NCBI GenBank assembly: GCA_002269645.1
Contig: NIVC01000273.1
Location: 225,165-289,164, forward strand
Length of the DNA: 64,000 nucleotides
Direction of reading: 5' to 3'
DNA from: Macrostomum lignano
Taxonomy: Eukaryota
In this document: one piece after another, positions 1 through 64,000 of the stretch
Position numbering within the stretch: the stretch's first letter is position 1
How the letters are laid out: the number at the start of each line of letters is the position of its first letter
Program-made: the position numbers and the translations under genes
The notes under the pieces: model-generated
Databases searched by the model: none
Told to the model about the DNA's origin: nothing
What the model saw: only the letters and a program-made list of their open reading frames with translations

Positions 1-431
1 GGGAGAAAAGTTAGATTTAAAAAGGCTAAAAAACGTCTAGGCCAGGCGGGAATCCCTCCAAATTATACACCGCCAAGCCAAGTATGCTTCGTATCGGACT
101 GCCCCAATTTTCATGTCAGTTCTACCCCGGAGGACTACTCACGCTTTATGGCTGTAGATCCCGAGTCCAACTTATACGTGCCCTGAATTTCATACACCTT
201 AAAGTAATTAAACTAATCAAAACATCGATTCGTATAATCAGCTCTACAACCGTTGGTCTGCTCCACTATCCTGGACTCAAATTTTCGACCCTGAAAAACT
301 TTATCGGGCCTTTTCACACAGCTCGGCTGTATTACGACGCAGAGATATTCCCACAAGCTATCACCCTCCGTAGTACTGTTCCACTCAATAGGACGGTGTG
401 CAATATTTTTCATTCCCTTAAGATCGTTATA

Positions 432-1336
432 ATGGGTGCAAAGACTACTAGCCAGATTTTAGAAATGATCAACATTGTTAAACAATTGTGTCAGGAAGCC
501 GCTCCGAAACCAGAATTTGTTCCGATTCTAGCCAATATGACGAGCCAGTCTCGCATTTTTCTCCTGGAGGGCGTAATCGGTGCCGGGAAGTCGACGTTGC
601 TTCGAAAACTGGCTCTCACCTCCCGCCTCGAGGGTTGGGCTGACAAAGCCGTCTTCGGTCCCGAGCCTGTTCACCAGTACGCGCGATACCCGCTCCTCCC
701 GGACTCGGTAAATCTGCTTCAGTCATTCTATCGAGGCGAGCTTCCGGCCGTCGCATTCCAACAGCACGTCTCCCACGACTTGTTCGACAGAGACAGCAAA
801 GTAAGTGGTACTATAATATCTAGAAATTCCTTTCGTATAGCTCCTACTACATGTACAACCAATGTCGAAAGACAACACGGTATAGGTACTTTTGCCAACC
901 TTTTGTTATCACCCAGGTCCGGAATGAGGTTAACCAACAACCCAACAACAAGGTGGTTATCCTCGACCGCTGCCTCGGGTCGGCTCGAGCATTCCAAGAC
1001 GTACTACACCGTCAAGGCTCGCTGTCTGACGCCGAATGGGTGATTGCTCAGCGCCAACTAGCCGTCCTCGAAGCGACTGAGGTACCCTTTACCGGCGCGA
1101 ACATGACTCTTATTTACCTGCGCATTGACCCGGAGTTGGCCATTCAACGCATCGCCCAGCGCGGACGCAGCGGTGAGGAGACTGGCATCTCCCTGGACTA
1201 TCTACGATCGCTAGACGAGGCGTTTACACGCCACTACCAGGACTACTCGAACGTACACGAAATTCTAATCAGATCGGATACATCTACGACCGATCTAGCC
1301 CATCTTGTTGGCGGCACCATTCGTCGTGAGCTCTGA
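432..1336 (+). CDS. Deoxynucleoside/thymidylate kinase (dNK family), spliced; intron 801-916, or two short introns 801-840 and 880-916
   Basis: P-loop LLEGVIGAGKST, EPV motif, VILDRC, lid region YLRIDPELAIQRIAQRGRSGEETGISLDYL. A GTAAGT donor at 801 and CCCAG acceptor at 916 join the two ORF-track frames in phase 0. Confidence 0.85.
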
Positions 1337-1725
1337 CATGCACTTGATATTAACAACAACGATTTTCTGCTGTAGTAATAAACACCTAAATTCAATCGAG
1401 TCCCTACCAAGTTGAAAAAAACACCACCTACCACTACTACCTGAAGGTAAAATTCCCATGCGTACCCAACGATTTTTTGTTTATCATGATGATCCATTCA
1501 AACTGCTGCAGATCCCTAAAGACACTACCATTGACTAAGTTATACGATCCTATTCTTTCAACCACCATCGACGACCTACTACTTACCAGCCTGCTGTTCA
1601 TTCCTAAATATTCAAATTGTCTACATAATTGTATCTCTGCAAAGTAAAATACAGTTTAAACACGCGGCGGAGGACATTTTCAGACTGTCCCACCAAACTT
1701 AAGGCTGTGCATTCCTTCCTTATTT

Positions 1726-4160
1726 TTGCCACCGAGCAAACTATTTAGGCGATTATCACAACCACCCCATCGCCAACAATCGCCAACAACATTCCAGCCG
1801 CCGTCGACGAAACAAATCAGATGCCCCGTGTGCCGTCAGAGATTCAACAGTCAAGCCGCCCTCCATGGGCACTCGCACAATGGCTCGTGCTATCAACCAG
1901 ACCAACTTTTACTTCGAGAACTAGTGCGTCGGCTTATCGAAGAGGACACTCCACCAGGCTGGTCGGTACAACATACCGAGTCCGCACACCGAGGTCGGGC
2001 GAATTTTCTGACGTTCACGCCACTGCTGGACGAGGAAGATGACGAGACCGAACCACCCAGCGAGTTACTTCCAAAACTGCAAGTTCCACTTTTCCGTCTT
2101 TTTAACTCTCTCGGATCTGCGGACTGTTTACTCCGTACATGTATACATCTTAATGTAAAAATGTATCGTACTCGTTATCCCCCCGCCAATGACACTGCTG
2201 CTGGTGAATCCCCCCACAACGAAGAGGTAGAAGTAATCGCGCCCTTCTTCAATTCCAAAGTCGTTATGGCCTCCTTTGATGCGAATGCTCCAGCCGCCGG
2301 CCGCTGTGTACTTCTTCTCTCTGAGGACGTTTTCAACCAATGGTACAGCGAGGCAACAAACGATCTGGTAGCTAAATTAGACAACTTTCAGTCCCGAGGT
2401 AGCAACTGGAAGTTCCTCACCGTTGTCAAGGTCGACGTTATGCTGTGCATATTCCGCCGAAAATATTTACTACTACAGTCGAGCAGCAGCAGTCGTCGGC
2501 AGCAGCAGCAGGACGTGTGGGGAGCGGGGCGGTGGTGGGGGCGGCGGGCGTGGCGGCGGCGGCGGCGGGCGCACAGGCGGGCGGCGGTCCAACAGAATCC
2601 GCTCCGATCCGTTCCGTTCCATTCCGCGTTCCACTGGCTGTTGGTCGTATGCCGGGAGCGGTTTTGTTTCTACGCCCGCACCGAGCAGATCAGTATGATT
2701 GTTTTATGTATGCTGTCGTGTCGAGCGTCTTTTCCTCACAGGTCGAAGGGCAAGCCCGTAAAAGGCGAAAGGCGTCTTACAGGCCTTGGCTGAAAAGCTT
2801 TCGATTTACGCGCGCCGGAGTGACTCGTCACTCAATTGGGAGCTACAGAAAGTTTTGCCGGCTGAACCCTCGAATTAGACTGATGTGGCCTTTGTGTGGC
2901 CTTTCGTTTGGTTGTCGATCCGGATTTGGATAGTGTAACGAGGGAGGATATGTTGCGCAGATACAATACTCCCTGCAAGTTGTTTTATTCTACGCCTGGT
3001 ACAACAGATTGTATTGGCAGGTTTCTCTTGGCTCTGTGCGAGCTTGCATTCGAAGTAACTAATGCGACTAGCAAGATGACTTATAGACCAATGCTTAGAA
3101 AGTATCTAGGTCAGCGTCCTAGCGCAGATCGATGCTACGTCTGTCTCGCGAGTTTTCCGCTGACGAGTCTCAAGTCTGGGATCATTGTCATTTGAGTGGT
3201 CTTCCACGTGGAATGGCCTGCATGTCGTGCAATCGAAAACTTGCCCTGCAGCGCTATCGAATTATCGTCTACCTGCACAATCTTCGAGGATATGACGGTA
3301 AAATAATTGTTCGTGAGGTGTACAATGTGTTTGGTGGAGAAGACGACGTTCAACTGCACGTTCTGCCCGAGTCGAGGGAACGGTTTAAGACGTTTTCATT
3401 AAAGTTCAAGGTACCGCTGGCTGGCAGTCAACGGCCGCAGCAACAAAAGCAGAACAAGAAGAATTTTGTTTGGTTTGAAATCTGCTTCAAGGACACGTTT
3501 GCGTACTTGTCGACAAGTCTAGCTAGTCTGGCTTACCGTTTGACGCAGGAACAGTTGGTACACTGTCGGGATTTGCTGAATTTTTATCCTAAACTCCAAC
3601 TGTCTACTCTGCAGCAGAAGGGAGTGTTTCCGTATTGTTACTTGGACTCTGAAGAAAAGTTGGACAGTGTGACTGAACTGCCATCGCGAGATTTGTTTTA
3701 CGACGCAATGACCCGGCAAGAGTGTTCTAAGGAGGAGTACACACGCGCTCAGCAGAGTTGGCAAGAGTTTGATTGTGCCAATTTGCGTGACTATCTGACT
3801 GCGTATTTACTGTTGGATGTACTACTGTTATGCGACGTATTTGAGAGTTTTCGTCGGACTGCAATTCGAGAATACGGTTTGGATGTGTGTCATTTTCTCT
3901 GATCGCCAATGTATGGTCTGGTTGCGTGTCTGTTGAAGGTGAAGAAGCCGATCGAGTTGTTTACAGACGCTCGTATGTACTCCGAGGTTGAAGCTTCGAT
4001 TCGAGGTGGGTTCAGTTTCGGCACTCGCCATCTTACTACGGCAAATAATCCATTGGTAGAAGAATGCCGTCGGCAGCTGGATGACGACGACGACGATTTA
4101 AGAGAACTACGGCGGAATGCACCGTATGGCACTCACTTGGCCTACCTTGATGCTACGAGG
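1726..4160 (+). pseudogene. Protein-primed family B DNA polymerase (pPolB), frameshifted and truncated at polymerase motif A
   Basis: N-terminal C2H2 finger (CPVCRQRF...LHGH), CFMYAVV, DHCHLSGLPRGMACMSCN, HNLRGYD, FKDTFAYL, QKGVFPYCYLD, YLLLDVLLLCDVFESFR, SIRGG, AYLDA, spread over several frames. Confidence 0.9.
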
Positions 4161-4289
4161 GGTGTCCCAAAAGTTCCCGGAATGTCTAACGTAGCTCTTC
4201 AACGAAGCCATGATGTTTCACGCCCTTGGTGTCAAATGAAAGGAAGTTTTGTCACGAAGAAAATGAAGTTAAAAGCATGTTGATATCTG

Positions 4290-5505
4290 TTTTTATTCAG
4301 GAGCTGCACATGGGATTACGCGAGGAGGGCCAATTGAGTTCGAGATTGTACCGGCTGGAGATTTGTATGTCGACTTACAAGAAGTATGTCGACTTACAAG
4401 AAGTCTAACTGTTGGAATCCGAGTAGTAGACGAGAGTGGAGGGGCTGTGGATGCTGCGAAAAACTATGTCTGTCTGAATAACATGGTGGTGAGTACGCTG
4501 TTCGAAGACGTGCAATTGCGGATTGGAGATACGGTCGTTGAAGGCGGGAGCTTCATGTATCCGTACAAGGCCATGCTTTTGACGCTTTTGGAGTATGGTC
4601 GGCTGGGACAAGACGGCGGGTTGGCTGCCTGGGGATTTTACAAGGACACTGCTGGAAAAATGAATGCCACCGGCGTCGCGAACGTTGGGCGAGTGAAGCG
4701 ACAGGCACTAATTGCGGGTGGGAGAACTTGTACGGTTTCATGGCCTTTGTTTTTGGATCTATTTCGTCAGCCACGGTATTTGTTGTCAAAGACGCCTTTG
4801 CGGATAAAGTTACTACCGGCAAAGAGCAAATTCGTGTTAAGTGCCGCACAGATTGGAGGCAGTGTTAAAGGATAACGAGGTTGAGATTCAGAGTGCGGAG
4901 CTCCGTTTGCGGTATGTTCAGCCATCTGCCAGTGTGATTGGAGCCCATGCACATGGTTTGAAGACCTATAATGCCTTGTATCCTCATCGCAGTTTATCAT
5001 TGGGTACGTTCACAATACTGCAAGGGTCGTTAAGCCATACGCACGAAAATCTGTTTCCGACGCTGGTGGTAGTCGTTGAAAATACTGCATTTAATGGAAG
5101 TCTGGCGACAAATCCGTTCAATTTCGTGCATGCGAATTTGATCAGCGTTGGAGTTTACGTAAATGGTGAGGCGGTACCGACGCGGCCTAGTCAATTCGAC
5201 TTCACAGGGGATTGTGCAAAGGAGTATACAACTCTGCGTCAACAACTGGGTTTGTATTTCCAAGGACGGGATTTGGGGTTCTCGATGGCGGACTACAACG
5301 GAGGGTATACGATACTCGCGTATTCGTTAGGATCTGACGGGGGAGTTGCGCCGGCGGTACAATTGTATAAGGAAAAGAATGTCCGACTGGAGATGCGTTT
5401 TGGAACGGCTACAGCGGAGGTCTATGACGTTATTTTCGGTGGTGTTTTCGACAAGCAGCTACAGATTACCGAACTGTGGGACGTTGTCCCAGAAACCGCT
5501 TGGAA

Positions 5506-5509
<4 letters not shown>
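4290..5509 (+). pseudogene. Polinton double-jelly-roll major capsid protein, frameshifted near 4870
   Basis: GPIEFEIVPAGDLYVDL, STLFEDVQLRIG, YPYKAMLLTLLEYG, FYKDTAGKM, NTAFNGSLATNPFNF, YNGGYTILAYSL, NVRLEMRFG; 19-nt tandem duplication at about 4367-4404. Confidence 0.9.
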
Positions 5510-7498
<1,989 letters not shown>

Positions 7499-7859
7499 TT
7501 TGCTTACTCGTTTTTAATGCGTTGGACTTGCGGCGAATTCAGTTAAATATACTTTGCAGAAATAAATGGCCAAGGCTAAGGAAGAATTGGATTTTGCATT
7601 CAATATTTCTTTTAGAAGAGCGCTAGTGTTGGTTCGTGTGTCGTATAAGATAAGAAAGGTGAGATTTGTACCTTATCAAACGCCGGCTTGGGCGAGTTGC
7701 GTTTCGCTCGTTAGCTCGAACTGACGGAGGAGTATTACAGTCCGAGTGTAGGTGGGTGCGTGTAATTTACTAATACTACTAACAAGCGCTGTTAAATACT
7801 GAGAAAATACTCAGAGAATGTAACATTTTACTCCGCTGTGCTCTTTATATTGAAAAAAC

Positions 7860-8204
7860 ATGCCTTCAAAGGGTGAGCTCGTCCTTCGCTACAAGGAGTC
7901 AACGGCGAAAGTTAACCACTTTTACGACGAAATCACTGCTGTTTGGCCTGAAACTGTATTGAAAGACTTAGATGTCAACATGATTTTGAAGTCGATACCT
8001 ATAGACTACAAGTTGACAAAGGAACGGGACCTTGTTGATCTTCTAGACAAGTTGAACGCTGCAAGAAGAAGCCAGGAAGCCGCGGCTGCTGCAACTACGC
8101 AACAGGGGATCAAAGCCAATCGAAAAAGAAAATTGGAGGAGAAGAAGAGCAAAATATTTTCTAGCGTGGGTACCCGCACGCCAACGAGTCAAGAGTTGCT
8201 TTAA
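7860..8204 (+). CDS. Hypothetical 114-aa protein with a basic NLS-like segment (KANRKRKLEEKK)
   Basis: Uninterrupted ATG ORF with an A-rich start context; no family recognised. Confidence 0.5.
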   Translation: MPSKGELVLRYKESTAKVNHFYDEITAVWPETVLKDLDVNMILKSIPIDYKLTKERDLVDLLDKLNAARRSQEAAAAATTQQGIKANRKRKLEEKKSKIFSSVGTRTPTSQELL

Positions 8205-8351
8205 CTAATATTATCATCTTTTGTTAATGTTCTTCATATTATTGTCTGTCCGCTATATGAGAATTTTTTCGGATCGATGGAGCAATCTTATCATCATAAA
8301 TATATCAGTGAAGATAGGTAAAATTAGTGAATTGTGACTTGTGAGAAAAAA

Positions 8352-8895
8352 TCACAATTGCTTAATGATTTCTGCAAAGTTATAGTAGCTGTCGCAATTT
8401 TTTACGTAGGTTACTCCATACTTAAGAAACCAGTGTCTTTGGAGAGCTAGATTAATATTAGGGACATTTATTGTCTGGTCTGGCCAATATTTTTTCATGT
8501 ACTCACTGCATTCTAGTTTGTATCGGTACTTACTCTTGTAATTAGGCTCGTGCCTTTTGTAAAAAGAACCTGGAGAGACGAATGGAAGCATTTTTAATTC
8601 AGAATTAAATTTTTTCAAAGGGTAAGGACCCTGCGCCGAGGATCTGGTTTCGCATTGCGAATTGAATGTGGGGAGAAGAATGCAGATTATTTTCTGATTG
8701 TTTCGAAGATGCTATGGGTGGATGTCGGTGGATTATGTCAGTGTCAGGGATAATATGGTTGGATTTAGGTGGATTATGTTCGAAGTTTTCGGAGCAAGTG
8801 CGTCCCCCTTTTTTTCTGATTCTGTCGGGGATAATATGGATGGATTTATTGGGATTATGGAGGACGTAAAAAAATTGTCCCAAAAGTCCCCTCAT
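8352..8895 (-). pseudogene. 'KYWPD' accessory family, copy 1
   Basis: HEPNYKSKY.YKLECSEYM.KYWPD..INVPNINLALQRHWF shared by four copies; upstream ~76-bp repeats read as IHIIPD units on the same strand. Confidence 0.6.
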
Positions 8896-10979
8896 GCATT
8901 CTACTTATGGGGATCAATACAAAACATTATAACCAACATTAAACAAGTGCTTAGTGATTGGCGACACCTTCAAATTGCGTGTTGAAGAAATTTCCAAGCA
9001 TTTTTCAATACTTAGACACAAATAGACAATACTCACTCAATACGAGAGTGGATTTTCGACCATCTCGTTCGCTCACCCAACCTACTATTGTTGTATGGTA
9101 GCAAAAAAGCAAACAGAACTACCTCCAAGCCCCTCGTCTTAGTACCACAAAGAGAAAAAGAAGCATTAAAAATGGACGCAGCGAAAAAACGTGCTCAAGT
9201 TGAGTTGAGTTAGCATTCTATTGTGCTCAACCTAAAGCTAAAAGCAAACAGTACGTCGCATAGCACTACTTCAAAAAAATCATTCCCACGGTGCCAGAAT
9301 GAGAATTTTTTTACCTATTCATTAAGATTTCTATAGAGCCCAGTATGCCACATTCCATTCTGACCAAACGTGCGACCAAAAAGCTCAACCAAAAAGCTCA
9401 ACAAAAAAGCTCAACCAAAAAAGTTTTGGATTTGGCAACCAATAGGAGCAGGCTCACACAAAAAACTATAAAACCTCCAACAATAAGACACAGAAAGCAA
9501 AAACTCTGTCGCTTTTTATTGCGCTTTTCTCTCAAGAGATCTCTCAACAATGCCTACCACTTCCGAGTTAAGAAGACGGTACCGTGAAGCAACAACTAAG
9601 CTCAATTCTATTACGCAAAAGACAACTATATCCATCGACGGTTTTTCAATCTTCAATTAGCAAGTTGGAGAGTCTCGACGTCTACTATGGATTCGTCGCA
9701 GAAGAACGCTTCCTGGCTTTGCTTAAGCAGTATCTTACCTCAAAAAAGTCAGTCATGACAACACAATTAGCATTTGAAGCCAAGACGATCGAGCACCTTA
9801 GCCTAGTTGACCTCACAACAGCAGAAGAAACCTACAAAGAACCACCACCATATCGACCTAGAACAGTGAGAACTCCAAATCTCGACTCGGCACAAAACGA
9901 ACCACAAGTCTCCGACCAGGTGCACCCTATTGAGTCCGATTATTGATTCACTCAACAAATTACACGAGAATTTTCGATTACATTAAGTTAGAAATTTAAG
10001 ATCTCTTTGAATAAAAGAAAGCTTCAATTGTGCTTAAGATGAGTCAGCCTTGTTTTGTGCTTGACACTCTCGTTATTCCAGTCTTACTCATTTTTTATAC
10101 CCCATAAAAATAGAAGCTGAAGATTAATATAACAAAGCAACAATATGACAGACTTTGGGTATAGAAATGAAAATGAATACGCACAAGGAAAAGGATTTGC
10201 ATTTTTTTCTAGGCTCAGTAGGAAATATATCTTTTCAGAAAGATCCACATTATTTTTTACTAAATTGCCTACTCTGCCAAAGAACAACTCTGAGTCATAA
10301 TGTAAGGAAAGAGGTCTTGCAGGTTTCAAACAATTAAAAAAATAGTTTGTGACTTAAAAATGAAAACTACATGGCTAAACTTTTCTTAGAAAAATTGAAG
10401 ATAATAACCCAAATGTACGAAATGCTCTACCACAAAAAGAATATGATTCTATTATATCATTTCTCAAATCAAAATCCATACTCGAAAGTTTCGACTAATT
10501 GCAGCAATTGATAAAGCTTACGGTGAATATAGAGCAGAAATATTATAACACACTGATTGTAAATTCCCCCCCATATTTGTATTCATTCAGAGTATTTCTT
10601 GCACATGTTGATAAATTGGCATTGATTTCGAGACAGCACATAAGGAATGATGAATTTTTCTTCATGCTGAAATTGAACAATTTGAAAAATTTCAAACTCC
10701 CCATAACCTTGACAAGTACATTGAAACCGATAAATTATATTGTTAATTTTATTTTTAATAAAATGGAAAGAAAAAATAAAAACGATTCAAATGTCTCTCC
10801 TGTGATCATACAGGATCCGTTTCAAAACCATGATGCACCACCACCACCAAGATTGACAAATTTAAAACACAAAATCGTACGATAAACTAATTAATCTCTA
10901 TGGAGAACTTAATTTTAGATTCGGAAGTTGCAGTATAGCATGGAATAGTAAAACAAAGAAAAAAAATACCATCAAGAAT

Positions 10980-11460
10980 GCCAACCACAGAAGTAGAATG
11001 CATGAGCACTTGTTCCGAAAACTTCGAATATACATGTAATCTTCCTAAATACATCCATATTATCCCTGAATCAGAAAAAAAGGGGTCACACTTGCTCCGA
11101 AAGCTTCGCACAAAATCCTCCTAAATCTATTCATATTAGCATAACAGTGTCCTACATAATCCACTGACATCCACTCATAGCATCTTCGAAACAATCAGAA
11201 ATAATATGCATTCTTCTCCCCACATTCAATTCGCGAAACCAGATTCCTAATACTTTAAATCCTCAGCGCAGGTTCTTATTACATAGCGCACGAGCCTAAT
11301 TACAAGAGTAAATACCATTGCAAACTTGAATGCAGTGAGTACATGACAAAATATTGGCCCGACGTTGATATCAATGTCCCTAATATTTATCTAGCTCTCC
11401 AAAGACACTGGTTTCTTAAGTATGGAGTAGTTACTATAACTTTGCAGAAATCATTAGGCA
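10980..11460 (+). pseudogene. 'KYWPD' family, copy 2 (inverted relative to copy 3)
   Basis: High nucleotide identity to the reverse complement of 12695-13110. Confidence 0.6.
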
Positions 11461-11897
11461 ATTGTAGAATGTCATTACAATACGCTTTAAGACTTTTAGA
11501 CTGCATTAATAGATATTTTTACGCATAGTATGTTGCTGTGTGGCGGGTGGGTGATGAGCGGAATGGGTGGCAGCTGTTTCTTGTTATAGCGCGAGCGGCG
11601 TTGGTAGCAACTCCCAGTTGGCACTTATTGGTTGCATTAATTTGACGAACGTTCGTAAAAATCATGTGCAGCATAGAAAAAAAGCTTGCCCAGCTCAAGG
11701 ATCCCTTAACTAGCTCAAAGGATCCCTTGCCTAGCTTCAGAAACGCCCATTTAGTTCCTTGTTTAAACCCCCAGCCTTCTCAACCCCCAGCTCTTTCAGC
11801 AGTCTTCCTAGTTCTTAACTTGGCTCATGCAATTCAAAACCCGCCTTTTTCTCAGGGAACCCCAATCATCCATTAATATAAAATCTGCGGTTTTCCC

Positions 11898-11977
11898 TTC
11901 TAGAATTCGAATTCTAGAATATTCTAGAATAAAAAGAGAATCCATGGATTCCCGAGCCCACACCAATGGTATATAAA
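11898..11977 (+). promoter_or_regulatory. Heat-shock element array plus CCAAT and TATA box
   Basis: Perfect four-unit HSE TTCtaGAAtaTTCtaGAA at 11912-11929, an extra TTCtaGAA at 11898, CCAAT at 11963, TATATAAA at 11970, ATG at 12091. Confidence 0.7.
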
Positions 11978-12090
11978 CAGCCGATTCACACCGCCCCTCG
12001 CCTCACCCTACCTGCTCCGCCTCGCCCCGCCTCACCTCGCCGCGCCAGCAACTTCTTATTTTTTGACTTGCTTAATCTCCGGATCTTGCC

Positions 12091-12691
12091 ATGGATGTTG
12101 AAATGCGAGCAGGCGACAACGTTTACATCGAAAATCTGGAGAACTTCATCAAGGCAGTTTTTTCTAGTAAAGATCTTGACAATTGGAATGTTTGGTTCGA
12201 TAAATATAATGCAATTGCTCGGACACCCATCGCGAAGCAGACTATCATCGGTCGACTAGCAAAAAACTGCCGGCAAGCAATCACAAATCAGCAAGGCTCT
12301 GGACGAGTTGCGCATGGCCTACAAGGCCAACGGTGAGCCTGCGCCAGGGCATTCTCTAGAAGAATTTAAGCAGGGAGCATTCACGATCGACGCGGTGCTT
12401 ATACAGATTGCTAACCTCAATAAACTAGTTGAACGGCATGGTAAGCATGGCTTTGCAAACGGCCTACAGCTCGGCAGGATCTTTCTGAGAATGGAGCGGG
12501 TTCTCAGTAAGGAACAGTTCAACGAGCTGAAAAGACGTGCACCGTTCACCAGCCAGTGGACCTACTTTCTGATGAAATTGGCTGACCAGGCTGGGAAATA
12601 CCCGGTGCTACGAAGATCTGCAATGTTACTGCACAAGCTGAAGTCGATGATGGCATACTTGCCAGAGGCCCTGGCGAAGCTGCAACAGTAA
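12091..12691 (+). CDS. About 200-aa helical 'YP-L' family protein (one frameshift in an A-run near 12285)
   Basis: Two overlapping ORFs join through a 1-nt indel; motif GxQxGRIFL...FLMKL...KYPxL...SxxLxxL...M is shared with 32632-33024. Confidence 0.6.
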
Positions 12692-13190
12692 GTGGACTTT
12701 GGAGAGATAGATTAATATTAGGGACATTGATATCAACGTCGGGCCAATATTTTCTCATGTACTCACTGCATTCAAGTTTGCAATGGTACTTACTCTTGTA
12801 ATTAGGCTCGTGCGCTATGTAATAAGAACCTGGAGAGACGATTGGAAACATTTTTAGAGAAAATTTATATTTTTTTCGGAGCGCCCTGCGCTGAGGATTT
12901 AAAGTATTAGAAAATCTGGTTTCGCGAATTGAATGTGGGGAGAAGAATGCAGATTATTTCTGATTGTTTCAAAGATGCTATGAGTGGATGTCAGTGGATT
13001 ATTTAGGACACTGTTATGCTAATATGAATAGATTTAGGAGGATTTTGTGCGAAGCTTTCGGAGCAAGTGTGACCCCCTTTTTTCTGATTCTGTCGGGGAT
13101 AATATGGATGGATTTAATGGAACTATGTTCGAAGTTTTCGGAGCAAGTGTGACCCCCTTTTTCTGATTCTGTCGGGGATAATATGGATGG
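12690..13190 (-). pseudogene. 'KYWPD' family, copy 3, with ~76-bp repeats
   Basis: ORF-track 12546..12851 and 13034..13279; homology to copies 1, 2 and 4. Confidence 0.6.
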
Positions 13191-13193
13191 ATT

Positions 13194-13488
13194 GTAGTTT
13201 GTAAAATTACCGGACTATATCTGAGAGCCCTTTTTAAATCGACATTTAGACGTCTATTGGGGGAGTCTGGAGGGGGCACTAAAAAACACTAAAAAAACAC
13301 CATTTAACCAATTTAATCAACCCAAAATCAGCAAAATTACCACAATACACAAATCACCAAAACCAACTTTTAAAAAACACAAGACAATCAGATTCTTACC
13401 AACTAAACCCCCAGACTTCCCCACTAGACGTCTAAATGTCGATATTAACCACAACTCCAACTCTAGTCCGGTAATTTTACATACTACT
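13194..13488. mobile_element. About 300-bp inverted-repeat remnant with a Polinton-type terminus (second TIR family)
   Basis: Left GTAGTTTGTAAAATTACCGGACTA...TCGACATTTAGACGTCTA is inverted against the right end, whose reverse complement starts AGTAGTATGTAAAATTACCGGACTAG; no TSD found. Confidence 0.55.
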
Positions 13489-14067
13489 ACCTAACCAACA
13501 CATCTAACAACTACAGCACATCTAACATTCCAACACATCTAACACTTCCAACACAACCAACAGATAGAAAAACTTACTTACCCCCGCCCGTGCCGCAGGC
13601 ACGCGGACGAAGTCCGACCGCCCCGAAGGGGCTTGGGGTAGACAAGAGCTTTTTTTAAACTGATTCATAGGAAAGTAACGCTTAACAAAAAGTTACTCTC
13701 ATAGTCACTATTGTTCATTTTTTCACAGAGAAAGGAAGCAACACAACTAGCTCAAACTGACTCACGCGCAGGGGGTGCAGAAAAAAGCTACCCGCGTGAT
13801 TCAGAACTATAGTTAGTTGAGAAGCTGAGCACCACACACTACACACTTGTTGAGACGTGTTTTTTCAATAAAAGCAGACTGTCTCAGTGTAGTCTGTAGT
13901 TCAAGAAGTACGAGTAATTTGTAGTTTCCGCTAGCTTGCAAAATCTTGCTGCAGCAGGAATTGAACGCCCACTCTGTCCCCAACTCTATAAAAACCACAG
14001 TAATCAACCCCGTTCTAGCTTATCTCTTAGAAAAAACGATTGAGCTTTTATTAAACATTATCTAAAA

Positions 14068-14908
14068 ATGGCTTTTTCTATGGATAAAAAGCGTCCTAGT
14101 AGGATTGTCGCCTCAATTAAAAGCATTAGCTCTAAAGACCAAGCCAGCTCTGCAGTTGTAGTTAGCCGCATGTCTGAAGAGGAGCAGGACTTGCTCTTAA
14201 AGCAGCTGGTGAAAATTGAAGCCGAGTCCGAAGACCGGGAGAAGAAAGAGAAGAAAAAAGAGGCCGATGCTAAAAGCATTAGAGAAAGTCGATTCATTGG
14301 TCGTCTTATTGAAAAAATGAGACAAGTGCAAAACGAAAGCTTTACCATCAAAACTCGGTAAGTTAAATTTTTTCGAATATTTTCCCTCAATGAAAAACAA
14401 TTTCCACTACTTAGTTCGTTTCATTTTAGGTTCAACAACGCTAAGGAACTGTGCACCGCTCCAGTTGGCACCGATGAAGCTCAAATGATTGAACAATTCA
14501 ATCACCTGGAAATGTATCGCGAACATGGAAGTATTAGGATGTTTTGCCCGAAAGAAACAAGCGGAATTTGTTGTCGCAATGCGCGAAAAACTCGTCCTGA
14601 GCATCGAAGGCGTTTCGAAAAAACTGGCGATTGACGTAAAGTTCACCCAGCGCCTATTTACTTTTTTGGCGCTAATAACAGCGTACCCACTGCTGGTAAT
14701 TTCTGGGTATTCTTTTGAAACCCTGCTGACTTTCAAAAAGGCAATTGAGAACCGAGCATCAGAAGACGAGAATTTCCGATGCAGCCTTGAACGCAACATC
14801 AACTATCACTTCGAAGGAGAGGACGATGATTTAATGCTTGATGACGCGGAAGAAGACACAATTTCCGCCATCTTAAGTGAAATGGAGGCGTCCACCATCC
14901 ATGAATAA
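14068..14908 (+). CDS. Two-exon 'SSAVVVS/HTH-like' accessory gene, copy 1 (intron 14358-14429; one frameshift near 14515)
   Basis: TATA near 13987; donor CG|GTAAGT and acceptor TTTTAG|G; exon 2 contains LSIEGVSKKLAIDVKFTQRL (helix-turn-helix-like spacing) and YP..SGYSFETLLTFKK. Confidence 0.65.
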
Positions 14909-15349
14909 AATTTTGACAAATATCCAGAAAAAATTCTGGATTTCCAAAAACACATTGAGTGTATATGACTACTATCATTGAATAAAAAGCTTCTATTGTG
15001 CTTCAGCGGGGCAGGTCATTGTGCCATCGGGCGCAGCCCGCGAACCATAGGTTCATTTTTGGATAGGGAATCTTTTGTATTTGCGTCTTCTTTATTCTCT
15101 ATACAAAAAGAGTAAGAAAAAGAGCTATAAAATAAAATCACTCGAGATGCATTTATACTCGCCTTTTTAGTGTCTGCAGCTTCATTTTTCTGTTACTAAA
15201 AATAGACAAAAATGACACACATAACACAAGCACGTTATACGTTCGTTCTATGGCCTCATAACCAAATACCCAGCTCTGCAGGCAACTGGCTACGCTTTTG
15301 AAACGCTGCTCTTTGAAAGGTGGCCATTGAAAAGTTTGCGTCCGAAGAT

Positions 15350-15472
15350 CCAAACTATGACTGCAGGATAACGGCGCCTATTACCATTCGATTCGAAGGA
15401 GAAGACGATGACGAAGACACCCTACTTGCTGAAAGCATGTCGGGCATTTCTACGAATACTATGAGGGAGTAG
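15350..15472 (+). pseudogene. C-terminal fragment of the same family (…IRFEGEDDDEDTLL…)
   Basis: Similar to …YHFEGEDDDLMLDD… of 14489-14908. Confidence 0.4.
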
Positions 15473-15744
15473 TTTTTAATAGCTAACTTAAAAACATTGA
15501 ATGGACAATAAGCACTAGCCACTTTTTATAGTTTGTAATTTTTTAATGTTCAGAATAATGATATAAAATACACAATCTTTATGTCTACCCTATTCTTTTG
15601 TGCCTCCAGTCGTCTCTTTTTCTATTCAATATTACTAAAAATAGACAAAAATGGCACACTATACACAATAATACAATTTGAATGAATTGCAAGTAGGAGA
15701 CCCAGTAGAGTATCGTGGAGAAAATGGGTGGTAGTTTTGTTATA

Positions 15745-16015
15745 GCTGACTGAATATCTAAAGCGTTTCCTAGAAATAATGGTTTACTGAAGACCACTTT
15801 ATATATAAAAAATTACTATTGTAAAATTGGATGACACTTTCAAATTTTATATACCTGAAATTGCATTGAATTGACCCGTGAATCCAATTTTTCTCATGGT
15901 TTTACTCACGAAATCGTGAAAATTGCATTTTTCAAAATTTTTGAAAATCACAAAAAATCGCTGTTTTCAGACCATTTTCACCTGTCATTTTTACTTATTT
16001 TTAGGGATTTTCAAA
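15745..16015 (+). repeat. About 270-bp AT-rich non-coding repeat; other copies at 32350-32625 (+) and 37330-37560 (-)
   Basis: Shared blocks TTTCAAATT...CCTGAAAT.GCATTGA and TTTTCAGACCATTTTCACCT. Confidence 0.7.
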
Positions 16016-16286
16016 ATGAGTGAGGGCATGAGGGCGAGGGCATCCCAGTAGGGCACTCCAGTACCCCAGTGGTTTTTACCGACTTTATTTAATCCTACAA
16101 CTGCAAAACACGCCATTATTCCTTATATTATTCATTTTTAAGAGTCTTACAGCATTATGGGATTTGCAGAGCGTTTTTTCATAAAAAAATAAATATTTTG
16201 CCGCCAGGGAAGAAATCCACCATTGCCCAATATATCGACAGGACAGGGTATGGTGCATCCTGTGCGGCCAACTACCGCTCGTAAAA

Positions 16287-16712
16287 TTGTGCCCGGACGG
16301 TCATTGGACGTGCAATGACTGCCTGCGACTTCTCGCTTGTCGCGCTATCGGCCACTGTAGCCAATGTGGTTGGAATCTCCTACCGACCACCCTTGCCATC
16401 ACATCTACAATACATTACGAGCCTACTCTATGGATATCCGCCGGCTGTATTCCGAGGCTGACTACGATGCAATTGACGCGGGCTATAAAAACATCGCCCG
16501 CCACAATGGCCCACGCAAAGGCCCGGGAGAATCTGCTGCGGATCAGCCGGGAGATAACGCTGGATGCGACAATTACTAGCGAGACGGATGCCTACCTCGC
16601 CATCCTCAATCGCACAGAGGAACCCAGCTATACCCAATTGCAAATCCTGTTTGGACCTCTGGCGGCGCTCATAATTCGGCTGAAATCCGCCATCAACGAC
16701 ATCTTCGCCTAA
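16287..16712 (+). pseudogene. Double-RING family member, N-terminally truncated
   Basis: CPDGHWTCNDCLRLL...CSQC and C-terminal YLAIL..TEEPSYTQLQILFGPLAAL match the 33307 and 44857 proteins. Confidence 0.65.
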
Positions 16713-16964
16713 CTGACAAACTAGTTACACACCAACATTATGAATTACCTCTATTATAGGCAGTACTTAATTCACTAATTACTATGCCCGTATGGCTTAT
16801 TGCTTCTTGCTCGTTACGTAAACTACAATAATCAGCCTCCACTATATGTTCCGGTCAACACTACTCATTGTTCTATACCTAAAATACAAGCCTGTACGCT
16901 TCACTTGAATTAAATTGAATTTAGGTAAAGTTACTTTACGTGAATTTCACTTCAATTAAAATTC

Positions 16965-16995
16965 GAGACGAATTTTTCGTAAAAAGGGGAGATAT
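16965..16995 (+). other. Gypsy-type integrase-tail remnant and polypurine tract
   Basis: ATTCGAGACGAATTTTTCGTAAAAAGGGGAGATAT directly before TG; reads IRDEFFVKRGDIV, resembling the (F/R)xDE..xGG C-terminus that overlaps the PPT in Ty3/Gypsy elements. Confidence 0.65.
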
Positions 16996-17440
16996 TGTAG
17001 AGATCTTCAAACACAGTAGCCTACTAAAAGTAGTAACATAAAGTTATGAATACAAATTTAAAAATAGCTATGTGTCATACTCTATTTTTAGTAATACCAG
17101 TCATATCACGCAAACAGCGAGTGGCTATGCTATTGTTCGAAAAAACCGGTTCTCGACATATATTTTTAGAACTTCCAAATATGGTAAATTTTAACCTGAA
17201 TGTGACCCAAGTCTCACCACTTTCTATTCAAAAACCCCACCTGTCAAATAATAAAATTCCTTTCGTGAACTCATCAAAAAACCGGTTTTGAGCTCAAGGT
17301 CGACTCAAGGCCGAAAAATTGTGTATAAATACAAACGCAAAATCCGAGCTGAAATCTCAGACTCGGAGCAGCCTCCAAAGATCTTGGGCTTTGCAAGAGC
17401 AGCCAACGAGGCTATATCTCTGAGGAAGAGATAAACACCA
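16996..17440 (+). mobile_element. LTR L1 (TG...CA, 445 bp), with PPT upstream and PBS-like site downstream
   Basis: TGTAGAGATC start; TATAAATA near 17324; TCAGAC initiator-like site about 30 nt later; CA followed by ATTGGTAAGC; homologous to L2, L3 and L4. Confidence 0.75.
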
Positions 17441-17442
17441 AT

Positions 17443-18017
17443 TGGTAAGCTTTGTTCAAGTCTTCGTTATTTTGATTATTGAGAGCGATTGTTATTGCCG
17501 GCCGATACTGTTCAGTTGATTTTATTGAGTCTATTGAGTTTGAGGCCTCCCTTTTCCTAAGGGACTGGATAGGATCTGCGGACCGATTCCGATACCCTTA
17601 GAGGGTTATCGATTGATTGATTTTGGTTATCATAGATTAACCGATAGGAGCACACGACTCCGATTCCGTTAGTTCTAGAAGAAGACGCCCTTTCTGGAAA
17701 ACCTCGTATAGAAGTTGATTTTGTTAGTAGGGCGCATCGTTGATATTGATTTCTGCACTCGAGGAATACATTGAATTCTGCACCCGAAGAAATACTGCGA
17801 CGTCGATTTAATTGTTACGCTCTCACTTTCGGCCGATTCTAGACTTCAAGAAGACTACCCAGGGAGGAACAGCTCTAAGGAGACGAGCTCTACAGACACG
17901 CGCGACAAAGAAGAGGAGCCCGCAACAGTAAGTGATCACTGATTTTGTTCCCAGGCTTAAGTGTCTGGAAGTGGGAGTTTTCGGGAGACTGATCACCTCC
18001 CGAATCAACTCTTCACT
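17443..18017 (+). other. Conserved non-coding leader after L1, ending in a hairpin with loop ACTGATCAC (17988-17996)
   Basis: Aligns with 18703-19283, 34613-37165 (split) and 39363-39896. Confidence 0.7.
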
Positions 18018-18054
18018 GTATTCCACCGAAGCCGCTAACCGTTTTGGAACGGTT

Positions 18055-18288
18055 ATGTACACCGGTGAGGAGTCTGTCGGGGTCTATACCTGGCAGAAAT
18101 ATCTAGGAGAGAGTATAGAAGAAGCAAGAAACGCCGATAGTAATGTGAACTATTTCCAAGTAGTATGTGCGCTAGCGAACATGTTACAGACGCAGCTATT
18201 AATTATGAAGGCGTCAACGGAGGACATTAGGCACAACCAGATGATGTACCTGGCGATTATCGAAGGAAAGCTGGGTTATCTGTGCCGG
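18055..18288 (+). pseudogene. First ORF after the L1 leader, cut off by the LTR L2 insertion
   Basis: ATG at 18055; the reading frame runs into the TG start of L2 at 18289. Confidence 0.4.
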
Positions 18289-18700
18289 TGTAGAGATTTC
18301 CAAATAAGATACAAAGTAGACTACTATAAGTAGCAACATGAAGATGCGAAAAACTCGAATGTTACAAAAACTGCAAATTGTCATACTCTATTTTTAAAGA
18401 CCACGAAAACAACAAGTGACCATCTTTTGCAACATTTAAATTTAGAACTCCGAATATGGTATCGGCGCTCAAAGCTAATGTATTCCATAGGGGTCAAATT
18501 TCCAAAGCGCGAAACTGTCACCTACTAAAAATAAGCTGTTTCTCAACAATTTTTCCTATAAATACAAGCCAAAATCCGAGCTAAAAATCTCAGACTCGGA
18601 GCAGCCTCAAAAGATCTTGGGACTCGGAGCAGCCTCTAAAGATCTTGGAGCTTGCTGGAACAGCTAAGCGAGGCTACATCTCTGAGAGAGAAGTAAACCA
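18289..18700 (+). mobile_element. LTR L2 (412 bp), 5'-type with no PPT upstream
   Basis: TGTAGAGATT start; CTACTATAAGTAG block; TATAAATA; TCAGAC; CA followed by ATTGGTGAGC. Confidence 0.75.
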
Positions 18701-18702
18701 AT

Positions 18703-19283
18703 TGGTGAGCCGTTGCTCGAGCTTTTGTTATTGATTTTGAGAGCGATTTATTGCCGGACGCTAATGTCCAGTCGATTTGACTGAGTTCATTGAATTTGAG
18801 GCCTCCCATTTTCCTAAGGGATTGGATAGGATCTGCGGACCGATTCCGATACCCTTAGAGGATTATCGATTGATTGATTTTGGTTATCCTAGATTAACCG
18901 ATAGGAGCACACGACTCCGATTCCATTATTTCTAGAAGAAGACGCCCTTCTTGGAGGACCTCGTTGTTGTTACAGAAAGTAGATTTTATTACAAGGGCGC
19001 ATCGTTGATATTGATTACTGAGCTCAAGGCCTATATTGATTTGCATTCGAGAAATACTGCGACGTCGCCTGATTTGATCGTCACGCTCTCATTCGGCCGA
19101 TTTAAGACTTCAAGAAGATTCCTCCGGAGAAGAAGAAGATTTGAAGAAACGAGCTCGGAGAACCTGCACTACACAGAAGAGGAGCCCGCAACAGTAAATG
19201 ATCACTTTATTTTGTTCCCAGGCTTAAGTGTCTGGAAGTGGGAGTTTTCGGGAGACTGATCACCTCCCGAATCAACTCTTCAC
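18703..19283 (+). other. Conserved leader after L2, hairpin loop at 19255-19263
   Basis: Near-identical to the L1 leader over most of its length. Confidence 0.7.
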
Positions 19284-19331
19284 CGGGTCCTACTTAGAAT
19301 TGATATACCAGAGGAATTTAAGGACCCAACA

Positions 19332-19871
19332 ATGTCTACATCTAGTGCTAATGATTATTCGTACGTAGAGGGTAAGGTTAGGTGGTCGATAACAATCGGC
19401 CAACTATCTTCGCAGAGCCGCATTCATCTGCAGACGGAGTTATTGGGATACGCCTCTACCATCATGACGCCGCTAAATATGGCCATACTATACGATTTTA
19501 TTGGTAACCTGCAGGCTCAAATGAAGTCAAAAGACCAGAAATCGGTAGAGTTAGATGTTAACACTCTACTAGCCATTAATGCCTCAGCGTTTAGTTATGT
19601 ATCACCAGCTGTAACACTACCGAAGCCAGACTATAATAAGCCGGCAGAACTCATCTTTTCGAAGAATGTCGATAGATCGAGTCTTTCTTATCAACTGGCC
19701 AAGACAATGATAGAATGTAATCAAGTAATAGCAAAAGCTATTACAAAGGCCAACGCGAATTTTACAAAATTACAGATGCAGCTTTCGCAGCCAGGAGTGT
19801 CCGAAACAGGATTAAGCGCCCACGCTCTAAACAATGAAAGAAGAGCTGTATTCCAAAACAGGGCCGACTAG
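19332..19871 (+). CDS. Hypothetical 179-aa protein in the gag position
   Basis: Intact ATG ORF (CAACAATG context) about 50 nt after the leader hairpin; no recognisable Gag motif. Confidence 0.55.
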   Translation: MSTSSANDYSYVEGKVRWSITIGQLSSQSRIHLQTELLGYASTIMTPLNMAILYDFIGNLQAQMKSKDQKSVELDVNTLLAINASAFSYVSPAVTLPKPDYNKPAELIFSKNVDRSSLSYQLAKTMIECNQVIAKAITKANANFTKLQMQLSQPGVSETGLSAHALNNERRAVFQNRAD

Positions 19872-19888
19872 ATTCATCGACAAAGAAT

Positions 19889-20911
19889 ATGACAGAATAC
19901 ATCCCCATAGACGGATTTACACGCAATCAGGCTATAATAATATTTGCCGTTGCTAAGTGTCGATTATGCAAAGACATTAGGTACCTGCCGAAAGAAGTGT
20001 ACGAAAAAATTTCTCGCAAATACAACGACAGCTACTGGATAGGTAACGGTGAGTTTGGGACATTTAAACTGTCACCGGAGCAATCGCAGTTGATTGATCC
20101 AGTCAAAAATCCAGATCTGCTGGAATATAGTTCAGATAGTCCTGTAGGTGGATACTCGGTCAACTTAAAGAAGTTGACGGCAACTGCTCTTTCCATTAAG
20201 CCATTGCCAAACAACACAACCGTGCCTGTAGTGACAGGTGAGGCAAGAAACGAGCTTTATAAATTGTATTTTCCATTTGAGAGACAGCCAAGAACCACTC
20301 GCCGCCGTGAGAGGTCGCTCAGTGCCAGACGGCTAGAGTATGACGATGGCACCTCTATGAGGTCAGAGTCGCCATTTCCACGTCCTCTATCACGAGGACA
20401 GTCTCCGTATCGCAGGCCTCAATCGCCGTTTCGGCCACATCAGATGCCGCATCAGATGCCGCATCAGATGCCACAGCCGCCGCCGTACCAACAGCATTCA
20501 CAGCCGACGCCGCCGCCACTGTTGCAGATGCCGCGACCACAGCCGGTATCGCAAATGCCACGACCACAGCCACCTCAGCTGCCGCCACCTCAACTGCCGC
20601 CGCCTCAACTGCCGCCGCCACAAGTAACTCAGCCGTCTCAGCCGCCACAAGTAACTCAGCCGTCTCAGCCGCCTCAGCCGCCACAAATAACTCAGCCGTC
20701 TCAGCCGTCTCAGCCGGCTCAGCCATCTCAGCCGCAAGTGCCGCCGCTCATGATGCCGCCGTTTAATAGGCCGCCGCCGCCACCGCCGCGACCACCTCAG
20801 ACAATGTCGCTGCCTACAACTACCCCATCTCAAGCAATGCCGTCGCTGGCTGCTTCAGAGTCAGAGCAACAATCAAACCCTCGACGGAGTCGAAGCAGGT
20901 CAAGGACGTGA
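19889..20911 (+). CDS. Hypothetical 340-aa protein with a globular N-terminus, Arg/Ser-Pro segment and Pro/Gln repeat tail
   Basis: Intact ORF; RSESPF, QSPYRRPQSPF, PHQM and SQPPQ repeats, terminal RRSRSRSRT. Confidence 0.55.
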   Translation: MTEYIPIDGFTRNQAIIIFAVAKCRLCKDIRYLPKEVYEKISRKYNDSYWIGNGEFGTFKLSPEQSQLIDPVKNPDLLEYSSDSPVGGYSVNLKKLTATALSIKPLPNNTTVPVVTGEARNELYKLYFPFERQPRTTRRRERSLSARRLEYDDGTSMRSESPFPRPLSRGQSPYRRPQSPFRPHQMPHQMPHQMPQPPPYQQHSQPTPPPLLQMPRPQPVSQMPRPQPPQLPPPQLPPPQLPPPQVTQPSQPPQVTQPSQPPQPPQITQPSQPSQPAQPSQPQVPPLMMPPFNRPPPPPPRPPQTMSLPTTTPSQAMPSLAASESEQQSNPRRSRSRSRT

Positions 20912-21331
20912 CTGCCACCTCCGCAAGCAACTCAGCCACCGCCGCCGCTCATGATGCCGCCGCCAATGTTGCAGCTGCCGTCTTCAAATGGTCGAGGACG
21001 AGGAAGAGGAAGTGGGGGGAATACTAACCCCCCAAATCTGCAACCATTCCCGCCGAAGTAATTAGGAATAGTCAGGAATAGTTAGGAATGGTAAAGACTG
21101 CAGTCTTCCTTCCATAATTTTAAATTGCTTTAAAATGTGTTTAAATATGCCAAAATTTTCTCTTTTCGGTTTAGGGTTCCTCTTTTTGGTTTAGGGTTCC
21201 TCTTTTTGCTTTAGGGTTCCTCTTTTTGGTTTAATAATATGCTTATTTTTCGCATATTTTCGGCATTTATTAAATAAAAAATATATTTTTTTAAGATAAG
21301 GTTCTCTTATACTAAATCTTCTATCGCCACA

Positions 21332-23734
21332 ATGAGTCTATCAGTCAGAGAAAAAATTGCCCATTACGTAGATGCTGTGTGTGTATCAGCGGATTACACC
21401 GCTAGTGCTTCTGCTCGTATATTAAAGTACTGTTAACACTTTCCTATCTCTGGTGTGCCACGAGACACTTTGCCGCTCAAATATTGCTTCTTCACATTTA
21501 TCACCGCACCTGACCCTGTAGTTGATAAGCATGTTTTGGAGTGCATCGAAAAACTTCTCTCGGCTTCCTACCAGAAAGACGAATACAGACCTGGTTGGGA
21601 CAGCTCTCAGTACCCAAGCCTGCAATCTACGCGCGTCTGCCTTATTGTGTTACTGGCCTATGGTGGTGTTCCGCGATCACTCTCACCGCCGATACCCATC
21701 TACCAAAATCCACGACTGCTGGATGGTCATAAGCACAAGTTTGACTGCGTCTCAGGCGGTCTAGTAGTCGACCTTAACGAGAAGTCGGAATTCTACCACC
21801 ACTACGCTTACTTGCTGACCGCTGATCGCGCCAATAAAAGGTATGACATAAAGATCGCCACAAAGCTGCTTTTGGAGGAGCTTGTTCTAAGCTCTCTGAA
21901 GGTGGGACTGTCATACTGTGAAGTCATGAAAACACTAGACTTCATGAGATCTGCTGACTTGATTCCGCTTAACTACAAACTCAGCCCAGCACCGCGAAGG
22001 ACAGATGGTAACTTTGCTGAGTACTCTGTGTTTCATATGGAGTTTCACTTATTTGCTAATACAGTTATTAATGGGCTCGACAATACCGATTTGCTGCATA
22101 GAATTGACACTTACTACTGTGAGTTTCTCAAGGTCACAAACAAGGTTGTTCGCAATGACATCCTCTCGCTAGTAAAAGGTGATGAGGCAGGGCGCTACGC
22201 ACATGCTGCTGCTGACTACATAGAGAAGCGTAGAGATCTGTTTGCCAAATTTGACGTCTGCGCAATCTCGGGCCGTAATAAATCGAAAGACTGCTCGCCT
22301 CCAACTGACTCATTCAAAGATCGGTCAACTGAGGTTGCTTTGACGGTTAAGGAGTATGTGAGTGCTAGTAAGCCTCTTATAGAGACTAAGATAAGGGAGA
22401 CGCCGATCGCACCCAGTACAGGTAGAGGGTCTGTGAATACAAGTGCGTATGCGGAGTGGCAGAATAAACGACCACTATCGCCACAGCCAGTATTGCTGAA
22501 CTTGGAGCCGCCAGAGCCGACACCAGAGCCGACACCAGAGCCGAAATTGAAACCAACTATTAAATTTTCAGAGAAAAATAGTTACCGTACTTTTACTAAT
22601 GATGAAGATATTTTTGTAAGTAAGGTCGAACGGGATGCTATGGATGAAGCCGCAAGAGTAGCTAATGAAGTTTGGATGGGATTTGATGATTGGAACGACG
22701 ACATTACCAGTGTATCAGCCGCTGCCGCCGCTGCCGCCGCTGCTGATACTGGTGCCGCTGCCACCGCTGCCGCCGCTGCCGCCGCTGCCGCCGCTGACGA
22801 GACAGATCAGGAGTTTCAGAAGTGGAAGGAGGCTAATCTTCAAAATTTTGAAGATTTCCGAGAGAAATTTACCACCGACACCTTTATAATCCCAGAGAAG
22901 CAAAAGGAGATGGCCGCCACTAAATCGAAATTAGAAGAAGAGATTAACAGCCTATACCAGCAAGTAGAGCAAATTAAAAGTTGGGAAGACTACTTAAGAA
23001 ATTTCCGTGAAGGTATTGATTACGCAACTAGGCTACTTAACGACATAGACAATGGCTACTATAATGATAACCGGCGCACTCTGTCCCATTTTGCCAACGT
23101 AGATGCGGCCGATCTCTTAGCAGAGGTAGACGCCGCCACAGTGAATGCCGCCAGAGTAGATGTAGAACCAGTAGGTGAACCAGCCGTAGAACCAGTAGGT
23201 GAACCAAACGAAGAACCAGACGAAGAAGATCCAGACGACGAAGATCCAGACGACGAAGATCCAGACGACGAAGATCCAGTTGCCGCAGATTCAGTTGCCG
23301 CAGATTCAGTTGCCGCAGATCCAGGTGCCACAACAACCCTGTTTGAGGAGCACTCACAGATTCCAAACAGTGGGGAATTTGGAGCCAGGATTGGAGCTGA
23401 AGTCGGAATCGGAGCCGGAATCGGAGTCGAGGATGAGATTAAAAAACTAGAAGGTAGAATAATTAATGATCTACAAAATCATTTAATTGATGATTTGGAG
23501 AAACGAGTAGCTGGTAAAGTAAATGATGAGATTACATTCATGTTTAAGAGATTAAATAGATTAATAGACACTCACTCGAAAACTCTACAATATTACGAAG
23601 AACAACTTAAGAATGCCGTAGATATGTATCAAGGTATGAATCCGGAAGAGCCGTTGGATAGTGTGTTCGGAGAGTCGCTAATAGGTCATCTGTTAGAGGA
23701 GGATTTGCCAGAGTCATCACAACTGCCGCCATGA
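21332..23734 (+). CDS. About 800-aa hypothetical protein (single in-frame TAA at 21434) with poly-Ala, coiled-coil and acidic repeats
   Basis: ATG at 21332 is in frame with ORF-track 21455..23734; long open frame. Confidence 0.55.
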
Positions 23735-25119
23735 GGTGCAGAAGAAGCTCAAAATCTATGAACTTCTGACGTCGCTGCCTCGGTTGCAACACTGTTAAGT
23801 CCGAGTTTCCTTCTTGTTGGATAACGCTACTCTCATTTTAAGTGAGTACCGCTACCAACGCGACGCAAATATTTGGACTGACCCAGCAGTTCCGCAAGCC
23901 AATCAAATGCCAGAAGGTGCTCATGGTAACGTTGTTATCCCTGGGGCAGCAAATGTGGCAGCAGCTGGTGGAACCGAGGATGTGCAGGAGGGTTAAAGAC
24001 ACAATACGCGCTCGTATACCCAGTAAGTATAAATCTATATCAACCCTGGAAGAACTCTGCCCTATACAATTCGCTGTACACGAAATGAGCGGGAGGAAAA
24101 TCAATATTATTCTGGATCTGAATAATATCGATTTTGGATTGTGCGAGGATCTACAATATCTTGTTCTTTTTCTACCTTCATTCATTTCCAGCCTTACAAC
24201 TAGCTCGCACGTCGCGGAGGAAATTCTCAGCCGGATAGCCCTGCGCACTCAGTGTCTGCTCTTTCCTCCTTTGCATCTGTTTTATGTAAATATAATTGTG
24301 AATAAATGAACTCAGTATGTTTTTTAGTAAGCTTTTGAGTGTGCTTTTCGATTTCTTCTGTTGCCGGAGGACAGATGTTGGTAGAGAAACCGAAAACTAA
24401 AAGAGGCCATTTTGAGTCACCTGATCTGATTAAGGCAGAATTGTTCCCTGTCAAACTAGCCTATGATCTCACTGTAATGAGAGTGGTCATGCAAGTTCAC
24501 AAAGATGCGGAGGTTGAGTTTAAAGATGACACTTGGTATAGGGAATTGGGATTCGAGAAAAAAGTTTATAAGGCAGAACCCGGTGTAAAAATCGACGTCG
24601 AATCGACTTCGAAAATTTTAGGCCGAATCGACGTCGAATGATGTCCCGGTGATTCGACGTCGATTCGAAGTCGAGTTTTTCGGCCTAAATTTCGCGATAC
24701 TTCCTTGATTTTCGCCTCTGAATGTGCCTCAAAACAAACAAAATTCTTTAAAGAAATAACTTAATTTAAATATTCAATACGAGGGTGACTTCATGTAGTA
24801 TATCTTTTGAATGCGCGGCATTAAATCAGAACAAAATAACCGCATAAAATGGAACACAAAAGCTGAAATATGGTTTATTTTTAAAGAAACTACGAGCGCA
24901 GTAAAGAGAAGCTTTGGTATATAAATTAACAAAACAATTACAACGATTAGAAAAGACAACGCAAAAAGTCGGAAAAACTAAAAACTAAGAAATTTATGAT
25001 GAATGGACTTTGATATCCAGCGTCTTTGAGAAGCATATATGAGTATTAGTTCGTATTTAAAAACGTATCATGATGCAGACATCTAAGCACTCCCTTAAAT
25101 TCACTCCTCATGTCGCTTT

Positions 25120-26611
25120 GACGTGGCCCTCACTTTTGAATCTTTCAGCATTCGCTTAATCTTTTGAGTGATTCGCTCCTCAGAAGCTTGCGGAAACGCC
25201 TTGGTTACGGCCACTGAAAGCAAATAAATTCACTGCATTTTACACGTAGGCACGCGAGTACTTTTTGTGACATCGTTTTAACTGCATGGAAATACAATTA
25301 CAGGTAAATAGACAGAGGCGTCGCCATGGATTTTATGGTGGGGGGGACAAAGCCAAGAATTCTATATGCACATGTACACGACGAAATGCCTACATGTACA
25401 TTATTTTCAGAATCGGTGTTGTCAGCACTAATTTTAGCACTGCAGGCACTCATTTTAGCTCCGCAGGCACTCATTTTAGCGCCGCAGACACTTATTTTAG
25501 CGCCACAGGCACTCATTTTAGCACTGCAGACACTCATTTTAGCACTGCAGGCACTCATTTTAGCTCCGCAGGCACTCATTTTAGCGCCTTAGGCACTTAT
25601 TTTAGCGCCACAGGCACTCATTTTAGCACTGCAGACACTCATTTTAGCACTGCAGGCACTTATTTTAGCGCCACAGGCACTCATTTTAGCGCCTTAGGCA
25701 CTTATTTTAGCGCCACAGGCACTCATTTTAGCACTGCAAGCACTCATTTTAGCACTGCAGGCACTCATTTTAGCTCCGCAGGCACTCATTTTAGCGCCTT
25801 AGGCACTTATTTTAGCGCCACAGGCACTCATTTTAGCGCTGCAGGCACTCATTTTAGCACTGCAGGCACTCATTTTAGCTCCGCAGGCACTCATTTTAGC
25901 GCCTTAGGCACTTATTTTAGCGCCACAGGCACTCATTTTAGCACTGCAGACACTCATTTTAGCACTGCAGGCACTCATTTTAGCTCCGCAGGTACTCATT
26001 TTAGCGCCTTAGGCACTCATTTTAGCGCCTTAGGCACTTATTTTAGCGCCACAGGCACTCATTTTAGCACTGCAGACACTCATTTTAGCACTGCAGGCAC
26101 TCATTTTAGCTCCGCAGGTGCTATTTTGTCACCATGCAGCAAAAATTAATAACGGGCCACAAGGTGGGGGTGGGGGGACAAAGCATTGGCATGCCCCCCC
26201 CAGATATTTTACTGGAGGGGACACGTCCCCCCTGTCCCCCCCGTTGGTGACGCCCCTGTAAATATATTAGTAGTGCACATTAGTGGTACATTAAAGGGTA
26301 AATATAAATATACGAAGTACATTTGGAAATGATACGTATAAATTCCTAAGCAAAGGTTTGGCAGGAGCATTAGTTCATAACATTAACTTACAAATGACGA
26401 TCGGTTCCAAGGTTTTGGCAAATGATAGCTTATTGCCACTTGTTTTTCGTGCTTGCGAATAATCCCTACCAGACCGATTGAAAGCCTGTTGAAACTTTCT
26501 TGACAGCAGAAAGTCCATTATTCTTGCTGTGTGGGCTTCAGCATTGTTGCCACCAAGGCGTCGTAGCTTCGAAATCTGTAAAAGGACGCGCGTTTGAGTC
26601 ACCTGCAACAT
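25120..26611 (-). CDS. DUF4806/BEN-like accessory gene of the transposon, spliced, partial
   Basis: LRRLGGNN...RIMDFLL...AFNRSGR...KLSFAKT, with a downstream exon AFPQASEERITQKIKRMLKDSK. Confidence 0.5.
25313..26258. mobile_element. hAT-type MITE carrying a 21-bp tandem array (about 25430-26120)
   Basis: TIR CAG(A/G)GGCGTC(G/A)CCA; 8-bp TSD TAAATAGA/TAAATATA (7 of 8 match). Confidence 0.75.
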
Positions 26612-28799
26612 CAGTCATTTTTATATTTACCGTACCAAAGAACTTTTTCATGCATGCAGCATAATATTTCGTGATATTTATTTAAAATGATGTTAAACTG
26701 AAACAGTAAATTGAATCAGTGAATTAAAACAGTGAACAGTAAATTATTTTGTATAAATAAAAAATTTGGCAATATTGCACAAGAAATTAAAAAGGACTAG
26801 TCTGTCATTGATAATGCTTGGTTATTATTTGGCTGTCAATGTGGATGTTTTTTTGTACTAAATTTTAAGTGAAAGATTTCGATGTAAATGTACACAGTTG
26901 TATAAATGATATTATGTCTACTCAAAAATAGTATTTGGCCTTTCTCCCAACTGTTTGAAATTCCCTCTATATTTAAAAAAGATGAACTTGACCCTAGCTA
27001 ATTCAAACATTATGCAGTCTGTACTGCTCAGTAAGAATAATTCAGCAATAGTTTAGAAATGATAATACAGTGTTTGCTTTAGATGGAACATATTACTATA
27101 AGTAAAACATTGTCTATATCTACAAAAGCCATTTAAAGTGCAATAAAGTATCAAAGGCACTAAAGTTTATAAAGGATCTATAATAACAAATAGTTAAAGC
27201 TTTAATTTTATAGGCCTAGGATCTCATGAATAATCCTAAACTAAAGCCCAAAAATAAAAGATTGGAACTTTACAACTGTAAAGTAAGTAAAATTTTATGT
27301 TCTACATCATTAGAATTCCATTATATAAGTTGATAGAGTGCTTCTTGATTGGAAACAAATAAACCAAAAACTTCTTTAGCACCACCATGAGCAATTTGGA
27401 TTAGAAGCCTAAATCACTTATTATCATTTCATTAAAGCTTAATAAAATATCTAAAAAGTTAAGCAAAGTATTAACTGAAAAGTTGACATCAATCTAGTTT
27501 GGACCCCATAGAAATTGTCATAAAATAATAATGATTTCATAATAAAATCAACAAAAAACAAACAATAAAAATTGTAGCAATTTATCTTATAAATAGCTGA
27601 AACAAGAATGCTCACTATATTTAGCACATGCCTATTGGCTCTGTGCTTCAAACAACATGTTAAAAGTGTCTTTTTAAAGTAAGGTTGCTAATATGACTAC
27701 AGCTAGTTAATTATAAAGTTGCAAAAATTATAGTGAGAGAAGTTTTTTTACTTTTTTTTACAAAAATGAATGTTGAATAATATGGCTGTTGATTAGAACA
27801 CCCCATGCATAGATGCTATGACTATAGCGACCAAATGCAATATGACTAAAATTTTAGAAAAAGTCAGGAGAGAGCATATCCCAAATGACAAGTTAACACA
27901 TAAATAACTTTGTGAAAAAAATCAGTCGAAAGAACTAAATTAATTTGCTGCTGCATACTGCGAATGCTATTTTAAATTGATTACTTATTAAGAACTGCAT
28001 ATTTACTTGGAAATTGCAAACCTTTAAGTAAACTTCTAACTACGAGCGTTTTTTTGCCCAGGCGATCTAGTAATTCTGCAAATTTAACGTCATTAATTTA
28101 AACTCACACCATTTAGTATCGTGTGCTGCAAAATAGCTCGAGTAAACACAATTCTAAACTAAAAATTTAAATTATTCTGTTACTAAAAGTACTGCCGTTA
28201 CGGTCAAGTTAATATTTATAAGAGTAAATTTAATTTGTTAAAACTGTTGATGCAACTCAAATCGAAGTCGAATTTTCGACTTCTATTCGGCATCTCCGTC
28301 AATTCGACTTTAGAAGAAAAATCGACTTCGAATCGACTTCGAATCGACGTCGAATTTTACACCGGGAATCCACGGCGCGGACCGCCACTCAAGCGTCAGG
28401 GGCCGTTAGCATGGCCCGGGAAAATGTAAGCGGTTTGTTCTTAGCACCCAATTTTTGCAGACATTGTAAAGGGTTTGAATATTCTAATAAGAAATAATCT
28501 CAGTCTTGATTGGATATTTAAGGGAAAGGGAACGGATTTTTTGTTACAACATCTCTAACTCTGTTGCTGGAGGACAGATGCTGGTAGAGAAACCAAATCC
28601 AGTGAAAAGAGTTGTATTGAGTAATAAGGAGATTCACAAGATTGTGCTACAGTTTGAGACAGAAGATCCTATTAGTAATTAGATCCTTTGAGACAGAGAG
28701 GGTGGGTGTTGATTTCAACGGTGAAGAGTTTGTATTGACGTTGACCATTGAGAGAATGTGAGAAAAAAAATTACAATTGCAAACTACAAAAACAAAACG

Positions 28800-29930
28800 A
28801 CAAATTGCAACTGCCTTATAACTTCAGCGAAGTTATAGTAGCTGTCGTAATCTTTTACGAGTACATAGTTTACTCCATACTCATGAAACCAGTGTCTTTG
28901 GAGAGCTAGATTAATATTAGGGACATTGATATCAACGTCGGGCCAATATTTTCTCATGTACTCACTGCATTCAAGTTTTTATCGGTATTTACTCTTGTAA
29001 TTAGGCTCGTGCGCTTTGTAATAAGAACCTGGAGAGACGATTGGAAGCATTTTTATTGAGAATTTAATTTTTTTCGTAGGATGAGCACTCTGCGCTGAGG
29101 ATTTAAAGTCTTAGGGATCTGGTTTCGCGAATTGAATGTGGGGAGAAGAATGAAGATTATTTTCTGATTGTTTCGAAGATGCTATGGGTGGATTTCAGTG
29201 GATTATGTAGGACACCTGTTGAAACGAAAAATTATATGAGTTTTTCCCATATTATCGTTTCCTTCTGCCAACAGTTCAGGAAGACAACGAACAATGGACC
29301 TCGATGGTAACTTTCTCTGTGTGATCTCTAGAGTCACATTCTCAAACTTCAGGCGAGGATCTTTCCTCTTCAATCAGTATATTTTATAAGCTAGCACACT
29401 GTACGCGAGCAACGAGGAATAGGAGCAGTAGGGAGAGAGAGTGGGATTTCGAGGCCCAATAGGCAGTGTCGGTCAGAGGTTGTGCATGCATCACGCGAGG
29501 GTCGCATGGCTGGGCTTCTTGCTCGCCGATCATCAGGACTATTTTTAGGCATGCAGATCTTGTGCATCTGGGGAGTTGCTGCCAAGGCTGGATGCTTGTT
29601 CACGCATCACGCGCGTGTCGGCTGATTTCTCCCATCCTCTTGCTAACGGCGCCTTCGTTTCACTTCACTGTTATGCTCTGATTTTGTCGTGGAGGAAGGA
29701 GGATAGGTTAGGAGGATTATGTTCGAAGTTTTCGGAGCAAGTAGGACACCTGTTATGCTCTGATTCTGTCGGGGATAATATGGATGGATTTAATGGGATT
29801 ATGGAGGACGTTTTGTGAGCGAGTGCGACCCCCCTTTTTCTGATTTTGTCGGGGATAATATGGATGGATTTAATGGGATTATGGAGGACGTGAAAAATTT
29901 GTCCCAGAAGCCACCTCATGCATTCTACTC
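28800..29930 (-). pseudogene. 'KYWPD' family, copy 4, with ~76-bp repeats at 29700-29900
   Basis: Nucleotide homology to 12690-13190 and 8352-8895. Confidence 0.6.
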
Positions 29931-30401
29931 AGAGTTGTTCTTTGGCAGAGTAGGCAAACTTCACTCAATTGCCCCGAAGGGTCGCAGACAGTCTGATGAG
30001 TAAGACAGGAATTCGGGACTCTATTCGCGCCACACGCAAACAATTTTGCATTGCAACAATATGGTCGGCTATAGCAAGGCAAGTAGGCAAACTTCACTTG
30101 ATCGCCCCGAAGTGTCGCAGGCACATTGCGATGACTAACACAGAAATTTGGGGTTCTACTCGCGTCGCAACAATAGGGTCGACTATAGTAAATTCATTTT
30201 ATCGCCTGAAGGCTCACAGAGACATTTTTATGACTAACACAGGAATTCGGGGTTTTCGAGTGCCCATCCACCCACGGCACAGCGAGTCACGCTTTCTATT
30301 CAAACCAAAAAGCGAGGCCAAAATTTTTTCCCACGTGTTGCTCTCGCCATGTGAGTTGAATTGATTGAATGAACTCTTTCTATTGACCTGAAAAAATATA
30401 T

Positions 30402-31270
30402 GTGAGCACCCTGCCGCAACTGAGTAGCTATTTTACCCCCCGCCAAAAAACAGAAATACATGCAATGGCCGCCTCTACTTCTATCCATAGTCAGATAATC
30501 GACACTATTAAGAGTATTAGCACCAAACACTCAAATAGTTCCGCCGTTGTAGTTAGTAAGTTGGGTGTTGATGAACAGTGCCAACTACTAAAAAGTCTAA
30601 AAGTAATAGAAAGCCAGTCCACGAAGAAAAATCGCACCAGAGAGAAAAGCAACAACGAAGAGGCAAAGTATCTAAGAGAACCTCGATTTATTGCTTGCTT
30701 GAAGGAAAAGCTTGACAATGTGAAAAACGAGGCAATTGTCGTCAAAACTCGGTAAGTTTTATTATAGAATCTTATCACTTAGTCAATAGCTTTTCAATGA
30801 GAAAAGAACATATTTTATTTCAGTTTCAATGAAGCGAAGGATTTATGCGCAGAGGAACTTAGTCAGGACGAAGACCAACTAAATCGATCGGTTTACTAAG
30901 CTGGAAAAATCTTCTTTGCCGATCTAGAAATTTTAGCCTGCCTTGCTGGAAGGAGGCAAGCGGAAGTTATTGCTAAGCTACGCGAATCCCTTGACTTGAG
31001 CATCAAAGGCGATGCTGCTAAACTGCAAATCGATGAAAAGTTCGCAGAAAGACTCTTCACAATCTAATTGTCAAATATCCAGTCCTGGTGGTTTCAGGCT
31101 ACAACTTTGAAACACTGCTAACCTACAAGGCTCTTATTCAGAAAACGGCGACAGAAGACGAGAATTTTGCTTGTCGCCTTAAAGTTTCACTAACATACGA
31201 TTCGAGGGAGAAAACGAGAACGACGACGAGATCGACGGCGAGAAGATGCTGCTTGACGAAACAACGGAAG
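30402..31270 (+). pseudogene. Two-exon 'SSAVVVS/HTH-like' gene, copy 2 (intron 30752-30823)
   Basis: Same KTR|GTAAG donor and the same 72-nt intron length as copy 1; exon 2 has several indels. Confidence 0.6.
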
Positions 31271-32631
31271 ACATGGCCAAGTCATCAATTTCTGGATAAA
31301 AAATGTCCAGAAAAATTTTTGGAGATCCACAAAAATGACTCAACATTAAAAAATGTTTTACTGCTTTTGTTACTACTCAAAGTAGTATACAAAACATCTT
31401 TTTGAAAAAATACACATTTACCTACACATTTACATACACATTTACACATTACCTACACATTCACATACACATTTACACTTTGGATTAAAAAATATTCTTT
31501 TGTAAATTCACGCATTCTTTTTCTCCTTTTTGATCTCTTGGCACAATAATTTTACCAAAAATCATAGTGAGTTTCAGGCCGTTTAGTTTCAATAGATGCA
31601 ATGGCAGCGAAGATGTTGCACTGCATTGCGCGTATATTTATACAAGTGAATACAGCGCGAGATTATTAAGGGGCCGAGGGAGGTGCGCACATGTGGCGTG
31701 GCTAAAGGATTTATGTAGCATTATTTCATCACCAACCTGCGGAGCTGCCACTTCATCATCTGTGGACTCCGCTATAGGCCCATTATCTGTGGGCTTTTGC
31801 TGCTGACGCCGAAGCCGCTCAGCTTGAACGTATTGTTCAAATTCTTCATCACTAATCTCTCTGAGTTGTTCCATTTTTTATAAAATAAATACAGCAATAA
31901 AATCTTCTTGCTTAATTTCTGTTTTGCATTGTGTCCGACCGAATTCGACATGAGGGGGGGGGCTATTATTCGTATGTAAATCTTTACCTAGTTTCTCATG
32001 TTCCAGTGCTATAAAATCTCTCCATGTATTCACCTATCGCCCCTAGGGTCGCGAGCATTGTTCAATTGTATCTTACCTGGCCCACTTCATATCTTTTTAC
32101 AACTAGAAAGAGGGTAAACACAAAAGACTTGCATGAGCCACTCCTATTGAATGCCAAAACCAAACACTTTTTGGCAGAAATTTTGGTTTTGGCAAAAATT
32201 TTGGCAGCCAATAGGAATGTTGAGTGCTGTGTTTATGTATAATTAGTTTTGTGAGTTCCTGCGAGAGCTTTTTTGACCATACGCTTCACTCAGTGTGGGT
32301 TCCACACGGCGTTAAAGCTAAGTCACAATATACAAATTAGTTTCAGGAGAAGTTCTCGTACTGAATGTCTAAAGCAGTTCCTAGAAATTGTGGTTTATTA
32401 ATGGCCATTTTATGACGAAAAATTAAGCAATATCAAATTTGATGACAGTTTCAAATTGTTTACACCTGAAATGGCATTGAGATGAACCAACGATTCCAAA
32501 ATAACTATTGATTTTAGAGCTAGAATTGTGCAAATGACACTTTTTCAAAATTATTGAAAAAACAAATCCCTAAAATCACTGTTTTAAGACCATTTTCACC
32601 TTTTTAAGTCATTTTTAGTGAATTTCAAGGT

Positions 32632-33024
32632 ATGCTTTGCGCTCAAACCTACCCATCCGATACCACTCCTGCCGATGATGAAGGCGGTGATGTGGTAGAG
32701 CGTCTGCAGTGCGCTCTGCTTCGTCTGAGAATGTCGCAGAAGAGTAGTCTGCTTCATGCGACCCAATGTGGAAAAATCTTGTTGACATTTAAAGCCAGTA
32801 ACCACAACTACGGTAGGAAGGCACGAAAACAGCATTTTGACTGTCTTTTTGATCGAGTAAACCTCAATGTTTCGTCAGCAAATTTTTATATGAAGTTATT
32901 CATGCTGGAAAGTGAATACCCTGGTCTTAAGCAAGTCTCCTTGCCGCTTCGTGATTTGAACACTAATATGTTAATATTAGTTGAAATCCTTGAGGATGAT
33001 CAGTCATGGAAGCAACTTGTCTGA
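32632..33024 (+). CDS. 'YP-L' family protein (130 aa)
   Basis: ATQCGKILLTFK...SSANFYMKLFMLESEYPGLKQVSLPLRDLNTNM aligns by eye with the 12308-12691 protein. Confidence 0.6.
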   Translation: MLCAQTYPSDTTPADDEGGDVVERLQCALLRLRMSQKSSLLHATQCGKILLTFKASNHNYGRKARKQHFDCLFDRVNLNVSSANFYMKLFMLESEYPGLKQVSLPLRDLNTNMLILVEILEDDQSWKQLV

Positions 33025-33306
33025 AAATAGACACTCTAGCCTGCTTTGGATTGGTCAGAAAAGGTTAACGCGTTGGCTTTTTCCCTATTGCAGAACACAC
33101 GAGAGAAATAGTTGTATATGGTATCGTAATAATTTTTGTAAAATAGTATACGGACGCTCTAGCTTGCTTTCGATTGGCCAGGGGACAAAGAAATGCCAGG
33201 GGACCATGCAAGATCTGACAGGTTTTATCGATTCTATCGATCAATTTATTGTTGAGGAGCATAAGGATGACGGGTAAAGAAGACATGGTTCGAGAACTCC
33301 CCGAAA

Positions 33307-33885
33307 ATGGAGGAGGTCTCCCAACAAAGACCCTCCTGCCAGTACGGCCACGGCATATGTTTTACGTGTTTTGACACGGGCCTAATACACCGGTGCCCCT
33401 TGTATCGAGATCCTCTTATCTATTGCATTTTCTGCGGCACGGACCCGCAAATCCGACTATGCAGCTCCAAACAATGGAGCTGCTTTACGTGTCTCCAACG
33501 GCTGGCCGGAAGGAAAATTACATACTGCCCAATGTGTATGGGTCCCTTTGAGGACACGGCAACTGACATCAGCCGCTTCACGCCTGAGCGATCCGGCTTG
33601 TGCTTCACAAACATTAACGAAATGACGGCGCAGGAGATCGCTGCCAACATTCACGATTGGCCGGTGCCCGCTAGTTACCAAGACACCCGGCGACGTCTAC
33701 TAAGCATGGGACGCTACCATGCTCAAAGTAACAGCCAAGTGACGACGGAAGCGATTTACCAACACCTTCTGGAGGCCACCGAACACACGGAATACACGGC
33801 CCTCCAGCCGCTCATCTGGCCAGTGGCGGTATTGGCATTTCGTGCCCGGCGCCTGATACACGGATTCCTAAGGGAACTTTTTTGA
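33307..33885 (+). CDS. Tandem double-RING-like protein (putative E3 ubiquitin ligase), first RING partial or degenerate
   Basis: CQYGHGICFTC...CPLY; CIFC...CSSKQWSCFTC...CPMC; conserved C-terminal IY..LL...LQ.L.WP.A.L domain. Confidence 0.7.
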   Translation: MEEVSQQRPSCQYGHGICFTCFDTGLIHRCPLYRDPLIYCIFCGTDPQIRLCSSKQWSCFTCLQRLAGRKITYCPMCMGPFEDTATDISRFTPERSGLCFTNINEMTAQEIAANIHDWPVPASYQDTRRRLLSMGRYHAQSNSQVTTEAIYQHLLEATEHTEYTALQPLIWPVAVLAFRARRLIHGFLRELF

Positions 33886-34134
33886 AACATAAAACAACCA
33901 AACACCACTCACTATAAGGCCTATTCTCCTAGCTAACTTCATTAATGTTACAAACGCATGTAAAGCCATTACTTGATTCGTTTATCTCATTACTTGCTGA
34001 TATTACTGTCAAATCATTCATTTATCTCATTACTTGCTTATATTACTGTAAAAGCATTCGTTTATAAATAAAATTACGCCTGCAACATTTTAAACAAAAT
34101 ACCACTCTTCTTTAATAATGTATTAAAAATTCGG

Positions 34135-34610
34135 GACGAAATTCTTGTAAAAAAGGGAGATATTGTAAAGATCTAAAAACTTAGTTGCCTACTAAAAGTA
34201 GTAAGATAAAACTATGAATAAAAATTTAAGAATAGCTATGCGTCATACTCTTTTTTTCTAATACCAGTAATATCGCGAAAATAGCGAGTGACTATGCTAT
34301 TGTCCGAAAAACCGGTTCTCGACATCTATTTTCAGAACTTCAAAATATGGTAAATGTTAACCTGAATGTAACATAATTCTCACTCTTTTCTATTCAAAAA
34401 ACCCCACCTATCAAATAATAAAAAAATTTTCGTGAACTCATCAAATAAACCGGTTTTGAGCTCAAGGTCAACTCAAGGCCGACAAATTGTGCATAAATAT
34501 AAACGCAAAATCCGAGCTGAAATCTCAGACTCGGAGCAGCCTCCAAAAAGCTTTGGCTCTGCAAGAGCAGCCAAACGAGGCTACATCTCTGAGGAAGAGA
34601 TTAAATATCA
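34135..34610 (+). mobile_element. Integrase-tail/PPT motif (34135-34163) plus LTR L3 (34164-34610)
   Basis: ATTCGGGACGAAATTCTTGTAAAAAAGGGAGATAT|TGTAAAG; roughly 85% identical to L1 by eye; CA followed by ATTGGTAAGC. Confidence 0.78.
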
Positions 34611-34904
34611 ATTGGTAAGCTTTGTTCGAGTCTTCGTTAGTAGTAATAGAAAATTACGTCCATACCCCATCTTTCAATTGCAAAACACGTAATAAGGTAC
34701 CCGTCAGAAATTTTATTACGCACATACCCTATTTTTCGATTAAAAATCAAGTAGTAAGGTACCGAACCAAACGGTAGGGTATTCTACAGGAATTGTAACT
34801 ACACTGCACCGCACCCACAAAGAATCCAAAAGAAGAAAAGATCTCAATTTCGATCAACCAACCAACCAACTTGTCCAAAAACGCACTTTCGGTATATTTC
34901 TGCA

Positions 34905-35290
34905 TTACAAAAACAGAGGCAACACATGTGCTGCAAAGCGTCGTAGACAAAAATACGCGCGCCGAAATTCATTCCTTCGACGAGACCCACAACCAAGAAT
35001 ACGCGTTAAAAAGAATCGAAGGCTACCACCACCAGTCAGTTTGAAATACAAATAAAACAACACCCAAATACCGCAATGACCAGTCCGAGGATCCTGAATA
35101 GCAAATCGGCTGTAGGACCAATTTTGAAAATCCCCACATTCTCGCCCCAACCACCGTCTAATATTTTCCGGTGGATTTAAGCCAAGCGAATCAAAATATT
35201 CCCCGACTCTTCGTCCACGGCGCCCCCTTACCCGTCTGCTACTCACCCAAACTGCAACCCAATGCCTACCAGGAAGATTCGAAGTGTCTG
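34905..35290 (-). pseudogene. Adenain-like protease, N-terminally truncated, inside the mini-Polinton
   Basis: NTDTSNLPGRHWV, YFDSLG, IQDPRTGHCG; an inverted fragment (GRRVGEYFHSLG) sits at about 36105-36155. Confidence 0.85.
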
Positions 35291-35642
35291 TATTCGCTTG
35301 GCTAGGAAAAAGCAAGCTGAAGTCTTGAATCTACTGAAAGAACATCTTGGCTTATCTACCGAAGACACTGCCAAGCGTCTCGACATTCCAACAAAGTTCG
35401 GGCAGCGCTTGTTCACATTTCATTCCCTAACAACAAAGTACCCGAACATCGTTTTTTCGGGTTACAGCTTCGAGACGCTACTAACATTCAAGAAGACAAT
35501 TGAAAAGGAAGCCGAAGATGATGAGAATTTCCGGTGCCAATTGGAGAATGCGCTTAACATCGTGTTCGAGCATGAGAAGGAAGAGAAGGACTTGCTAGAT
35601 GAGATCGATAAAATGGAAGTTTTATCGACAAATGAAGGCTAA
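35275..35642 (+). pseudogene. Exon-2 fragment of the 'SSAVVVS/HTH-like' family inside the mini-Polinton
   Basis: ARKKQAEV...LSTEDTAKRLDIPTKFGQRLFTF...KYPNIVFSGYSFETLLTFKK..E.DENFRC. Confidence 0.75.
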
Positions 35643-36528
35643 GAGTGACATTTTGAGCATTTTTTTAAATTAACAAATTCTGGAAAAAATTCTGGATTTC
35701 CAGAATCGGTTGGTTAGTTTGCATCTTTGGACAGCAGGCCGGGCTGCCACAGACGCAGGTGCTTGACACCGTGGCCAGGGCCGTGTGCGTGGCGACTGCT
35801 TATACGCCGCGGCGGCTGATGACGAACGCCCGGATTGATGAAATCAGGACGGTGTGCCGAGCGGAGGGAATTAATCTACTCGGACGACACGGGACGGGGA
35901 TACTCGCGACGGCGTCGGGACTACCATCCGACCGCCGCTGCACTTCTTTGGACGGTGCTGGCTACTGCCACCACTTGAGGTCCGACGGCTCCGTGTCCAT
36001 TGAGAGTGTGGCCAGATTCCGGGTGGACGAGACTGCGAATAGTTTTAAGATGGTATACATGCGCGCTCCGCCGCGGGTGCGTCGCCGAGATCCTTAAACT
36101 TAAGGGGGAGCGTGGACGAAGAGTCGGGGAATATTTTCATTCGCTTGGTTTAGAAATATACTGAAAATGCGTTTTTGGACTAGTTGGTCAGTTGATCGGA
36201 CTTGGGATCTTTTCTTCTTTTGAATTATTTGTGGGTACCGTGCAGTGTAGTTGGATTTCCTGTAGAATACCCGACGATTTGGTTCGGTACCTTTTTGAAC
36301 AAGTTGCTTGGTGGATCGAAATTGAGATCTTTTCTTCTTTTGATTTCTTTGTGGGTACGGTGAGGTGTAGTCAGACTTGCTGTTGTATACCCTACCATTT
36401 GGTTCGGTACCTTACTACTTGATTTTTAATAAAAAAGGGTATGTGCGTAATAAAATTTCAGACGGGTACCTTATTACGTATTTTGCTATTGAAAAAATGG
36501 GGTATGGACGTCATTTTCTATTACTACT

Positions 36529-37165
36529 TTCGTTATTTTGATTATTGAGAGCGATTGTTATTGCCGGCCGTTACTGTTCAGTTGATTTTATTGAGTTTGA
36601 GGCCTCCCTTTTCCCAAGGGATTGGATAGGATCTGCGGACCGATTCCGATACCCTTAGAGGATTATCGAGTTATTGATTTTGGATTATCCTAGATTAACA
36701 AAAAGGAGCACACTACTCCGATTCCGTTAGTTCTAGAAGAAGACGCCCTTTCTGGAGGACCTCGTATTGTTATAGAAGTTGATTTTGTTCTTAGGGCGCA
36801 TCGTTGATATTGATTTCTGCACTCGAGTAATACATTGAGTTCTGCACTCGAGGCATACATTGACTTCTGCACTCGAGGAATACATTGAGTTCTGCATTCG
36901 AGGAATACATTGAGTTCTGGATTTGAGGAATAAATTGAGTTCTGCATTCGAAGAAATACATTGAGTTCTGCACTCGAGGAATACTGCGACGTCGATTTTA
37001 TTGTTACGCTCTCACTTTCGGCTGATTTTAGACTTTAAGAAGACTACCCCGGGAGGAACAGCTCTACGGAGACGAGACACTCGCGATAAAGAAGAGGAGC
37101 CCGCGACAAGTGTCTGGAAGTGGGAGTTTTCGAGTGACTGATCACCACTCGATCAAACTCTTCAC
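36529..37165 (+). other. Remainder of the L3 leader, with an expanded ~24-bp tandem repeat (36810-36985) and hairpin loop at 37137-37145
   Basis: Colinear with the L1 and L2 leaders. Confidence 0.7.
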
Positions 37166-38279
37166 ATCTAGAATTTCGGCTCACGCGTTCTCTTTAAGCC
37201 TAGTATCTAACGAAAGCAAAATACAAAACCATCTCTTTGAACAGGTCACAACTTGTTCCACCGAAGGCAGGTCATTTTGTGTCTGAGAGTCTTTTGTGTT
37301 CCTGTCTTACTCATTTTTCTTACCCCTTGAAAGCAACACCAAAGGAAGAAGAGAATCACTGAAATAGGTGAAAAAATACTAAAAACAGGTGAAAGTTGTC
37401 TGAAAATAGCGATTTTTTGTGATTTTAAAATATTTTGAAAAAGTCCCATCTTCACGATTCAGCTCTAAAACCATGAGAAAAGTTGGATTGGCGGGTCATT
37501 TCAATGCCATTTTAGATACATACAATTTGAAATTGGTATCAAATTGCAGATTGCTTCCAGATCTAGACACGCATCACTCGCTCGCTCGTTCTCTCAGTAA
37601 AAACCCTATAATACACGCCAACCCCTACTACTACACATCACTCTCTTAACAATGACACACAACCTCCCTCTGTCTCTTTCTAATCCTAACTTAGCACGCG
37701 CACACTGTGGCACAATGAGACTAATCATGGACACGCTTAACCACGTTTTTTTGCTTAGTGTACTCACGAGGCCAGAATGCGAGGCTCAGCGGCTTTTTTC
37801 TTTCCGAGGCCAGGTAGCTTTTTTCTTTGCGAGGTCAAGTGGCCTTTATATGTGGCCTTTTTTGTCCATAAATACTCATGGCAGATGAAATTCCACACAG
37901 AGTAAAAAAAATCCGAATCTCTAGCTCCACCCAAAATGCCATCGCTTGCAACTCAAGAGAAAAGAATCGCTAAAGTACGCTCCAAGCAGAAAGACATACT
38001 TGCTCATCTCCAAAAGAAGCACAGGGCTAATGATTTGTGCAAGATCCAATTGAATACAATTCTCTAAGGTTGCAACTCTTCATCACTTCAACGCGATACG
38101 GATTTTCTAAATTCCGTAAATGTGAGTAATCTATCCGTTTTTGCATTGACTTAAGAATATCTAACCAAAATCCATTATTTTTTAGAAATTTCAAGAACTG
38201 ACTAAGTCCAATAAGTATCAAAAAGAAAAACTACAATCTTTGAAAAAGGCTAAGCGCGAAAAGGCGCCACCATCCCAAT

Positions 38280-38425
38280 TGGATTGCAACGTTTGCCTCA
38301 ATTAGATGAACGATTCAAGTCTGCTTCATTGAGGACATATCTTTCTGTCTGGATTGCCTTAAAAGGCTACATGGCGAAGGACAAATTATATGTCCAATCT
38401 GTCGCGTCGTGACGACAGTTGGCAA
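38280..38425 (+). pseudogene. C3HC4 RING-finger pseudogene
   Basis: CNVCLN*...H*GHIF-CLDCLKRL...IICPICR, with stops and a frameshift. Confidence 0.65.
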
Positions 38426-38649
38426 TGCTGATGCTCAGACAAAAAACTTTTGTGTTGAGTATTTTGGGACTGCCAAGTTTTCTAGACCCTTCGGCTCAGA
38501 GCACCGCCTCTGATGATCAGATGGATGAAGACTAGACGGACATGAAGAAGATTTAAGACAATAATGATCAAAAATGGTACTATCAAGCATATTGACTAAA
38601 GAAAAAGCTAACTACTAAAAATAACAATCGGGGTAAGTTCGCAAGTGCA

Positions 38650-38850
38650 CTATATTTAGAAGTTTGCAAACTCACTACAGCCGATTCGATAAGCCTGCAG
38701 CATACCAGGCCAGCTAACTTTGCGAGCTAGATTGCTGTCTATTAGAGCTGAAGAAAATAACATTAAGAGTATTTTCTGAACCAAATATGCTAGTTCATCA
38801 TTTGCTCTCTTAACTAAAAACCCAACTATGTTCGTCAATCATTATCGAGA
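38650..38850. repeat. About 200-bp block duplicated at about 43240-43450
   Basis: Both copies read MTNIVGFLV.RA.DELAY.VQK.LLM..SSALI.SNLA.KVSWPGMLQAYRIGCS on the minus strand. Confidence 0.7.
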
Positions 38851-38975
38851 AAATCAAGCACTGGCAGTGAAGTTGCCGCGCGGTGTTTTCCCACTGTTGA
38901 ATAACTTGCAAGTAAAATGTCGCCGGCGATTCTTTGACGAGCCGGAGTCGAAGGCTGCCGGAGAATTTATACTCG

Positions 38976-39360
38976 TGTAGGGAGTTATTAAACCATACAG
39001 TAATGCTCTACTTAAAGTAATATTCTAGGAAAGTCAATTTATTCTAGAATGAGTCATATCTATTTTAGGAATCACGCGCAAACAGAATGATTTAGAACGC
39101 TACATTGTTTGATCAAGGATCCGGATTCCAACAGCTGTATTTGCTTAACCCCATATATGGTAATGCTCAAACATGCATGACCGCTTAAACAAACATTTAC
39201 GACCTAAGTAAATACCCAATTTAAAACCGGTTTTTCTCCAAAAATTTTGCTATAAATATAAATGATAATTCGAGTCAAAAGTTCAGACTCAGAGCGGTCT
39301 TTACGAAGACTCCGAAGGAACAAAGAAGAAGAACAATCTCTGAGGGACCACACTTGTCCA
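38976..39360 (+). mobile_element. LTR L4 (385 bp, divergent), 5'-type
   Basis: TGTAGGGAG start; CTACTTAAAGTA block; TATAAATA; TCAGAC; CA followed by ATTGGTAAGC; leader runs to the hairpin at 39870-39878. Confidence 0.65.
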
Positions 39361-40080
39361 ATTGGTAAGCGTTTACCGGATTCAGTTCTTTGATTGTTAG
39401 CGTTAATAAGTGGATTTATTGAGTTATAAGATAGCAGTTCGTTGTCGATAAATTTGAGAAAGGCTTCCTTTGTTTCCTAGGAAATATTCCTAGAGGATTA
39501 TTGATATGAATTCAGTTATCCGTTACGTTTCGGACGTAACGAAGAAGACCTATTACAGAAACCTAGAGAATTTAACTGTTCAATTGTTCATTAGGGCGCA
39601 CGTGTTATTGTTAATTCCGAGCTCGAGGACCGTCAAGAATTCTGATTCTCGTTTTGGTCGACCCACAGATAGGAGTCAAGTACTCCAGAAGATCACAGTC
39701 GTTCACCGAAACCGGCCCCCACTACCGCTCAACCAAGCCAGACAGCACTAAACACCACAAGGCCCAGACGTCTGCAACTACGAGAGGATCCACTCCAGTA
39801 AGAGTTATTTGAATTTGCAAATACCTAGGCACTTGTTCCCCAGTGTCTAGAAGTGGGAGTTTTTGAGTGACTGATCACCACTCTTAAACTCTTCACTCGT
39901 TCGGTGTCCTTGTCATTCTTTTCAATATTGTTGGAATTTATGCTATATGCTATATGTTATATGCCGATAACGGAAATTGTGCAATCCCCGCGTTGATTGA
40001 GTTTCATATGAAGGGGAGATCTAGGTCATTGAGTTCTAGGTCAAGAGGAGACTTGGAACTGTTCGAACGATAGATTGCGA

Positions 40081-40749
40081 ATGACAATGGCCGAGGCTCA
40101 GGACGGATCGCCGGAAGAGTATTGGAAGGCGCAGGAGGGGTACTTTGAAGAATTGGAACGTAAATTCGCTTCCGTAGACTACGGTAGCGATCGACTCCGA
40201 CGAGTGTCGCCCTTGAGTAGACCGTCTGGTAAGTATAGTTTTTATGGCTGCCACTCCTCTTGTATTGCACCTTATTTTGACAGGGCATCATATACCGACT
40301 TCAGTAGACGGTCGGCGAGACCTCCGTCCGGTCGCGGTAGTTCCGCCTAGTGTGCGGGGCCGCGAGGATCCATATGACGGGGAAATTACTATAGGGAGGA
40401 ATACGTTCCCACCAAGGACAGAGGTATGTAATATGCATTCTGAGTCCGATTGCTTTGTGGTAGTATAACTTACTATACCTTTATCTACTGGTAGGATTAC
40501 TTCAACGCAAGGACGGCAGCTTTGGAGGAGCTACGCGAGGAGCGACCCGAAGTTCGCTATCGTGAAGTGGGTTACGATGTAAGATTGATTTTTAGTTAGT
40601 AGTGCCTGATCTTGTACTTGACGAGTTCATTTTGCCTTTTTTAGCAACTATGCATGAGTGACCGAGTACTTTTGCAGCACCAGTGGGCGACGACAGTTTT
40701 TGCACGAATGCATGAAGTGGGGCTGGAGATGGTGGCTCGGGGAAGGGAG
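40081..40749 (+). CDS. Multi-exon hypothetical gene downstream of the L4 leader (exons 40081-40228, 40284-40423, 40495-40578, 40645-40749; probably continues)
   Basis: Three GT...AG introns of 55, 71 and 66 nt whose removal gives one open frame (phases 1, 0, 0). Confidence 0.65.
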
Positions 40750-43632
40750 GTACGAGACAATATTCGTATGCTTTTCTCATCACATATTGCATTAATAAGT
40801 AAAGAATTTCCATTCTCATTTTTGGAGTTTTTAGCCATGGTGAGTGGAGATGAGCTTTTTGGTGTGGGTATAATTCACTCGTCGTATGAAAATAAATGTT
40901 ATTGTCTGTTCTTTATTCTTGAATCGTAGATTCGCGGACGTGGTCGTGGGACTCGAAACGAGGTATGGATATTGTATTTTAATTGAATGTGATCCCAGTT
41001 CAATATTGTAGCCCAGTTCTATTTTCTGCTGTTGCGTATTTCAGGCTGCGTGTGTTTCGTCCAGCCCAAAACAGCTTACAATGGTCAGTAGTCGCTTGGC
41101 ATGGATTAAACATTGAAGATATAAAGGCTGGAATCTTATTTGACATTTCAGGCGAATTGCACGATCGGAGAAGGGCGAGCTCCCGGACCATCGCAGCCAC
41201 GTGTCCCGGTTAGTGATACATCGGAAACCATGCTCTTTATTTTGGCGGGATGTACATAAGTAGCTAGGTTTGGGAGGTGCTCTTCACGTGCCGGTTTAAG
41301 ATGGAGTTACGAGGTTTTATGGTAGTTGAGTTCATGTTATTTAGTGTGAGTCGGGTCCGTTAATGCATGAACCAGTTCTACTTTATGCTGCCACGCATTC
41401 AAGACTGCATGGCATTGATTAAATCTTGAGGGTGTAAAACAGTTGAAATCTTATTTTTTTAAATTGCAGACAAATTTCGTGTTCGAACGGGGGCGGACTG
41501 CTGGACCGCCGCAACCTTCCACGGTTGGTGTTACGTAGAAGAACATGCTCTTCTTTGTAGGGTGTACACAGTCATATCGGGTTGGGGGACAGGCTGGTAG
41601 TGGTTTAGGGTGAAATATGCAAGTCTATGGTGGTAGAGTTTGTGTTACAACAAATAGTTATTTATACAATCAAATTTTAGATTCCGAAGCCGCCATCCGG
41701 AAGTGGATTTCCTGGTGGTGGTAGGGTTAGTGAATTTTATATTGATTGCAGCGTAGTAAATTGACCTGGTAAATGTATGTCATCTTCCTTGGTTTCAGGA
41801 TGCGGACCTGTCGTAGGCATTCGGGACTCGGCGTGTGGGTTGGCTCCGTCGCCGCCGTCGGCTTGTTTTATGTGGACTGTAGGGGAATTGTATTTGTAAA
41901 TATCTCGTATGCGACTTTTATTTAGTGAAGGCTTGAACATATGTGTATATTTATTCTTTTGGATTCGCTCTGTGTGCAGTATCGTACATGTAAATACAGT
42001 GTGGCGTAGTTCCAAGGCCTTCGTTCGATGTAAGGGCTTGCCAGCGGGGTGTCTCTGTCTTGTTGTGTCATCTTTTATTTACTTGTTAAAAACTTTTAAT
42101 ACAAAAATATACCGGTTTGTCAATGAATGTATTAAAACTTGTAGTGCTAAACTACACGGATTCGATGTTGGTTGAAGTAGCTACTGAAGCCGGCGCTCAA
42201 TCGAGAGGGCGGATAAGGTAAACAAAAGTGGAAGATATGCTTATGTGTAGATGCCGCGGAGACGGATGAAAAGTAACAGAAAATATGCGAAAAAGTATAA
42301 GTACGAATATGAGTGGTTGGTATCGAGGTTTTGAGTTCTATGGGTAAAATATTGAAGCCTAGTGACGGTCCCCTGGTTCTAATCTACGTAGAAATGAAAA
42401 ATACTATCCTGGTCCTAAAATTGTAGACGTTTCGAGAAGTTTAACAATACAGCATAATAAATACAATGTTCATTAGCAGGTAGGCGAGTACACTTAATGG
42501 CGTGCGAGTATAAGATAAGTAGGGGTACGATTTGTAGGCGGCACGCTTGAGCGGGTTAGGACCGGGTGGGGACAGTATTCATTTTTACATGTAAAATTTC
42601 GCATTTTTTGCGAAAACTAATACTACTCGCAAATATTAATATCCAAATCAATACTAAATACTAAAGCTGGAAGCTGGAATACTGAAGCTGAAAATCATTT
42701 GATTAAGACGTGACTATTCATACAGATGCATAAACGAATCTGTAAAAATCAGAAACTGCTATCGTAGAGAATGTGGAATAAAATACACAATTACGTCGCG
42801 CAATTTTAGCGGCTCCCAACTCGATCCACTCCTTCCCCTCAACCAACCCTGACCCTTCCTAATCCACCACACGATCAGTCGTCCGTATGAGTAATTTATT
42901 TGAATATAATATCCTACCGACAGCAGTCCGGAAAATTTTCCAGTCCTGTCCTTACACTCACATTGCATTCAACAACGAATATGGATAAGTCCGCCCGAAA
43001 GAAAGAATTAGATGAGCGATAGGTGAGAGACGGTAAGCAATTATTGGGCTTTTTGATCGGGTAGTAATGGGCTGCGTTTTCTCTCTTTGCAGTGTTCAAA
43101 AACGGGGTGTTTGCGCGGCCACCTCCGAGGTACATGTACCCCGAGAATGTCACCGTTTCCGACGGCGAATATGCCCTGGCTGCACAAGCCCTAGGTGCTA
43201 GGTGATACCGTTTTTTCTTCTGGGAAAAAACACAAGTCCACTATATTTAGAAATATGCAAAGTCACTACAGCCGATTCGATAAGCCTGCAGCATGCCAGG
43301 CCAGCTAACTTTGCCAGCTAGATTGCTCTCTATTAGAGCCGAAGAAGATAACATTAAGAGTACTTTCTGAACGAAATACGCTAGTTCATCATCTGCTCTC
43401 TCAACTAAAAAACCCAACTATATTCGTCAATCATTATTGAGAAAATCAGGAACTAATTTCTAACGATGTTCGTCTTCTTATCTTACTAAAGATGTTGAAT
43501 AAGGAACGGGCTGCACTGCAAGTACAACGAGAAATTGAAACTGCGGAGACAATGAATAATGTGGCAGTCACTCAAAATGACACCAAATTAAACTTAAACA
43601 TGAGCGATCAAGCAGGGAATGGGCACTAATGT

Positions 43633-44110
43633 TATGTGTGAAATCGAAGAGTACAAAGATGGATTTTTTTTATATACCATCAGATGGTAATTGTTTCTAT
43701 AAATGTGTCAACTTTGCTTATGGTGATAAAGCCCCAACTAAAGACTTGGTTTTATGACTCTATAACTTAAAGAGGCACCATGACAAATTCAAAAATAGAA
43801 AGTTTAATAAGCATTTAAATTCTAATATGGGGGTTATATAACCCAACCAATCGCGCTATTGAACCAAAGTCCCAAAAAATCTAACTCGAATGGTTATTAA
43901 TAAATAATTTTCACTCGACAGATTATCACATAGGTCATTATTGGTTGATCAGGAATTCACAAGAGGGCTTGGTCTTCAACATATCAGCGACAACTATAAA
44001 TTAATTTACAAAACTCCAACTACTGAAAACGTTTCTAGGATAGAAGTGTTTGATCACCAACTTTGGCAACTAAAACAAATGTCTATATATTTGATTTTGA
44101 AACATAATTT
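43633..44110 (+). pseudogene. OTU-like cysteine protease/deubiquitinase remnant
   Basis: YIPSDGNCFYKCV catalytic-Cys motif near 43674-43700; stops and indels downstream. Confidence 0.6.
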
Positions 44111-44187
44111 AAAATACAGGAAGTAGAGGAAGACTACAGGAAGAAAACCGAGAGTACGGAGACTGAACCAATCGCGGCTGGAGAACC

Positions 44188-44714
44188 ATGACTGCCTTTC
44201 CTGTCGAAGCAGTTCTGACGCTGCGCCATCTGGCTGACGGAGCAAGACTACACATTGGGGAGGAGTCAACAAACGGCGAATGCTTCTTCCGATCTGTGAC
44301 GTGGACTCGGCCGGGGGAGAAGAAGCGCCAACGAGTAGAAACAGAAAATTCATTTTTTCCTAATTCTTCCCAACTTTCAGCCACAACAACAATTTCAGTG
44401 GAATCGGGGCTGATGAAACATCAAGCAACGGAACAGCAAGTTGTTGGTGAGACGACTAATACCACCTCGTCACCGAAACGTCTGCCTGCGCTATTGTAAG
44501 TAAAGCGGCTGCGGGAGTGTGCTGTACTTCCTCTGTACAACCTCCTACAAACGCCCTTCCTGCGGAGGAAATCTACCTCAACCTACTTCACGAGACCAAC
44601 ACTCGGGAGTACGCAGCCGTTCAACACCTCATTTGGCCCATAGCATTACTAACGGCAAGTATCAATAATTACTTTATCACAACGCTCAACGACCACTTTG
44701 CTTCTTGCTACTAA
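44188..44714 (+). pseudogene. OTU-motif-like N-terminus (NGECFFRSV) upstream of a RING-family C-terminal domain
   Basis: 44517-44714 EEIYLNLL...YAAVQHLIWPIALL matches the double-RING C-termini; the OTU assignment rests on one short motif. Confidence 0.4.
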
Positions 44715-44856
44715 ACATTCACATAGCTCAATTGACTCTACCTTCCACTAAATATGGCCACATAGAAAACAGCATTGTTTCTGCGCACCAATCACAAACA
44801 ATAACCATCGAAACACCCGAGTCCACTACAATTAGTCTACGATAATATATATATAT

Positions 44857-45537
44857 ATGCCACTACTCGCCTACATACATAGCGCAGGCCCTACCAAACT
44901 ATCCTACCACGCTACCATATCTTGCCTTACAATTCCCGAAGAAGAATGCCCCGTCTGCCTGGAGGCCACCTTTCAGCAGGTGATGTGCCAACACGGGCAC
45001 AAAACCTGCTTCAGGTGCGTCGACTCCGGCATGATAGCCACCTGCCCACTATGTCGCGACCCCCTAATAGCGTGTAGCCTTTGCGGGGATAATCCCCAGG
45101 TGAGGCTGTGCCAGTCCCGTCACTGGTGCTGCTTCACCTGCTTGCAAAGGCTAGGTACACGTGGTATCACCTATTGCCCTAATTGCCTTGACACTCTCCT
45201 TCCCCCGACAGTAGAATTAAACCGAAACATTGAAATCTGGCCAGAGGTAGGCCTACATAACCTAGACCAATTCACTACAAAAGAAATCGCCAACAACATC
45301 CGAGAGTGGCCGCTGCCGGTCACGTCGCACGACGCACGCCGGCGACTGCTAGCTCTCGGGCGGCAACACGCGACAATGGAACCACCGAGACCAGCAGAAG
45401 ATGTGTACTACCAATTAGCCAACACAACGGACACCGCCCACCAGATGCAACTACAGTACCTGTTCTGGCCAGTAGCCATTCTGGTGACCCGAACACAACG
45501 AGAGATACGGCGCACCTTGACCGATATTTTTGATTAA
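44857..45537 (+). CDS. Intact tandem double-RING protein (putative E3 ubiquitin ligase)
   Basis: CPVC...CQHGHKTCFRC...CPLC followed by CSLC...CQSRHWCCFTC...CPNC; conserved C-terminal domain. Confidence 0.78.
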   Translation: MPLLAYIHSAGPTKLSYHATISCLTIPEEECPVCLEATFQQVMCQHGHKTCFRCVDSGMIATCPLCRDPLIACSLCGDNPQVRLCQSRHWCCFTCLQRLGTRGITYCPNCLDTLLPPTVELNRNIEIWPEVGLHNLDQFTTKEIANNIREWPLPVTSHDARRRLLALGRQHATMEPPRPAEDVYYQLANTTDTAHQMQLQYLFWPVAILVTRTQREIRRTLTDIFD

Positions 45538-45814
45538 ACACTGACACTGTCACGTACTTAACTGTTTTACTTCTACGTTGCTCTGCAATGTGTATCTTGT
45601 ACATTCGTATTTGACTCTCCTCATTACGTGAAAATTGCTCTGTTTCCCGTTTATATTGTGTCACCATTTCACAACACAACATTTGTAATTGCTTAGCATC
45701 AGGCATGCGATTGTTCACATACTCTTTACTACGTAAGATGAAAATCATTGTAACAACCATGTAAATAAAACAATATCCACCATTTTGATTACTCACCTTA
45801 TAACACAAATTTCG

Positions 45815-45856
45815 AGTTTGAAAAATGGGGTATGGAAGTAATTTTCTATTACTACT
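45815..45856. mobile_element. Right-hand Polinton terminus of the same TIR family as the mini-Polinton
   Basis: GAAAAATGGGGTATGGAAGTAATTTTCTATTACTACT matches 36491-36528; partner end not found in window. Confidence 0.75.
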
Positions 45857-46774
45857 CCTAGCTACTACTGCTTCGTTTTCCAGAATGAGGCGTCCAGCAA
45901 AGTGAAGGAGGTTGAATTCTGGGATCTAACGGACGATTAAGTGAAGTAAGTGATGTGAATCTACTTAAGTTTACCTTGCTTGTGGCATCTCTAAAATTAA
46001 GCAAATTTTTAGATTAGTATGGCGAGACAGAGCAGGCAAGCCAGCGCCAGAATGTAATCCGGCAGTATTTCTTAATAGCGCGATTGAAGACTCGGTGCGG
46101 TCAAAGGCAATGGCTACAGACTAAAACTTGACTAAATTTAGTTTTTATTCTGATTTACTCATACAGATTTGGTTTGTCTCTTGGTTCGAGTGAAATTCTG
46201 ATCCTTTTTAGGCTCTCAGTTTAATAGGAAAACCTTTCTACTTGTAAAACGAACAGTTAGATTCTCATTTCAGACGTTATCCGAAAAGACGGGGGTTACG
46301 AAAGTACAGTTGGAATCCAATCTCTAACTTAAGGCCACGTCTCCCAATACCCCCTCAAATTTGGGTTTGATGGACATACTCTCGCGAGGGGGGGGGGTGA
46401 ACGCTCGGCTTTTCGCTCTCGGTTTTCAAGCTTTTGTCTGCCTTTTCCTCGCAGCTATAGAGTTATCGTGGCCCTCTCTTCGATGTGTGTGTGTGGTAAG
46501 CGTTCGCATGAAATTGTCTAGGTAAGGAACTCGGGCTTGCTACACTTATTTGCTTGCCTCGATTCTTATAACGCAGCTGTACATCGGATTGAGTTTCTTT
46601 GGAGAGGTTAGTAGATGAAAAATGGTATTTTCTTTCGTTCTTTGTGAATGTCAATTTGGGTAGAATAGTTCCATATTCTACAGATGGTTCGGTACCTTAC
46701 CCATTGATTCGTATTCGTAATGGAAAAAACGGCTCTTGTTCTTGTCTTGTCTTATCTTGTCTTGCTACAGGCAC

Positions 46775-46838
46775 TTGTACCCCAGTGTCTAGAAGCGGGA
46801 ATTTTAGAGTGATTGATCACCAGTCTTAATCTCTTCAG
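46775..46838 (+). other. Fifth, orphan copy of the leader hairpin (loop ATTGATCAC at 46812-46820)
   Basis: CCCAGTGTCTAGAAG flank and TGATCA loop palindrome are retained. Confidence 0.6.
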
Positions 46839-48474
46839 CAGTTTTTATTAACTGTGACCGTATAAATAGTGACCCTGTTATATTTCAACATAAAACAAAT
46901 ACTATTTGGGCTCAAGTAGTTAACTAAATAGCAAAGGCATTATTGTATTGCTCTACCAATACAAAAGAATGGTCCTAGTCTAAAATTTAATCCATAAAAT
47001 CTATGAAACTAATGGCATTACATTAAAATAATACATAGTACATACCGGTTCAAATTAAGTTTTTTAACTTACTCCGCTAGTTGCTGTCAATGCCGAAGCA
47101 TCAACAATAACAAGCTGTGCGTTTAAACTCACCAAAACAGAACCGTTCGTATAGAATTTAAAGAATTTCAGCCGTCTAAAAGCCATGGTGAGGGAGAGAC
47201 GACCACGACTGCCGAGCAGCGCGTGTGCTGATATAGTGTATAGAAAGGCCGCTTGTGCATGCACAGGGGTTGCTGGACTCCGGGGCATATGTGGGCAATC
47301 CAGATTGGCCGAGAGGGAGAGGGAGAGAGAGGGAGAGAGAGGGAGAGAGAGGCTTATAGTTTTCTGTACAGGTCCAAGGCTTCATTCTGGATTGTGAAAG
47401 CGCTTGCCTGCAAGACTGCTGTGTTTGCTCTAAATTTCCTGCCCAATGTGTGAGTCAGACTCAAAAGATTCTAGAATTCTAATCTAACTGGAAGTGAAGG
47501 CGGACCCCCCTCTTCTCAGGGGGCTTGGGGTTTGTGTTCCGCCTGTTGACCAAGTTTGCATGTGCGCGTGACTCCAACCCCACACTTTTCAATTCCTCTT
47601 TTACATGTAGGGTGTAGGGCAGAAAGCACAGAAGATAAGGGGAGAGGGCTTGAAATTGGTCCTTCTGCTTTGCATGGGATGACTCATTGACACCTGAATA
47701 GTAGAAGAAGGTCTAGACAGGAAACAGAAAAGGAAAATGTTTATTTAGCGTACGACAGAAGGCCAAGGCCCAAAGCGAATGAGTGGGTCCACATTTTCTC
47801 CTTTGGCGCGAAACCCAGAGGTCCTCTCTCCCTCACTCTCTATTTTGAGACTGCTCCATCTAGGGACCTTTTGGTCTCTATGTGGGTGGGTTAAGGGCAA
47901 GGAAATCTAGATCTACCAGCTGGAATACCAATTCTTGAGTGAAGATGCTCGGACCCGGACCCTAGTATGAGCGAGCAAGTGAGAAAAAATGGGGAAGAGA
48001 TGAGAGAGAATATAGGGATGAAAATCACATACTATTATACATTGTCTTTTATCATACAAAAACATACGGGTACAAATGTGCGTTGAATTTCCAGTTAGTC
48101 ATCGTAATTCTGAGTCTAAAGCTGTGTGTGCACACAAAGGCAGAGCTGAGGCGGTGAGTCGCATGCATTTTTCATGATTTCAAGTTCCCTGCTTTTTCTT
48201 AGCTCTTTGTCTTTGACTTTACTCATACTAAGGACAGGTAAAATGCACTTTTCCGAATGCCATGCGGACACACCTGCCGGGCCATGTCAGATTTAGCCGA
48301 CTAAATATGTTCAGTCAGCTCAGCTGCGGCAGCTACATCATCTCTATTCGTCAGTAATCTGAGAGCGATAGGAAACTCAGAGCTGTTTCCCTATTGAAGT
48401 ACTCCAGTATTAATGTCACCGACGTGGAACTGGTGCTAGAAGTTCTGTGGCTAGTTCTAGTTCTAGATCTCTAT

Positions 48475-48667
48475 GGGCCGTATGCAGAAAGCTCTGTCTA
48501 GGGTAGTCCGGTCTTGAAAAGCTAGTCTGGACTTGGATTTGGTATGCAGAAACGCAAAGTTAGACCAGTCTACTATAGCAGAACTAGGCTAGCTAGACCA
48601 TAGACTATAGACTGAACTACACAAGTCCGGACTAGCTAGTCTGGACTTGGCTTTCTGCATACGGCCC
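48475..48667. mobile_element. PIF/Harbinger-like MITE
   Basis: TIR GGGCCGTATGCAGAAAGC; 3-bp TSD TAT. Confidence 0.75.
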
Positions 48668-48809
48668 TATGAGTAGGGGGATAGACGAAGCACAAGCTCG
48701 TTAGCTCAGTGCTTCAGCTTTATTTTTTGCGCTTCGGAACCAAGTCTGAGTTAAAAGCAGAGACCATAAGAATTTCATTGTCTGTGGTTAAAAAGTAAGG
48801 GAAGCGATT

Positions 48810-49290
48810 GCGCCAAGGAGTTCTATAAGTAGCAGCCTGGAGTGGAAGCGAGTTACCTCATGAGGCGAGACCATGGATGAATAATATAACTGGATCGCCA
48901 GAAGCTCGATTTTTTTGTCCTAGCCATAGACAAGCACCAGCATCACAAGAAGCTCAGAATGCCGTACTTTCACACATTTTCACTTATCCTACTAAGTATA
49001 CTTATAAATAAAGGTTTGCAGCTTCTGCAGCGGCTATTTGTCTATGTGTGAAAGTACGGCATTCTGAGCTTCTTGTGATGATGGTGCTTGTCTATGGCTA
49101 GAACCAAAAAAATCGAGCTTCTGGCGATCCAGTTATATTATTCATCCATGGGCCAGACTAGCATAGACAGAGCCATAGACATTCTGTGCTGGCTCCTTAT
49201 GTTTACAATTGGCGTGGCCTCATGACATGAGGTAAAACTCGCTTCCGCTCCAGATTGCTAATTGTAGAGATCCTTGGATTGCGCATGCAA
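48810..49290. mobile_element. Nested fold-back elements: inner ~106-bp arms (48871-49151) inside older inverted arms
   Basis: CCATGGATGAATAATATAACTGGATCGCC inverted pair; outer CTGGAG.GGAAGCGAGTT..ACCTCATG pair. Confidence 0.65.
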
Positions 49291-49915
49291 GGCTTCTAGG
49301 GATTTCAGTGTACAGCCTGGGCTTCGTGTGACTCAACTTACTCAACTCAACCCTAGCATGCCCCTTCTTCTTATCTCACTCTTATTTCTTTGACATTTCA
49401 TTCTTTTCCGAAAGATGGAGCTCTTGAAGCTTTGTGGGTGAAAGCCAACTCAAGAAAGGACATAGTTCCTTCCTTCCAAGCACTCGAGAATGTCCTCCCT
49501 GCACTTTGTGCGCAGTGACTTCATCGAGGAACATTCCGACAGCAATTTTCGCCGTTCGAAGAACTTTTGCACGAAGGAGCTGACTAAAGTCGAAAAGGTG
49601 CTTGAAGGACGCACTGTCAACTAGCTTTGCTAATGCATATCCTGTCGTCAAAGCCAGCCGCTGTTCGACACTGCGCTTCCATGGCAACTGCCTTTGGTCG
49701 TCTAGAAGACATGGGAGAGGAATTCGAAGATTAAGATGATACTAAAAGATACAGAGGAACTCAAGTGGAAGGGGTGTGGCAAATATCGGAGGCTTAGCTT
49801 CATTCTTGAGCAAATCGGGCTGGCTTCTTTAGTTCAGCAGCCGACAGAATATTATTCGTCTACTTATAAAATAGTAATGCAGTTTAGATGCTCTCAGTGG
49901 ATGTTTATGTAGAGT

Positions 49916-50670
49916 CATGGCATCAAAATGAGAACCATGGCATCAAAATGAGAATCATGGCATCAATATGAGAATCATTGCATCAAAATGAGAGTCATTG
50001 CATCAAAATGAGAGTCATGGCATCAAAATGAGAGTCATGGCATCAATATGAGAATCATTGCATCAAAATGAGAGTCATTGCATCAAAATGAGAGTCATGG
50101 CATCAAAATGAGAATCATTGCATCATAATGAGAATCATGGCATCAAAATGAGAGTCATGGCATCAAAATGAGAATCATGGCATCAAAATGAGAATCATGG
50201 CATCAAAATGAGAGTCATGGCATCAAAATGAGAATCATTGCATCATAATGAGAATCATTGCATCATAATGAGAATCATGGCATCATAATGAGAATCATGG
50301 CATCAAAATGAGAACCATGGCATCAAAATGAGAATCATGGCATCAAAATGAGAATCATGGCTCCAAAATGAGAATCATTGCATCATAATGAGAATCATGG
50401 CATCAAAATGAGACTTGACTTAGCTGCAGGGGGCGTCCGGCGGATGTAGCGAGGAGGCGGAGGAGACCGCCCATTTCGCTAGCCCCTGGCGACCAATGAC
50501 TTCCGTTGAAGTGATGTCGCTCAGGGGGACCCGTCGGTCTCGCCTGCAGCGCGGTCCTCCTCACCGGCGGTGGGGAAGAAGTCAGCTGCATCAAAATGAG
50601 AATCATGGTATCAAAATGAGAATTATGGCATCAAAATGAGAATCATGGCATCAAAATGAGAATCATGGCA
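49916..50670. repeat. 20-bp minisatellite (CATCAAAATGAGAATCATGG), interrupted by a GC-rich segment at about 50415-50587
   Basis: Direct observation. Confidence 0.9.
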
Positions 50671-52239
50671 AATCAAATAGAGAAATTCAAATAGTCATAG
50701 CCAAATAGACCCGCATCCGCAGTCAAGGCGCAGGCGTGGCTGCACTCGAGCGGTGAGCACAGACCGGACAGTGTCCGAGAAGTCGGAGCTCACGCAGTCC
50801 AGCCCAGTGGTTGGGTGGAAAGCGGCTCTGGGGGAGCTGCAGGACTCGGACAGCAGCTGCGGAGGCGCCGCCCACAGCAGCAGCAGCAGCAGGGCGTGCG
50901 GGTGGCATGAGACCAGCGTCCACGTCGCGCACCTGGACACCCCGACAATGTGGCCAGGAGCTCCGTGCGTCCCTGCCATCGACGGGGTGACGAATTGGTC
51001 TCACCCCGGGTATGCAGCCTGGGGGAGCTGTCCCCCACTGTTGGGTTGGCGGTGGATGGCGGTTTTTACAGCGTAAGTCGGTCTGCGGAGGAGCCCTGCG
51101 CACCGGGACTCGGGTCCCCACGCTCTCTGGCCACCCGCCGCAGGCCGCAAATTGGATTCCGCCGTCTACCGCCAGTGCCCACCCGCGCAGAGTCAGCGCC
51201 CCGGCTGCATGGTGCTACGCACCCGGTCCCATTAGCTACGTCTAGCTACAATGTCCGTGACCCGAAGAAGAAGAAGAAGAAGAAGCAGGGCGTGCAGCAT
51301 TCTGGCAGCTTTGGCTTGAGACCAGTTAGGACCCGTGGGATTTAGTGCCAAGCTCCCGGAGACTTGATGCAGAGCAGCAAAGCAACGCGCAGCTCTGGCT
51401 TAAACAGAGTCGCGGCTATTTACATTACTCCGAGTCACTGAGCTGTAATACAAAAAATTCAGGCAGCTGCTACTGCTACGGTGGTATCAGGTATTCGCGG
51501 CCCAGAGTGCAATATTTCTGCCTCAGCTTAAACAGAATCGCAGCAATTTTTATTCCGCGCCACTGAGCTGCAGCTCGGGAAGCTGACAATACAATTGACT
51601 ATGAGCAGAGCAAGAACGACAATCGATATTTATCAGCTAGCTTCGCCCCAGCCAAGCAGAATAGGCAGGCACCGAATCCATTCAACTGTTTTCCGCTACA
51701 GTCGGAAGCCAGTTCAAGCAACCATTGCCTTGGAAAAGCTACATTGGGGTAGCCCGGCAAATGATACCATTAGATTAGATTTGTCATCGGAAGCAGATGG
51801 AATGCTCATGCATCTGCCATAATCCTTTATTATGACTTGTTCACTGCGTCATCGATTTGTTTTGCAAGAAGAATCCAATTTCTCGAGAGCATGCTAAATG
51901 CACTGGCGACAAGTTCCCTACCGGCCTCCAGCTCTAAGCGAGTGTAGCCAGCGTTCAGCTGTCCAAGGCTTAAATCGAGTCAGAAGTTAATAAAGAGAAA
52001 AGATTTGAAACAAATGCGCCATGATTTTTTTAATTCGCTTCGCAGGACAGCCTGGACTGCATCAAATTTATTAATATTTTACACGCTGAAGCGCTCAATC
52101 TTCAGGTATGCGAAAATAGACTGATTGGATTAGTGTAAAAATCATAATTTAGCTAGCTAAAAGTGCAACAAACAGGACTGCAGCTACAGACAGGTGTTGA
52201 ATAGTGCTGAAGCCAGCATCAGCAAGCACTGCTGTGCCT

Positions 52240-52557
52240 TCACTGGAAGGAGATGCCGCTGCTGCCGCCGCCGCCGCCGCCGCTCTCCCTGGCGATGCGG
52301 CTGCCGTACACTTTGCTGACGATGTTCCAGGTCTCCACGTACCTGTCCAGGCACATGCTCACGCACTTCTGCTCGGAGGTGGCCAGCTCCCCGCCGGGGC
52401 TGGGCACGCACTTCTCGAAGCACTTCTCCGTGGAGGTGTTCACCAGCGACTGGATGAGGTTCAGCGCCGTCTGCTGCTGAAGCTGTTCAAGGATTTGGCG
52501 CTTATCGGAGTCCGACCCGCCGCCACCGCCGACACCGCTGGAGCTGAGGCTGTCCAT
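52240..52557 (-). CDS. TIMM13: Mitochondrial intermembrane-space small Tim chaperone, Tim13-like
   Basis: Twin CX3C (KCFEKC, KCVSMC), DRYVETWNIVSKVYGSRIARE C-terminus; intronless. Confidence 0.85.
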   Translation of the reverse strand: MDSLSSSGVGGGGGSDSDKRQILEQLQQQTALNLIQSLVNTSTEKCFEKCVPSPGGELATSEQKCVSMCLDRYVETWNIVSKVYGSRIARESGGGGGGSSGISFQ

Positions 52558-52689
52558 GCTGGCTGGGGAGCTGCGGGGGTCCGTTGCAATTTGAGCTGGG
52601 GAATTGAGACTTTCGGAGCGAATGCCGAAGTAGCAAGTAAATTGGGGTTGGCGGGGATGACCAGGGAGAGTAAATTGGGTTTATGGGGG

Positions 52690-53140
52690 TAGTGATGGAG
52701 AGTGTACAATCTGGTTTATGGGGGTGGTGAAGATGTACTTGGGGTTGGCCATGGAGAGTGTACATGGGGGTTGATGAGGATAGCCAGGAAGAGTGTACAT
52801 TAGGTACGGGGTGGTAAAAGAGAGTGTACATTAGGGTTGGCGGGGCCGGTTTCCAGGGAGTGTATATTGGGCTGGCGAGGATGGCCAGGGAGACTGTACA
52901 TTGGGTTCGCGGATATGGCAAGGGAGACTGTACATTGGGTTGGCGGGGATGGCAAGGGAGACTGTACATTGGGTTGGCGGGGTTGGCCATAGAGAGTGTA
53001 CATTGGATTGGCGGGGATAGCCAGGGAGAGTGCACATTGGGTTAACGGGGATGGAAAGGGAGGGTGTACATTGGGGTTGGTGGGAATAGCCAGGGAGAGT
53101 GTATATTGAGTTGGCGGGGCCGGTGGCCAGGGAGTGTATA
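52690..53140. repeat. About 34-bp minisatellite
   Basis: GGGAGA(C/G)TGTACATTGGGTTGGCGGGGATGGC unit. Confidence 0.85.
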
Positions 53141-53974
53141 TTGGGTTGGCTAATAAATAAACAAGCGCAGACACCAGAAGTCCAGTCGGCCCGGGAGAGG
53201 ACCATTTTATTTTCTTTAATCGGCAGCAAAAACGGCAGAATTCCCGGCGCGAGCACACGGAAGGCGCGGACGCAAACAAGGAGAGGCTGAGATGCGCGCC
53301 TTGTTTTAGCCTCATGGACACAACAGACGGAACACAAAATATAGCAGGCCAACAGCAAAGATTTATTATCAAACAAAAAAATAAACTAACACAGGTCACA
53401 GACAGGCTGGCGGAGGCCAAGATCGACAATAAATGTACTTAAATAAGATCGTCAGAATAACAAAGGTAAGCAGAACTCATTAGATGCCAAAACCGGAGAA
53501 TGGGAGAAGGGCGCGCGCGCATTTCTAAGCCAGCCGAAACTCTGACTCCCGAATGCACACCTGGGCAATTAAGCGGACACTTAACCTGCTCACGGAATTG
53601 GAAGATGCAAAGCCGACAGCTCCATATAACAATGAACTGATAAGCAATGTTTAAGCCGCAAAATAGCACAAAATAGCAATTACAGGGTGGCTACTGGGCA
53701 GTTCAAAGGGGCAAATCGCGAAATAAGAATTCAGCTAATAAAGGGCTTGATAACAGCTTCTGGATAGATGCATTATCATATGCTAATTAGAATGAGCTGA
53801 TGTTTAAACTGGATCTCATCAAATACAGGGACTCAGGATTCCGAACTTCTCAGGCGCGAATTAAGTAGGAGAAAAAACTGCAAAACTTGACAAGAATAAA
53901 AATTCTGCAAAAATATAGTCAACTACTTCAGGCTTCCCTAAATCTCAAACTGCAGATCTGAAAATCTTCGGGTT

Positions 53975-54510
53975 CGTAGGAAATCCCCAGTTGACAAGGG
54001 AAATTCTCAACAGAAAGAGGAATCCCCAGTTGACAAGGGAAATTCCTGACGGAAAGAGGAATCCCCAGTTGCCAAGGTAAACCCTCAGTTGTCACAGGAA
54101 ATCCCTTTCGGCAAAGGGAATCCCCCTGTTTCCAAGGGAAATCATTTTCGGCAAGGAAAATCCCCAGTTGTCAAAGGAAATTCCTGACGGAAAGAGGAAT
54201 CCCCAGATATCAAGGGAAAACCCAGCTGCCAAGGAAAACCTTCAGTTGCCACGGGAAATCCTTTTCGGACAGGGGAATCCCTAGTTGGAAAGGGCATTCC
54301 CCAGTTTCCAAGGGAAATCCCTCCTCAGTTGTCAAGGGAAATCTCTGTCGGCAAGGGGAAACCCAATTTGGCAAGGAAAATCCACAGTTGCTAAGGGAAA
54401 TCTCAAGTCAGCAAGGGAATTTCCAAGGAAATTGATTCTTGAGTGTTTGACTAAAAAACCCCAGTGCTGGCGCGAAATCCTCAGTCGACAAAGGAAATCC
54501 CCAGTTGCTA
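53975..54510. repeat. Degenerate minisatellite (AATCCCCAGTTG.CAAGGGAA)
   Basis: Direct observation. Confidence 0.75.
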
Positions 54511-54548
54511 TGCAAAAGGGACTCGGCACAAGCGGAGAGATCAGGGGG

Positions 54549-55319
54549 TCACATAAAGTCGTCAAAGTCGTCATAATCGTCGTAGCCCTCGCCGTCGAGA
54601 GCCGCCGGGTCCCGCTCGACCTTCACAGTGCCCTTGGCCTTCTTCGGCTTGCCCTTAGCCGTCTTTTGCATTTTTTGTTTCTCAGTCGCCAGCGCGCCAA
54701 AAGAAGTGGAGAGGCGGCGCAGGCACTCGGGGTCCAGCTCGAGCGCGCACTCCCTGTAGACGCCTTCAATGAATCCCGGGTAGTGCGGCGAGGTCTCCAG
54801 GCTGCGCAGCTTCTGGGAGAGCAGCCGGGCCAGCTTGTCGAAGTCCTCCTTGCCGCTCGGCTGCAGCAGGTCGATTGACTTCTCCGGGATGATGCCAGCA
54901 GCCGCAGCTGCTTCGTTGACCCCGAAGGTGTCCTTGGTGATGAGCAGGTCGGACTCCTCCTGCAGCTTGCGCAGCTCCTCCGCTGTCAGGTTCTTGGCGG
55001 CGGCTCCGCCCGCCTCCGCTGAGTCCGGAGCGCTCTGCTTTTTTCGCTCTTCGACTTCGGTTTTCTTCTTCTCCAGCGCCTCGGCCAGCGCTTTTTTGCC
55101 CTTCTTCGGCTTCGTGGAGGTCGCGGCGGCGGCCGGCTTCTTGTCGGCTGAGGCGGCGGAGGCAGCCGCGGGCGCGGCCGGCTCGGCGTCCCAGGCGTCG
55201 GGCACCTCGTCCTCGTCTTCGCCCTCCCACTTGTCCGTCTTCGGCGGCACCGACAGCGGAATCAGCGAGGGCCCGCCGGCCTCCAGGGTTTCGGCTTCGT
55301 CCTCCCAGGTGTCGGCCAT
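54549..55319 (-). CDS. EIF3J: Eukaryotic translation initiation factor 3 subunit J
   Basis: MADTWEDE, DKWEGEDEDEVPDAWDAE, LRKLQEESDL...TFG, acidic YDDYDDFDDFM end; an in-frame upstream ATG lies at 55361. Confidence 0.92.
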   Translation of the reverse strand: MADTWEDEAETLEAGGPSLIPLSVPPKTDKWEGEDEDEVPDAWDAEPAAPAAASAASADKKPAAAATSTKPKKGKKALAEALEKKKTEVEERKKQSAPDSAEAGGAAAKNLTAEELRKLQEESDLLITKDTFGVNEAAAAAGIIPEKSIDLLQPSGKEDFDKLARLLSQKLRSLETSPHYPGFIEGVYRECALELDPECLRRLSTSFGALATEKQKMQKTAKGKPKKAKGTVKVERDPAALDGEGYDDYDDFDDFM

Positions 55320-55485
55320 GCGAACTGCAGCTGGTGCGGCTGCGGGGTCGGGGGGAGGCATAATTTGTCTACCTGCTTTGGGAGTTACCGGCAGCCTCTA
55401 TGACTTTCCTATAGATAATTTAGGGATACTAAACAAAAGAGATCTTAAAGCAGGGCTTGAAATGCCAACTCTCGTAAAAAGTCAC

Positions 55486-55717
55486 TGACAGTCAAGTGTC
55501 ACCGACAGTCAAGTGTCACCGATAGTCAAATGTCACTGACAGTCAAATGTCACTGACATTCAAGTGTTACTGACAGTCAAATGTCACTGACAGTCAAGTG
55601 TTACTGACAGTCAAATGTCACTGACAGTCAAATGTCACTGACAGTCAAATGTCACTGACATTCAAGTGTTACTGACAGTCAAATGTCACTGACAGTCAAG
55701 TGTTACTGACAGTCAAA
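55486..55717. repeat. 17-bp minisatellite (CTGACAGTCAAATGTCA)
   Basis: Direct observation. Confidence 0.9.
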
Positions 55718-56080
55718 TGACGGTATCCTGGTTTGTTTGATCAATCTCTAATTACTTAACTAACCGAATACTCCAGCCAGCTATTTATCGGACAGAGATG
55801 TACTTTGAAATGAAACGACAAGCAGAGACGACAAGCAGTTAAAGGCTCAACAGCAAAGCTGCAGGTGAGCACACGTGTATTTCCAGTCAATGAGCCTCAG
55901 GTTGAGTTCATGACAATGGAAGCGAATATTTTTAGTATTTGAAACTCTACAGCACAGTGAATTGCTGGTATGCATGTGGCTAAAACACTGGACAAAATGC
56001 CATCTTCTACGCTGCATCGCAACTTATACTGCTGGACAAAGCAATGAGTAGTCAGCAAAGGATTTTTATAAAGAATTTTG

Positions 56081-59000
56081 CTAATCGAGGTCGCGCCACT
56101 GCCCTTGGCGCAGAATCTTCTGAGCCTCTCGCTCCTTCAGCCAGCTGGGCTGGTAGCCCTCGGCCGGCACCGCCAGGGGATACTTGGACTCCGGCCTGCG
56201 GCGGCCCAGGAACGGGTGCACTGACTTCAGCTTCTCCTTCAGGGTCTCCTCGGCGATGTCCTTGGTGTCCCGGTACTTGTCCAGGTAGCTGGGCGGGTGG
56301 AGTGGGATGACCAGGTATAGCTAGGAAATAATGTACATCTAGTGAGATTCAATGAGAAATGAGGTGGATCAAATGAGACATGAGATGCATCTAATGAGAC
56401 ATGAGGTGGATCTAATGAGACATGAGGTGCATCCAAAGAGATATGAGATGCATCCAATGAGACATGAGGTGAATCTAATGAGACATGAGGTGCATCCAAA
56501 GAGATATGAGATGCATCCAATGAGACATGAGGTGGATCAAATGAGACATGAGGTGCATCCAAAGAGATATGAGATGCATCCAATGAGACATGAGGTGAAT
56601 CTAATGAGACATGAGGTGCATCCAAAGAGATATGAGATGCATCCAATGAGACATGTGTAGTGAGTATTCCTCTCCCAGCCGTTTAAAGGACGCATGGTCC
56701 TTCCCGTGTTGTTTATTTACGTGTACTTTCTCGCGCGTACCGGTGAAAACCGGCCCACCAATATGTCTATCTCTGCTATCGTTGGGGTTTGGGTGAGCCT
56801 GGGTGCAGTCAGTTTTTGGGCTTAGCTGGGGGAGTCGCGCTGTTTGTTTGGGCCGTGGCGCCGGCTGATTGGCTGAGCCCACCCCTCCTTTGCGCTGGTT
56901 GGGGGGTTGGCCTCTCTTAGCTGCATGTGTGGCTACCCTCTGCCCCACCCCGCTCCGCCGGTCTATTTAGGTGAGCCCCCTGCTGAGTTGTTTTTAGTTA
57001 AGTGTTGTGGCCCGTCTCGACTTGCGGCCCCACCGGCTTTTGCTACTGAATTTGCGCTACGTTTCCAATAGCGACAACCTATTTCTGTGCTGTGCTCTGT
57101 TCGTGTACGAGCCCCTGTTCTCTGCGACCCTGCGCTCTTTTCCTGTGCGACCCCGAGCATTCGTTCTCTGCGCTTCTGCCTGCGTTTCAAACTGCGCTGA
57201 AATAGACTGCGCACCACCGAAACCGTGAGACCTTTTGCCGTGTTGTTCTTTGGGGTTAGCTGCTTAGGCTCTAGGCGGGATTGGAGCGTCGTACGCGTGC
57301 TGGGGGCAATTGGGCTGCTCAAACCGCCTGCTTTTCCCTCCCGACTCCGCGTCGTACGCGAGTGGGTGGGCGACCGCAGTGAGGGTCAGAACACGAGCCC
57401 GAACTCCGGGAGAAACGACCCGGATCCCCCCCGTGTCACCACACATGAGATGCATCCAACAAGACATGAGATGCATCCAATGAGACATGAGGTGAATCTA
57501 ATGAGACATGAGGTGCATCCAAAGAGATATGAGATCCATCCAATGAGACATGAGGTGAATCTAATGAGACATGAGGTGAATCTAATGAGACATGAGGTGA
57601 ATCTAATGAGACATGAGTTGGATCAAATGAGACATGAGTTGGATCAAATGAGACATGAGTTGGATCAAATGAGACATGAGGTGAATCTAATGAGACATGA
57701 GTTGGATCAAATGAGACATGAGGTGAATCTAATGAGACATGAGTTGGATCAAATGATACATGAGGTGAATCTAATGAGACATGAGGTGGATCAAATGAGA
57801 CATGAGGTGGATCAAATGAGACATGAGGTGGATCAAATGAGACATGAGGTGGATCAAATGAGACATGAGGTGGATCAAATGAGACATGAGGTGGATCAAA
57901 TGAGACATGAGGTGGATCAAATGAGACATGAGGTGGATCAAATGAGACATGAGGTGGATCAAATGAGACATGAGGTGGATCAAATGAGACGAGATCTCTC
58001 AATCCCCAGGGTGCTCACAGATTGAAGGGCTCGGAAAAGGCGAACTGCTGCATCTTCGGTCTGTAGGGCGCCGGCCAGCGGAACTCGAAGACGGGCTCGG
58101 CGCCCATGTCGGTCAGCCGATGCCGGTAGACGGTCCGCACCGACGGGTCCCAGGCGGCCTGGAAGAAGCAGAGGCCGGCCGGGGTCAGCCGGTCCTGGTG
58201 GCGCCGGTAGAACTCAGCGGTGCTGAAGTCGCGCTCAGCCAGTCGGTCTCCGGCCAGCTGTTGGTTCTCCTGCTGGTCCTCCAGAGGCGCGGACTGCACG
58301 AAGAGCACCAGCGCGTAGCGGTGCAGGCCGGTGCCCAGCGGCGGGATTGGCTGCAGGTAGGGGAGGCGGACGCGGCCCTCCGCCACGCGGCCGCTGCCGG
58401 GGATGTCGGTGACCAGCCAGTGCGCGTACTCGCGCTCCGCCGACTGCAGGTGCTCATCGGGACAGGTGAGCAGCACCGCCCACTTCAGCTGCTGCTGCTG
58501 ACCAGAGCTGCTGCTGTTGAAATCCTGCGGCTCCTGCCAGCGCAGGTCTGGGGCCTCGGAACACTGGAATTGCGGGACAGCGGAGATTTTGGCTGGGATC
58601 TGGGAGGGCTGCTATCCCAGTTTGGGATCTGGGAGGGTTGCTATCCCAGTTGGGATCTGGGAGGGCTGCTATTCCAGTTTGGGATCTGGGAGGGTTGCTA
58701 TCCCAGTAAGGGAATCTGGGAGGGTTGCTATCCCAGTAAGGGAATCTGGGAGGGTTGCTATCCCAGTAAGGGAATCTGGGAGGGTTGCTATCCCAGTAAG
58801 GGAATCTGGGAGGGTTGCTATCCCAGTAAGGGAATCTGGGAGGGTTGCTATCCCAGTAAGGGAATCTGGGAGGGTTGCTATCCCAGTTGGGGATCTGGGA
58901 GGGTTGCTATCCCAGTTTGGGATCTGGGAGGGTTGCTATCCCAGTAAGGGAATCTGGGAGGGTTGCTATCCCAGTAAGGGAATCTGGGAGGGTTGCTATC

Positions 59001-61737
59001 CCAGTAAGGGAATCTGGGAGGGTTGCTATCCCAGTTGGGGATCTGGGAGGGTTGCTATCCCAGTTTGGGATCTGGGAGGGTTGCTATCCCAGTAAGGGAA
59101 TCTGGGAGGGTTGCTATCCCAGTAAGGGAATCTGGGAGGGTTGCTATCCCAGTAAGGGAATCTGGGAGGGTTGCTATCCCAGTTGGGGATCTGGGAGGGT
59201 TGCTATCCCAGTTTGGGATCTGGGAGGGTTGCTATCCCAGTAAGGGATCTGGGAGGGTTGCTATCCCAGTAAGGGAATCTGGGAGGGTTGCTATCCCAGT
59301 AAGGGAATCTGGGAGGGTTGCTATCCCAGTAAGGGAATCTGGGAGGGTTGCTATCCCAGTAAGGGAATCTGGGAGGGTTGCTATCCCAGTTGGGGATCTG
59401 GGAGGGTTGCTATCCCAGTTTGGGATCTGGGAGGGTTGCTATCCCAGTTTGGGATCTGGGAGGGTTGCTATCCCAGTTGGGGATCTGGGAGGGTTGCTAC
59501 CCCAGTCTGAGATCTGAGTTAGATTCTCTAAGTCGAAGAGGGGATAAGGAGGCGCCATAACCGAAGGCAGTCATCAGATTGAATGTGCTCAGCAGTCAAC
59601 TGCAGCCTAGCAACTAAAAACAAATAGTCAAGAAGCTGCAATCGCTAAGGCGCAAATTACATCATCACGTGACCGAGTTCTTATAGAACAATGAGTGCTG
59701 GATACTGCATCAGACAGACTGAATCAGCAGTCACTTGCGCACGTTTTTACGACGAGTTAGGCGCTCGTCCGTCGCGCAAGGCTAAGGCGCAAATTACGTC
59801 ATCACGAGCAGCGAAACAGCACTATCTAGCTACAGTGTGATAATATCCCAACTGATTGACTACTGAGAGTACTATAAAATAGATAATAGGTGATATATAA
59901 GCCAGGCACTGCGGTCAGACAGATTCTGTCAGCAGTCACTCGCGCACGTTTTTTAAAACGAGTTAGGCGCTCGTCCGTCACGCGAGGCTAAGGCGCAAAT
60001 TACGTCATCACGCGCAGAGGCTGGCGAAGAAGACTATCGTACGCGATCTTGCATTCAAGATTTGCAGATTTGAATGCAAGATCCCGACAAAGACCAGATC
60101 TGAATTGTAACATCCCGACAAAGACCAGATCTGAATTGTAACATCCCGACAAAGACCAGATCTGAATTGTAACATCCCGACAAAGACCAGATCTCAATGC
60201 AAGATCCCAACAAAGACCAGATCTGAATTGTAACATCCCGACAAAGACCAGATCTGAATTGTAACATCCCGACAAAGACCTGATCTGAATTGTAACATCC
60301 CGACAAAGACCAGATCTGAATTGTAAGATCGCGACAAAGACCAGATCTGAATTGTAACATCCCGACAAAGACCAGATCTGAATTGTAACATCCCGACAAA
60401 GACCAGATCTGAATTGTAAGATCGCGACAAAGACCAGATCTGAATTGTAACATCCCGACAAAGACCAGATCTGAATTGTAACATCCCGACAACGACCAGA
60501 TCTGAATTGTAAGATCGCGACAAAGACCAGATCTGAATGCAAGATCCCGACAAAGACTAGATCTCAATGCAAGATCCCAACAAAGACCAGATCTTATCCC
60601 AACAGGATCTTGCCATTCTACCAGAAAATGACACGACAGAGCAGCCATCAGACAGATTTTACTCAGCATCGATCAGCTCCAGTTATAAGGAAGCTGGCTA
60701 AGGCGCAAATTACGTCATCAGTTGGACTGCTCTATAAAAATGAGACAGTATGGGGAAATCTCACCTGTCTCGGCGTCATTACGTTGCCAAGGGCAATGGG
60801 ACGAACTCGGCCGGGCAGATCCGGATCGGCAAAGTGAGCCCTCAGCGGCACCACCGGGTAGAAGAAGCAGCCGGTCCGAACAGGTGCTCCATGATGGAGT
60901 AGTGCCTGGCGGCAGACAGGGCGTGCTCGGGCCGCCGCTCCGACTCCCAGGCGAGCTCCACCGCGTCGAGGTCGACGCGCAGCTGCTGATTGCGGGCCAG
61001 GCGCTCCAGCTCCTGCTGGCGCTTCTGTGGCGGAATAGAAAATATAGTTATTTTCAACACATATCGGTCAGTGGCATTGAACCCATATTTGTAGTGCACG
61101 TGCTGTATAAAATGCTTTAAACTCGCGCACTTAGTGCGGTTCCAATGCCTTTCTAGCGCGTGTGCTTCCAAGCATCACATGTTTATGTGCTTCTGGCGGC
61201 CTGTTTAATGTGCTTCTGGCGGCCTGTTTAATGTGCTTCTGGCGGCCTGTTTAATGTGCTTCAGGCGGCCTGTTTAATGTGCTTCTGGCGGCCTGTTTAA
61301 TGTGCTTCTGGCGGCTGTTTAATGTGCTTCTGATGCCTTCATTAAAGTGCTTTGAGCACCTTATTATTCTTTTGCGGCGCCCTACACTATTTGGGAGAAC
61401 TCCAGTCCATCACTGGTAGAACAGAAGCCACAATAATTTCGCTCGCACCTCATCGGGCGGCTCCGGCCGGGAGGCGGTGAGCAGCGACCGCGGTAGGCCG
61501 ATGTTGCAGGCGGGCGGCTCCGGGTGGTGGCGGGCGCGCCACTCGGCCATGCGCTGCCGGAAGCTGAGCTTGGCCTCCTCCGGCACCTCCTGCTTGACGC
61601 GGACTTTCACGCCGGGTTCCTCGTCCTCCGGAGTGCGCGGTCGTACGGCCCCATCATGAATATTGTGCGGGCGGGGTTCGAGTCTGCGCGGCTGGTGGCC
61701 GCAGGCCGCGAAGTAGGCCGATGAGGGAGCTGCGCAT
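56081..61737 (-). CDS. MRPL38: Mitochondrial ribosomal protein mL38 (PEBP fold); exons about 61737-61449, 61024-60765, 58563-58019, 56288-56081; frameshifts in exons 1 and 2
   Basis: ELERLARNQQLRVDLDAV, HWLVTDIPG, YLQPIPPLGTGLHRY, LTPAGLCFFQ, PFNLYLDKYRD; canonical splice sites with compatible phases. Confidence 0.88.
56352..57990. repeat. 21-bp intronic minisatellite split by a solo LTR
   Basis: GACATGAGGTGGATCAAATGA unit on both sides of 56656-57443. Confidence 0.9.
56656..57443. mobile_element. Solo LTR (788 bp), unrelated to L1-L4
   Basis: TGTAGTGA...TCACCACA terminal inverted repeat (7 of 8 match); 4-bp TSD CATG. Confidence 0.8.
58590..59510. repeat. 29/30-bp intronic minisatellite
   Basis: GGAATCTGGGAGGGTTGCTATCCCAGTAAG. 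Confidence 0.92.
60060..60600. repeat. 31-bp intronic minisatellite
   Basis: AGATCTGAATTGTAACATCCCGACAAAGACC. Confidence 0.92.
61186..61330. repeat. 23-bp intronic minisatellite
   Basis: TTAATGTGCTTCTGGCGGCCTGT. Confidence 0.9.
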
Positions 61738-62049
61738 CTGGGTGGCTGTGGGCTGGGGGTACATGCTCTCGCATTGGTATTTGCGAGCGATACCAGAACT
61801 ACAATGTGACTAGAGACCAATCCTAATCAAATGTCTAGAGACCAATCCTAGGGAGATGTCTAGGGACTGATCCTACATGCGCAACCTTGGGAATCACCCG
61901 GCCGTTTCTAATGGCAACACGCACATGTAAGTCGCTATTGGCTGAGAGCAGTCACGTGACTACTATTCCGTCCAATAGCGACTTCCATGTGTGTGTTGCC
62001 AATAGAAACGGCCGGGTGAATCCCTAGGTTGCGCCCAAGCATGATCCTA

Positions 62050-62300
62050 GCCAGATGTCTAGAGACTCTGATCCTACTAGCCAGATGTCTAGGGACTGAT
62101 TCTAGCCAGATGTCTAGAGACTCAGATCCTAGCCAGATGTCTAGAGACTCAGATCCTAGCCAGATGTCTAGAGACTCAGATCCTAGCCAGATGTCTAGAG
62201 ACTCAGATCCTAGCCAGATGTCTAGAGACTCAGATCCTAGCCAGATGTCTAGAGACTCAGATCCTAGCCAGATGTCTAGAGACTCAGATTCTAGCGAGAT
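62050..62300. repeat. 27-bp minisatellite
   Basis: AGATGTCTAGAGACTCAGATCCTAGCC. Confidence 0.9.
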
Positions 62301-62852
62301 GTCTAAAAACGAAATCATTCTTACAATGTCTAAGGACACATGCCATTGACACCTAGATAGCCAATCTAATAAAAAAGGCTCTATCCAGTAATAATAAAAG
62401 TACATAACGCACCAATATCGCAAAACGAAGCCGACTAAGACTGGCAAACTACAGTACGTATATTTTATTACGAGCGTAATTTGGCAAAAATATTAACTAC
62501 TGACTTCAAAGGAATGCTGGAAAATGAGTGAAAATTAAACAAAGAAAACAATAAAAAGATGCAGCACGCTAACTGACGCACAAAAACTGCAAACAGAACA
62601 CAAGGCACAGTTTTAATTATATGGCTAGATAATAAATTTTCTAAGACACAAATAGGCATATATTCATTTTTGGGCAAATAAAACAACCAAAAATGCAAGT
62701 CAGTTTCTCGTTAACAAGCGCTATGTGACTGGATAAATAAATAACTACATGTGCCTTATATAGCAACCTGTGAGTGCAGCAGCTGTACCAGAGGGCCAAT
62801 CACAATGAGCTGCTACTGGCTAATGCGACAGGTGAGGAGCGCCATCATTTGG

Positions 62853-64000
62853 GAATTGGAGGGCGATTCTTCAGGAATTGGAGGGCGATTCTTCAGGAAT
62901 TGGAGGGCGATTCTTCAGGAATTAGAGGGCGATTTTTCAGGAATCGGATGGCGATTCTTCAGGAATCGGAGGGCGATTCTTCAGGAATTGAAGGAGATTC
63001 TACAGGAATGGGAGGGCGATTCTTCAGGAATTGGAGGGCGATTTTTCAGGAATTGGAGGGAGATTCTTCAGGAATTGGAGAGCGATTCTTCAGGAATTGG
63101 AGGGCGATTTTTCAGGAATCGGAGGGCGATTCTTCAGGAATTGGAGGGCGATTTTTCAGGAATCGGAGGGCGATTCTTCAGGAATTGGAGAGCGATTCTT
63201 CAGGAATTGAAGGGAGATTCTACAGGAATGGGAGGGCGATTCTTCAGGAATCGGAGGCGATTCTTCAGGAATTAGAGGGCGATTTTTCAGGAATCGGAGG
63301 GCGATTCTTCAGGAATTGGAGGGCGATTCTTCAGGAATCGATGGCGATTTTTCAGGAATTGGAGGGCGATTTTTCAGGAATCGGAGGGCGATTCTTCAGG
63401 AATCGGAGGGCGATTTTTCAGGAATTGGAGGGAGATTCTTCAGGAATTGGAGAGCGATTCTTCAGGAATTGGAGGGCGATTTTTCAGGAATCGGAGGGCG
63501 ATTCTTCAGGAATTGGAGAGCGATTCTTCAGGAATCGGAGGGCGATTCTTCAGGAATTAGAGGGATTTTTCAGGAATCGGATGGCGATTCTTCAGGAATC
63601 GGAGGGCGATTTTTCAGGAATTGAAGGGAGATTCTACAGGAATGGAGGGCGATTCTTCAGGAATTGGAGGGCGATTTTTCAGGAATTGGAGGGAGATTCT
63701 TCAGGAATTGGAGAGCGATTCTTCAGGAATTGGAGGGCGATTCTTCAGGAATTGGAGGGCGATTCTTCAGGAATTGGAGGGAGATTCTTCAGGAATCGGA
63801 GGGCGATTCTTCAGGAATTGGAGGGAGATTCTTCAGGAATCGGAGGGGATTCTTCAGGAATTGGAGGGAGATTCTTCAGGAATCGGAGGGCGATTCTTGA
63901 GGGATTGGAGGGCGATTCTTCTGGAATCGGAGGGAGATTCTTCAGGAATCGAGGCGATTCTTGAGGGATTGGAGGGCGATTCTTCTGGAATCGGAGGGCG
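62853..64000. repeat. 22-bp minisatellite running off the end of the window
   Basis: GGAGGGCGATTCTTCAGGAATT. Confidence 0.92.

Follow-up and report, generated by a model that had tools for sequence, protein, structure and literature searches.

Within the 64,000-nt stretch of the Macrostomum lignano genome analyzed here (the window; GCA_002269645.1 NIVC01000273.1:225165-289164), an antisense KYWPD ORF, tandem repeats, a spliced HTH gene, a 270-bp spacer repeat, a RING-like gene, and a polypurine tract (PPT) leading into an LTR occur twice. A sequence-only reading had taken this module for the conserved 3′ half of an element, kept by descent rather than by recent duplication. We asked what kind of unit the module represents and whether descent suffices to explain its two copies (Table 1).

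Table 1. Features of the two modules and their surroundings (positions counted from the first nucleotide of the window)
Feature	Position	Strand	Remarks
Decayed Polinton core	1-7780	+	Ends in Polinton-type terminus at 7780
Extra KYWPD + repeat unit	8349-8905	-	81-83% to modules; no HTH or RING gene after it
Inverted KYWPD + repeat unit	10995-11480	+	Internally deleted; 91-97% to modules
Module 1 KYWPD ORF	12697-12851	-	~80-aa family; copy without 3′ end
Module 1 tandem repeats	13017-13193		Period 79 bp; upstream of antisense KYWPD ORF
295-bp element	13193-13488		Inverted ends resemble those of Polintons (83% over 81 bp)
Module 1 spliced HTH gene	14068-14908	+	Exon 1 to 14357; exon 2 from 14431
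Second HTH copy, module 1	15215-15450	+	Partial, broken
Module 1 270-bp spacer repeat	15749-16014		A/T-rich; 73% to 32360-32628
Module 1 RING-like gene	16185-16712	+	Lacks the 5′ part present in the other copies; C-terminal domain helical
PPT stretch before LTR A	16958-16995	+	Conserved 38 bp
LTR A (3′ LTR of element 1)	16996-18015	+	TGTAG...CTTCA
Further element 2 cargo	18016-24577	+	Same-strand ORF run; no known family
ORFs in element 2 cargo	to 19871; 19888-20911	+	First interrupted; second Pro/Gln/Arg-rich
ORFs in element 2 cargo	21333-23734; 23842-24309; 24367-	+	
Solo LTR B	18289-19282	+	4-bp target duplication CCGG; interrupts an ORF
Unrelated DNA transposon in element 2	24579-28366		CCCGG inverted ends; AA on both sides
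Module 2 KYWPD ORF	28787-29050	-	One in-frame stop
448-bp TG...CA insert	29220-29667		4-bp duplication CTGT; absent from module 1
Module 2 tandem repeats	29668-29929		Period 80 bp
Module 2 spliced HTH gene	30465-31299	+	Exon 2 with several frameshifts
Module 2 270-bp spacer repeat	32360-32628		73% to 15749-16014
Module 2 RING-like gene	33307-33885	+	Uninterrupted ATG-to-stop frame with two Cys-rich units
PPT region before LTR C	34126-34163	+	Conserved 38 bp
LTR C (3′ LTR of element 2)	34164-37164	+	Split by mini-Polinton
Nonautonomous Polinton-type insert (mini-Polinton)	34639-36528		AGTAGT...ACTACT inverted ends, 88% over ~245 bp
Solo LTR D	38976-39895	+	4-bp target duplication CTCG
Third RING-family gene	44857-45537	+	Sina_RING E 4.9e-4, below curated cutoff

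The claimed order and orientation hold up, as six homologous blocks recur on the same strand in 12697-18015 and 28787-37164, with a chance of about 1/720 by order alone. In 13 comparisons between the modules at the DNA level, scored as Z against shuffles, values were 52 for the KYWPD block, 22 for the repeats, 13 and 23 for HTH exons 1 and 2, 28 for the spacer, and 41 and 50 for the PPT plus LTR but only 4.7 for the RING gene and 2.5 for the HTH intron. All four interblock gaps were at background (Z −0.3 to 0.6), in agreement with the statement that the intervening sequences mostly do not align, and sensitive blastn covered 2262 of the 4761 bases of 12690-17450. Two measurements needed correction: three arrays have periods of 79, 80, and 81 bp rather than 76 bp, and the shared unit extends beyond 17450 and 34620 to the LTR ends at 18015 and 37164, with a 1.9-kb insert interrupting its second copy.

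Divergence between the two copies varies more than 15-fold among neighboring blocks. Identity is 88-97% in the KYWPD and LTR blocks (K2P, 0.06-0.11), K2P is 0.29 for the spacer, HTH dS is ∼1.8, and RING synonymous sites are saturated. The description of the genes as strongly diverged is therefore right for HTH (51% amino acid identity over 179 codons) and RING (34% over 155 codons) but not for KYWPD (90.5% nucleotide identity over 327 columns, with 4 differences in 49 codons). For HTH, dN/dS is 0.23, and pN/pS (0.47) lies below every one of 200 neutral simulations (median, 0.95; minimum, 0.57). For RING, pN/pS (0.67; 0.57-0.80) reaches into the lower tail of the neutral control, which leaves selection on this pair without firm support, and purifying selection on KYWPD appeared in only one of four comparisons. 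Neither a dN/dS near 1 nor uniform divergence was thus found, and retention by descent describes the middle of the module. It does not describe the recent KYWPD flank and LTR, and Polinton-type ends also accompany both HTH and RING. Recent flanks surround genes whose dS is ∼1.8 or saturated, which makes the module a mosaic that plain descent does not account for.

The assignment to the 3′ half of an element is borne out by the module ends, as both modules finish with a PPT and a genuine LTR. All four full LTR copies (920 to 1105 bp) start with TGTA and end with CTCTTCA, with short inverted repeats at the termini; TGTNR is the terminal pattern of Gypsy elements (PMC2836005). Exact 4-bp target duplications flank both LTRs that lack a PPT (B and D), and a PPT precedes A and C only. 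These two LTRs form the module ends at a distance of ∼280 bp from the RING stop; the recurrence of the RING-PPT-LTR junction despite 34% RING identity marks it as a family-level trait. No TGG lies within 8 nt downstream of any of the four LTRs, and the window holds neither a 5′ LTR nor a primer-binding site (PBS); a missing PBS is expected if none of the four is a 5′ LTR. LTR A has a TATA at 17324, an Inr-like site at 17357, a donor-like GT at 17445, and an acceptor-like AG at 17954, although the donor-like site may instead serve polyadenylation, with a GU-rich element downstream. The LTRs themselves are mosaics: A and B are 49-80% alike in the first 520 nt and 88-99% alike in parts of the 3′ half, and C and D are 91% alike at the very end and 32-63% elsewhere. 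A candidate hairpin at the LTR 3′ end, with two double-sided pair changes, was not accepted as a structure (matched by 38 of 500 shuffles; folding z, ∼−1).

The HTH gene of module 1 has a GT-AG intron (14358-14430), a frameshift near 14510, its own TATA ∼80 bp upstream, and an AATAAA overlapping the stop; the module 2 intron (30754-30823) occupies the same position. An intact 254-aa M. lignano model (P0004), 75-81% identical to the module 1 gene, continues across the same exon junction. Intact multicopy relatives are present among M. lignano gene models, and near-identical ones occur elsewhere in the genome in clusters of four. In a tree of 14 rows, only 2 of 11 branches were well supported, so the direction of gene transfer is not given. 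The predicted structure (pLDDT, 84) had HTH proteins as top matches, at Foldseek E values of 0.63 or worse, and residues 137-217 matched the KorB/Spo0J/SopB HTH with a best Z of 6.3 (rmsd, 2.8; 76 residues). This likeness to ParB/KorB-type domains is one of predicted structure only, with Z in the range of a common arrangement, ∼10% identity, and no ParB NTPase domain. The ESM Atlas gave no usable match for exon 2.

The module 2 RING gene matched Pfam Sina_RING at E 0.015. Most named viral matches in a RING fold search were RING proteins (best E, 7.9e-3), the ESM Atlas returned only RING leads below 0.9, and a homolog search with the module 2 RING yielded 0 of 61 candidates. No fold search gave E of 0.001 or better or Z of 8 or more, and named homologs were found only in M. 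lignano. Exact look-up found none of seven window proteins in the protein collection, PHROGs gave 2 marginal matches for 28 proteins, both of unknown function, and Rfam gave no match in the 64 kb at gathering thresholds; Pfam matches to Ntox11 (E 0.0012) and Ac110 fell below the cutoff and were set aside. KYWPD had no Pfam or PHROG match, and there is weak support for its being coding. The module 1 spacer is 82% identical to an inverted copy at 37372-37545. Spacer and repeats showed no common RNA structure, with spacer folds that differ between copies (z, −2.4 and −1.6) and repeat z scores of +3.5 and +0.25.

With moderate confidence, we read the modules as the 3′ internal regions and 3′ LTRs of two related, nested, and decaying Ty3/gypsy-like elements with accessory-gene cargo. 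The accessory block would lie between pol and the PPT, and the 5′ halves of both elements would be left of the window or deleted. Cargo without gag or pol occupies a minimum of 9.2 kb (element 1) and 10.9 kb (element 2) of the window, and the 167 frames scanned, of 179 with at least 62 aa between 7.5 and 47.5 kb, had no domain of gag, RT, RNase H, or integrase. Since gag, pol, PBS, and 5′ LTR are all absent from the window, membership in Ty3/gypsy and the link of cargo to pol are not established; the evidence comes from one locus. As weak evidence on that link, a homolog search with the ORF at 19284-19868 among longer proteins, meant to reveal a fusion to pol, yielded 0 of 651. The cargo genes come with TATA boxes of their own and with AATAAA signals in sense orientation, the latter not being depleted in element 1 (10 versus 8.7 expected). 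A sense intron in both HTH copies, together with such signals, fits a DNA-replicating element better than one with an RNA intermediate.

This last point leads to the strongest alternative, which we nevertheless consider unlikely: that the gene block is a Polinton-like accessory region that moves as DNA and that the PPT-LTR pieces are remnants of ordinary LTR retrotransposons joined to it by insertion and deletion. Polintons have terminal inverted repeats starting with AGTAGT and a 6-bp duplication. The core at 1-7780 contains dNK, protein-primed PolB, and a protease split by a piece of non-LTR RNase H, along with ORFs that we take to be capsid-like. Five Polinton-type termini in the 64 kb share a motif with no other match there. 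The mini-Polinton in LTR C has a 6-bp duplication (TTCGTT) and an empty site in LTR A; it carries a 5′-truncated protease (34905-35330, minus strand) beside a 5′-truncated HTH exon 2 (∼35295-35642, plus strand). A Polinton-type end at 45856 is 319 bp away from the third RING-family gene. Introns, own promoters, and poly(A) signals would suit DNA replication, and the OTU-like and RING genes resemble DNA-virus cargo. However, AGTAGT ends with a 6-bp duplication surround 34639-36528 only, and neither module is so bounded: no Polinton terminus follows RING in either, KYWPD and the spacer were found in no complete Polinton-bounded unit, and no Polinton core gene (PolB, integrase, ATPase, protease, or capsid) occurs in the modules apart from the nested insert, PolB and the protease being otherwise confined to 1-7780. 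Moreover, two independent events would have had to place the same 38-bp PPT stub 284 and 279 bp past diverged RING stops. The HTH inside a Polinton-type insert and the third RING gene beside a Polinton-type end make the cargo common to both kinds of element; on the reading we favor, the cargo pool is shared with the host's Polintons, through transfer that could have gone either way.

It is improbable that LTRs A and C are instead the 5′ and 3′ ends of a single nonautonomous element of ∼12 to 13 kb (LARD-like or tandem), in which cargo replaces gag-pol and module 1 is the preceding tandem unit. The two are direct repeats, 88-89% alike, with only cargo ORFs between them, and LTR-sharing tandem arrays would also place a PPT before both. 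On the other hand, no PBS follows A, the flanking 4 bp are unequal (ATAT at A and CATC at C), and a frame is open from the first base after A, as if its element had entered a gene.

The region is a transposon nest with at least seven insertions. Among these, the 448-bp insert is a solo LTR of another family, and the 295-bp element, which lacks a target duplication, interrupts the module 1 repeat array. An old local duplication in this nest, with gene conversion of both flanks and no mobile unit of this order, would draw on the nesting itself and on the local copying of KYWPD (the inverted unit at 10995-11480), yet we give it equally little credence. Conversion would have to leave both genes and all four gaps untouched, and purifying selection on HTH at saturating synonymous divergence points to mobile families, as do the near-identical relatives in clusters of four and the independently integrated solo LTRs. 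A recent neutral segmental duplication would account for the similarity of the KYWPD and LTR blocks but is refuted by the nonuniform divergence of adjacent blocks, the unalignable gaps, and an HTH pN/pS below all neutral simulations.

Under the favored reading of two nested Ty3/gypsy-like elements, the sequence of antisense KYWPD, repeats, HTH, spacer, RING, and PPT would be an old family-level layout. Recombination between coexisting families may have put anciently diverged HTH-RING cassettes between near-identical ends, most likely through template switching in reverse transcription at the KYWPD/repeat block and the PPT-LTR flanks. HTH could be a DNA-binding regulator, and RING might act as a ubiquitin-ligase-type counter-silencing factor; expression could come from their own promoters or, by analogy with complex retroviruses, from splicing from the LTR-leader donor. 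A broader idea, possible but tentative, is a lineage of very large animal LTR retroelements with a modular set of 8 to 10 DNA-virus-like transcription units after pol (some of them spliced and with promoters of their own), swaps of entire cassettes among families at the conserved flanks, and gene trade with Polintons. Such a lineage would offer a gene-exchange route between RNA-replicating and DNA-replicating endogenous virus-like elements. If the cargo does travel with an LTR element, the capacity of RNA intermediates would be wider than supposed (sense introns, internal promotors, poly(A) signals, and 10 kb), and the locus would be a concrete case of accessory genes common to LTR retroelements and Polintons. 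If the block moves as Polinton DNA, what remains is an ordinary transposon nest and a new Polinton accessory gene family.

No account of such an element was found among the papers listed in searches of literature outside subscription journals, nor any paper combining LTR retrotransposon, additional ORFs, RING finger, and Polinton. A previous M. lignano screen demanded at least 5 bp of target duplication and an LTR spacing below 20 kb (PMC5730564), criteria that elements of this kind would escape. The Mag, CsRN1, Gmr1/Osvaldo, and Mdg3 families of this species have similar Ty3/gypsy-type ends but are sorted by RT (PMC12801592). Three LTR motifs were absent from five supplements of that paper, and the words "ORF" and "Polinton" from parts 1 and 2 of 6 of its text; with no RT in the window and no motif match, no family is assigned.

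In plant Ty3/gypsy elements of the Retand/Tat group, an antisense ORF and arrays of tandem repeats separate pol from the 3′ LTR, and DNA binding has been proposed for the accessory proteins (PMC11963269). The likeness, an extended pol-to-3′ LTR interval with these two components, is analogous only: the Retand/Tat region spans 2.9 to 6.6 kb, with mainly antisense TRP28 ORFs (PMC11963269), whereas the elements here have at least 9 to 11 kb, belong to an animal host, and hold ORFs that are mostly sense, one of them containing an intron. TRP28/PF04195 had no match in the window frames scanned. A virus origin of Retand cargo has been raised as an idea but not demonstrated (PMC11963269).

The giant planarian Ty3/gypsy element Burro shares the flatworm host group, a very large internal region, and RING/ubiquitin-related domains (PMC6431247). 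However, its extra domains lie mostly in one giant polyprotein upstream of pol and its LTRs are several times longer, while here separate small genes sit at the 3′ end and the LTRs measure 0.9 to 1.1 kb. Polintons/Mavericks (adintoviruses) are represented in the neighboring and nested elements by pPolB, protease, inverted ends, and a 6-bp duplication (PMC8502044, PMC6431247), but the modules end in PPT and LTR, with neither an inverted terminus nor a Polinton core gene. A precedent for ORFs shared across unrelated element classes comes from the bdelloid Juno, Vesta, and TelKA elements, whose ORF3 is common to Terminons and for which template switching was proposed (PMC5408684). There, both partners are retroelements and carry one extra ORF, whereas the M. 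lignano block has many genes and its partner, the Polinton, replicates as DNA.

The first 47,000 or so bases of the window are a nest of mobile elements in animal genomic DNA, and the repeated module within it is a real feature. Self-comparison at the DNA and protein levels revealed six blocks common to 12697 to 18015 (module 1) and 28787 to 37164 (module 2), in identical order and orientation: an antisense ORF of the KYWPD family with its flank, tandem repeats, a spliced HTH-like gene, a 270-bp spacer, a RING-like gene, and a polypurine tract (PPT) with a long terminal repeat (LTR). In 13 block comparisons between the modules, the four interblock gaps scored no better than shuffled sequence (Z, −0.3 to 0.6), the HTH intron (2.5) and the RING gene (4.7) were marginal at the DNA level, and the remaining seven comparisons scored 13 to 52; 2,262 of the 4,761 bases of 12690 to 17450 were alignable. 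This bears out the sequence-only reading, which had described the same components in the same order and orientation with mostly nonaligning sequences between the genes. The repeats that it gave as 76 bp have a measured period of 79 to 81 bp, and the shared unit extends past its bounds of 17450 and 34620 to 18015 and 37164.

The LTR is genuine. All four full copies (LTRs A to D) start with TGTA and end with CTCTTCA. LTRs B and D have exact target duplications and no purine tract and are thus solo LTRs, so the family integrates; the upstream purine tracts and missing duplications of LTRs A and C mark these as 3′ LTRs. As no TGG was found within 8 nt downstream of any of the four, neither a primer-binding site nor a 5′ LTR appears to lie within the window. 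Four-base-pair target duplications mark certain Ty3/gypsy clades. The family agrees with Ty3/gypsy in its ends, target duplication, and PPT, the terminal Gypsy pattern being TGTNR in the available text of PMC2836005. Each of the four LTRs carries a TATA box, an Inr-like TCAGAC about 33 nt on, and a donor-like motif, ATTG/GTRAG, about 85 nt further (17445 in LTR A). From this layout, the "leader" of the sequence-only reading is the R/U5 part of the LTR, while its PPT and LTR are real. Together with an acceptor-like site near the end of three of the four LTRs (17954 in LTR A), the donor-like motif raises the possibility of an intron in this leader.

LTR copies and later inserts in the nest
Feature	Position	Description
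LTR A	16996–18015	PPT immediately upstream; no target duplication
LTR B	18289–19282	Target duplication CCGG; no purine tract
LTR C	34164–37164	PPT immediately upstream; no target duplication
LTR D	38976–39895	Target duplication CTCG; no purine tract
LTR E (fifth; remnant 3′ end)	46769–46837	90% like LTR D
CCCGG-ended DNA transposon	24579–28366	Later insert
TG...CA insert, 448 bp	29220–29667	Later insert

A reading frame that is open from the first base after LTR A is then broken by solo LTR B and continues unchanged beyond it. On the simplest reading, element 1 (ending in LTR A) was inserted into element 2 (ending in LTR C), and the 5′ half of each has been lost or lies beyond the left end of the window. 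Subtraction of LTR B and the two later inserts leaves at least 9,215 bp of internal sequence in element 1 and at least about 10,900 bp in element 2. Of the 179 stop-to-stop frames of ≥62 amino acids between 7500 and 47500 outside the CCCGG-ended insert, a Pfam scan covered 167, all but 12 alternative frames over low-complexity stretches, and detected no gag, RT, RNase H, or integrase. An ORF at 19888 to 20911, with SP/RRPQSP motifs, a Pro/Gln-rich stretch, an RS-rich tail, and no family match, is reminiscent of viral nucleic-acid-packaging proteins, and an element 2 ORF has a weak, below-cutoff match to Ntox11 (23799 to 23993; E = 0.0012). Upstream of an ORF at 12091 to 12691, an alternating nGAAn array followed by a TATA box (11895 to 11975) holds two of the window's four perfect three-unit matches and forms a putative heat shock-type internal promoter; in the HSE-driven LTR families described for Macrostomum lignano (PMC12801592), by contrast, the HSEs lie in the LTR.

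The GT-AG intron of the HTH gene has an identical position in both modules, and precisely this junction is read through in intact M. lignano models; exon 2 is frameshifted in both window copies. Identity to the 254-amino-acid model P0004 is 75 to 81% for module 1 and 42 to 63% for module 2, which places the two in different subfamilies. Searching 1.84 billion representatives with an HTH profile yielded nine matches (three named M. lignano proteins and six unnamed records). Among all the module proteins, every named homolog is an M. lignano gene model, which makes a Macrostomum-like flatworm host likely. The predicted fold of P0004 (pLDDT, 84) consists of long helices and then a helix-turn-helix, its best fold matches being KorB/ParB-type domains with a weak score (Z = 6.3; rmsd, 2.8; 76 residues). 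Members of the RING family combine two Cys-rich units with a helical tail; their Pfam matches are below cutoff, and most named viral matches in a fold search are RING proteins (E of 0.008 or worse). The labels "HTH-like" and "RING-like" are fair, and the products may act in regulation and as ubiquitin ligases, respectively. A broken canonical RING-like ORF at 38030 to 38510 (zf-RING_4; E = 0.004) is unrelated to this family, and another broken ORF near the RING genes (43581 to 43830), with an OTU/otubain-like motif (Peptidase_C65; E = 0.0013), is putative deubiquitinase-like cargo.

LTR C is split by an 1,890-bp insert with a 6-bp duplication (TTCGTT), an empty site visible in LTR A, and inverted AGTAGT...ACTACT ends that are 88% alike over about 245 bp; such ends and duplications are Polinton hallmarks. 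The insert carries a truncated cysteine protease that matches a viral S273R protease structure (E = 3.3e-6) and shares 56% identity with the terminal protease of a Polinton core (1 to 7780). It also carries a truncated exon 2 of an HTH gene from a third subfamily; this exon is 54 to 56% identical to either module and closer to models P0001 and P0003. Another Polinton-type end, at 45856, has a third RING gene 319 bp away; the terminal motif matches the window five times in all, each time at an end of this kind. HTH and RING therefore occur with both kinds of terminus, and support in the HTH tree is too low to show the direction of transfer.

Other right ends of Polinton type and a TIR-like remnant (42617 to 42627, 45795 to 45856, and 46537 to 46720) have no matching left ends in the window. 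On the Polinton side, the ORFs of 30 to 1333 are unusual accessory genes, in which Pfam matches a TBP-like domain at E = 2.8e-5 and a deoxynucleoside kinase at E = 2.6e-17, and the protease gene is interrupted at 5760 to 7225 by part of a non-LTR retrotransposon that includes RNase H and a (GTAA)n tail. Other repeats include a 236-bp direct pair (38628 to 38862 and 43219 to 43454; 89% identical) and a 65% identical pair (41094 to 41339 and 41407 to 41647). The host-like region 49900 to 64000 has many 17- to 34-bp minisatellites among ORFs that, from their translations, we take to be small Tim, eIF3j-like, and PEBP/mL38-like.

Divergence between the modules is of mixed age. By K2P distance, the LTR halves differ by 0.11 and 0.06, the KYWPD block by 0.07, and the spacer by 0.29. 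The sequence-only reading had called the genes strongly diverged, which is true of HTH (51% identity over 179 codons; dS = 1.82, dN = 0.42, dN/dS = 0.23) and RING (34% over 155 codons, synonymous sites saturated) but not of KYWPD (one synonymous and three nonsynonymous changes in 49 codons). The HTH pN/pS of 0.47 (bootstrap, 0.37 to 0.60) lies below all 200 neutral simulations passed through the identical pipeline (median, 0.95; minimum, 0.57). For RING, the value between modules is less convincing (0.67) than that between module 2 and the third copy (0.50; 0.40 to 0.60). Purifying selection on KYWPD appeared in one of four valid comparisons (0.39), making its coding status weak. LTRs A and C are 84 to 96% alike throughout, LTRs A and B are 49 to 80% alike in the first 520 nt and 88 to 99% alike in parts of the 3′ half, and LTRs C and D are 91% alike at the extreme end and 32 to 63% elsewhere; the LTRs, too, are mosaics. 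HTH selection and the uneven divergence exclude a neutral recent duplication, as the sequence-only reading had held, but the plain old descent that it preferred leaves the young flanks unexplained; recombination between families at conserved flanks would explain them.

Given the observed integrating LTRs, PPT placement, nesting, conserved order, HTH selection, mosaic ages, and Polinton-shared cargo, we lean toward reading the modules as the 3′ parts of LTR elements that carry an accessory block. The anatomy given by the sequence-only reading is largely right, with a PPT and 3′ LTR at the module ends, and its idea of a conserved 3′ half is partly right, but the unit appears to be a recombinational mosaic with genes shared with Polinton-type elements. 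The element would be of Ty3/gypsy type, its pol followed by a long accessory block, its cassettes would be exchanged by template switching, and its cargo may be expressed from internal promoters or via splicing from the LTR donor. A less probable reading, in which Polintons own the block and LTR stubs were simply acquired, is kept alive by two features awkward for an RNA intermediate, the sense-strand intron of HTH and the ordinary number of sense AATAAA motifs in element 1 (10, against 8.7 expected). Against it, the same 38-bp PPT stub follows at 284 and 279 bp RING genes only 34% alike, and the module as a whole unit falls outside Polintons by their defining tests. That LTRs A and C bound one nonautonomous element is unlikely; the four bases outside each do not match. 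Local duplication with gene conversion is equally improbable.

The finding would be weightier if full LTR elements genome-wide carried spliced, Polinton-shared cargo. A mostly title-level literature search found no description of the module's element or of cargo sharing between LTR elements and Polintons. The M. lignano LTR survey classifies by RT (PMC12801592); its available text and five supplements give no handle on this LTR family, and sequences deposited elsewhere may include it. The available text of PMC8502044 mentions neither RING nor flatworms. By their defining tests, the element is neither a Burro nor a Retand. In the available descriptions, planarian Burro is likewise giant, with RING and ubiquitin-related cargo, but holds that cargo in its polyprotein (PMC6431247); in plant Retand, the 2.9- to 6.6-kb region that separates pol from the 3′ LTR likewise holds an antisense ORF and repeats (PMC11963269); and bdelloid LTR elements likewise carry extra ORFs shared with unrelated retroelements (PMC5408684).

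What the first reader, a model, noticed from the sequence alone, without database searches (positions are those of the whole stretch)
16965..39900. Candidate new system: gag/pol-less LTR 'shells' loaded with non-retroviral cargo genes and chained through shared LTRs
Seen in sequence: four homologous TG...CA LTRs (16996, 18289, 34164, 38976), each with TATA, an initiator-like TCAGAC, then ATTGGTRAGC and a conserved ~550-nt leader. L1 and L3 are also preceded by a Gypsy integrase-tail/PPT motif, so each has a PPT on the left and a PBS-like site on the right. No RT, integrase or Gag motif is recognisable between them; the space holds RING, YP-L, HTH-like, KYWPD and long orphan ORFs. Established: TRIM/LARD-type non-autonomous elements keep only cis signals, and some LTR elements (bdelloid rotifer families, Ogre-like giants) carry extra ORFs. 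Inference: these are multi-gene retro-vectors mobilised in trans, or LTR/leader cassettes domesticated as promoters inside a larger DNA element.
Basis: partly seen in the sequence, partly recalled or inferred. Interest (0 to 1): 0.9.

Follow-up and report, generated by a model that had tools for sequence, protein, structure and literature searches.

The report
Solo and truncated flatworm retrotransposon LTRs
The four repeats are ordinary long terminal repeats of one retrotransposon family in a Macrostomum flatworm genome (two lone LTRs and two element 3' ends), not gene-carrying "shells"; the one unusual point is that these elements seem to carry RING-finger genes after the integrase.

Summary
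The four repeats exist at the stated starts, all on the + strand, each with a TATA box and TCAGAC. The repeat runs from TGTAG to CTCTTCA (0.92-1.02 kb), so the "550-nt leader" and the "PBS-like site" lie inside the LTR.

LTRs B and D each have their own 4-bp target-site duplication (CCGG, CTCG), so they are solo LTRs. No pair of LTRs shares a duplication, and no primer-binding site follows any copy. LTRs A and C keep about 40 bp of internal sequence (T-rich box plus polypurine tract) and have a RING-type ORF 0.25 kb upstream. A third RING ORF precedes an 80-nt LTR fragment (E).

No Gag, RT or integrase domain was found by Pfam between 7.4 and 46.8 kb.

On a public contig, a distant RING relative lies 119 nt after an integrase ORF and is followed by a second RING ORF. 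The RING ORFs are therefore probably accessory genes of a Ty3/Gypsy-like lineage.

The host is Macrostomum lignano or a close relative, a genome with about 1,900 known LTR-retrotransposon copies.

Verdict: a nested transposon graveyard. The "chained shells" system is not supported. The RING accessory gene is a modest new variant. One thing stays unexplained: LTRs A and C are 89-93% identical, while their colinear flanks are far more diverged.

The parts
16958..16995 (+). Last ~40 bp of a retroelement internal region kept upstream of LTR A: a T-rich box plus the polypurine tract AAAAAGGGGAGA, 3 nt before TG.
   Evidence: Read directly. 34/40 identical to the stretch before LTR C, whereas the other copies have unrelated left flanks.
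16996..18015 (+). LTR A, 1020 bp, TGTAGAG...CTCTTCA. A 3' LTR without its own target-site duplication.
17324..17450 (+). Promoter core and start of R in LTR A: TATAAATA (17324), TCAGACTCGGAGC (17357), and the donor-like palindrome CCAATTG|GTAAGC (17438-17450). The same three motifs occur in B, C and D.
   Evidence: Transcription and splicing are inferred, not shown.
17973..18013 (+). Conserved terminal hairpin of the LTR: inner stem 17982-17987/17997-18002, loop ACTGATCAC containing the palindrome TGATCA. Present in all five copies.
   Evidence: Consensus fold of the five copies shows two pairs with compensatory double changes. The last ~56 nt are 82-91% identical even between subfamilies.
18054..19871 (+). 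Orphan ORF starting 39 nt after LTR A, interrupted once by one insertion (LTR B). The open frames on the two sides are in phase.
   Evidence: ORFs 17932-18330 and 19260-19868. In-phase by chance has probability 1/3, so this is weak support.
18285..18288 (.). Left target-site duplication of LTR B (CCGG).
18289..19282 (+). LTR B, 994 bp, a solo LTR. U3 is more diverged than R-U5, and the start-site region carries a 28-bp tandem duplication.
19283..19286 (.). Right target-site duplication of LTR B (CCGG).
16185..16709 (+). RING-family ORF A (175 codons stop to stop). It lacks part of the zinc-ligand positions of the family and ends 249 nt before the tail of LTR A.
33271..33882 (+). RING-family ORF C (ATG at 33307). 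It lacks some zinc-ligand positions and ends 244 nt before the tail of LTR C.
34126..34163 (+). T-rich box plus polypurine tract upstream of LTR C.
34164..37164 (+). LTR C, a 3' LTR interrupted once by one transposon insertion. It carries 7 copies of a 25-bp repeat, against 2 in A.
34640..36527 (.). Neighbouring element nested in LTR C: a 1888-bp transposon with ~240-bp terminal inverted repeats (outer 31 nt differ at one base) and an 8-bp target duplication matching 7/8 (CTTCGTTA / TTTCGTTA). It carries a fam3 ORF and an ORF with a weak Ulp1-protease match.
38972..38975 (.). Left target-site duplication of LTR D (CTCG).
38976..39895 (+). LTR D, 920 bp, a solo LTR of a second subfamily (~72-74% identical to A, B and C).
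39896..39899 (.). Right target-site duplication of LTR D (CTCG).
44460..44711 (+). Fragment of a RING-family ORF (C-terminal domain only), directly upstream of RING ORF E. This gives a tandem RING-RING arrangement.
   Evidence: Profile search, E = 3.5e-9.
44836..45534 (+). RING-family ORF E (ATG at 44857), the only one with the full set of Cys/His ligands. It lies 1.2 kb upstream of LTR fragment E, with a transposon terminal-repeat fragment (45818-45855) in between.
46758..46837 (+). LTR fragment E: only the last ~80 nt of an LTR, 90% identical to the end of D.

Best explanation
The repeats are long terminal repeats of one LTR-retrotransposon family. The family is probably Ty3/Mdg4 (Gypsy)-like, has two subfamilies (A/B/C and D/E), and sits in a Macrostomum lignano-type genome.

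The whole unit from TGTAG to CTCTTCA is the LTR:
- U3 of ~300-360 bp, ending in a TATA box;
- a start site at TCAGAC;
- an unusually long R-U5 of ~610-690 bp, ending in a conserved hairpin and the CA end that integrase recognises.

How the present state arose:
- Elements integrated with 4-bp target duplications.
- At two sites, recombination between the two LTRs left solo LTRs (B, inside an ORF; D).
- At two colinear, anciently duplicated sites only an element's 3' end remains: RING ORF, T-rich box, polypurine tract, 3' LTR (A and C).
- A third 3' end is reduced to RING-RING plus an 80-nt LTR stub (E).
- A transposon with terminal inverted repeats later landed in LTR C.

The RING ORFs are accessory genes that this kind of element carries between integrase and polypurine tract. 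They may be expressed from a spliced subgenomic RNA using the conserved donor-like site in R.

The DNA between the LTRs is flanking sequence, other repeats and orphan ORFs, not cargo of retro-vectors.

Shown: repeat boundaries, target duplications, polypurine tracts, absence of gag/pol, RING paralogy, and integrase-RING adjacency on one outside contig.
Inferred: the U3/R/U5 assignment, solo-LTR origin by recombination, splicing, RING function, and superfamily.
For: - Boundaries: all copies begin with TGTAGRG/TGTAAAG and end with AACTCTTCA, with a 6/7 terminal inverted repeat.
- Target duplications: B has CCGG|CCGG and D has CTCG|CTCG exactly at those edges. The empirical chance of a 4-nt match is 0.0048, so two of four copies by chance is about 1e-4.
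- Polypurine tract with a T-rich box lies 3 nt before TG in A and C.
- The last 56-70 nt are the most conserved part between subfamilies (82-91%). They form a hairpin with two compensatory pairs.
- Host: the non-LTR RNase H ORF at 6209-7225 matches M. lignano proteins at 83-100% over partial alignments (10-45% of the query).
- M. lignano holds 1,928 LTR-retrotransposon copies in 409 families; 137 passed filtering, and 129 of those are Ty3/Mdg4. Solo LTRs are reported there (PMC12801592).
- RING link, outside the window: contig L001 has an ORF with Integrase_H2C2 (4.6e-21) and rve (7.6e-16). It matches PFV integrase and Ty3 Gag-Pol 7q5b. After its stop come 119 nt, then a RING-family ORF, then TAGATG opening a second RING ORF.
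- RING link, in the window: 3 of 3 RING ORFs lie 0.25-1.2 kb upstream of a same-strand LTR.
- The best relative of the RING profile is an M. lignano protein, E = 2.5e-94.
Against: - No full-length element, 5' LTR, primer-binding site or gag-pol of this family is in the window, so the family's coding capacity is not seen directly.
- The integrase-RING link rests on one 2-kb contig from an unidentified sample. Its RING ORF is only 25-36% identical to the window's.
- A and C share the same truncation point, which implies common descent by DNA duplication. Yet the LTRs are 89-93% identical while the colinear flanks are only 29-58% identical in protein (60% only to the third fam3 copy, in the LTR C insert), or 73-77% in DNA at best. 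This needs an extra assumption: gene conversion of LTRs, constraint, or recombination.
- All five LTR copies and 26 of 34 ORFs of 100 aa or more in 7.4-49.5 kb (24 of 27 in 7.8-37 kb) point the same way. A random transposon graveyard does not predict this.
- No canonical AATAAA is conserved downstream of the proposed start site.
Confidence: 0.7

Rival explanations
1. Pol-less RING elements. X1 (about 12.7-18.0 kb), X2 (about 28.9-37.2 kb) and the RING_E locus are non-autonomous derivatives of the family. They keep only the RING gene(s) and the cis signals (polypurine tract, LTR), perhaps with added ORFs (fam2, fam3), and are copied in trans by an autonomous partner. Selection for recognition by the same machinery keeps the ends near-identical while the interiors drift.
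For: - The X1/X2 order fam2-fam3-rep3-RING-tail-LTR is colinear. The ends are ~90% identical (LTR 89-93%, rep2 93%) but the ORFs only 29-58%. This is the pattern seen in autonomous/non-autonomous pairs.
- 3 of 3 RING loci lack any integrase remnant.
- ORFs and LTRs are co-oriented.
Against: - There is no 5' LTR or primer-binding site upstream of X1, X2 or the RING_E locus.
- rep2 also occurs inverted and elsewhere, so it is an independent repeat.
- fam3 also sits inside the transposon with terminal inverted repeats.
- X1 and X2 break off at the same nucleotide, which fits DNA duplication better than two retrotranspositions.
- The upstream region of the RING_E locus is unrelated to X1/X2.
Confidence: 0.15
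2. LTR plus leader units bound gag/pol-less shells that are loaded with several unrelated genes and chained through shared LTRs (A-B, B-C, C-D), moving as multi-gene retro-vectors.
For: - Four co-oriented LTRs with no gag/pol between them.
- A and C each have a polypurine tract on the left.
- A and C are the most similar pair.
Against: - B and D have their own 4-bp target duplications. No pair shares one.
- The supposed PBS is inside the LTR and is conserved only as GTRAGC.
- Right flanks are unrelated and lack a TGG-type primer-binding site.
- B and D have no polypurine tract.
- B interrupts an ORF rather than bounding a unit.
Confidence: 0.1
3. Promoter cassette. The unit is a promoter plus non-coding first exon plus intron (CAATTG|GTAAGC ... 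YYCCCAG|) shared by a multigene family, or LTRs co-opted as promoters for the ORFs that start 39-49 nt downstream of A and B.
For: - TATA box, initiator, a GTRAGC donor and a pyrimidine-rich AG acceptor are conserved in A, B and D.
- ATG codons lie shortly after A and B.
Against: - TG...CA ends, target duplications and polypurine tracts show insertion by an integrase.
- C lacks the acceptor.
- C and D have no ORF close downstream.
- The downstream ORFs are unrelated to one another.
Confidence: 0.05

Closest known systems
Solo LTRs and truncated copies of Ty3/Mdg4 (Gypsy) LTR retrotransposons of Macrostomum lignano (Mag, CsRN1, Gmr1/Osvaldo clades; PMC12801592)
   Same: Same host or a very close relative. 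TG...CA ends, 4-bp target duplications, a polypurine tract before the 3' LTR, a TATA-driven promoter in the LTR, and solo LTRs near genes.
   Different: The family cannot be assigned to a named clade because no RT is present. The LTR has a long R-U5 (~0.65 kb). No canonical three-unit heat-shock element is conserved; a single one occurs in B only.
LTR retrotransposons with extra ORFs after pol: errantivirus env (PMC13524379), Cer1 CERV (PMC10309623), bdelloid rotifer captured ORFs (PMC5408684), plant Retand (PMC11963269), orchid ALKBH domain (PMC9289625). All are known to me only from the titles and abstracts listed.
   Same: One or two additional ORFs sit between integrase and polypurine tract / 3' LTR. 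A splice-donor-like site near the start of the transcript could serve a subgenomic RNA.
   Different: Here the extra ORF is a RING-type zinc-finger protein with a second zinc module and a helical tail. It has no envelope features. A search for LTR-retrotransposon papers that mention a RING finger with an additional ORF found none.
TRIM / LARD non-autonomous LTR elements
   Same: LTRs and a polypurine tract with no gag/pol nearby.
   Different: Those are defined by two LTRs around an interior, with a primer-binding site, a polypurine tract and one flanking target duplication. None of the pairs here meets that definition.
Retroviruses whose major splice donor lies in R of the LTR (HTLV-1, foamy viruses; from my own knowledge, not tested here)
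   Same: A conserved donor-like GTRAGC ~80 nt after the start site, inside the LTR.
   Different: Use of the site is not shown. The element is a flatworm retrotransposon remnant, not a retrovirus.

Membership tests
LTR of an LTR retrotransposon | 5'-TG...CA-3' ends with a short terminal inverted repeat, coinciding with the homology boundaries | tested here: met
   TGTAGAG...CTCTTCA (6/7 inverted) in A, B and D; TGTAAAG...CTCTTCA in C. Flanks beyond these ends are unrelated, except the left flanks of A and C.
LTR of an LTR retrotransposon | 4-6-bp target-site duplication | tested here: met
   B has CCGG/CCGG and D has CTCG/CTCG. A and C have none, as expected for 3' LTRs that lost their 5' partner.
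LTR of an LTR retrotransposon | Polypurine tract directly upstream of the 3' LTR | tested here: met
   AAAAAGGGGAGA (A) and AAAAAAGGGAGA (C), 3 nt before TG and preceded by a T-rich box.
LTR of an LTR retrotransposon | Primer-binding site directly downstream of a 5' LTR | tested here: not met
   No TGG-type site and no shared sequence within 20-40 nt after any copy. No copy behaves as a 5' LTR.
Complete (autonomous) LTR retrotransposon | gag and pol (PR, RT, RNase H, IN) between two LTRs | tested here: not met
   No such Pfam domain in ORFs of 50 aa or more across 7.4-46.8 kb. tblastn with the L001 integrase was negative.
Solo LTR | A single LTR flanked by its own target duplication, with no internal sequence attached | tested here: met
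   B and D. The frames on the two sides of B are in phase.
TRIM/LARD or 'retro-vector' (non-autonomous LTR element) | Two LTRs enclosing an interior with primer-binding site and polypurine tract, the pair flanked by one target duplication | tested here: not met
   All six LTR pairs lack a shared 4-nt duplication. No primer-binding site follows A, B or C. No polypurine tract precedes B or D.
Ty3/Mdg4 (Gypsy) superfamily | RT/IN phylogeny and PR-RT-RH-IN domain order | not testable with these tools
   No pol in the window. There are only indirect links: a RING relative lies next to an Integrase_H2C2 + rve ORF that matches Ty3 and PFV integrases, and Ty3/Mdg4 dominates in M. lignano.
RING-type E3 ligase domain | C3HC4-type ligand pattern and the cross-brace RING fold | tested here: inconclusive
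   - The ligand pattern is complete in RING_E and the outside relatives, and incomplete in RING_A and RING_C.
- Pfam RING models score below their cut-offs (Sina_RING 4.9e-4; zf-C3HC4_3 5e-6 for P0124).
- The AF2 model (pLDDT 82.9) superposes on the IDOL, XIAP, TRAF6 and cIAP2 RING domains at 1.8-2.5 A over 44-47 residues with probability above 0.9, but Foldseek E is above 0.03.
- Ligase activity was not tested.
hAT-like DNA transposon (insert in LTR C) | Terminal inverted repeats, 8-bp target duplication, hAT transposase | tested here: inconclusive
   Inverted repeats are present, and the 8-bp duplication matches 7/8. No transposase domain was found, only a weak Ulp1-protease match, E = 0.0095.

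The most novel reading that the evidence does not exclude
A lineage of Ty3/Gypsy-like retrotransposons in Macrostomum flatworms carries one or two fast-evolving RING-type (E3-ligase-like) genes in the position where errantiviruses carry env. That lineage has spawned gag/pol-less derivatives (X1, X2, the RING_E locus) that keep only the RING gene(s), polypurine tract and LTR, and that share near-identical LTRs with an autonomous partner.
Probability: 0.2. Interest if true: 0.6.

Novelty: new variant of a known kind. Interest (0 to 1): 0.33.

Why it matters
As submitted, the finding is mostly ordinary. Solo and truncated LTRs in a repeat-rich flatworm genome explain the "chained shells", and it should not be carried forward as a new system.

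What may matter is the side result. RING-type ORFs appear to be retrotransposon accessory genes. They lie between integrase and polypurine tract, are often in tandem, are very divergent, and have relatives only in M. lignano and on a few short contigs from unidentified samples. Viruses often use RING E3 ligases against host defences. A retrotransposon lineage that encodes one would be a new kind of accessory function for LTR elements, and a handle on transposon-host conflict in a regeneration model organism.

There is also a practical lesson for annotation: M. lignano gene models such as A0A1I8G201 may be transposon genes.

Tried and rejected
- Rfam and tRNA scans of the window found nothing.
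- The conserved LTR-end motif was searched in IMG/VR: no match.
- Word-index homology searches with the 765-aa ORF and the RING alignment found nothing.
- Exact look-ups of RING_C and RING_E found nothing on record.
- PDB sequence searches of the RING profile, the 765-aa ORF and the 203-aa ORF gave only weak zinc-ribbon/RING or coiled-coil noise.
- I considered that the "leader" is a 5'-UTR intron of a gene family. Rejected because of the target duplications, TG/CA ends and polypurine tracts, and because C lacks the acceptor.
- I considered Ginger-type DNA transposons (TGTNR ends, 4-bp duplication; from my own knowledge). Rejected because the terminal inverted repeat is only 7 nt and a polypurine tract adjoins two copies.
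- I considered A...C as one 20-kb element. There is no shared duplication, no primer-binding site after A, and a polypurine tract lies to the left of A.
- I considered Terminon-like telomeric giant elements. No telomeric repeats are present and no Penelope-type RT was found.
- R-U5 as a whole is not unusually structured (z = -0.07). Only the terminal hairpin is supported.
- Heat-shock elements: only one three-unit match, in B.
- A fourth RING-like ORF (38310-38510) is too weak to count.
- The sample behind SRR316283xx-4xx could not be identified. Supplements of PMC12801592 are not held.
- The alignment tools print a consensus line by default. I did not use or keep these.
- The profile used for one search was deleted afterwards.

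Full report
**What is there**

A self-comparison of the window, a multiple alignment and a profile search show one ~1-kb repeat family, always on the + strand.
- Four full copies: A 16996-18015; B 18289-19282; C 34164-37164, split by an insertion; D 38976-39895.
- One 80-nt terminal fragment: E 46758-46837.

Each full copy has a TATA box about 30 nt before TCAGACTC(R)GAGC, and CCAATTGGTRAGC about 80 nt further on.

**Where the LTR ends**

The data do not fit this.
- Homology continues for ~570 nt beyond that point in all four copies, at equal or higher identity. For A against C it is 93% there and 89% in U3.
- It stops sharply at the same sequence...AACTCTTCA, in all five copies.
- Beyond GTRAGC the "PBS" is not conserved between subfamilies.
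- The unit therefore runs TGTAGAG...CTCTTCA, with a 6/7 terminal inverted repeat.

The last 56-70 nt are the best-conserved part between subfamilies (82-91%). They fold into a hairpin whose loop holds the palindrome TGATCA and whose inner stem shows two compensatory double changes among the five copies. R-U5 as a whole is not unusually stable.

**Target-site duplications**

At the TG and CA edges, B is flanked by CCGG|CCGG and D by CTCG|CTCG. The empirical chance of a 4-nt match at this spacing in this window is 0.0048, so two of four copies by chance is about 1e-4.

None of the six possible LTR pairs shares a 4-nt duplication. The right flanks of all copies are unrelated (6-13/40 identical), and none starts with a TGG-type primer-binding site.

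B and D are therefore solo LTRs, each a separate insertion. B lies inside an ORF whose open frames on the two sides are in phase. I worked this out arithmetically and did not join the halves.

**A and C**

A and C differ from B and D. Their left flanks are 34/40 identical and consist of a T-rich box and a polypurine tract 3 nt before TG. They are 3' LTRs still attached to the last ~40 bp of an internal region.

Further upstream, nucleotide homology stops. However, the two neighbourhoods are colinear at protein level: fam2, fam3, a short repeat (rep3), a RING-like ORF, then tail and LTR.

LTR C carries a nested 1888-bp element. That element has ~240-bp terminal inverted repeats and an 8-bp duplication matching 7/8.

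**No gag/pol**

I scanned individual ORFs, plus all stop-to-stop ORFs of 50 aa or more between 7.4 and 46.8 kb, concatenated with X spacers. No RT, RNase H, protease, integrase or Gag family came up. For 20.9-28.2 kb only the three largest ORFs were scanned, individually.

**Host**

A non-LTR RNase H ORF at 6209-7225 (- strand) matches many Macrostomum lignano UniRef proteins at 83-100% identity. M. lignano is known to hold 1,928 LTR-retrotransposon copies in 409 families; 137 passed filtering, and 129 of those are Ty3/Mdg4. Solo LTRs are mentioned (PMC12801592).

**The RING ORFs**

The three paralogues (16185-16709, 33271-33882, 44836-45534; 29-43% identical to one another) each lie upstream of a same-strand LTR: A, C and fragment E. 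The distance is 0.25-1.2 kb.

Word-index searches found no relatives. An exhaustive profile search found five:
- an M. lignano protein with 2.5 tandem units (A0A1I8G201, E = 2.5e-94);
- four proteins on short Logan contigs.

Contig L001 is informative.
- It has an ORF with Integrase_H2C2 and rve domains. This ORF matches PFV integrase and the Ty3 Gag-Pol chain 7q5b.
- After its stop come 119 nt, then a RING-family ORF, whose stop abuts the ATG of a second RING ORF.
- 119 nt is too short to hold a polypurine tract and an LTR. The RING ORFs therefore lie inside the element, between integrase and its 3' end.
- The window shows the complementary junction (RING, polypurine tract, LTR) and also a tandem RING fragment plus RING ORF at 44460-45534.

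An AF2 model of RING_E, built from an 8-sequence alignment, has pLDDT 82.9. Its N-terminal module superposes on the IDOL, XIAP, TRAF6 and cIAP2 RING domains at ~2 A over 44-47 residues. The Foldseek E-values are weak, and the rest of the protein has no match. RING_A and RING_C lack some ligand positions of the family.

**Reading**

This is a nested transposon landscape:
- two solo LTRs;
- two colinear copies of an element 3' end without its gag-pol;
- a third, more eroded 3' end;
- a DNA transposon nested in one LTR;
- further repeat families (rep2, rep3), minisatellites and orphan ORFs.

The "shells chained through shared LTRs" are not supported. The promoter-domestication option has no positive evidence.

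**What remains unexplained**

- A and C break off at the same nucleotide, so they should descend from one truncated copy by DNA duplication. Yet the LTRs are 89-93% identical, while the colinear ORFs are 29-58% identical in protein and the best intervening DNA is 73-77% identical. Candidate explanations are LTR homogenisation by gene conversion, constraint on cis signals in non-autonomous derivatives, or recombination. I could not decide among them.
- All LTRs and most ORFs between 7.8 and 37 kb point the same way.
- No gag-pol partner, 5' LTR or primer-binding site is available, and the integrase-RING link rests on one contig from an unidentified sample.

**Limits observed**

The profile used for one search was deleted.

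Noticed in passing
window 30-5506: A string of + strand ORFs. One has a P-loop NTPase-like region and a weak TBP-like match (30-1040). One has a weak C2H2 match (1660-2790). A type-B DNA polymerase (DNA_pol_B_2) with an Endonuclease VII motif is split into four ORF pieces, i.e. at least three breaks (3123-5506). This looks like a decayed Polinton/Maverick-like or similar element.
   Followed up: no
window 6209-7225 (-): RNase H ORF of a non-LTR retrotransposon, 83-100% identical over partial alignments to many Macrostomum lignano UniRef entries with mixed names. This identifies the host and suggests that many M. lignano gene models are transposon chimeras.
   Followed up: partly
window 34640-36527; fragments at 45818-45855 and about 7025-7779: A transposon family with terminal inverted repeats (ends GTAGTAATAG...) and an 8-bp target duplication. 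It carries a fam3 ORF (paralogues at 14489-14905 and 30900-31402) and an ORF with a weak Ulp1-protease match (34908-35330, paralogue at 7025-7495). No transposase was found.
   Followed up: partly
window 8349-8905, 11006-11480 (inverted), 12697-13193, 28802-29929: The rep2 interspersed repeat, with ~80-bp internal sub-repeats. Copies are 83-94% identical. Its nature is unknown.
   Followed up: partly
window 12.7-18.0 kb versus 28.9-37.2 kb: Colinear duplicated segments with mosaic divergence. The repeats at the ends are ~90% identical (rep2 93%, LTR 89-93%), while the ORFs between them are only 29-58% identical in protein. This is unexplained.
   Followed up: partly
window 7.8-37 kb: Strong strand bias of ORFs: 26 on + against 8 on - for non-overlapping ORFs of 100 aa or more in 7.4-49.5 kb. 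Nearly all those on the - strand lie in repeats or beyond 40 kb. All five LTR copies are on +.
   Followed up: no
window 19889-23734: Two long orphan ORFs, 340 and 759 aa. Both have proline-rich, alanine-rich and acidic low-complexity tracts encoded by short tandem repeats. Neither has a detectable relative or domain.
   Followed up: partly
window 43581-43754: A short ORF with an OTU-protease-like catalytic motif (...PSDGNCFY...). The Pfam match to Peptidase_C65 is weak, E = 0.0013 and below the cut-off.
   Followed up: no
window 49800-64000 and 25286-26149: Dense arrays of 17-39-bp minisatellites in G+C-richer DNA (50-57%). Many form long spurious ORFs. One is a 21-bp array of 33 copies at 25425-26118. 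No telomeric repeats are present.
   Followed up: no
LTR copies: 17745-17790, 36809-36984, 18583-18648: Copy-number variation inside the LTR. A 25-bp unit with a CTCGAG core occurs twice in A and seven times in C. B has a 28-bp duplication spanning the proposed start site. C lacks 32 nt near the LTR end that A and B have.
   Followed up: partly
window 38642-38862 and 43233-43454: Another 220-bp dispersed repeat, 91% identical, of unknown nature.
   Followed up: no

Follow-up and report, generated by a model that had tools for sequence, protein, structure and literature searches.

The RING and HTH-like gene families

The window, a 64,000-nucleotide stretch of Macrostomum lignano DNA, consists of LTR elements and Polintons nested in one another and in decay. 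Among its small genes are three open reading frames of a RING family, which end at positions 16712, 33885 and 45537 and share 31–43% amino acid identity in pairwise comparisons. Copy 1 (16185..16712, + strand) has a broken first RING, lying in another frame, and an intact second RING; copy 2 spans 33271..33885 (+); and copy 3, hereafter RING3 (44857..45537, +), is an open frame encoding two SIAH-like Cys/His clusters followed by a helical C-terminus (model pLDDT 83). The C-terminal remnant of a fourth gene (44529..44699, +; tblastn E 1e-6) lies in tandem with RING3 and just upstream of it. Two clusters with the cross-brace Cys/His pattern are visible in the family alignment, the Sina_RING profile of Pfam matches below its cut-off (E 5e-4), and RING structures match the RING3 model over about 45 residues (rmsd 1.5–2.8), with no E under 0.001. 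Judged by alignment and model, the family has the predicted fold and the Cys/His pattern of RING E3 ligases, and its intact genes may act as RING ubiquitin ligases serving the element. The sole named homolog is from M. lignano, and word-indexed protein searches returned no relatives of near length.

The HTH-like family is represented by a two-exon gene (14044..14908, +; intron 14358-14429), with 65–75% identity to the M. lignano protein P0007, and by a decayed gene (30387..31293, +; intron 30752-30823). These two copies keep a sense-strand intron at the same position and share about 45–52% protein identity. Apart from the piece inside the mini-Polinton described below, the window has four HTH-like copies, all of them upstream of ends of the order RING, polypurine tract (PPT) and LTR and none between paired Polinton TIRs. 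Homologs were found in M. lignano only. Structure comparison matched the family to KorB (Z 6.2, rmsd 3.3 over 81) and DeoR (Z 6.0, rmsd 1.5 over 51), with coiled-coil structures scoring level with them, and the Pfam profile HTH_23 gave E 0.033. The intact genes may encode a coiled-coil DNA-binding protein that would serve the element. A second TIR-bounded foldback (11007-13149) contains an ORF distantly related to this family (E 0.01).

An LTR family with probable cargo of small-gene arrays

Both families sit ahead of LTRs of about 1 kb. LTR1 (16996..18015, +; 1020 bp) follows a conserved block at 16958..16995 (+), made of a 10-base motif and a purine tract, and LTR2 (34164..37164, +), which is split by a mini-Polinton, follows the corresponding block at 34126-34163. 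There are also a solo LTR (18289..19282, +) with the 4-bp TSD CCGG and a diverged solo LTR, LTR-B (38976..39895, +), with the 4-bp TSD CTCG. TG...CA ends occur in all four full LTR copies, 4-bp TSDs at both solo LTRs, and a polypurine tract ahead of both non-solo copies; its absence from the solo LTRs is expected if the tract is internal sequence. The sequence-only reading had placed the RING genes shortly before PPT-LTR ends, and this holds for the ORFs ending at 16712 and 33885, whose LTRs start 283 and 278 nt past the stops, each behind a purine tract. Furthermore, both LTR-ending units have the same order: a repeat (8349-8905/28802-29929), an HTH-like gene, a spacer (15749-16014/32360-32628), the RING gene, PPT and LTR.

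Neither Pfam nor a YxDD scan revealed gag, RT, RNase H or integrase of this family in the window; such core genes may have been deleted, lie outside the window, or be supplied in trans. No LTR copy in the window is followed by a primer-binding site starting with TGG, none of these copies being a proven 5' LTR. A repeated leader in P0001, read by eye as an LTR-borne first exon, was dropped: tblastn against the LTRs gave no match at E up to 1. Their arrangement makes it most likely that the LTR family carries the RING and HTH-like genes as accessories. This family, in which LTRs of about 1 kb stand behind arrays of small genes, one of them with a sense-strand intron, is the unusual part of the window and the better lead.

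A mini-Polinton enclosing a piece of an HTH-like gene

The element that splits LTR2 (34639..36528; 1.9 kb) has AGTAGT...ACTACT ends, a perfect 6-bp TSD (TTCGTT) and arms of 244 bp that are 88% identical. Contigs of four sequencing runs (X10, X2, X8 and X1) were matched to the window, with the proviso that the depth of contigs does not measure copy number and that rare variants can drop out of them. In three of the four runs an empty-site joint connects 34632 to 36529, skipping 1896 nt, that is, 1890 plus 6.

Its interior consists of three gene pieces, and genes for pPolB, integrase, ATPase and capsid were all absent from it. A cysteine-protease gene without its 5' end (34905..35297, - strand; PDB S273R E 8e-6, Peptidase_C48 E 0.0095) is aimed at the left TIR. 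Next comes an HTH-like piece (35298..35705, +), which holds the 3' part of exon 2, 61% identical in amino acids to 14546-14812, and a 3' UTR motif (35670-35705) that matches 14913-14949. The third piece, ORF X (35702..36097, +), is stop-free, shows no 5' end and is aimed at the right TIR; a weak word-indexed protein search found no homolog and no longer relative of it, and it is likely a Polinton terminal gene. The mini-Polinton is a non-autonomous derivative, short of a full Polinton.

Protease homology stops at 35297, and HTH homology begins at 35298 and stops near 35705, so that cut pieces are fused directly. The HTH-like piece, about 400 bp long, has no acceptor and lacks the first ~39 codons of exon 2. 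The sequence-only reading had exon 2 of the HTH-like family next to a protease inside a TSD-flanked element; TSD, HTH-like sequence and protease piece are all there, exon 2 only in part. Relative to the shallowest contig, depth is 2.6–3.5 over the HTH-like piece, 13.9–36.7 over X in three runs (3.9 in X1) and 15.5–37 over the protease in three runs (2.1 in X1). As most runs show greater depth at protease and X than at the HTH-like piece, most relatives of the mini-Polinton ends seem to be without the HTH filler. The nearest known proteins to this filler are P0008, P0009 and P0016, with 57–59 of 87–88 residues identical; the other HTH-like copies of the window are only about 50–60% identical to it. 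At position 35597 each run yields one contig, and no close donor was seen. By sequence, 35298-35705 is a foreign gene fragment between TIRs, the feature of pack-type capture. It looks like filler that a deletion derivative captured. The mini-Polinton offers a tidy case in which a non-autonomous Polinton and another class of element have a gene fragment in common.

Other Polinton parts include the right part of a larger Polinton (1..7780, +), which runs off the left window edge and ends in ...ACTAATACTACT. It contains TBP-like and dNK ORFs, a broken pPolB and a protease split by a LINE piece (Pfam: DNA_pol_B_2 E 8.9e-7, dNK, TBP, RNase_H), the protease being 56% identical to that of the mini-Polinton. 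Further ORFs, which we take to be probable capsid genes, had no match in Pfam or PDB. No RING or HTH-like gene occurs in these visible 7.8 kb, and, conversely, Pfam and tblastn detected no Polinton core genes within the LTR cargo of the window. A probable further right end (42616..42627, +) repeats in its last 12 bases positions 7769-7780; in three of the four runs depth drops from bin 42146-42579 to bin 42580-43013, and an intron-rich gene lies inside this end. Overall, four or five Polinton-type right ends adjoin cargo (7780, 13488, 36528, 42627 and 45856).

A Polinton stub behind RING3

RING3 does end close to an AGTAGT-type terminus, as the sequence-only reading had it: 280 nt past its stop at 45537 lies a 39-bp right-end stub (45818..45856), identical in 37 of 39 bases to the left end of the mini-Polinton, whose full arms align over 244 bp. 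A left TIR with a CCTAGC duplication had been predicted for this end, and none of the 15 CCTAGC sites in the window precedes AGTAGT. A single 11.2-kb element running from 34639 to 45856 was rejected, since 34639 has its partner in 36528 and the two flanks, TTCGTT and CCTAGC, differ.

The 10-base pre-PPT motif (45807..45816, +), a putative leftover of an LTR element, stands one base ahead of the stub. On both strands of the 64 kb together the pattern has three matches (16958, 34126 and 45807), a Markov model giving an expectation of about 1e-5 per site; one degenerate position of the pattern was picked after seeing the third copy. In all four runs a single unbranched contig bridges the RING3 3' UTR, the stub and the same right flank (45455-45960 in X10 and X2, 45196-46397 in X8, 45091-46395 in X1), at the depth of the contigs to the left (43439) and right (45993). 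No further insertion site of the 45856 end was found in any run, within contigs that can drop rare variants. The RING3 coding bin has a depth of 5–16 versus 2.2–2.5 at the junction, and no ends of extra copies are visible among the loose ends and joints listed.

To the right lie a decayed second TIR scrap (46607..46717; TIR positions 100-229 in right-end orientation; nhmmer E 1.7e-5, blastn E 0.004) and, after it and 1.0 kb from the stub, the final 68 bp of an LTR (46770..46837, +), 90% identical to the end of LTR-B (nhmmer E 5e-12). Alignment against shuffles and nhmmer recognised no LTR sequence across 45857-46756. The idea that 45857-46836 is a diverged 3' LTR was rejected, as its scores fall within those of shuffles and the LTR profile matches only the last 68 bp. 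RING3 is tied to the LTR scrap by position only; the region upstream of RING3 has no internal repeat in common with the other two units, and its 3' UTR aligns with those of copies 1 and 2 within shuffle scores, as do these two with each other.

The pre-PPT motif behind RING3, the reduction of a 244-bp TIR to 39 bp, the missing left TIR and the single junction together suggest that RING3 is probably the cargo of an LTR element that lost its LTR through Polinton insertion and deletion. More generally, where elements are nested, a gene may lie beside a terminus without being part of the same unit.

A probable history of nested insertion and decay, and its rivals

We consider it probable that nested LTR and Polinton decay produced the window, with RING and HTH-like genes as LTR cargo, the RING3 end lost to Polintons, and an HTH filler taken up by the mini-Polinton. 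Polintons would have inserted at the PPT/LTR of the RING3 element and later been deleted down to scraps, with PPT and LTR lost; this order is conjectural, and the deletion may have been guided by the likeness of the inner TIR to the purine tract (AAAAA-GGGG). The mini-Polinton would have arisen as a deletion derivative that picked up the 400-bp HTH-like fragment as filler, possibly from an LTR-borne copy through template switching in repair or replication.

This history bears on the proposal of two-way gene traffic, or even a chimeric retroelement/DNA-virus life cycle, in which RING3 would end a mobile, Polinton-bounded unit. Within one window, members of both families adjoin Polinton ends, the stop-to-end distances are alike (278–283 nt), and right ends repeatedly abut cargo regions. 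However, a cut at the PPT block would also give an equal distance, no Polinton core gene was found in the LTR cargo, and the 39-bp stub has neither left partner nor TSD in the window, keeps a single flank in all four runs and has the pre-PPT motif at its junction. As far as testable, the RING half is thus explained by what had been offered as its refutation, an isolated end truncated beside the gene. The HTH half survives as one fragment in a TSD-bounded Polinton derivative, hence one event in one direction at most. The chimeric life cycle is without support, the evidence points to one-off capture, and we regard regular traffic as quite improbable.

One-way flow from DNA elements is an unlikely account: the HTH-like family, and perhaps RING, would be native to Polintons or another host DNA element, from which the LTR family took its genes, and the mini-element would be an internal deletion. 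A sense-strand intron, kept here at the same position in diverged copies, sits more easily with a DNA element. The lack of a close non-Polinton donor at 35597, the distantly related ORF in the 11007-13149 foldback, the intron-rich gene inside the probable Polinton end at 42627, and nematode Mavericks whose intron-bearing cargo was later captured by a MULE (10.1101/2022.07.12.499685) are in line with such an origin. Against it stand the four HTH-like copies ahead of RING-PPT-LTR ends, the visible part of the larger Polinton, free of such genes, and the HTH piece itself, which is truncated at either end and set between two Polinton genes that are truncated as well. In three of four runs a diverged X contig, linked to TIR sequence by matching depth, gave no match to the HTH piece at 85%; since X itself matches at only about 85%, this result favours neither side. 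Alternatively, the small genes could lie outside the LTR family altogether, as a cluster of host or viral origin that segmental duplication spread in a repeat-rich region, with LTRs and Polintons merely landing nearby. This would fit the lack of a 5' LTR, RT or integrase tied to cargo in the window, the far shallower depth of cargo bins than of LTR bins in run contigs, and the genes' own TATA-like boxes and poly(A) signals, predicted from sequence. We hold it to be very improbable, because copies 1 and 2 of the RING gene, at 31% identity, keep the same spacing to motif, purine tract and LTR, the third keeps the motif, and the tract-free solo LTRs fit internal sequence.

Returning to the LTR family, a bolder and rather doubtful reading would see in it large Macrostomum LTR elements of an undescribed family. 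Their 3' half would resemble a virus in its array of genes, each transcribed on its own and some bearing introns (double RING, coiled-coil HTH and others), and would draw on a gene pool common to these elements and the Polintons, repeated nested insertion carrying genes between RNA-replicating and DNA-replicating elements. If full-length copies enclose intron-bearing accessory genes, the genomic RNA must escape splicing although it runs through a number of internal splice and poly(A) signals; if genes are indeed common to both element classes, retroelement/DNA-virus exchange would be traceable within one genome.

Comparison with known systems

Searches of the literature on Polinton/LTR gene exchange, RING extra ORFs and Macrostomum mobile elements, which covered few subscription papers, returned no description of such a system. 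Among viral contigs, RING and protease had no relatives with genomic context, nor were any found among metagenome contigs; 11 matches of the TIR motif in viral contigs had no similarity beyond the motif.

Polintons/Mavericks (Barreat and Katzourakis 2021, PMC8097293) have AGTAGT...ACTACT ends, TIRs, a 6-bp TSD, an adenovirus-like protease and accessory regions flanking the core, and most copies are degraded. The mini-Polinton shares termini, TIRs, TSD and, as a fragment, the protease; unlike them, it is without polymerase, integrase, ATPase and capsid and encloses part of a gene family seen elsewhere ahead of LTRs, and the 45856 end is only a stub. In Caenorhabditis (msft-1/tlpr-1; 10.1101/2022.07.12.499685), a whole working gene moved from a Maverick to a MULE, with genome-wide support. 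There, too, following nested insertion, one gene family is present in Mavericks as well as in a second class of transposon, whereas our window has a promoterless fragment, an LTR-family partner and an unproven direction. Non-autonomous TIR elements of 1–2 kb with a gene fragment also recall Pack-MULE-type capture (reviewed in PMC6431247), but the ends here are those of a Polinton, and the apparent source of the fragment is another mobile element, not a gene of the host.

The same review describes Burro/GYPSM1, giant gypsy elements of planarians with ubiquitination-linked accessory domains and RING-related motifs within the Gag-Pol polyprotein (PMC6431247). Compared by description only, these are likewise flatworm LTR elements with ubiquitination-linked domains; the genes of the window differ in being small, separate and placed before the PPT, one with an intron, with no gag-pol identified in the window. 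Ngaro retrotransposons sit inside endogenous virophages, a retrotransposon having inserted into a virus (PMC8547959). A retroelement is closely associated with a Polinton-related element in both cases, whereas here the Polinton derivative inserts into the LTR and the LTRs have integrase-type TSDs. The one LTR family compared from PMC12801592 has LTRs of about 340 bp, unlike the 1-kb LTRs of the window.

LTR ends and the gene units before them

A mobile-element nest occupies the first 47 kb of the window and includes four full LTR copies with TG...CA termini (16996-18015, 18289-19282, 34164-37164 and 38976-39895), which are real integrase-type ends. Two of the four are solo LTRs, each with a 4-bp duplication (CCGG and CTCG), and the two non-solo copies, LTR1 (16996-18015) and LTR2 (34164-37164), are each preceded by a purine tract (PPT). 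The units that terminate in LTR1 and LTR2 have in common an internal repeat, a spacer, their layout (an HTH-like gene, then a RING gene, the purine tract and the LTR) and a block opening 38 bases upstream of the LTR, at 16958 and 34126. Neither a primer-binding site nor an RT, integrase or recognisable gag was found in the window, and no LTR copy is a proven 5' LTR. M. lignano has 137 RT-bearing LTR families according to PMC12801592, and the present family was not matched to any M. lignano LTR family in the covered parts of that study.

Each LTR contains donor-like and acceptor-like splice sites, with a strong donor-like site approximately 390-450 bases into the LTR (window 17443-17960 and the equivalents in the other LTRs). 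In LTR1, an acceptor-like site lies close to the 3' end and an ATG follows about 40 bases beyond the LTR. Downstream (18019-24309) are large unknown ORFs, split by a solo LTR, one of them Pro/Gln- and Arg/Ser-rich; they had no match in Pfam or PDB, and the region could be gag-like. Positions 19287-19868 gave a weak MACPF-like feature match in Atlas (0.92, low recognition).

The third RING gene and the terminus at 45856

RING1 (16185-16712) and RING2 (33271-33885) belong to the two LTR-ended units, and RING3 (44857-45537) lies before a Polinton right end, the stub at 45818-45856. This terminus, recognized in the sequence-only reading, is real: 37 of its 39 bases are shared with the left end of a small Polinton derivative, the mini-Polinton (34639-36528). 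Only these 39 bp are present, compared with 244 bp over which the arm aligns in the mini-Polinton. The Polinton ends, TSDs and decay seen in the window fit those described in PMC8097293. The motif of 10 bases with which the pre-LTR block begins sits one base inside the 45856 end, copy 3 matching copy 1 at nine of ten positions. Its pattern occurs three times in the 64 kb, both strands included (16958, 34126 and 45807), against a chance of about 1e-5 per site, a somewhat flattering figure since one degenerate position was chosen after copy 3 had been viewed.

Beyond the stub, on its right side, are another decayed TIR piece (46607-46717) and the final 68 bp of an LTR (46770-46837); the intervening DNA is not LTR-like. 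A second ACTACT, ending 13 bases past the stub (45857-45869), is possibly the tip of another terminus. The left TIR predicted for this end, with a CCTAGC duplication, did not turn up in the window: CCTAGC occurs there 15 times, never with AGTAGT directly after it.

Beyond the window, the analysis drew on protein searches and on contigs from four of the 24 sequencing runs listed for the RING3 region (X1, X2, X8 and X10), with depth expressed relative to the shallowest contig. In all four runs, one contig joins the RING3 3' UTR to the stub and to a right flank that is the same in every run; its depth, 2.2-2.5x, resembles that of the contigs to its left and right. Were this the end of a mobile Polinton carrying the RING gene, branching would be expected at the terminus, whereas the junction is unbranched. 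The M. lignano genome is redundant and repeat-rich, with extra large chromosomes (PMC5730564), and this redundancy may account for depth ratios of 2-3.

On the simplest reading, RING3 and a tandem remnant (44529-44699) would be the last genes of an LTR unit, with RING3 the final gene, whose PPT and LTR would have been replaced by Polinton debris. Against this assignment, the RING3 3' UTR and upstream DNA showed no alignable link to the other two units, and the RING3 coding bin is covered more deeply, which points to further copies.

A fragment of the HTH-like gene in the mini-Polinton

Located within LTR2, the mini-Polinton has AGTAGT/ACTACT termini flanked by a TTCGTT duplication; in three of the four runs, joints at this site skip exactly 1896 bases. 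Its interior consists of three stop-free pieces: a minus-strand protease without its 5' end, 56% identical to the protease of the larger Polinton (1-7780) and matching S273R (E 8e-6); the 3' portion of exon 2 of the HTH-like gene, plus the UTR motif (35298 to ~35705); and an unknown ORF, X, extending to the right arm. HTH-like sequence therefore does lie beside the protease, as the sequence-only reading had it, although as the 3' part of exon 2 only. An X1 contig (35255-36427, 12 differences) spans all three pieces, which excludes misassembly as the source of the fusion.

Protease and X positions reached 14-37x the shallowest contig in three runs, compared with 2.6-3.5x at the HTH position in all four; hence, the HTH piece seems to be absent from most relatives of these ends. 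A single contig per run covers 35597, within that piece, in the four runs. Depth there is close, in three runs, to that of the RING2-LTR2 junction (2.4-3.0 in three runs, 0.9 in X1), so the HTH-bearing mini-Polinton may be one locus. The piece is roughly 50-60% identical to the window copies, versus about 66% to the nearest database proteins. It looks like filler captured in a deletion derivative; conceivably, a parent Polinton carried an HTH-like gene and gave rise to the mini-Polinton.

Encoded proteins

A profile built on the RING1, RING2 and RING3 proteins retrieved five relatives among 1.84 billion proteins, including one from M. lignano (P0001), and the HTH-like search returned three clusters with ten members, all from M. 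lignano, the best being 75% identical. P0001, a gene model, contains tandem RING-family repeats with a repeated short leader between them, which suggests tandem arrays of such genes elsewhere. Alignment of the RING family reveals two Cys/His clusters with SIAH-like spacing and a helical tail; about 45 residues of the confident model (pLDDT 83) match RING domains, no match reaching E 0.001. For the HTH-like protein, structure prediction gives an extended coiled coil and, after it, a small helical domain that weakly resembles KorB and DeoR (Z ~6, level with the coiled-coil rows). The inferred roles are ubiquitin ligase for the RING family and DNA-binding regulator for the HTH-like one. The pN/pS values were 0.37/0.85 for RING2-RING3 and 0.31/0.79 for the HTH pair, with synonymous sites saturated; the lower non-synonymous difference indicates that both families were under protein-level selection at some time.

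Direction of gene traffic

Transfer of Maverick cargo to another transposon class (10.1101/2022.07.12.499685), flatworm LTR elements with ubiquitin-related accessory domains (PMC6431247) and virophages with nested retrotransposons (PMC8547959) have been reported; no description of the present system was found in the literature searched. The sequence-only reading had proposed two-way gene traffic between the LTR element and Polintons. Its observations were largely right, whereas the interpretation mostly does not hold: nested insertion probably accounts for RING3 and a single fragment capture for the mini-Polinton. One fragment of one family in one Polinton derivative amounts to one capture at most, not to two-way exchange. 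Of the larger Polinton, 7.8 kb are visible, and they contain no RING or HTH-like gene; no Polinton core genes were found in the LTR cargo.

The bolder case for exchange is kept alive by a 72-base sense-strand intron, whose position is conserved between two diverged HTH-like copies upstream of PPT-LTRs (14358-14429 and 30752-30823). An RNA-copied element is expected to tend to lose such an intron; its retention would imply either that copying selects unspliced RNA or that the genes have long resided on DNA elements.

Other elements in the window

A foldback at 11007-13149, with 178-bp arms at 98% made of the units' internal repeat, encloses an ORF (12260-12691) weakly similar to 32608-33024. 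The units' spacer recurs in inverted orientation, directly followed by a decayed single C3HC4 RING gene of a separate family (37880-38560), and a 222-bp direct repeat of unknown nature (38642-38862 and 43233-43454) is 91% identical. By eye, the stretch 39896-42627 holds a gene with many short introns from ~40086; it has about 10x the depth of the shallowest contig in three runs, and its terminal 12 bases are those of the Polinton at 7780. Immediately to the left of the adjoining LTR (38976-39895), depth is far lower, a drop not accounted for by a simple solo-LTR insertion.

The larger Polinton has, beside its polymerase and within 1-1336, both a TBP-like ORF (Pfam TBP E 2.8e-5) and a gene for a deoxynucleoside kinase (dNK E 2.6e-17). 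A minus-strand LINE piece with RNase H (5750-7225) interrupts its protease gene, whose 5' piece lies at 5667-5714. A 296-bp element (13193-13488) has Polinton-like inverted ends without a clean TSD. Finally, a minus-strand ORF among minisatellites (52200-52560) is a putative host gene of the small Tim type (Tim9/Tim10-like twin CX3C).
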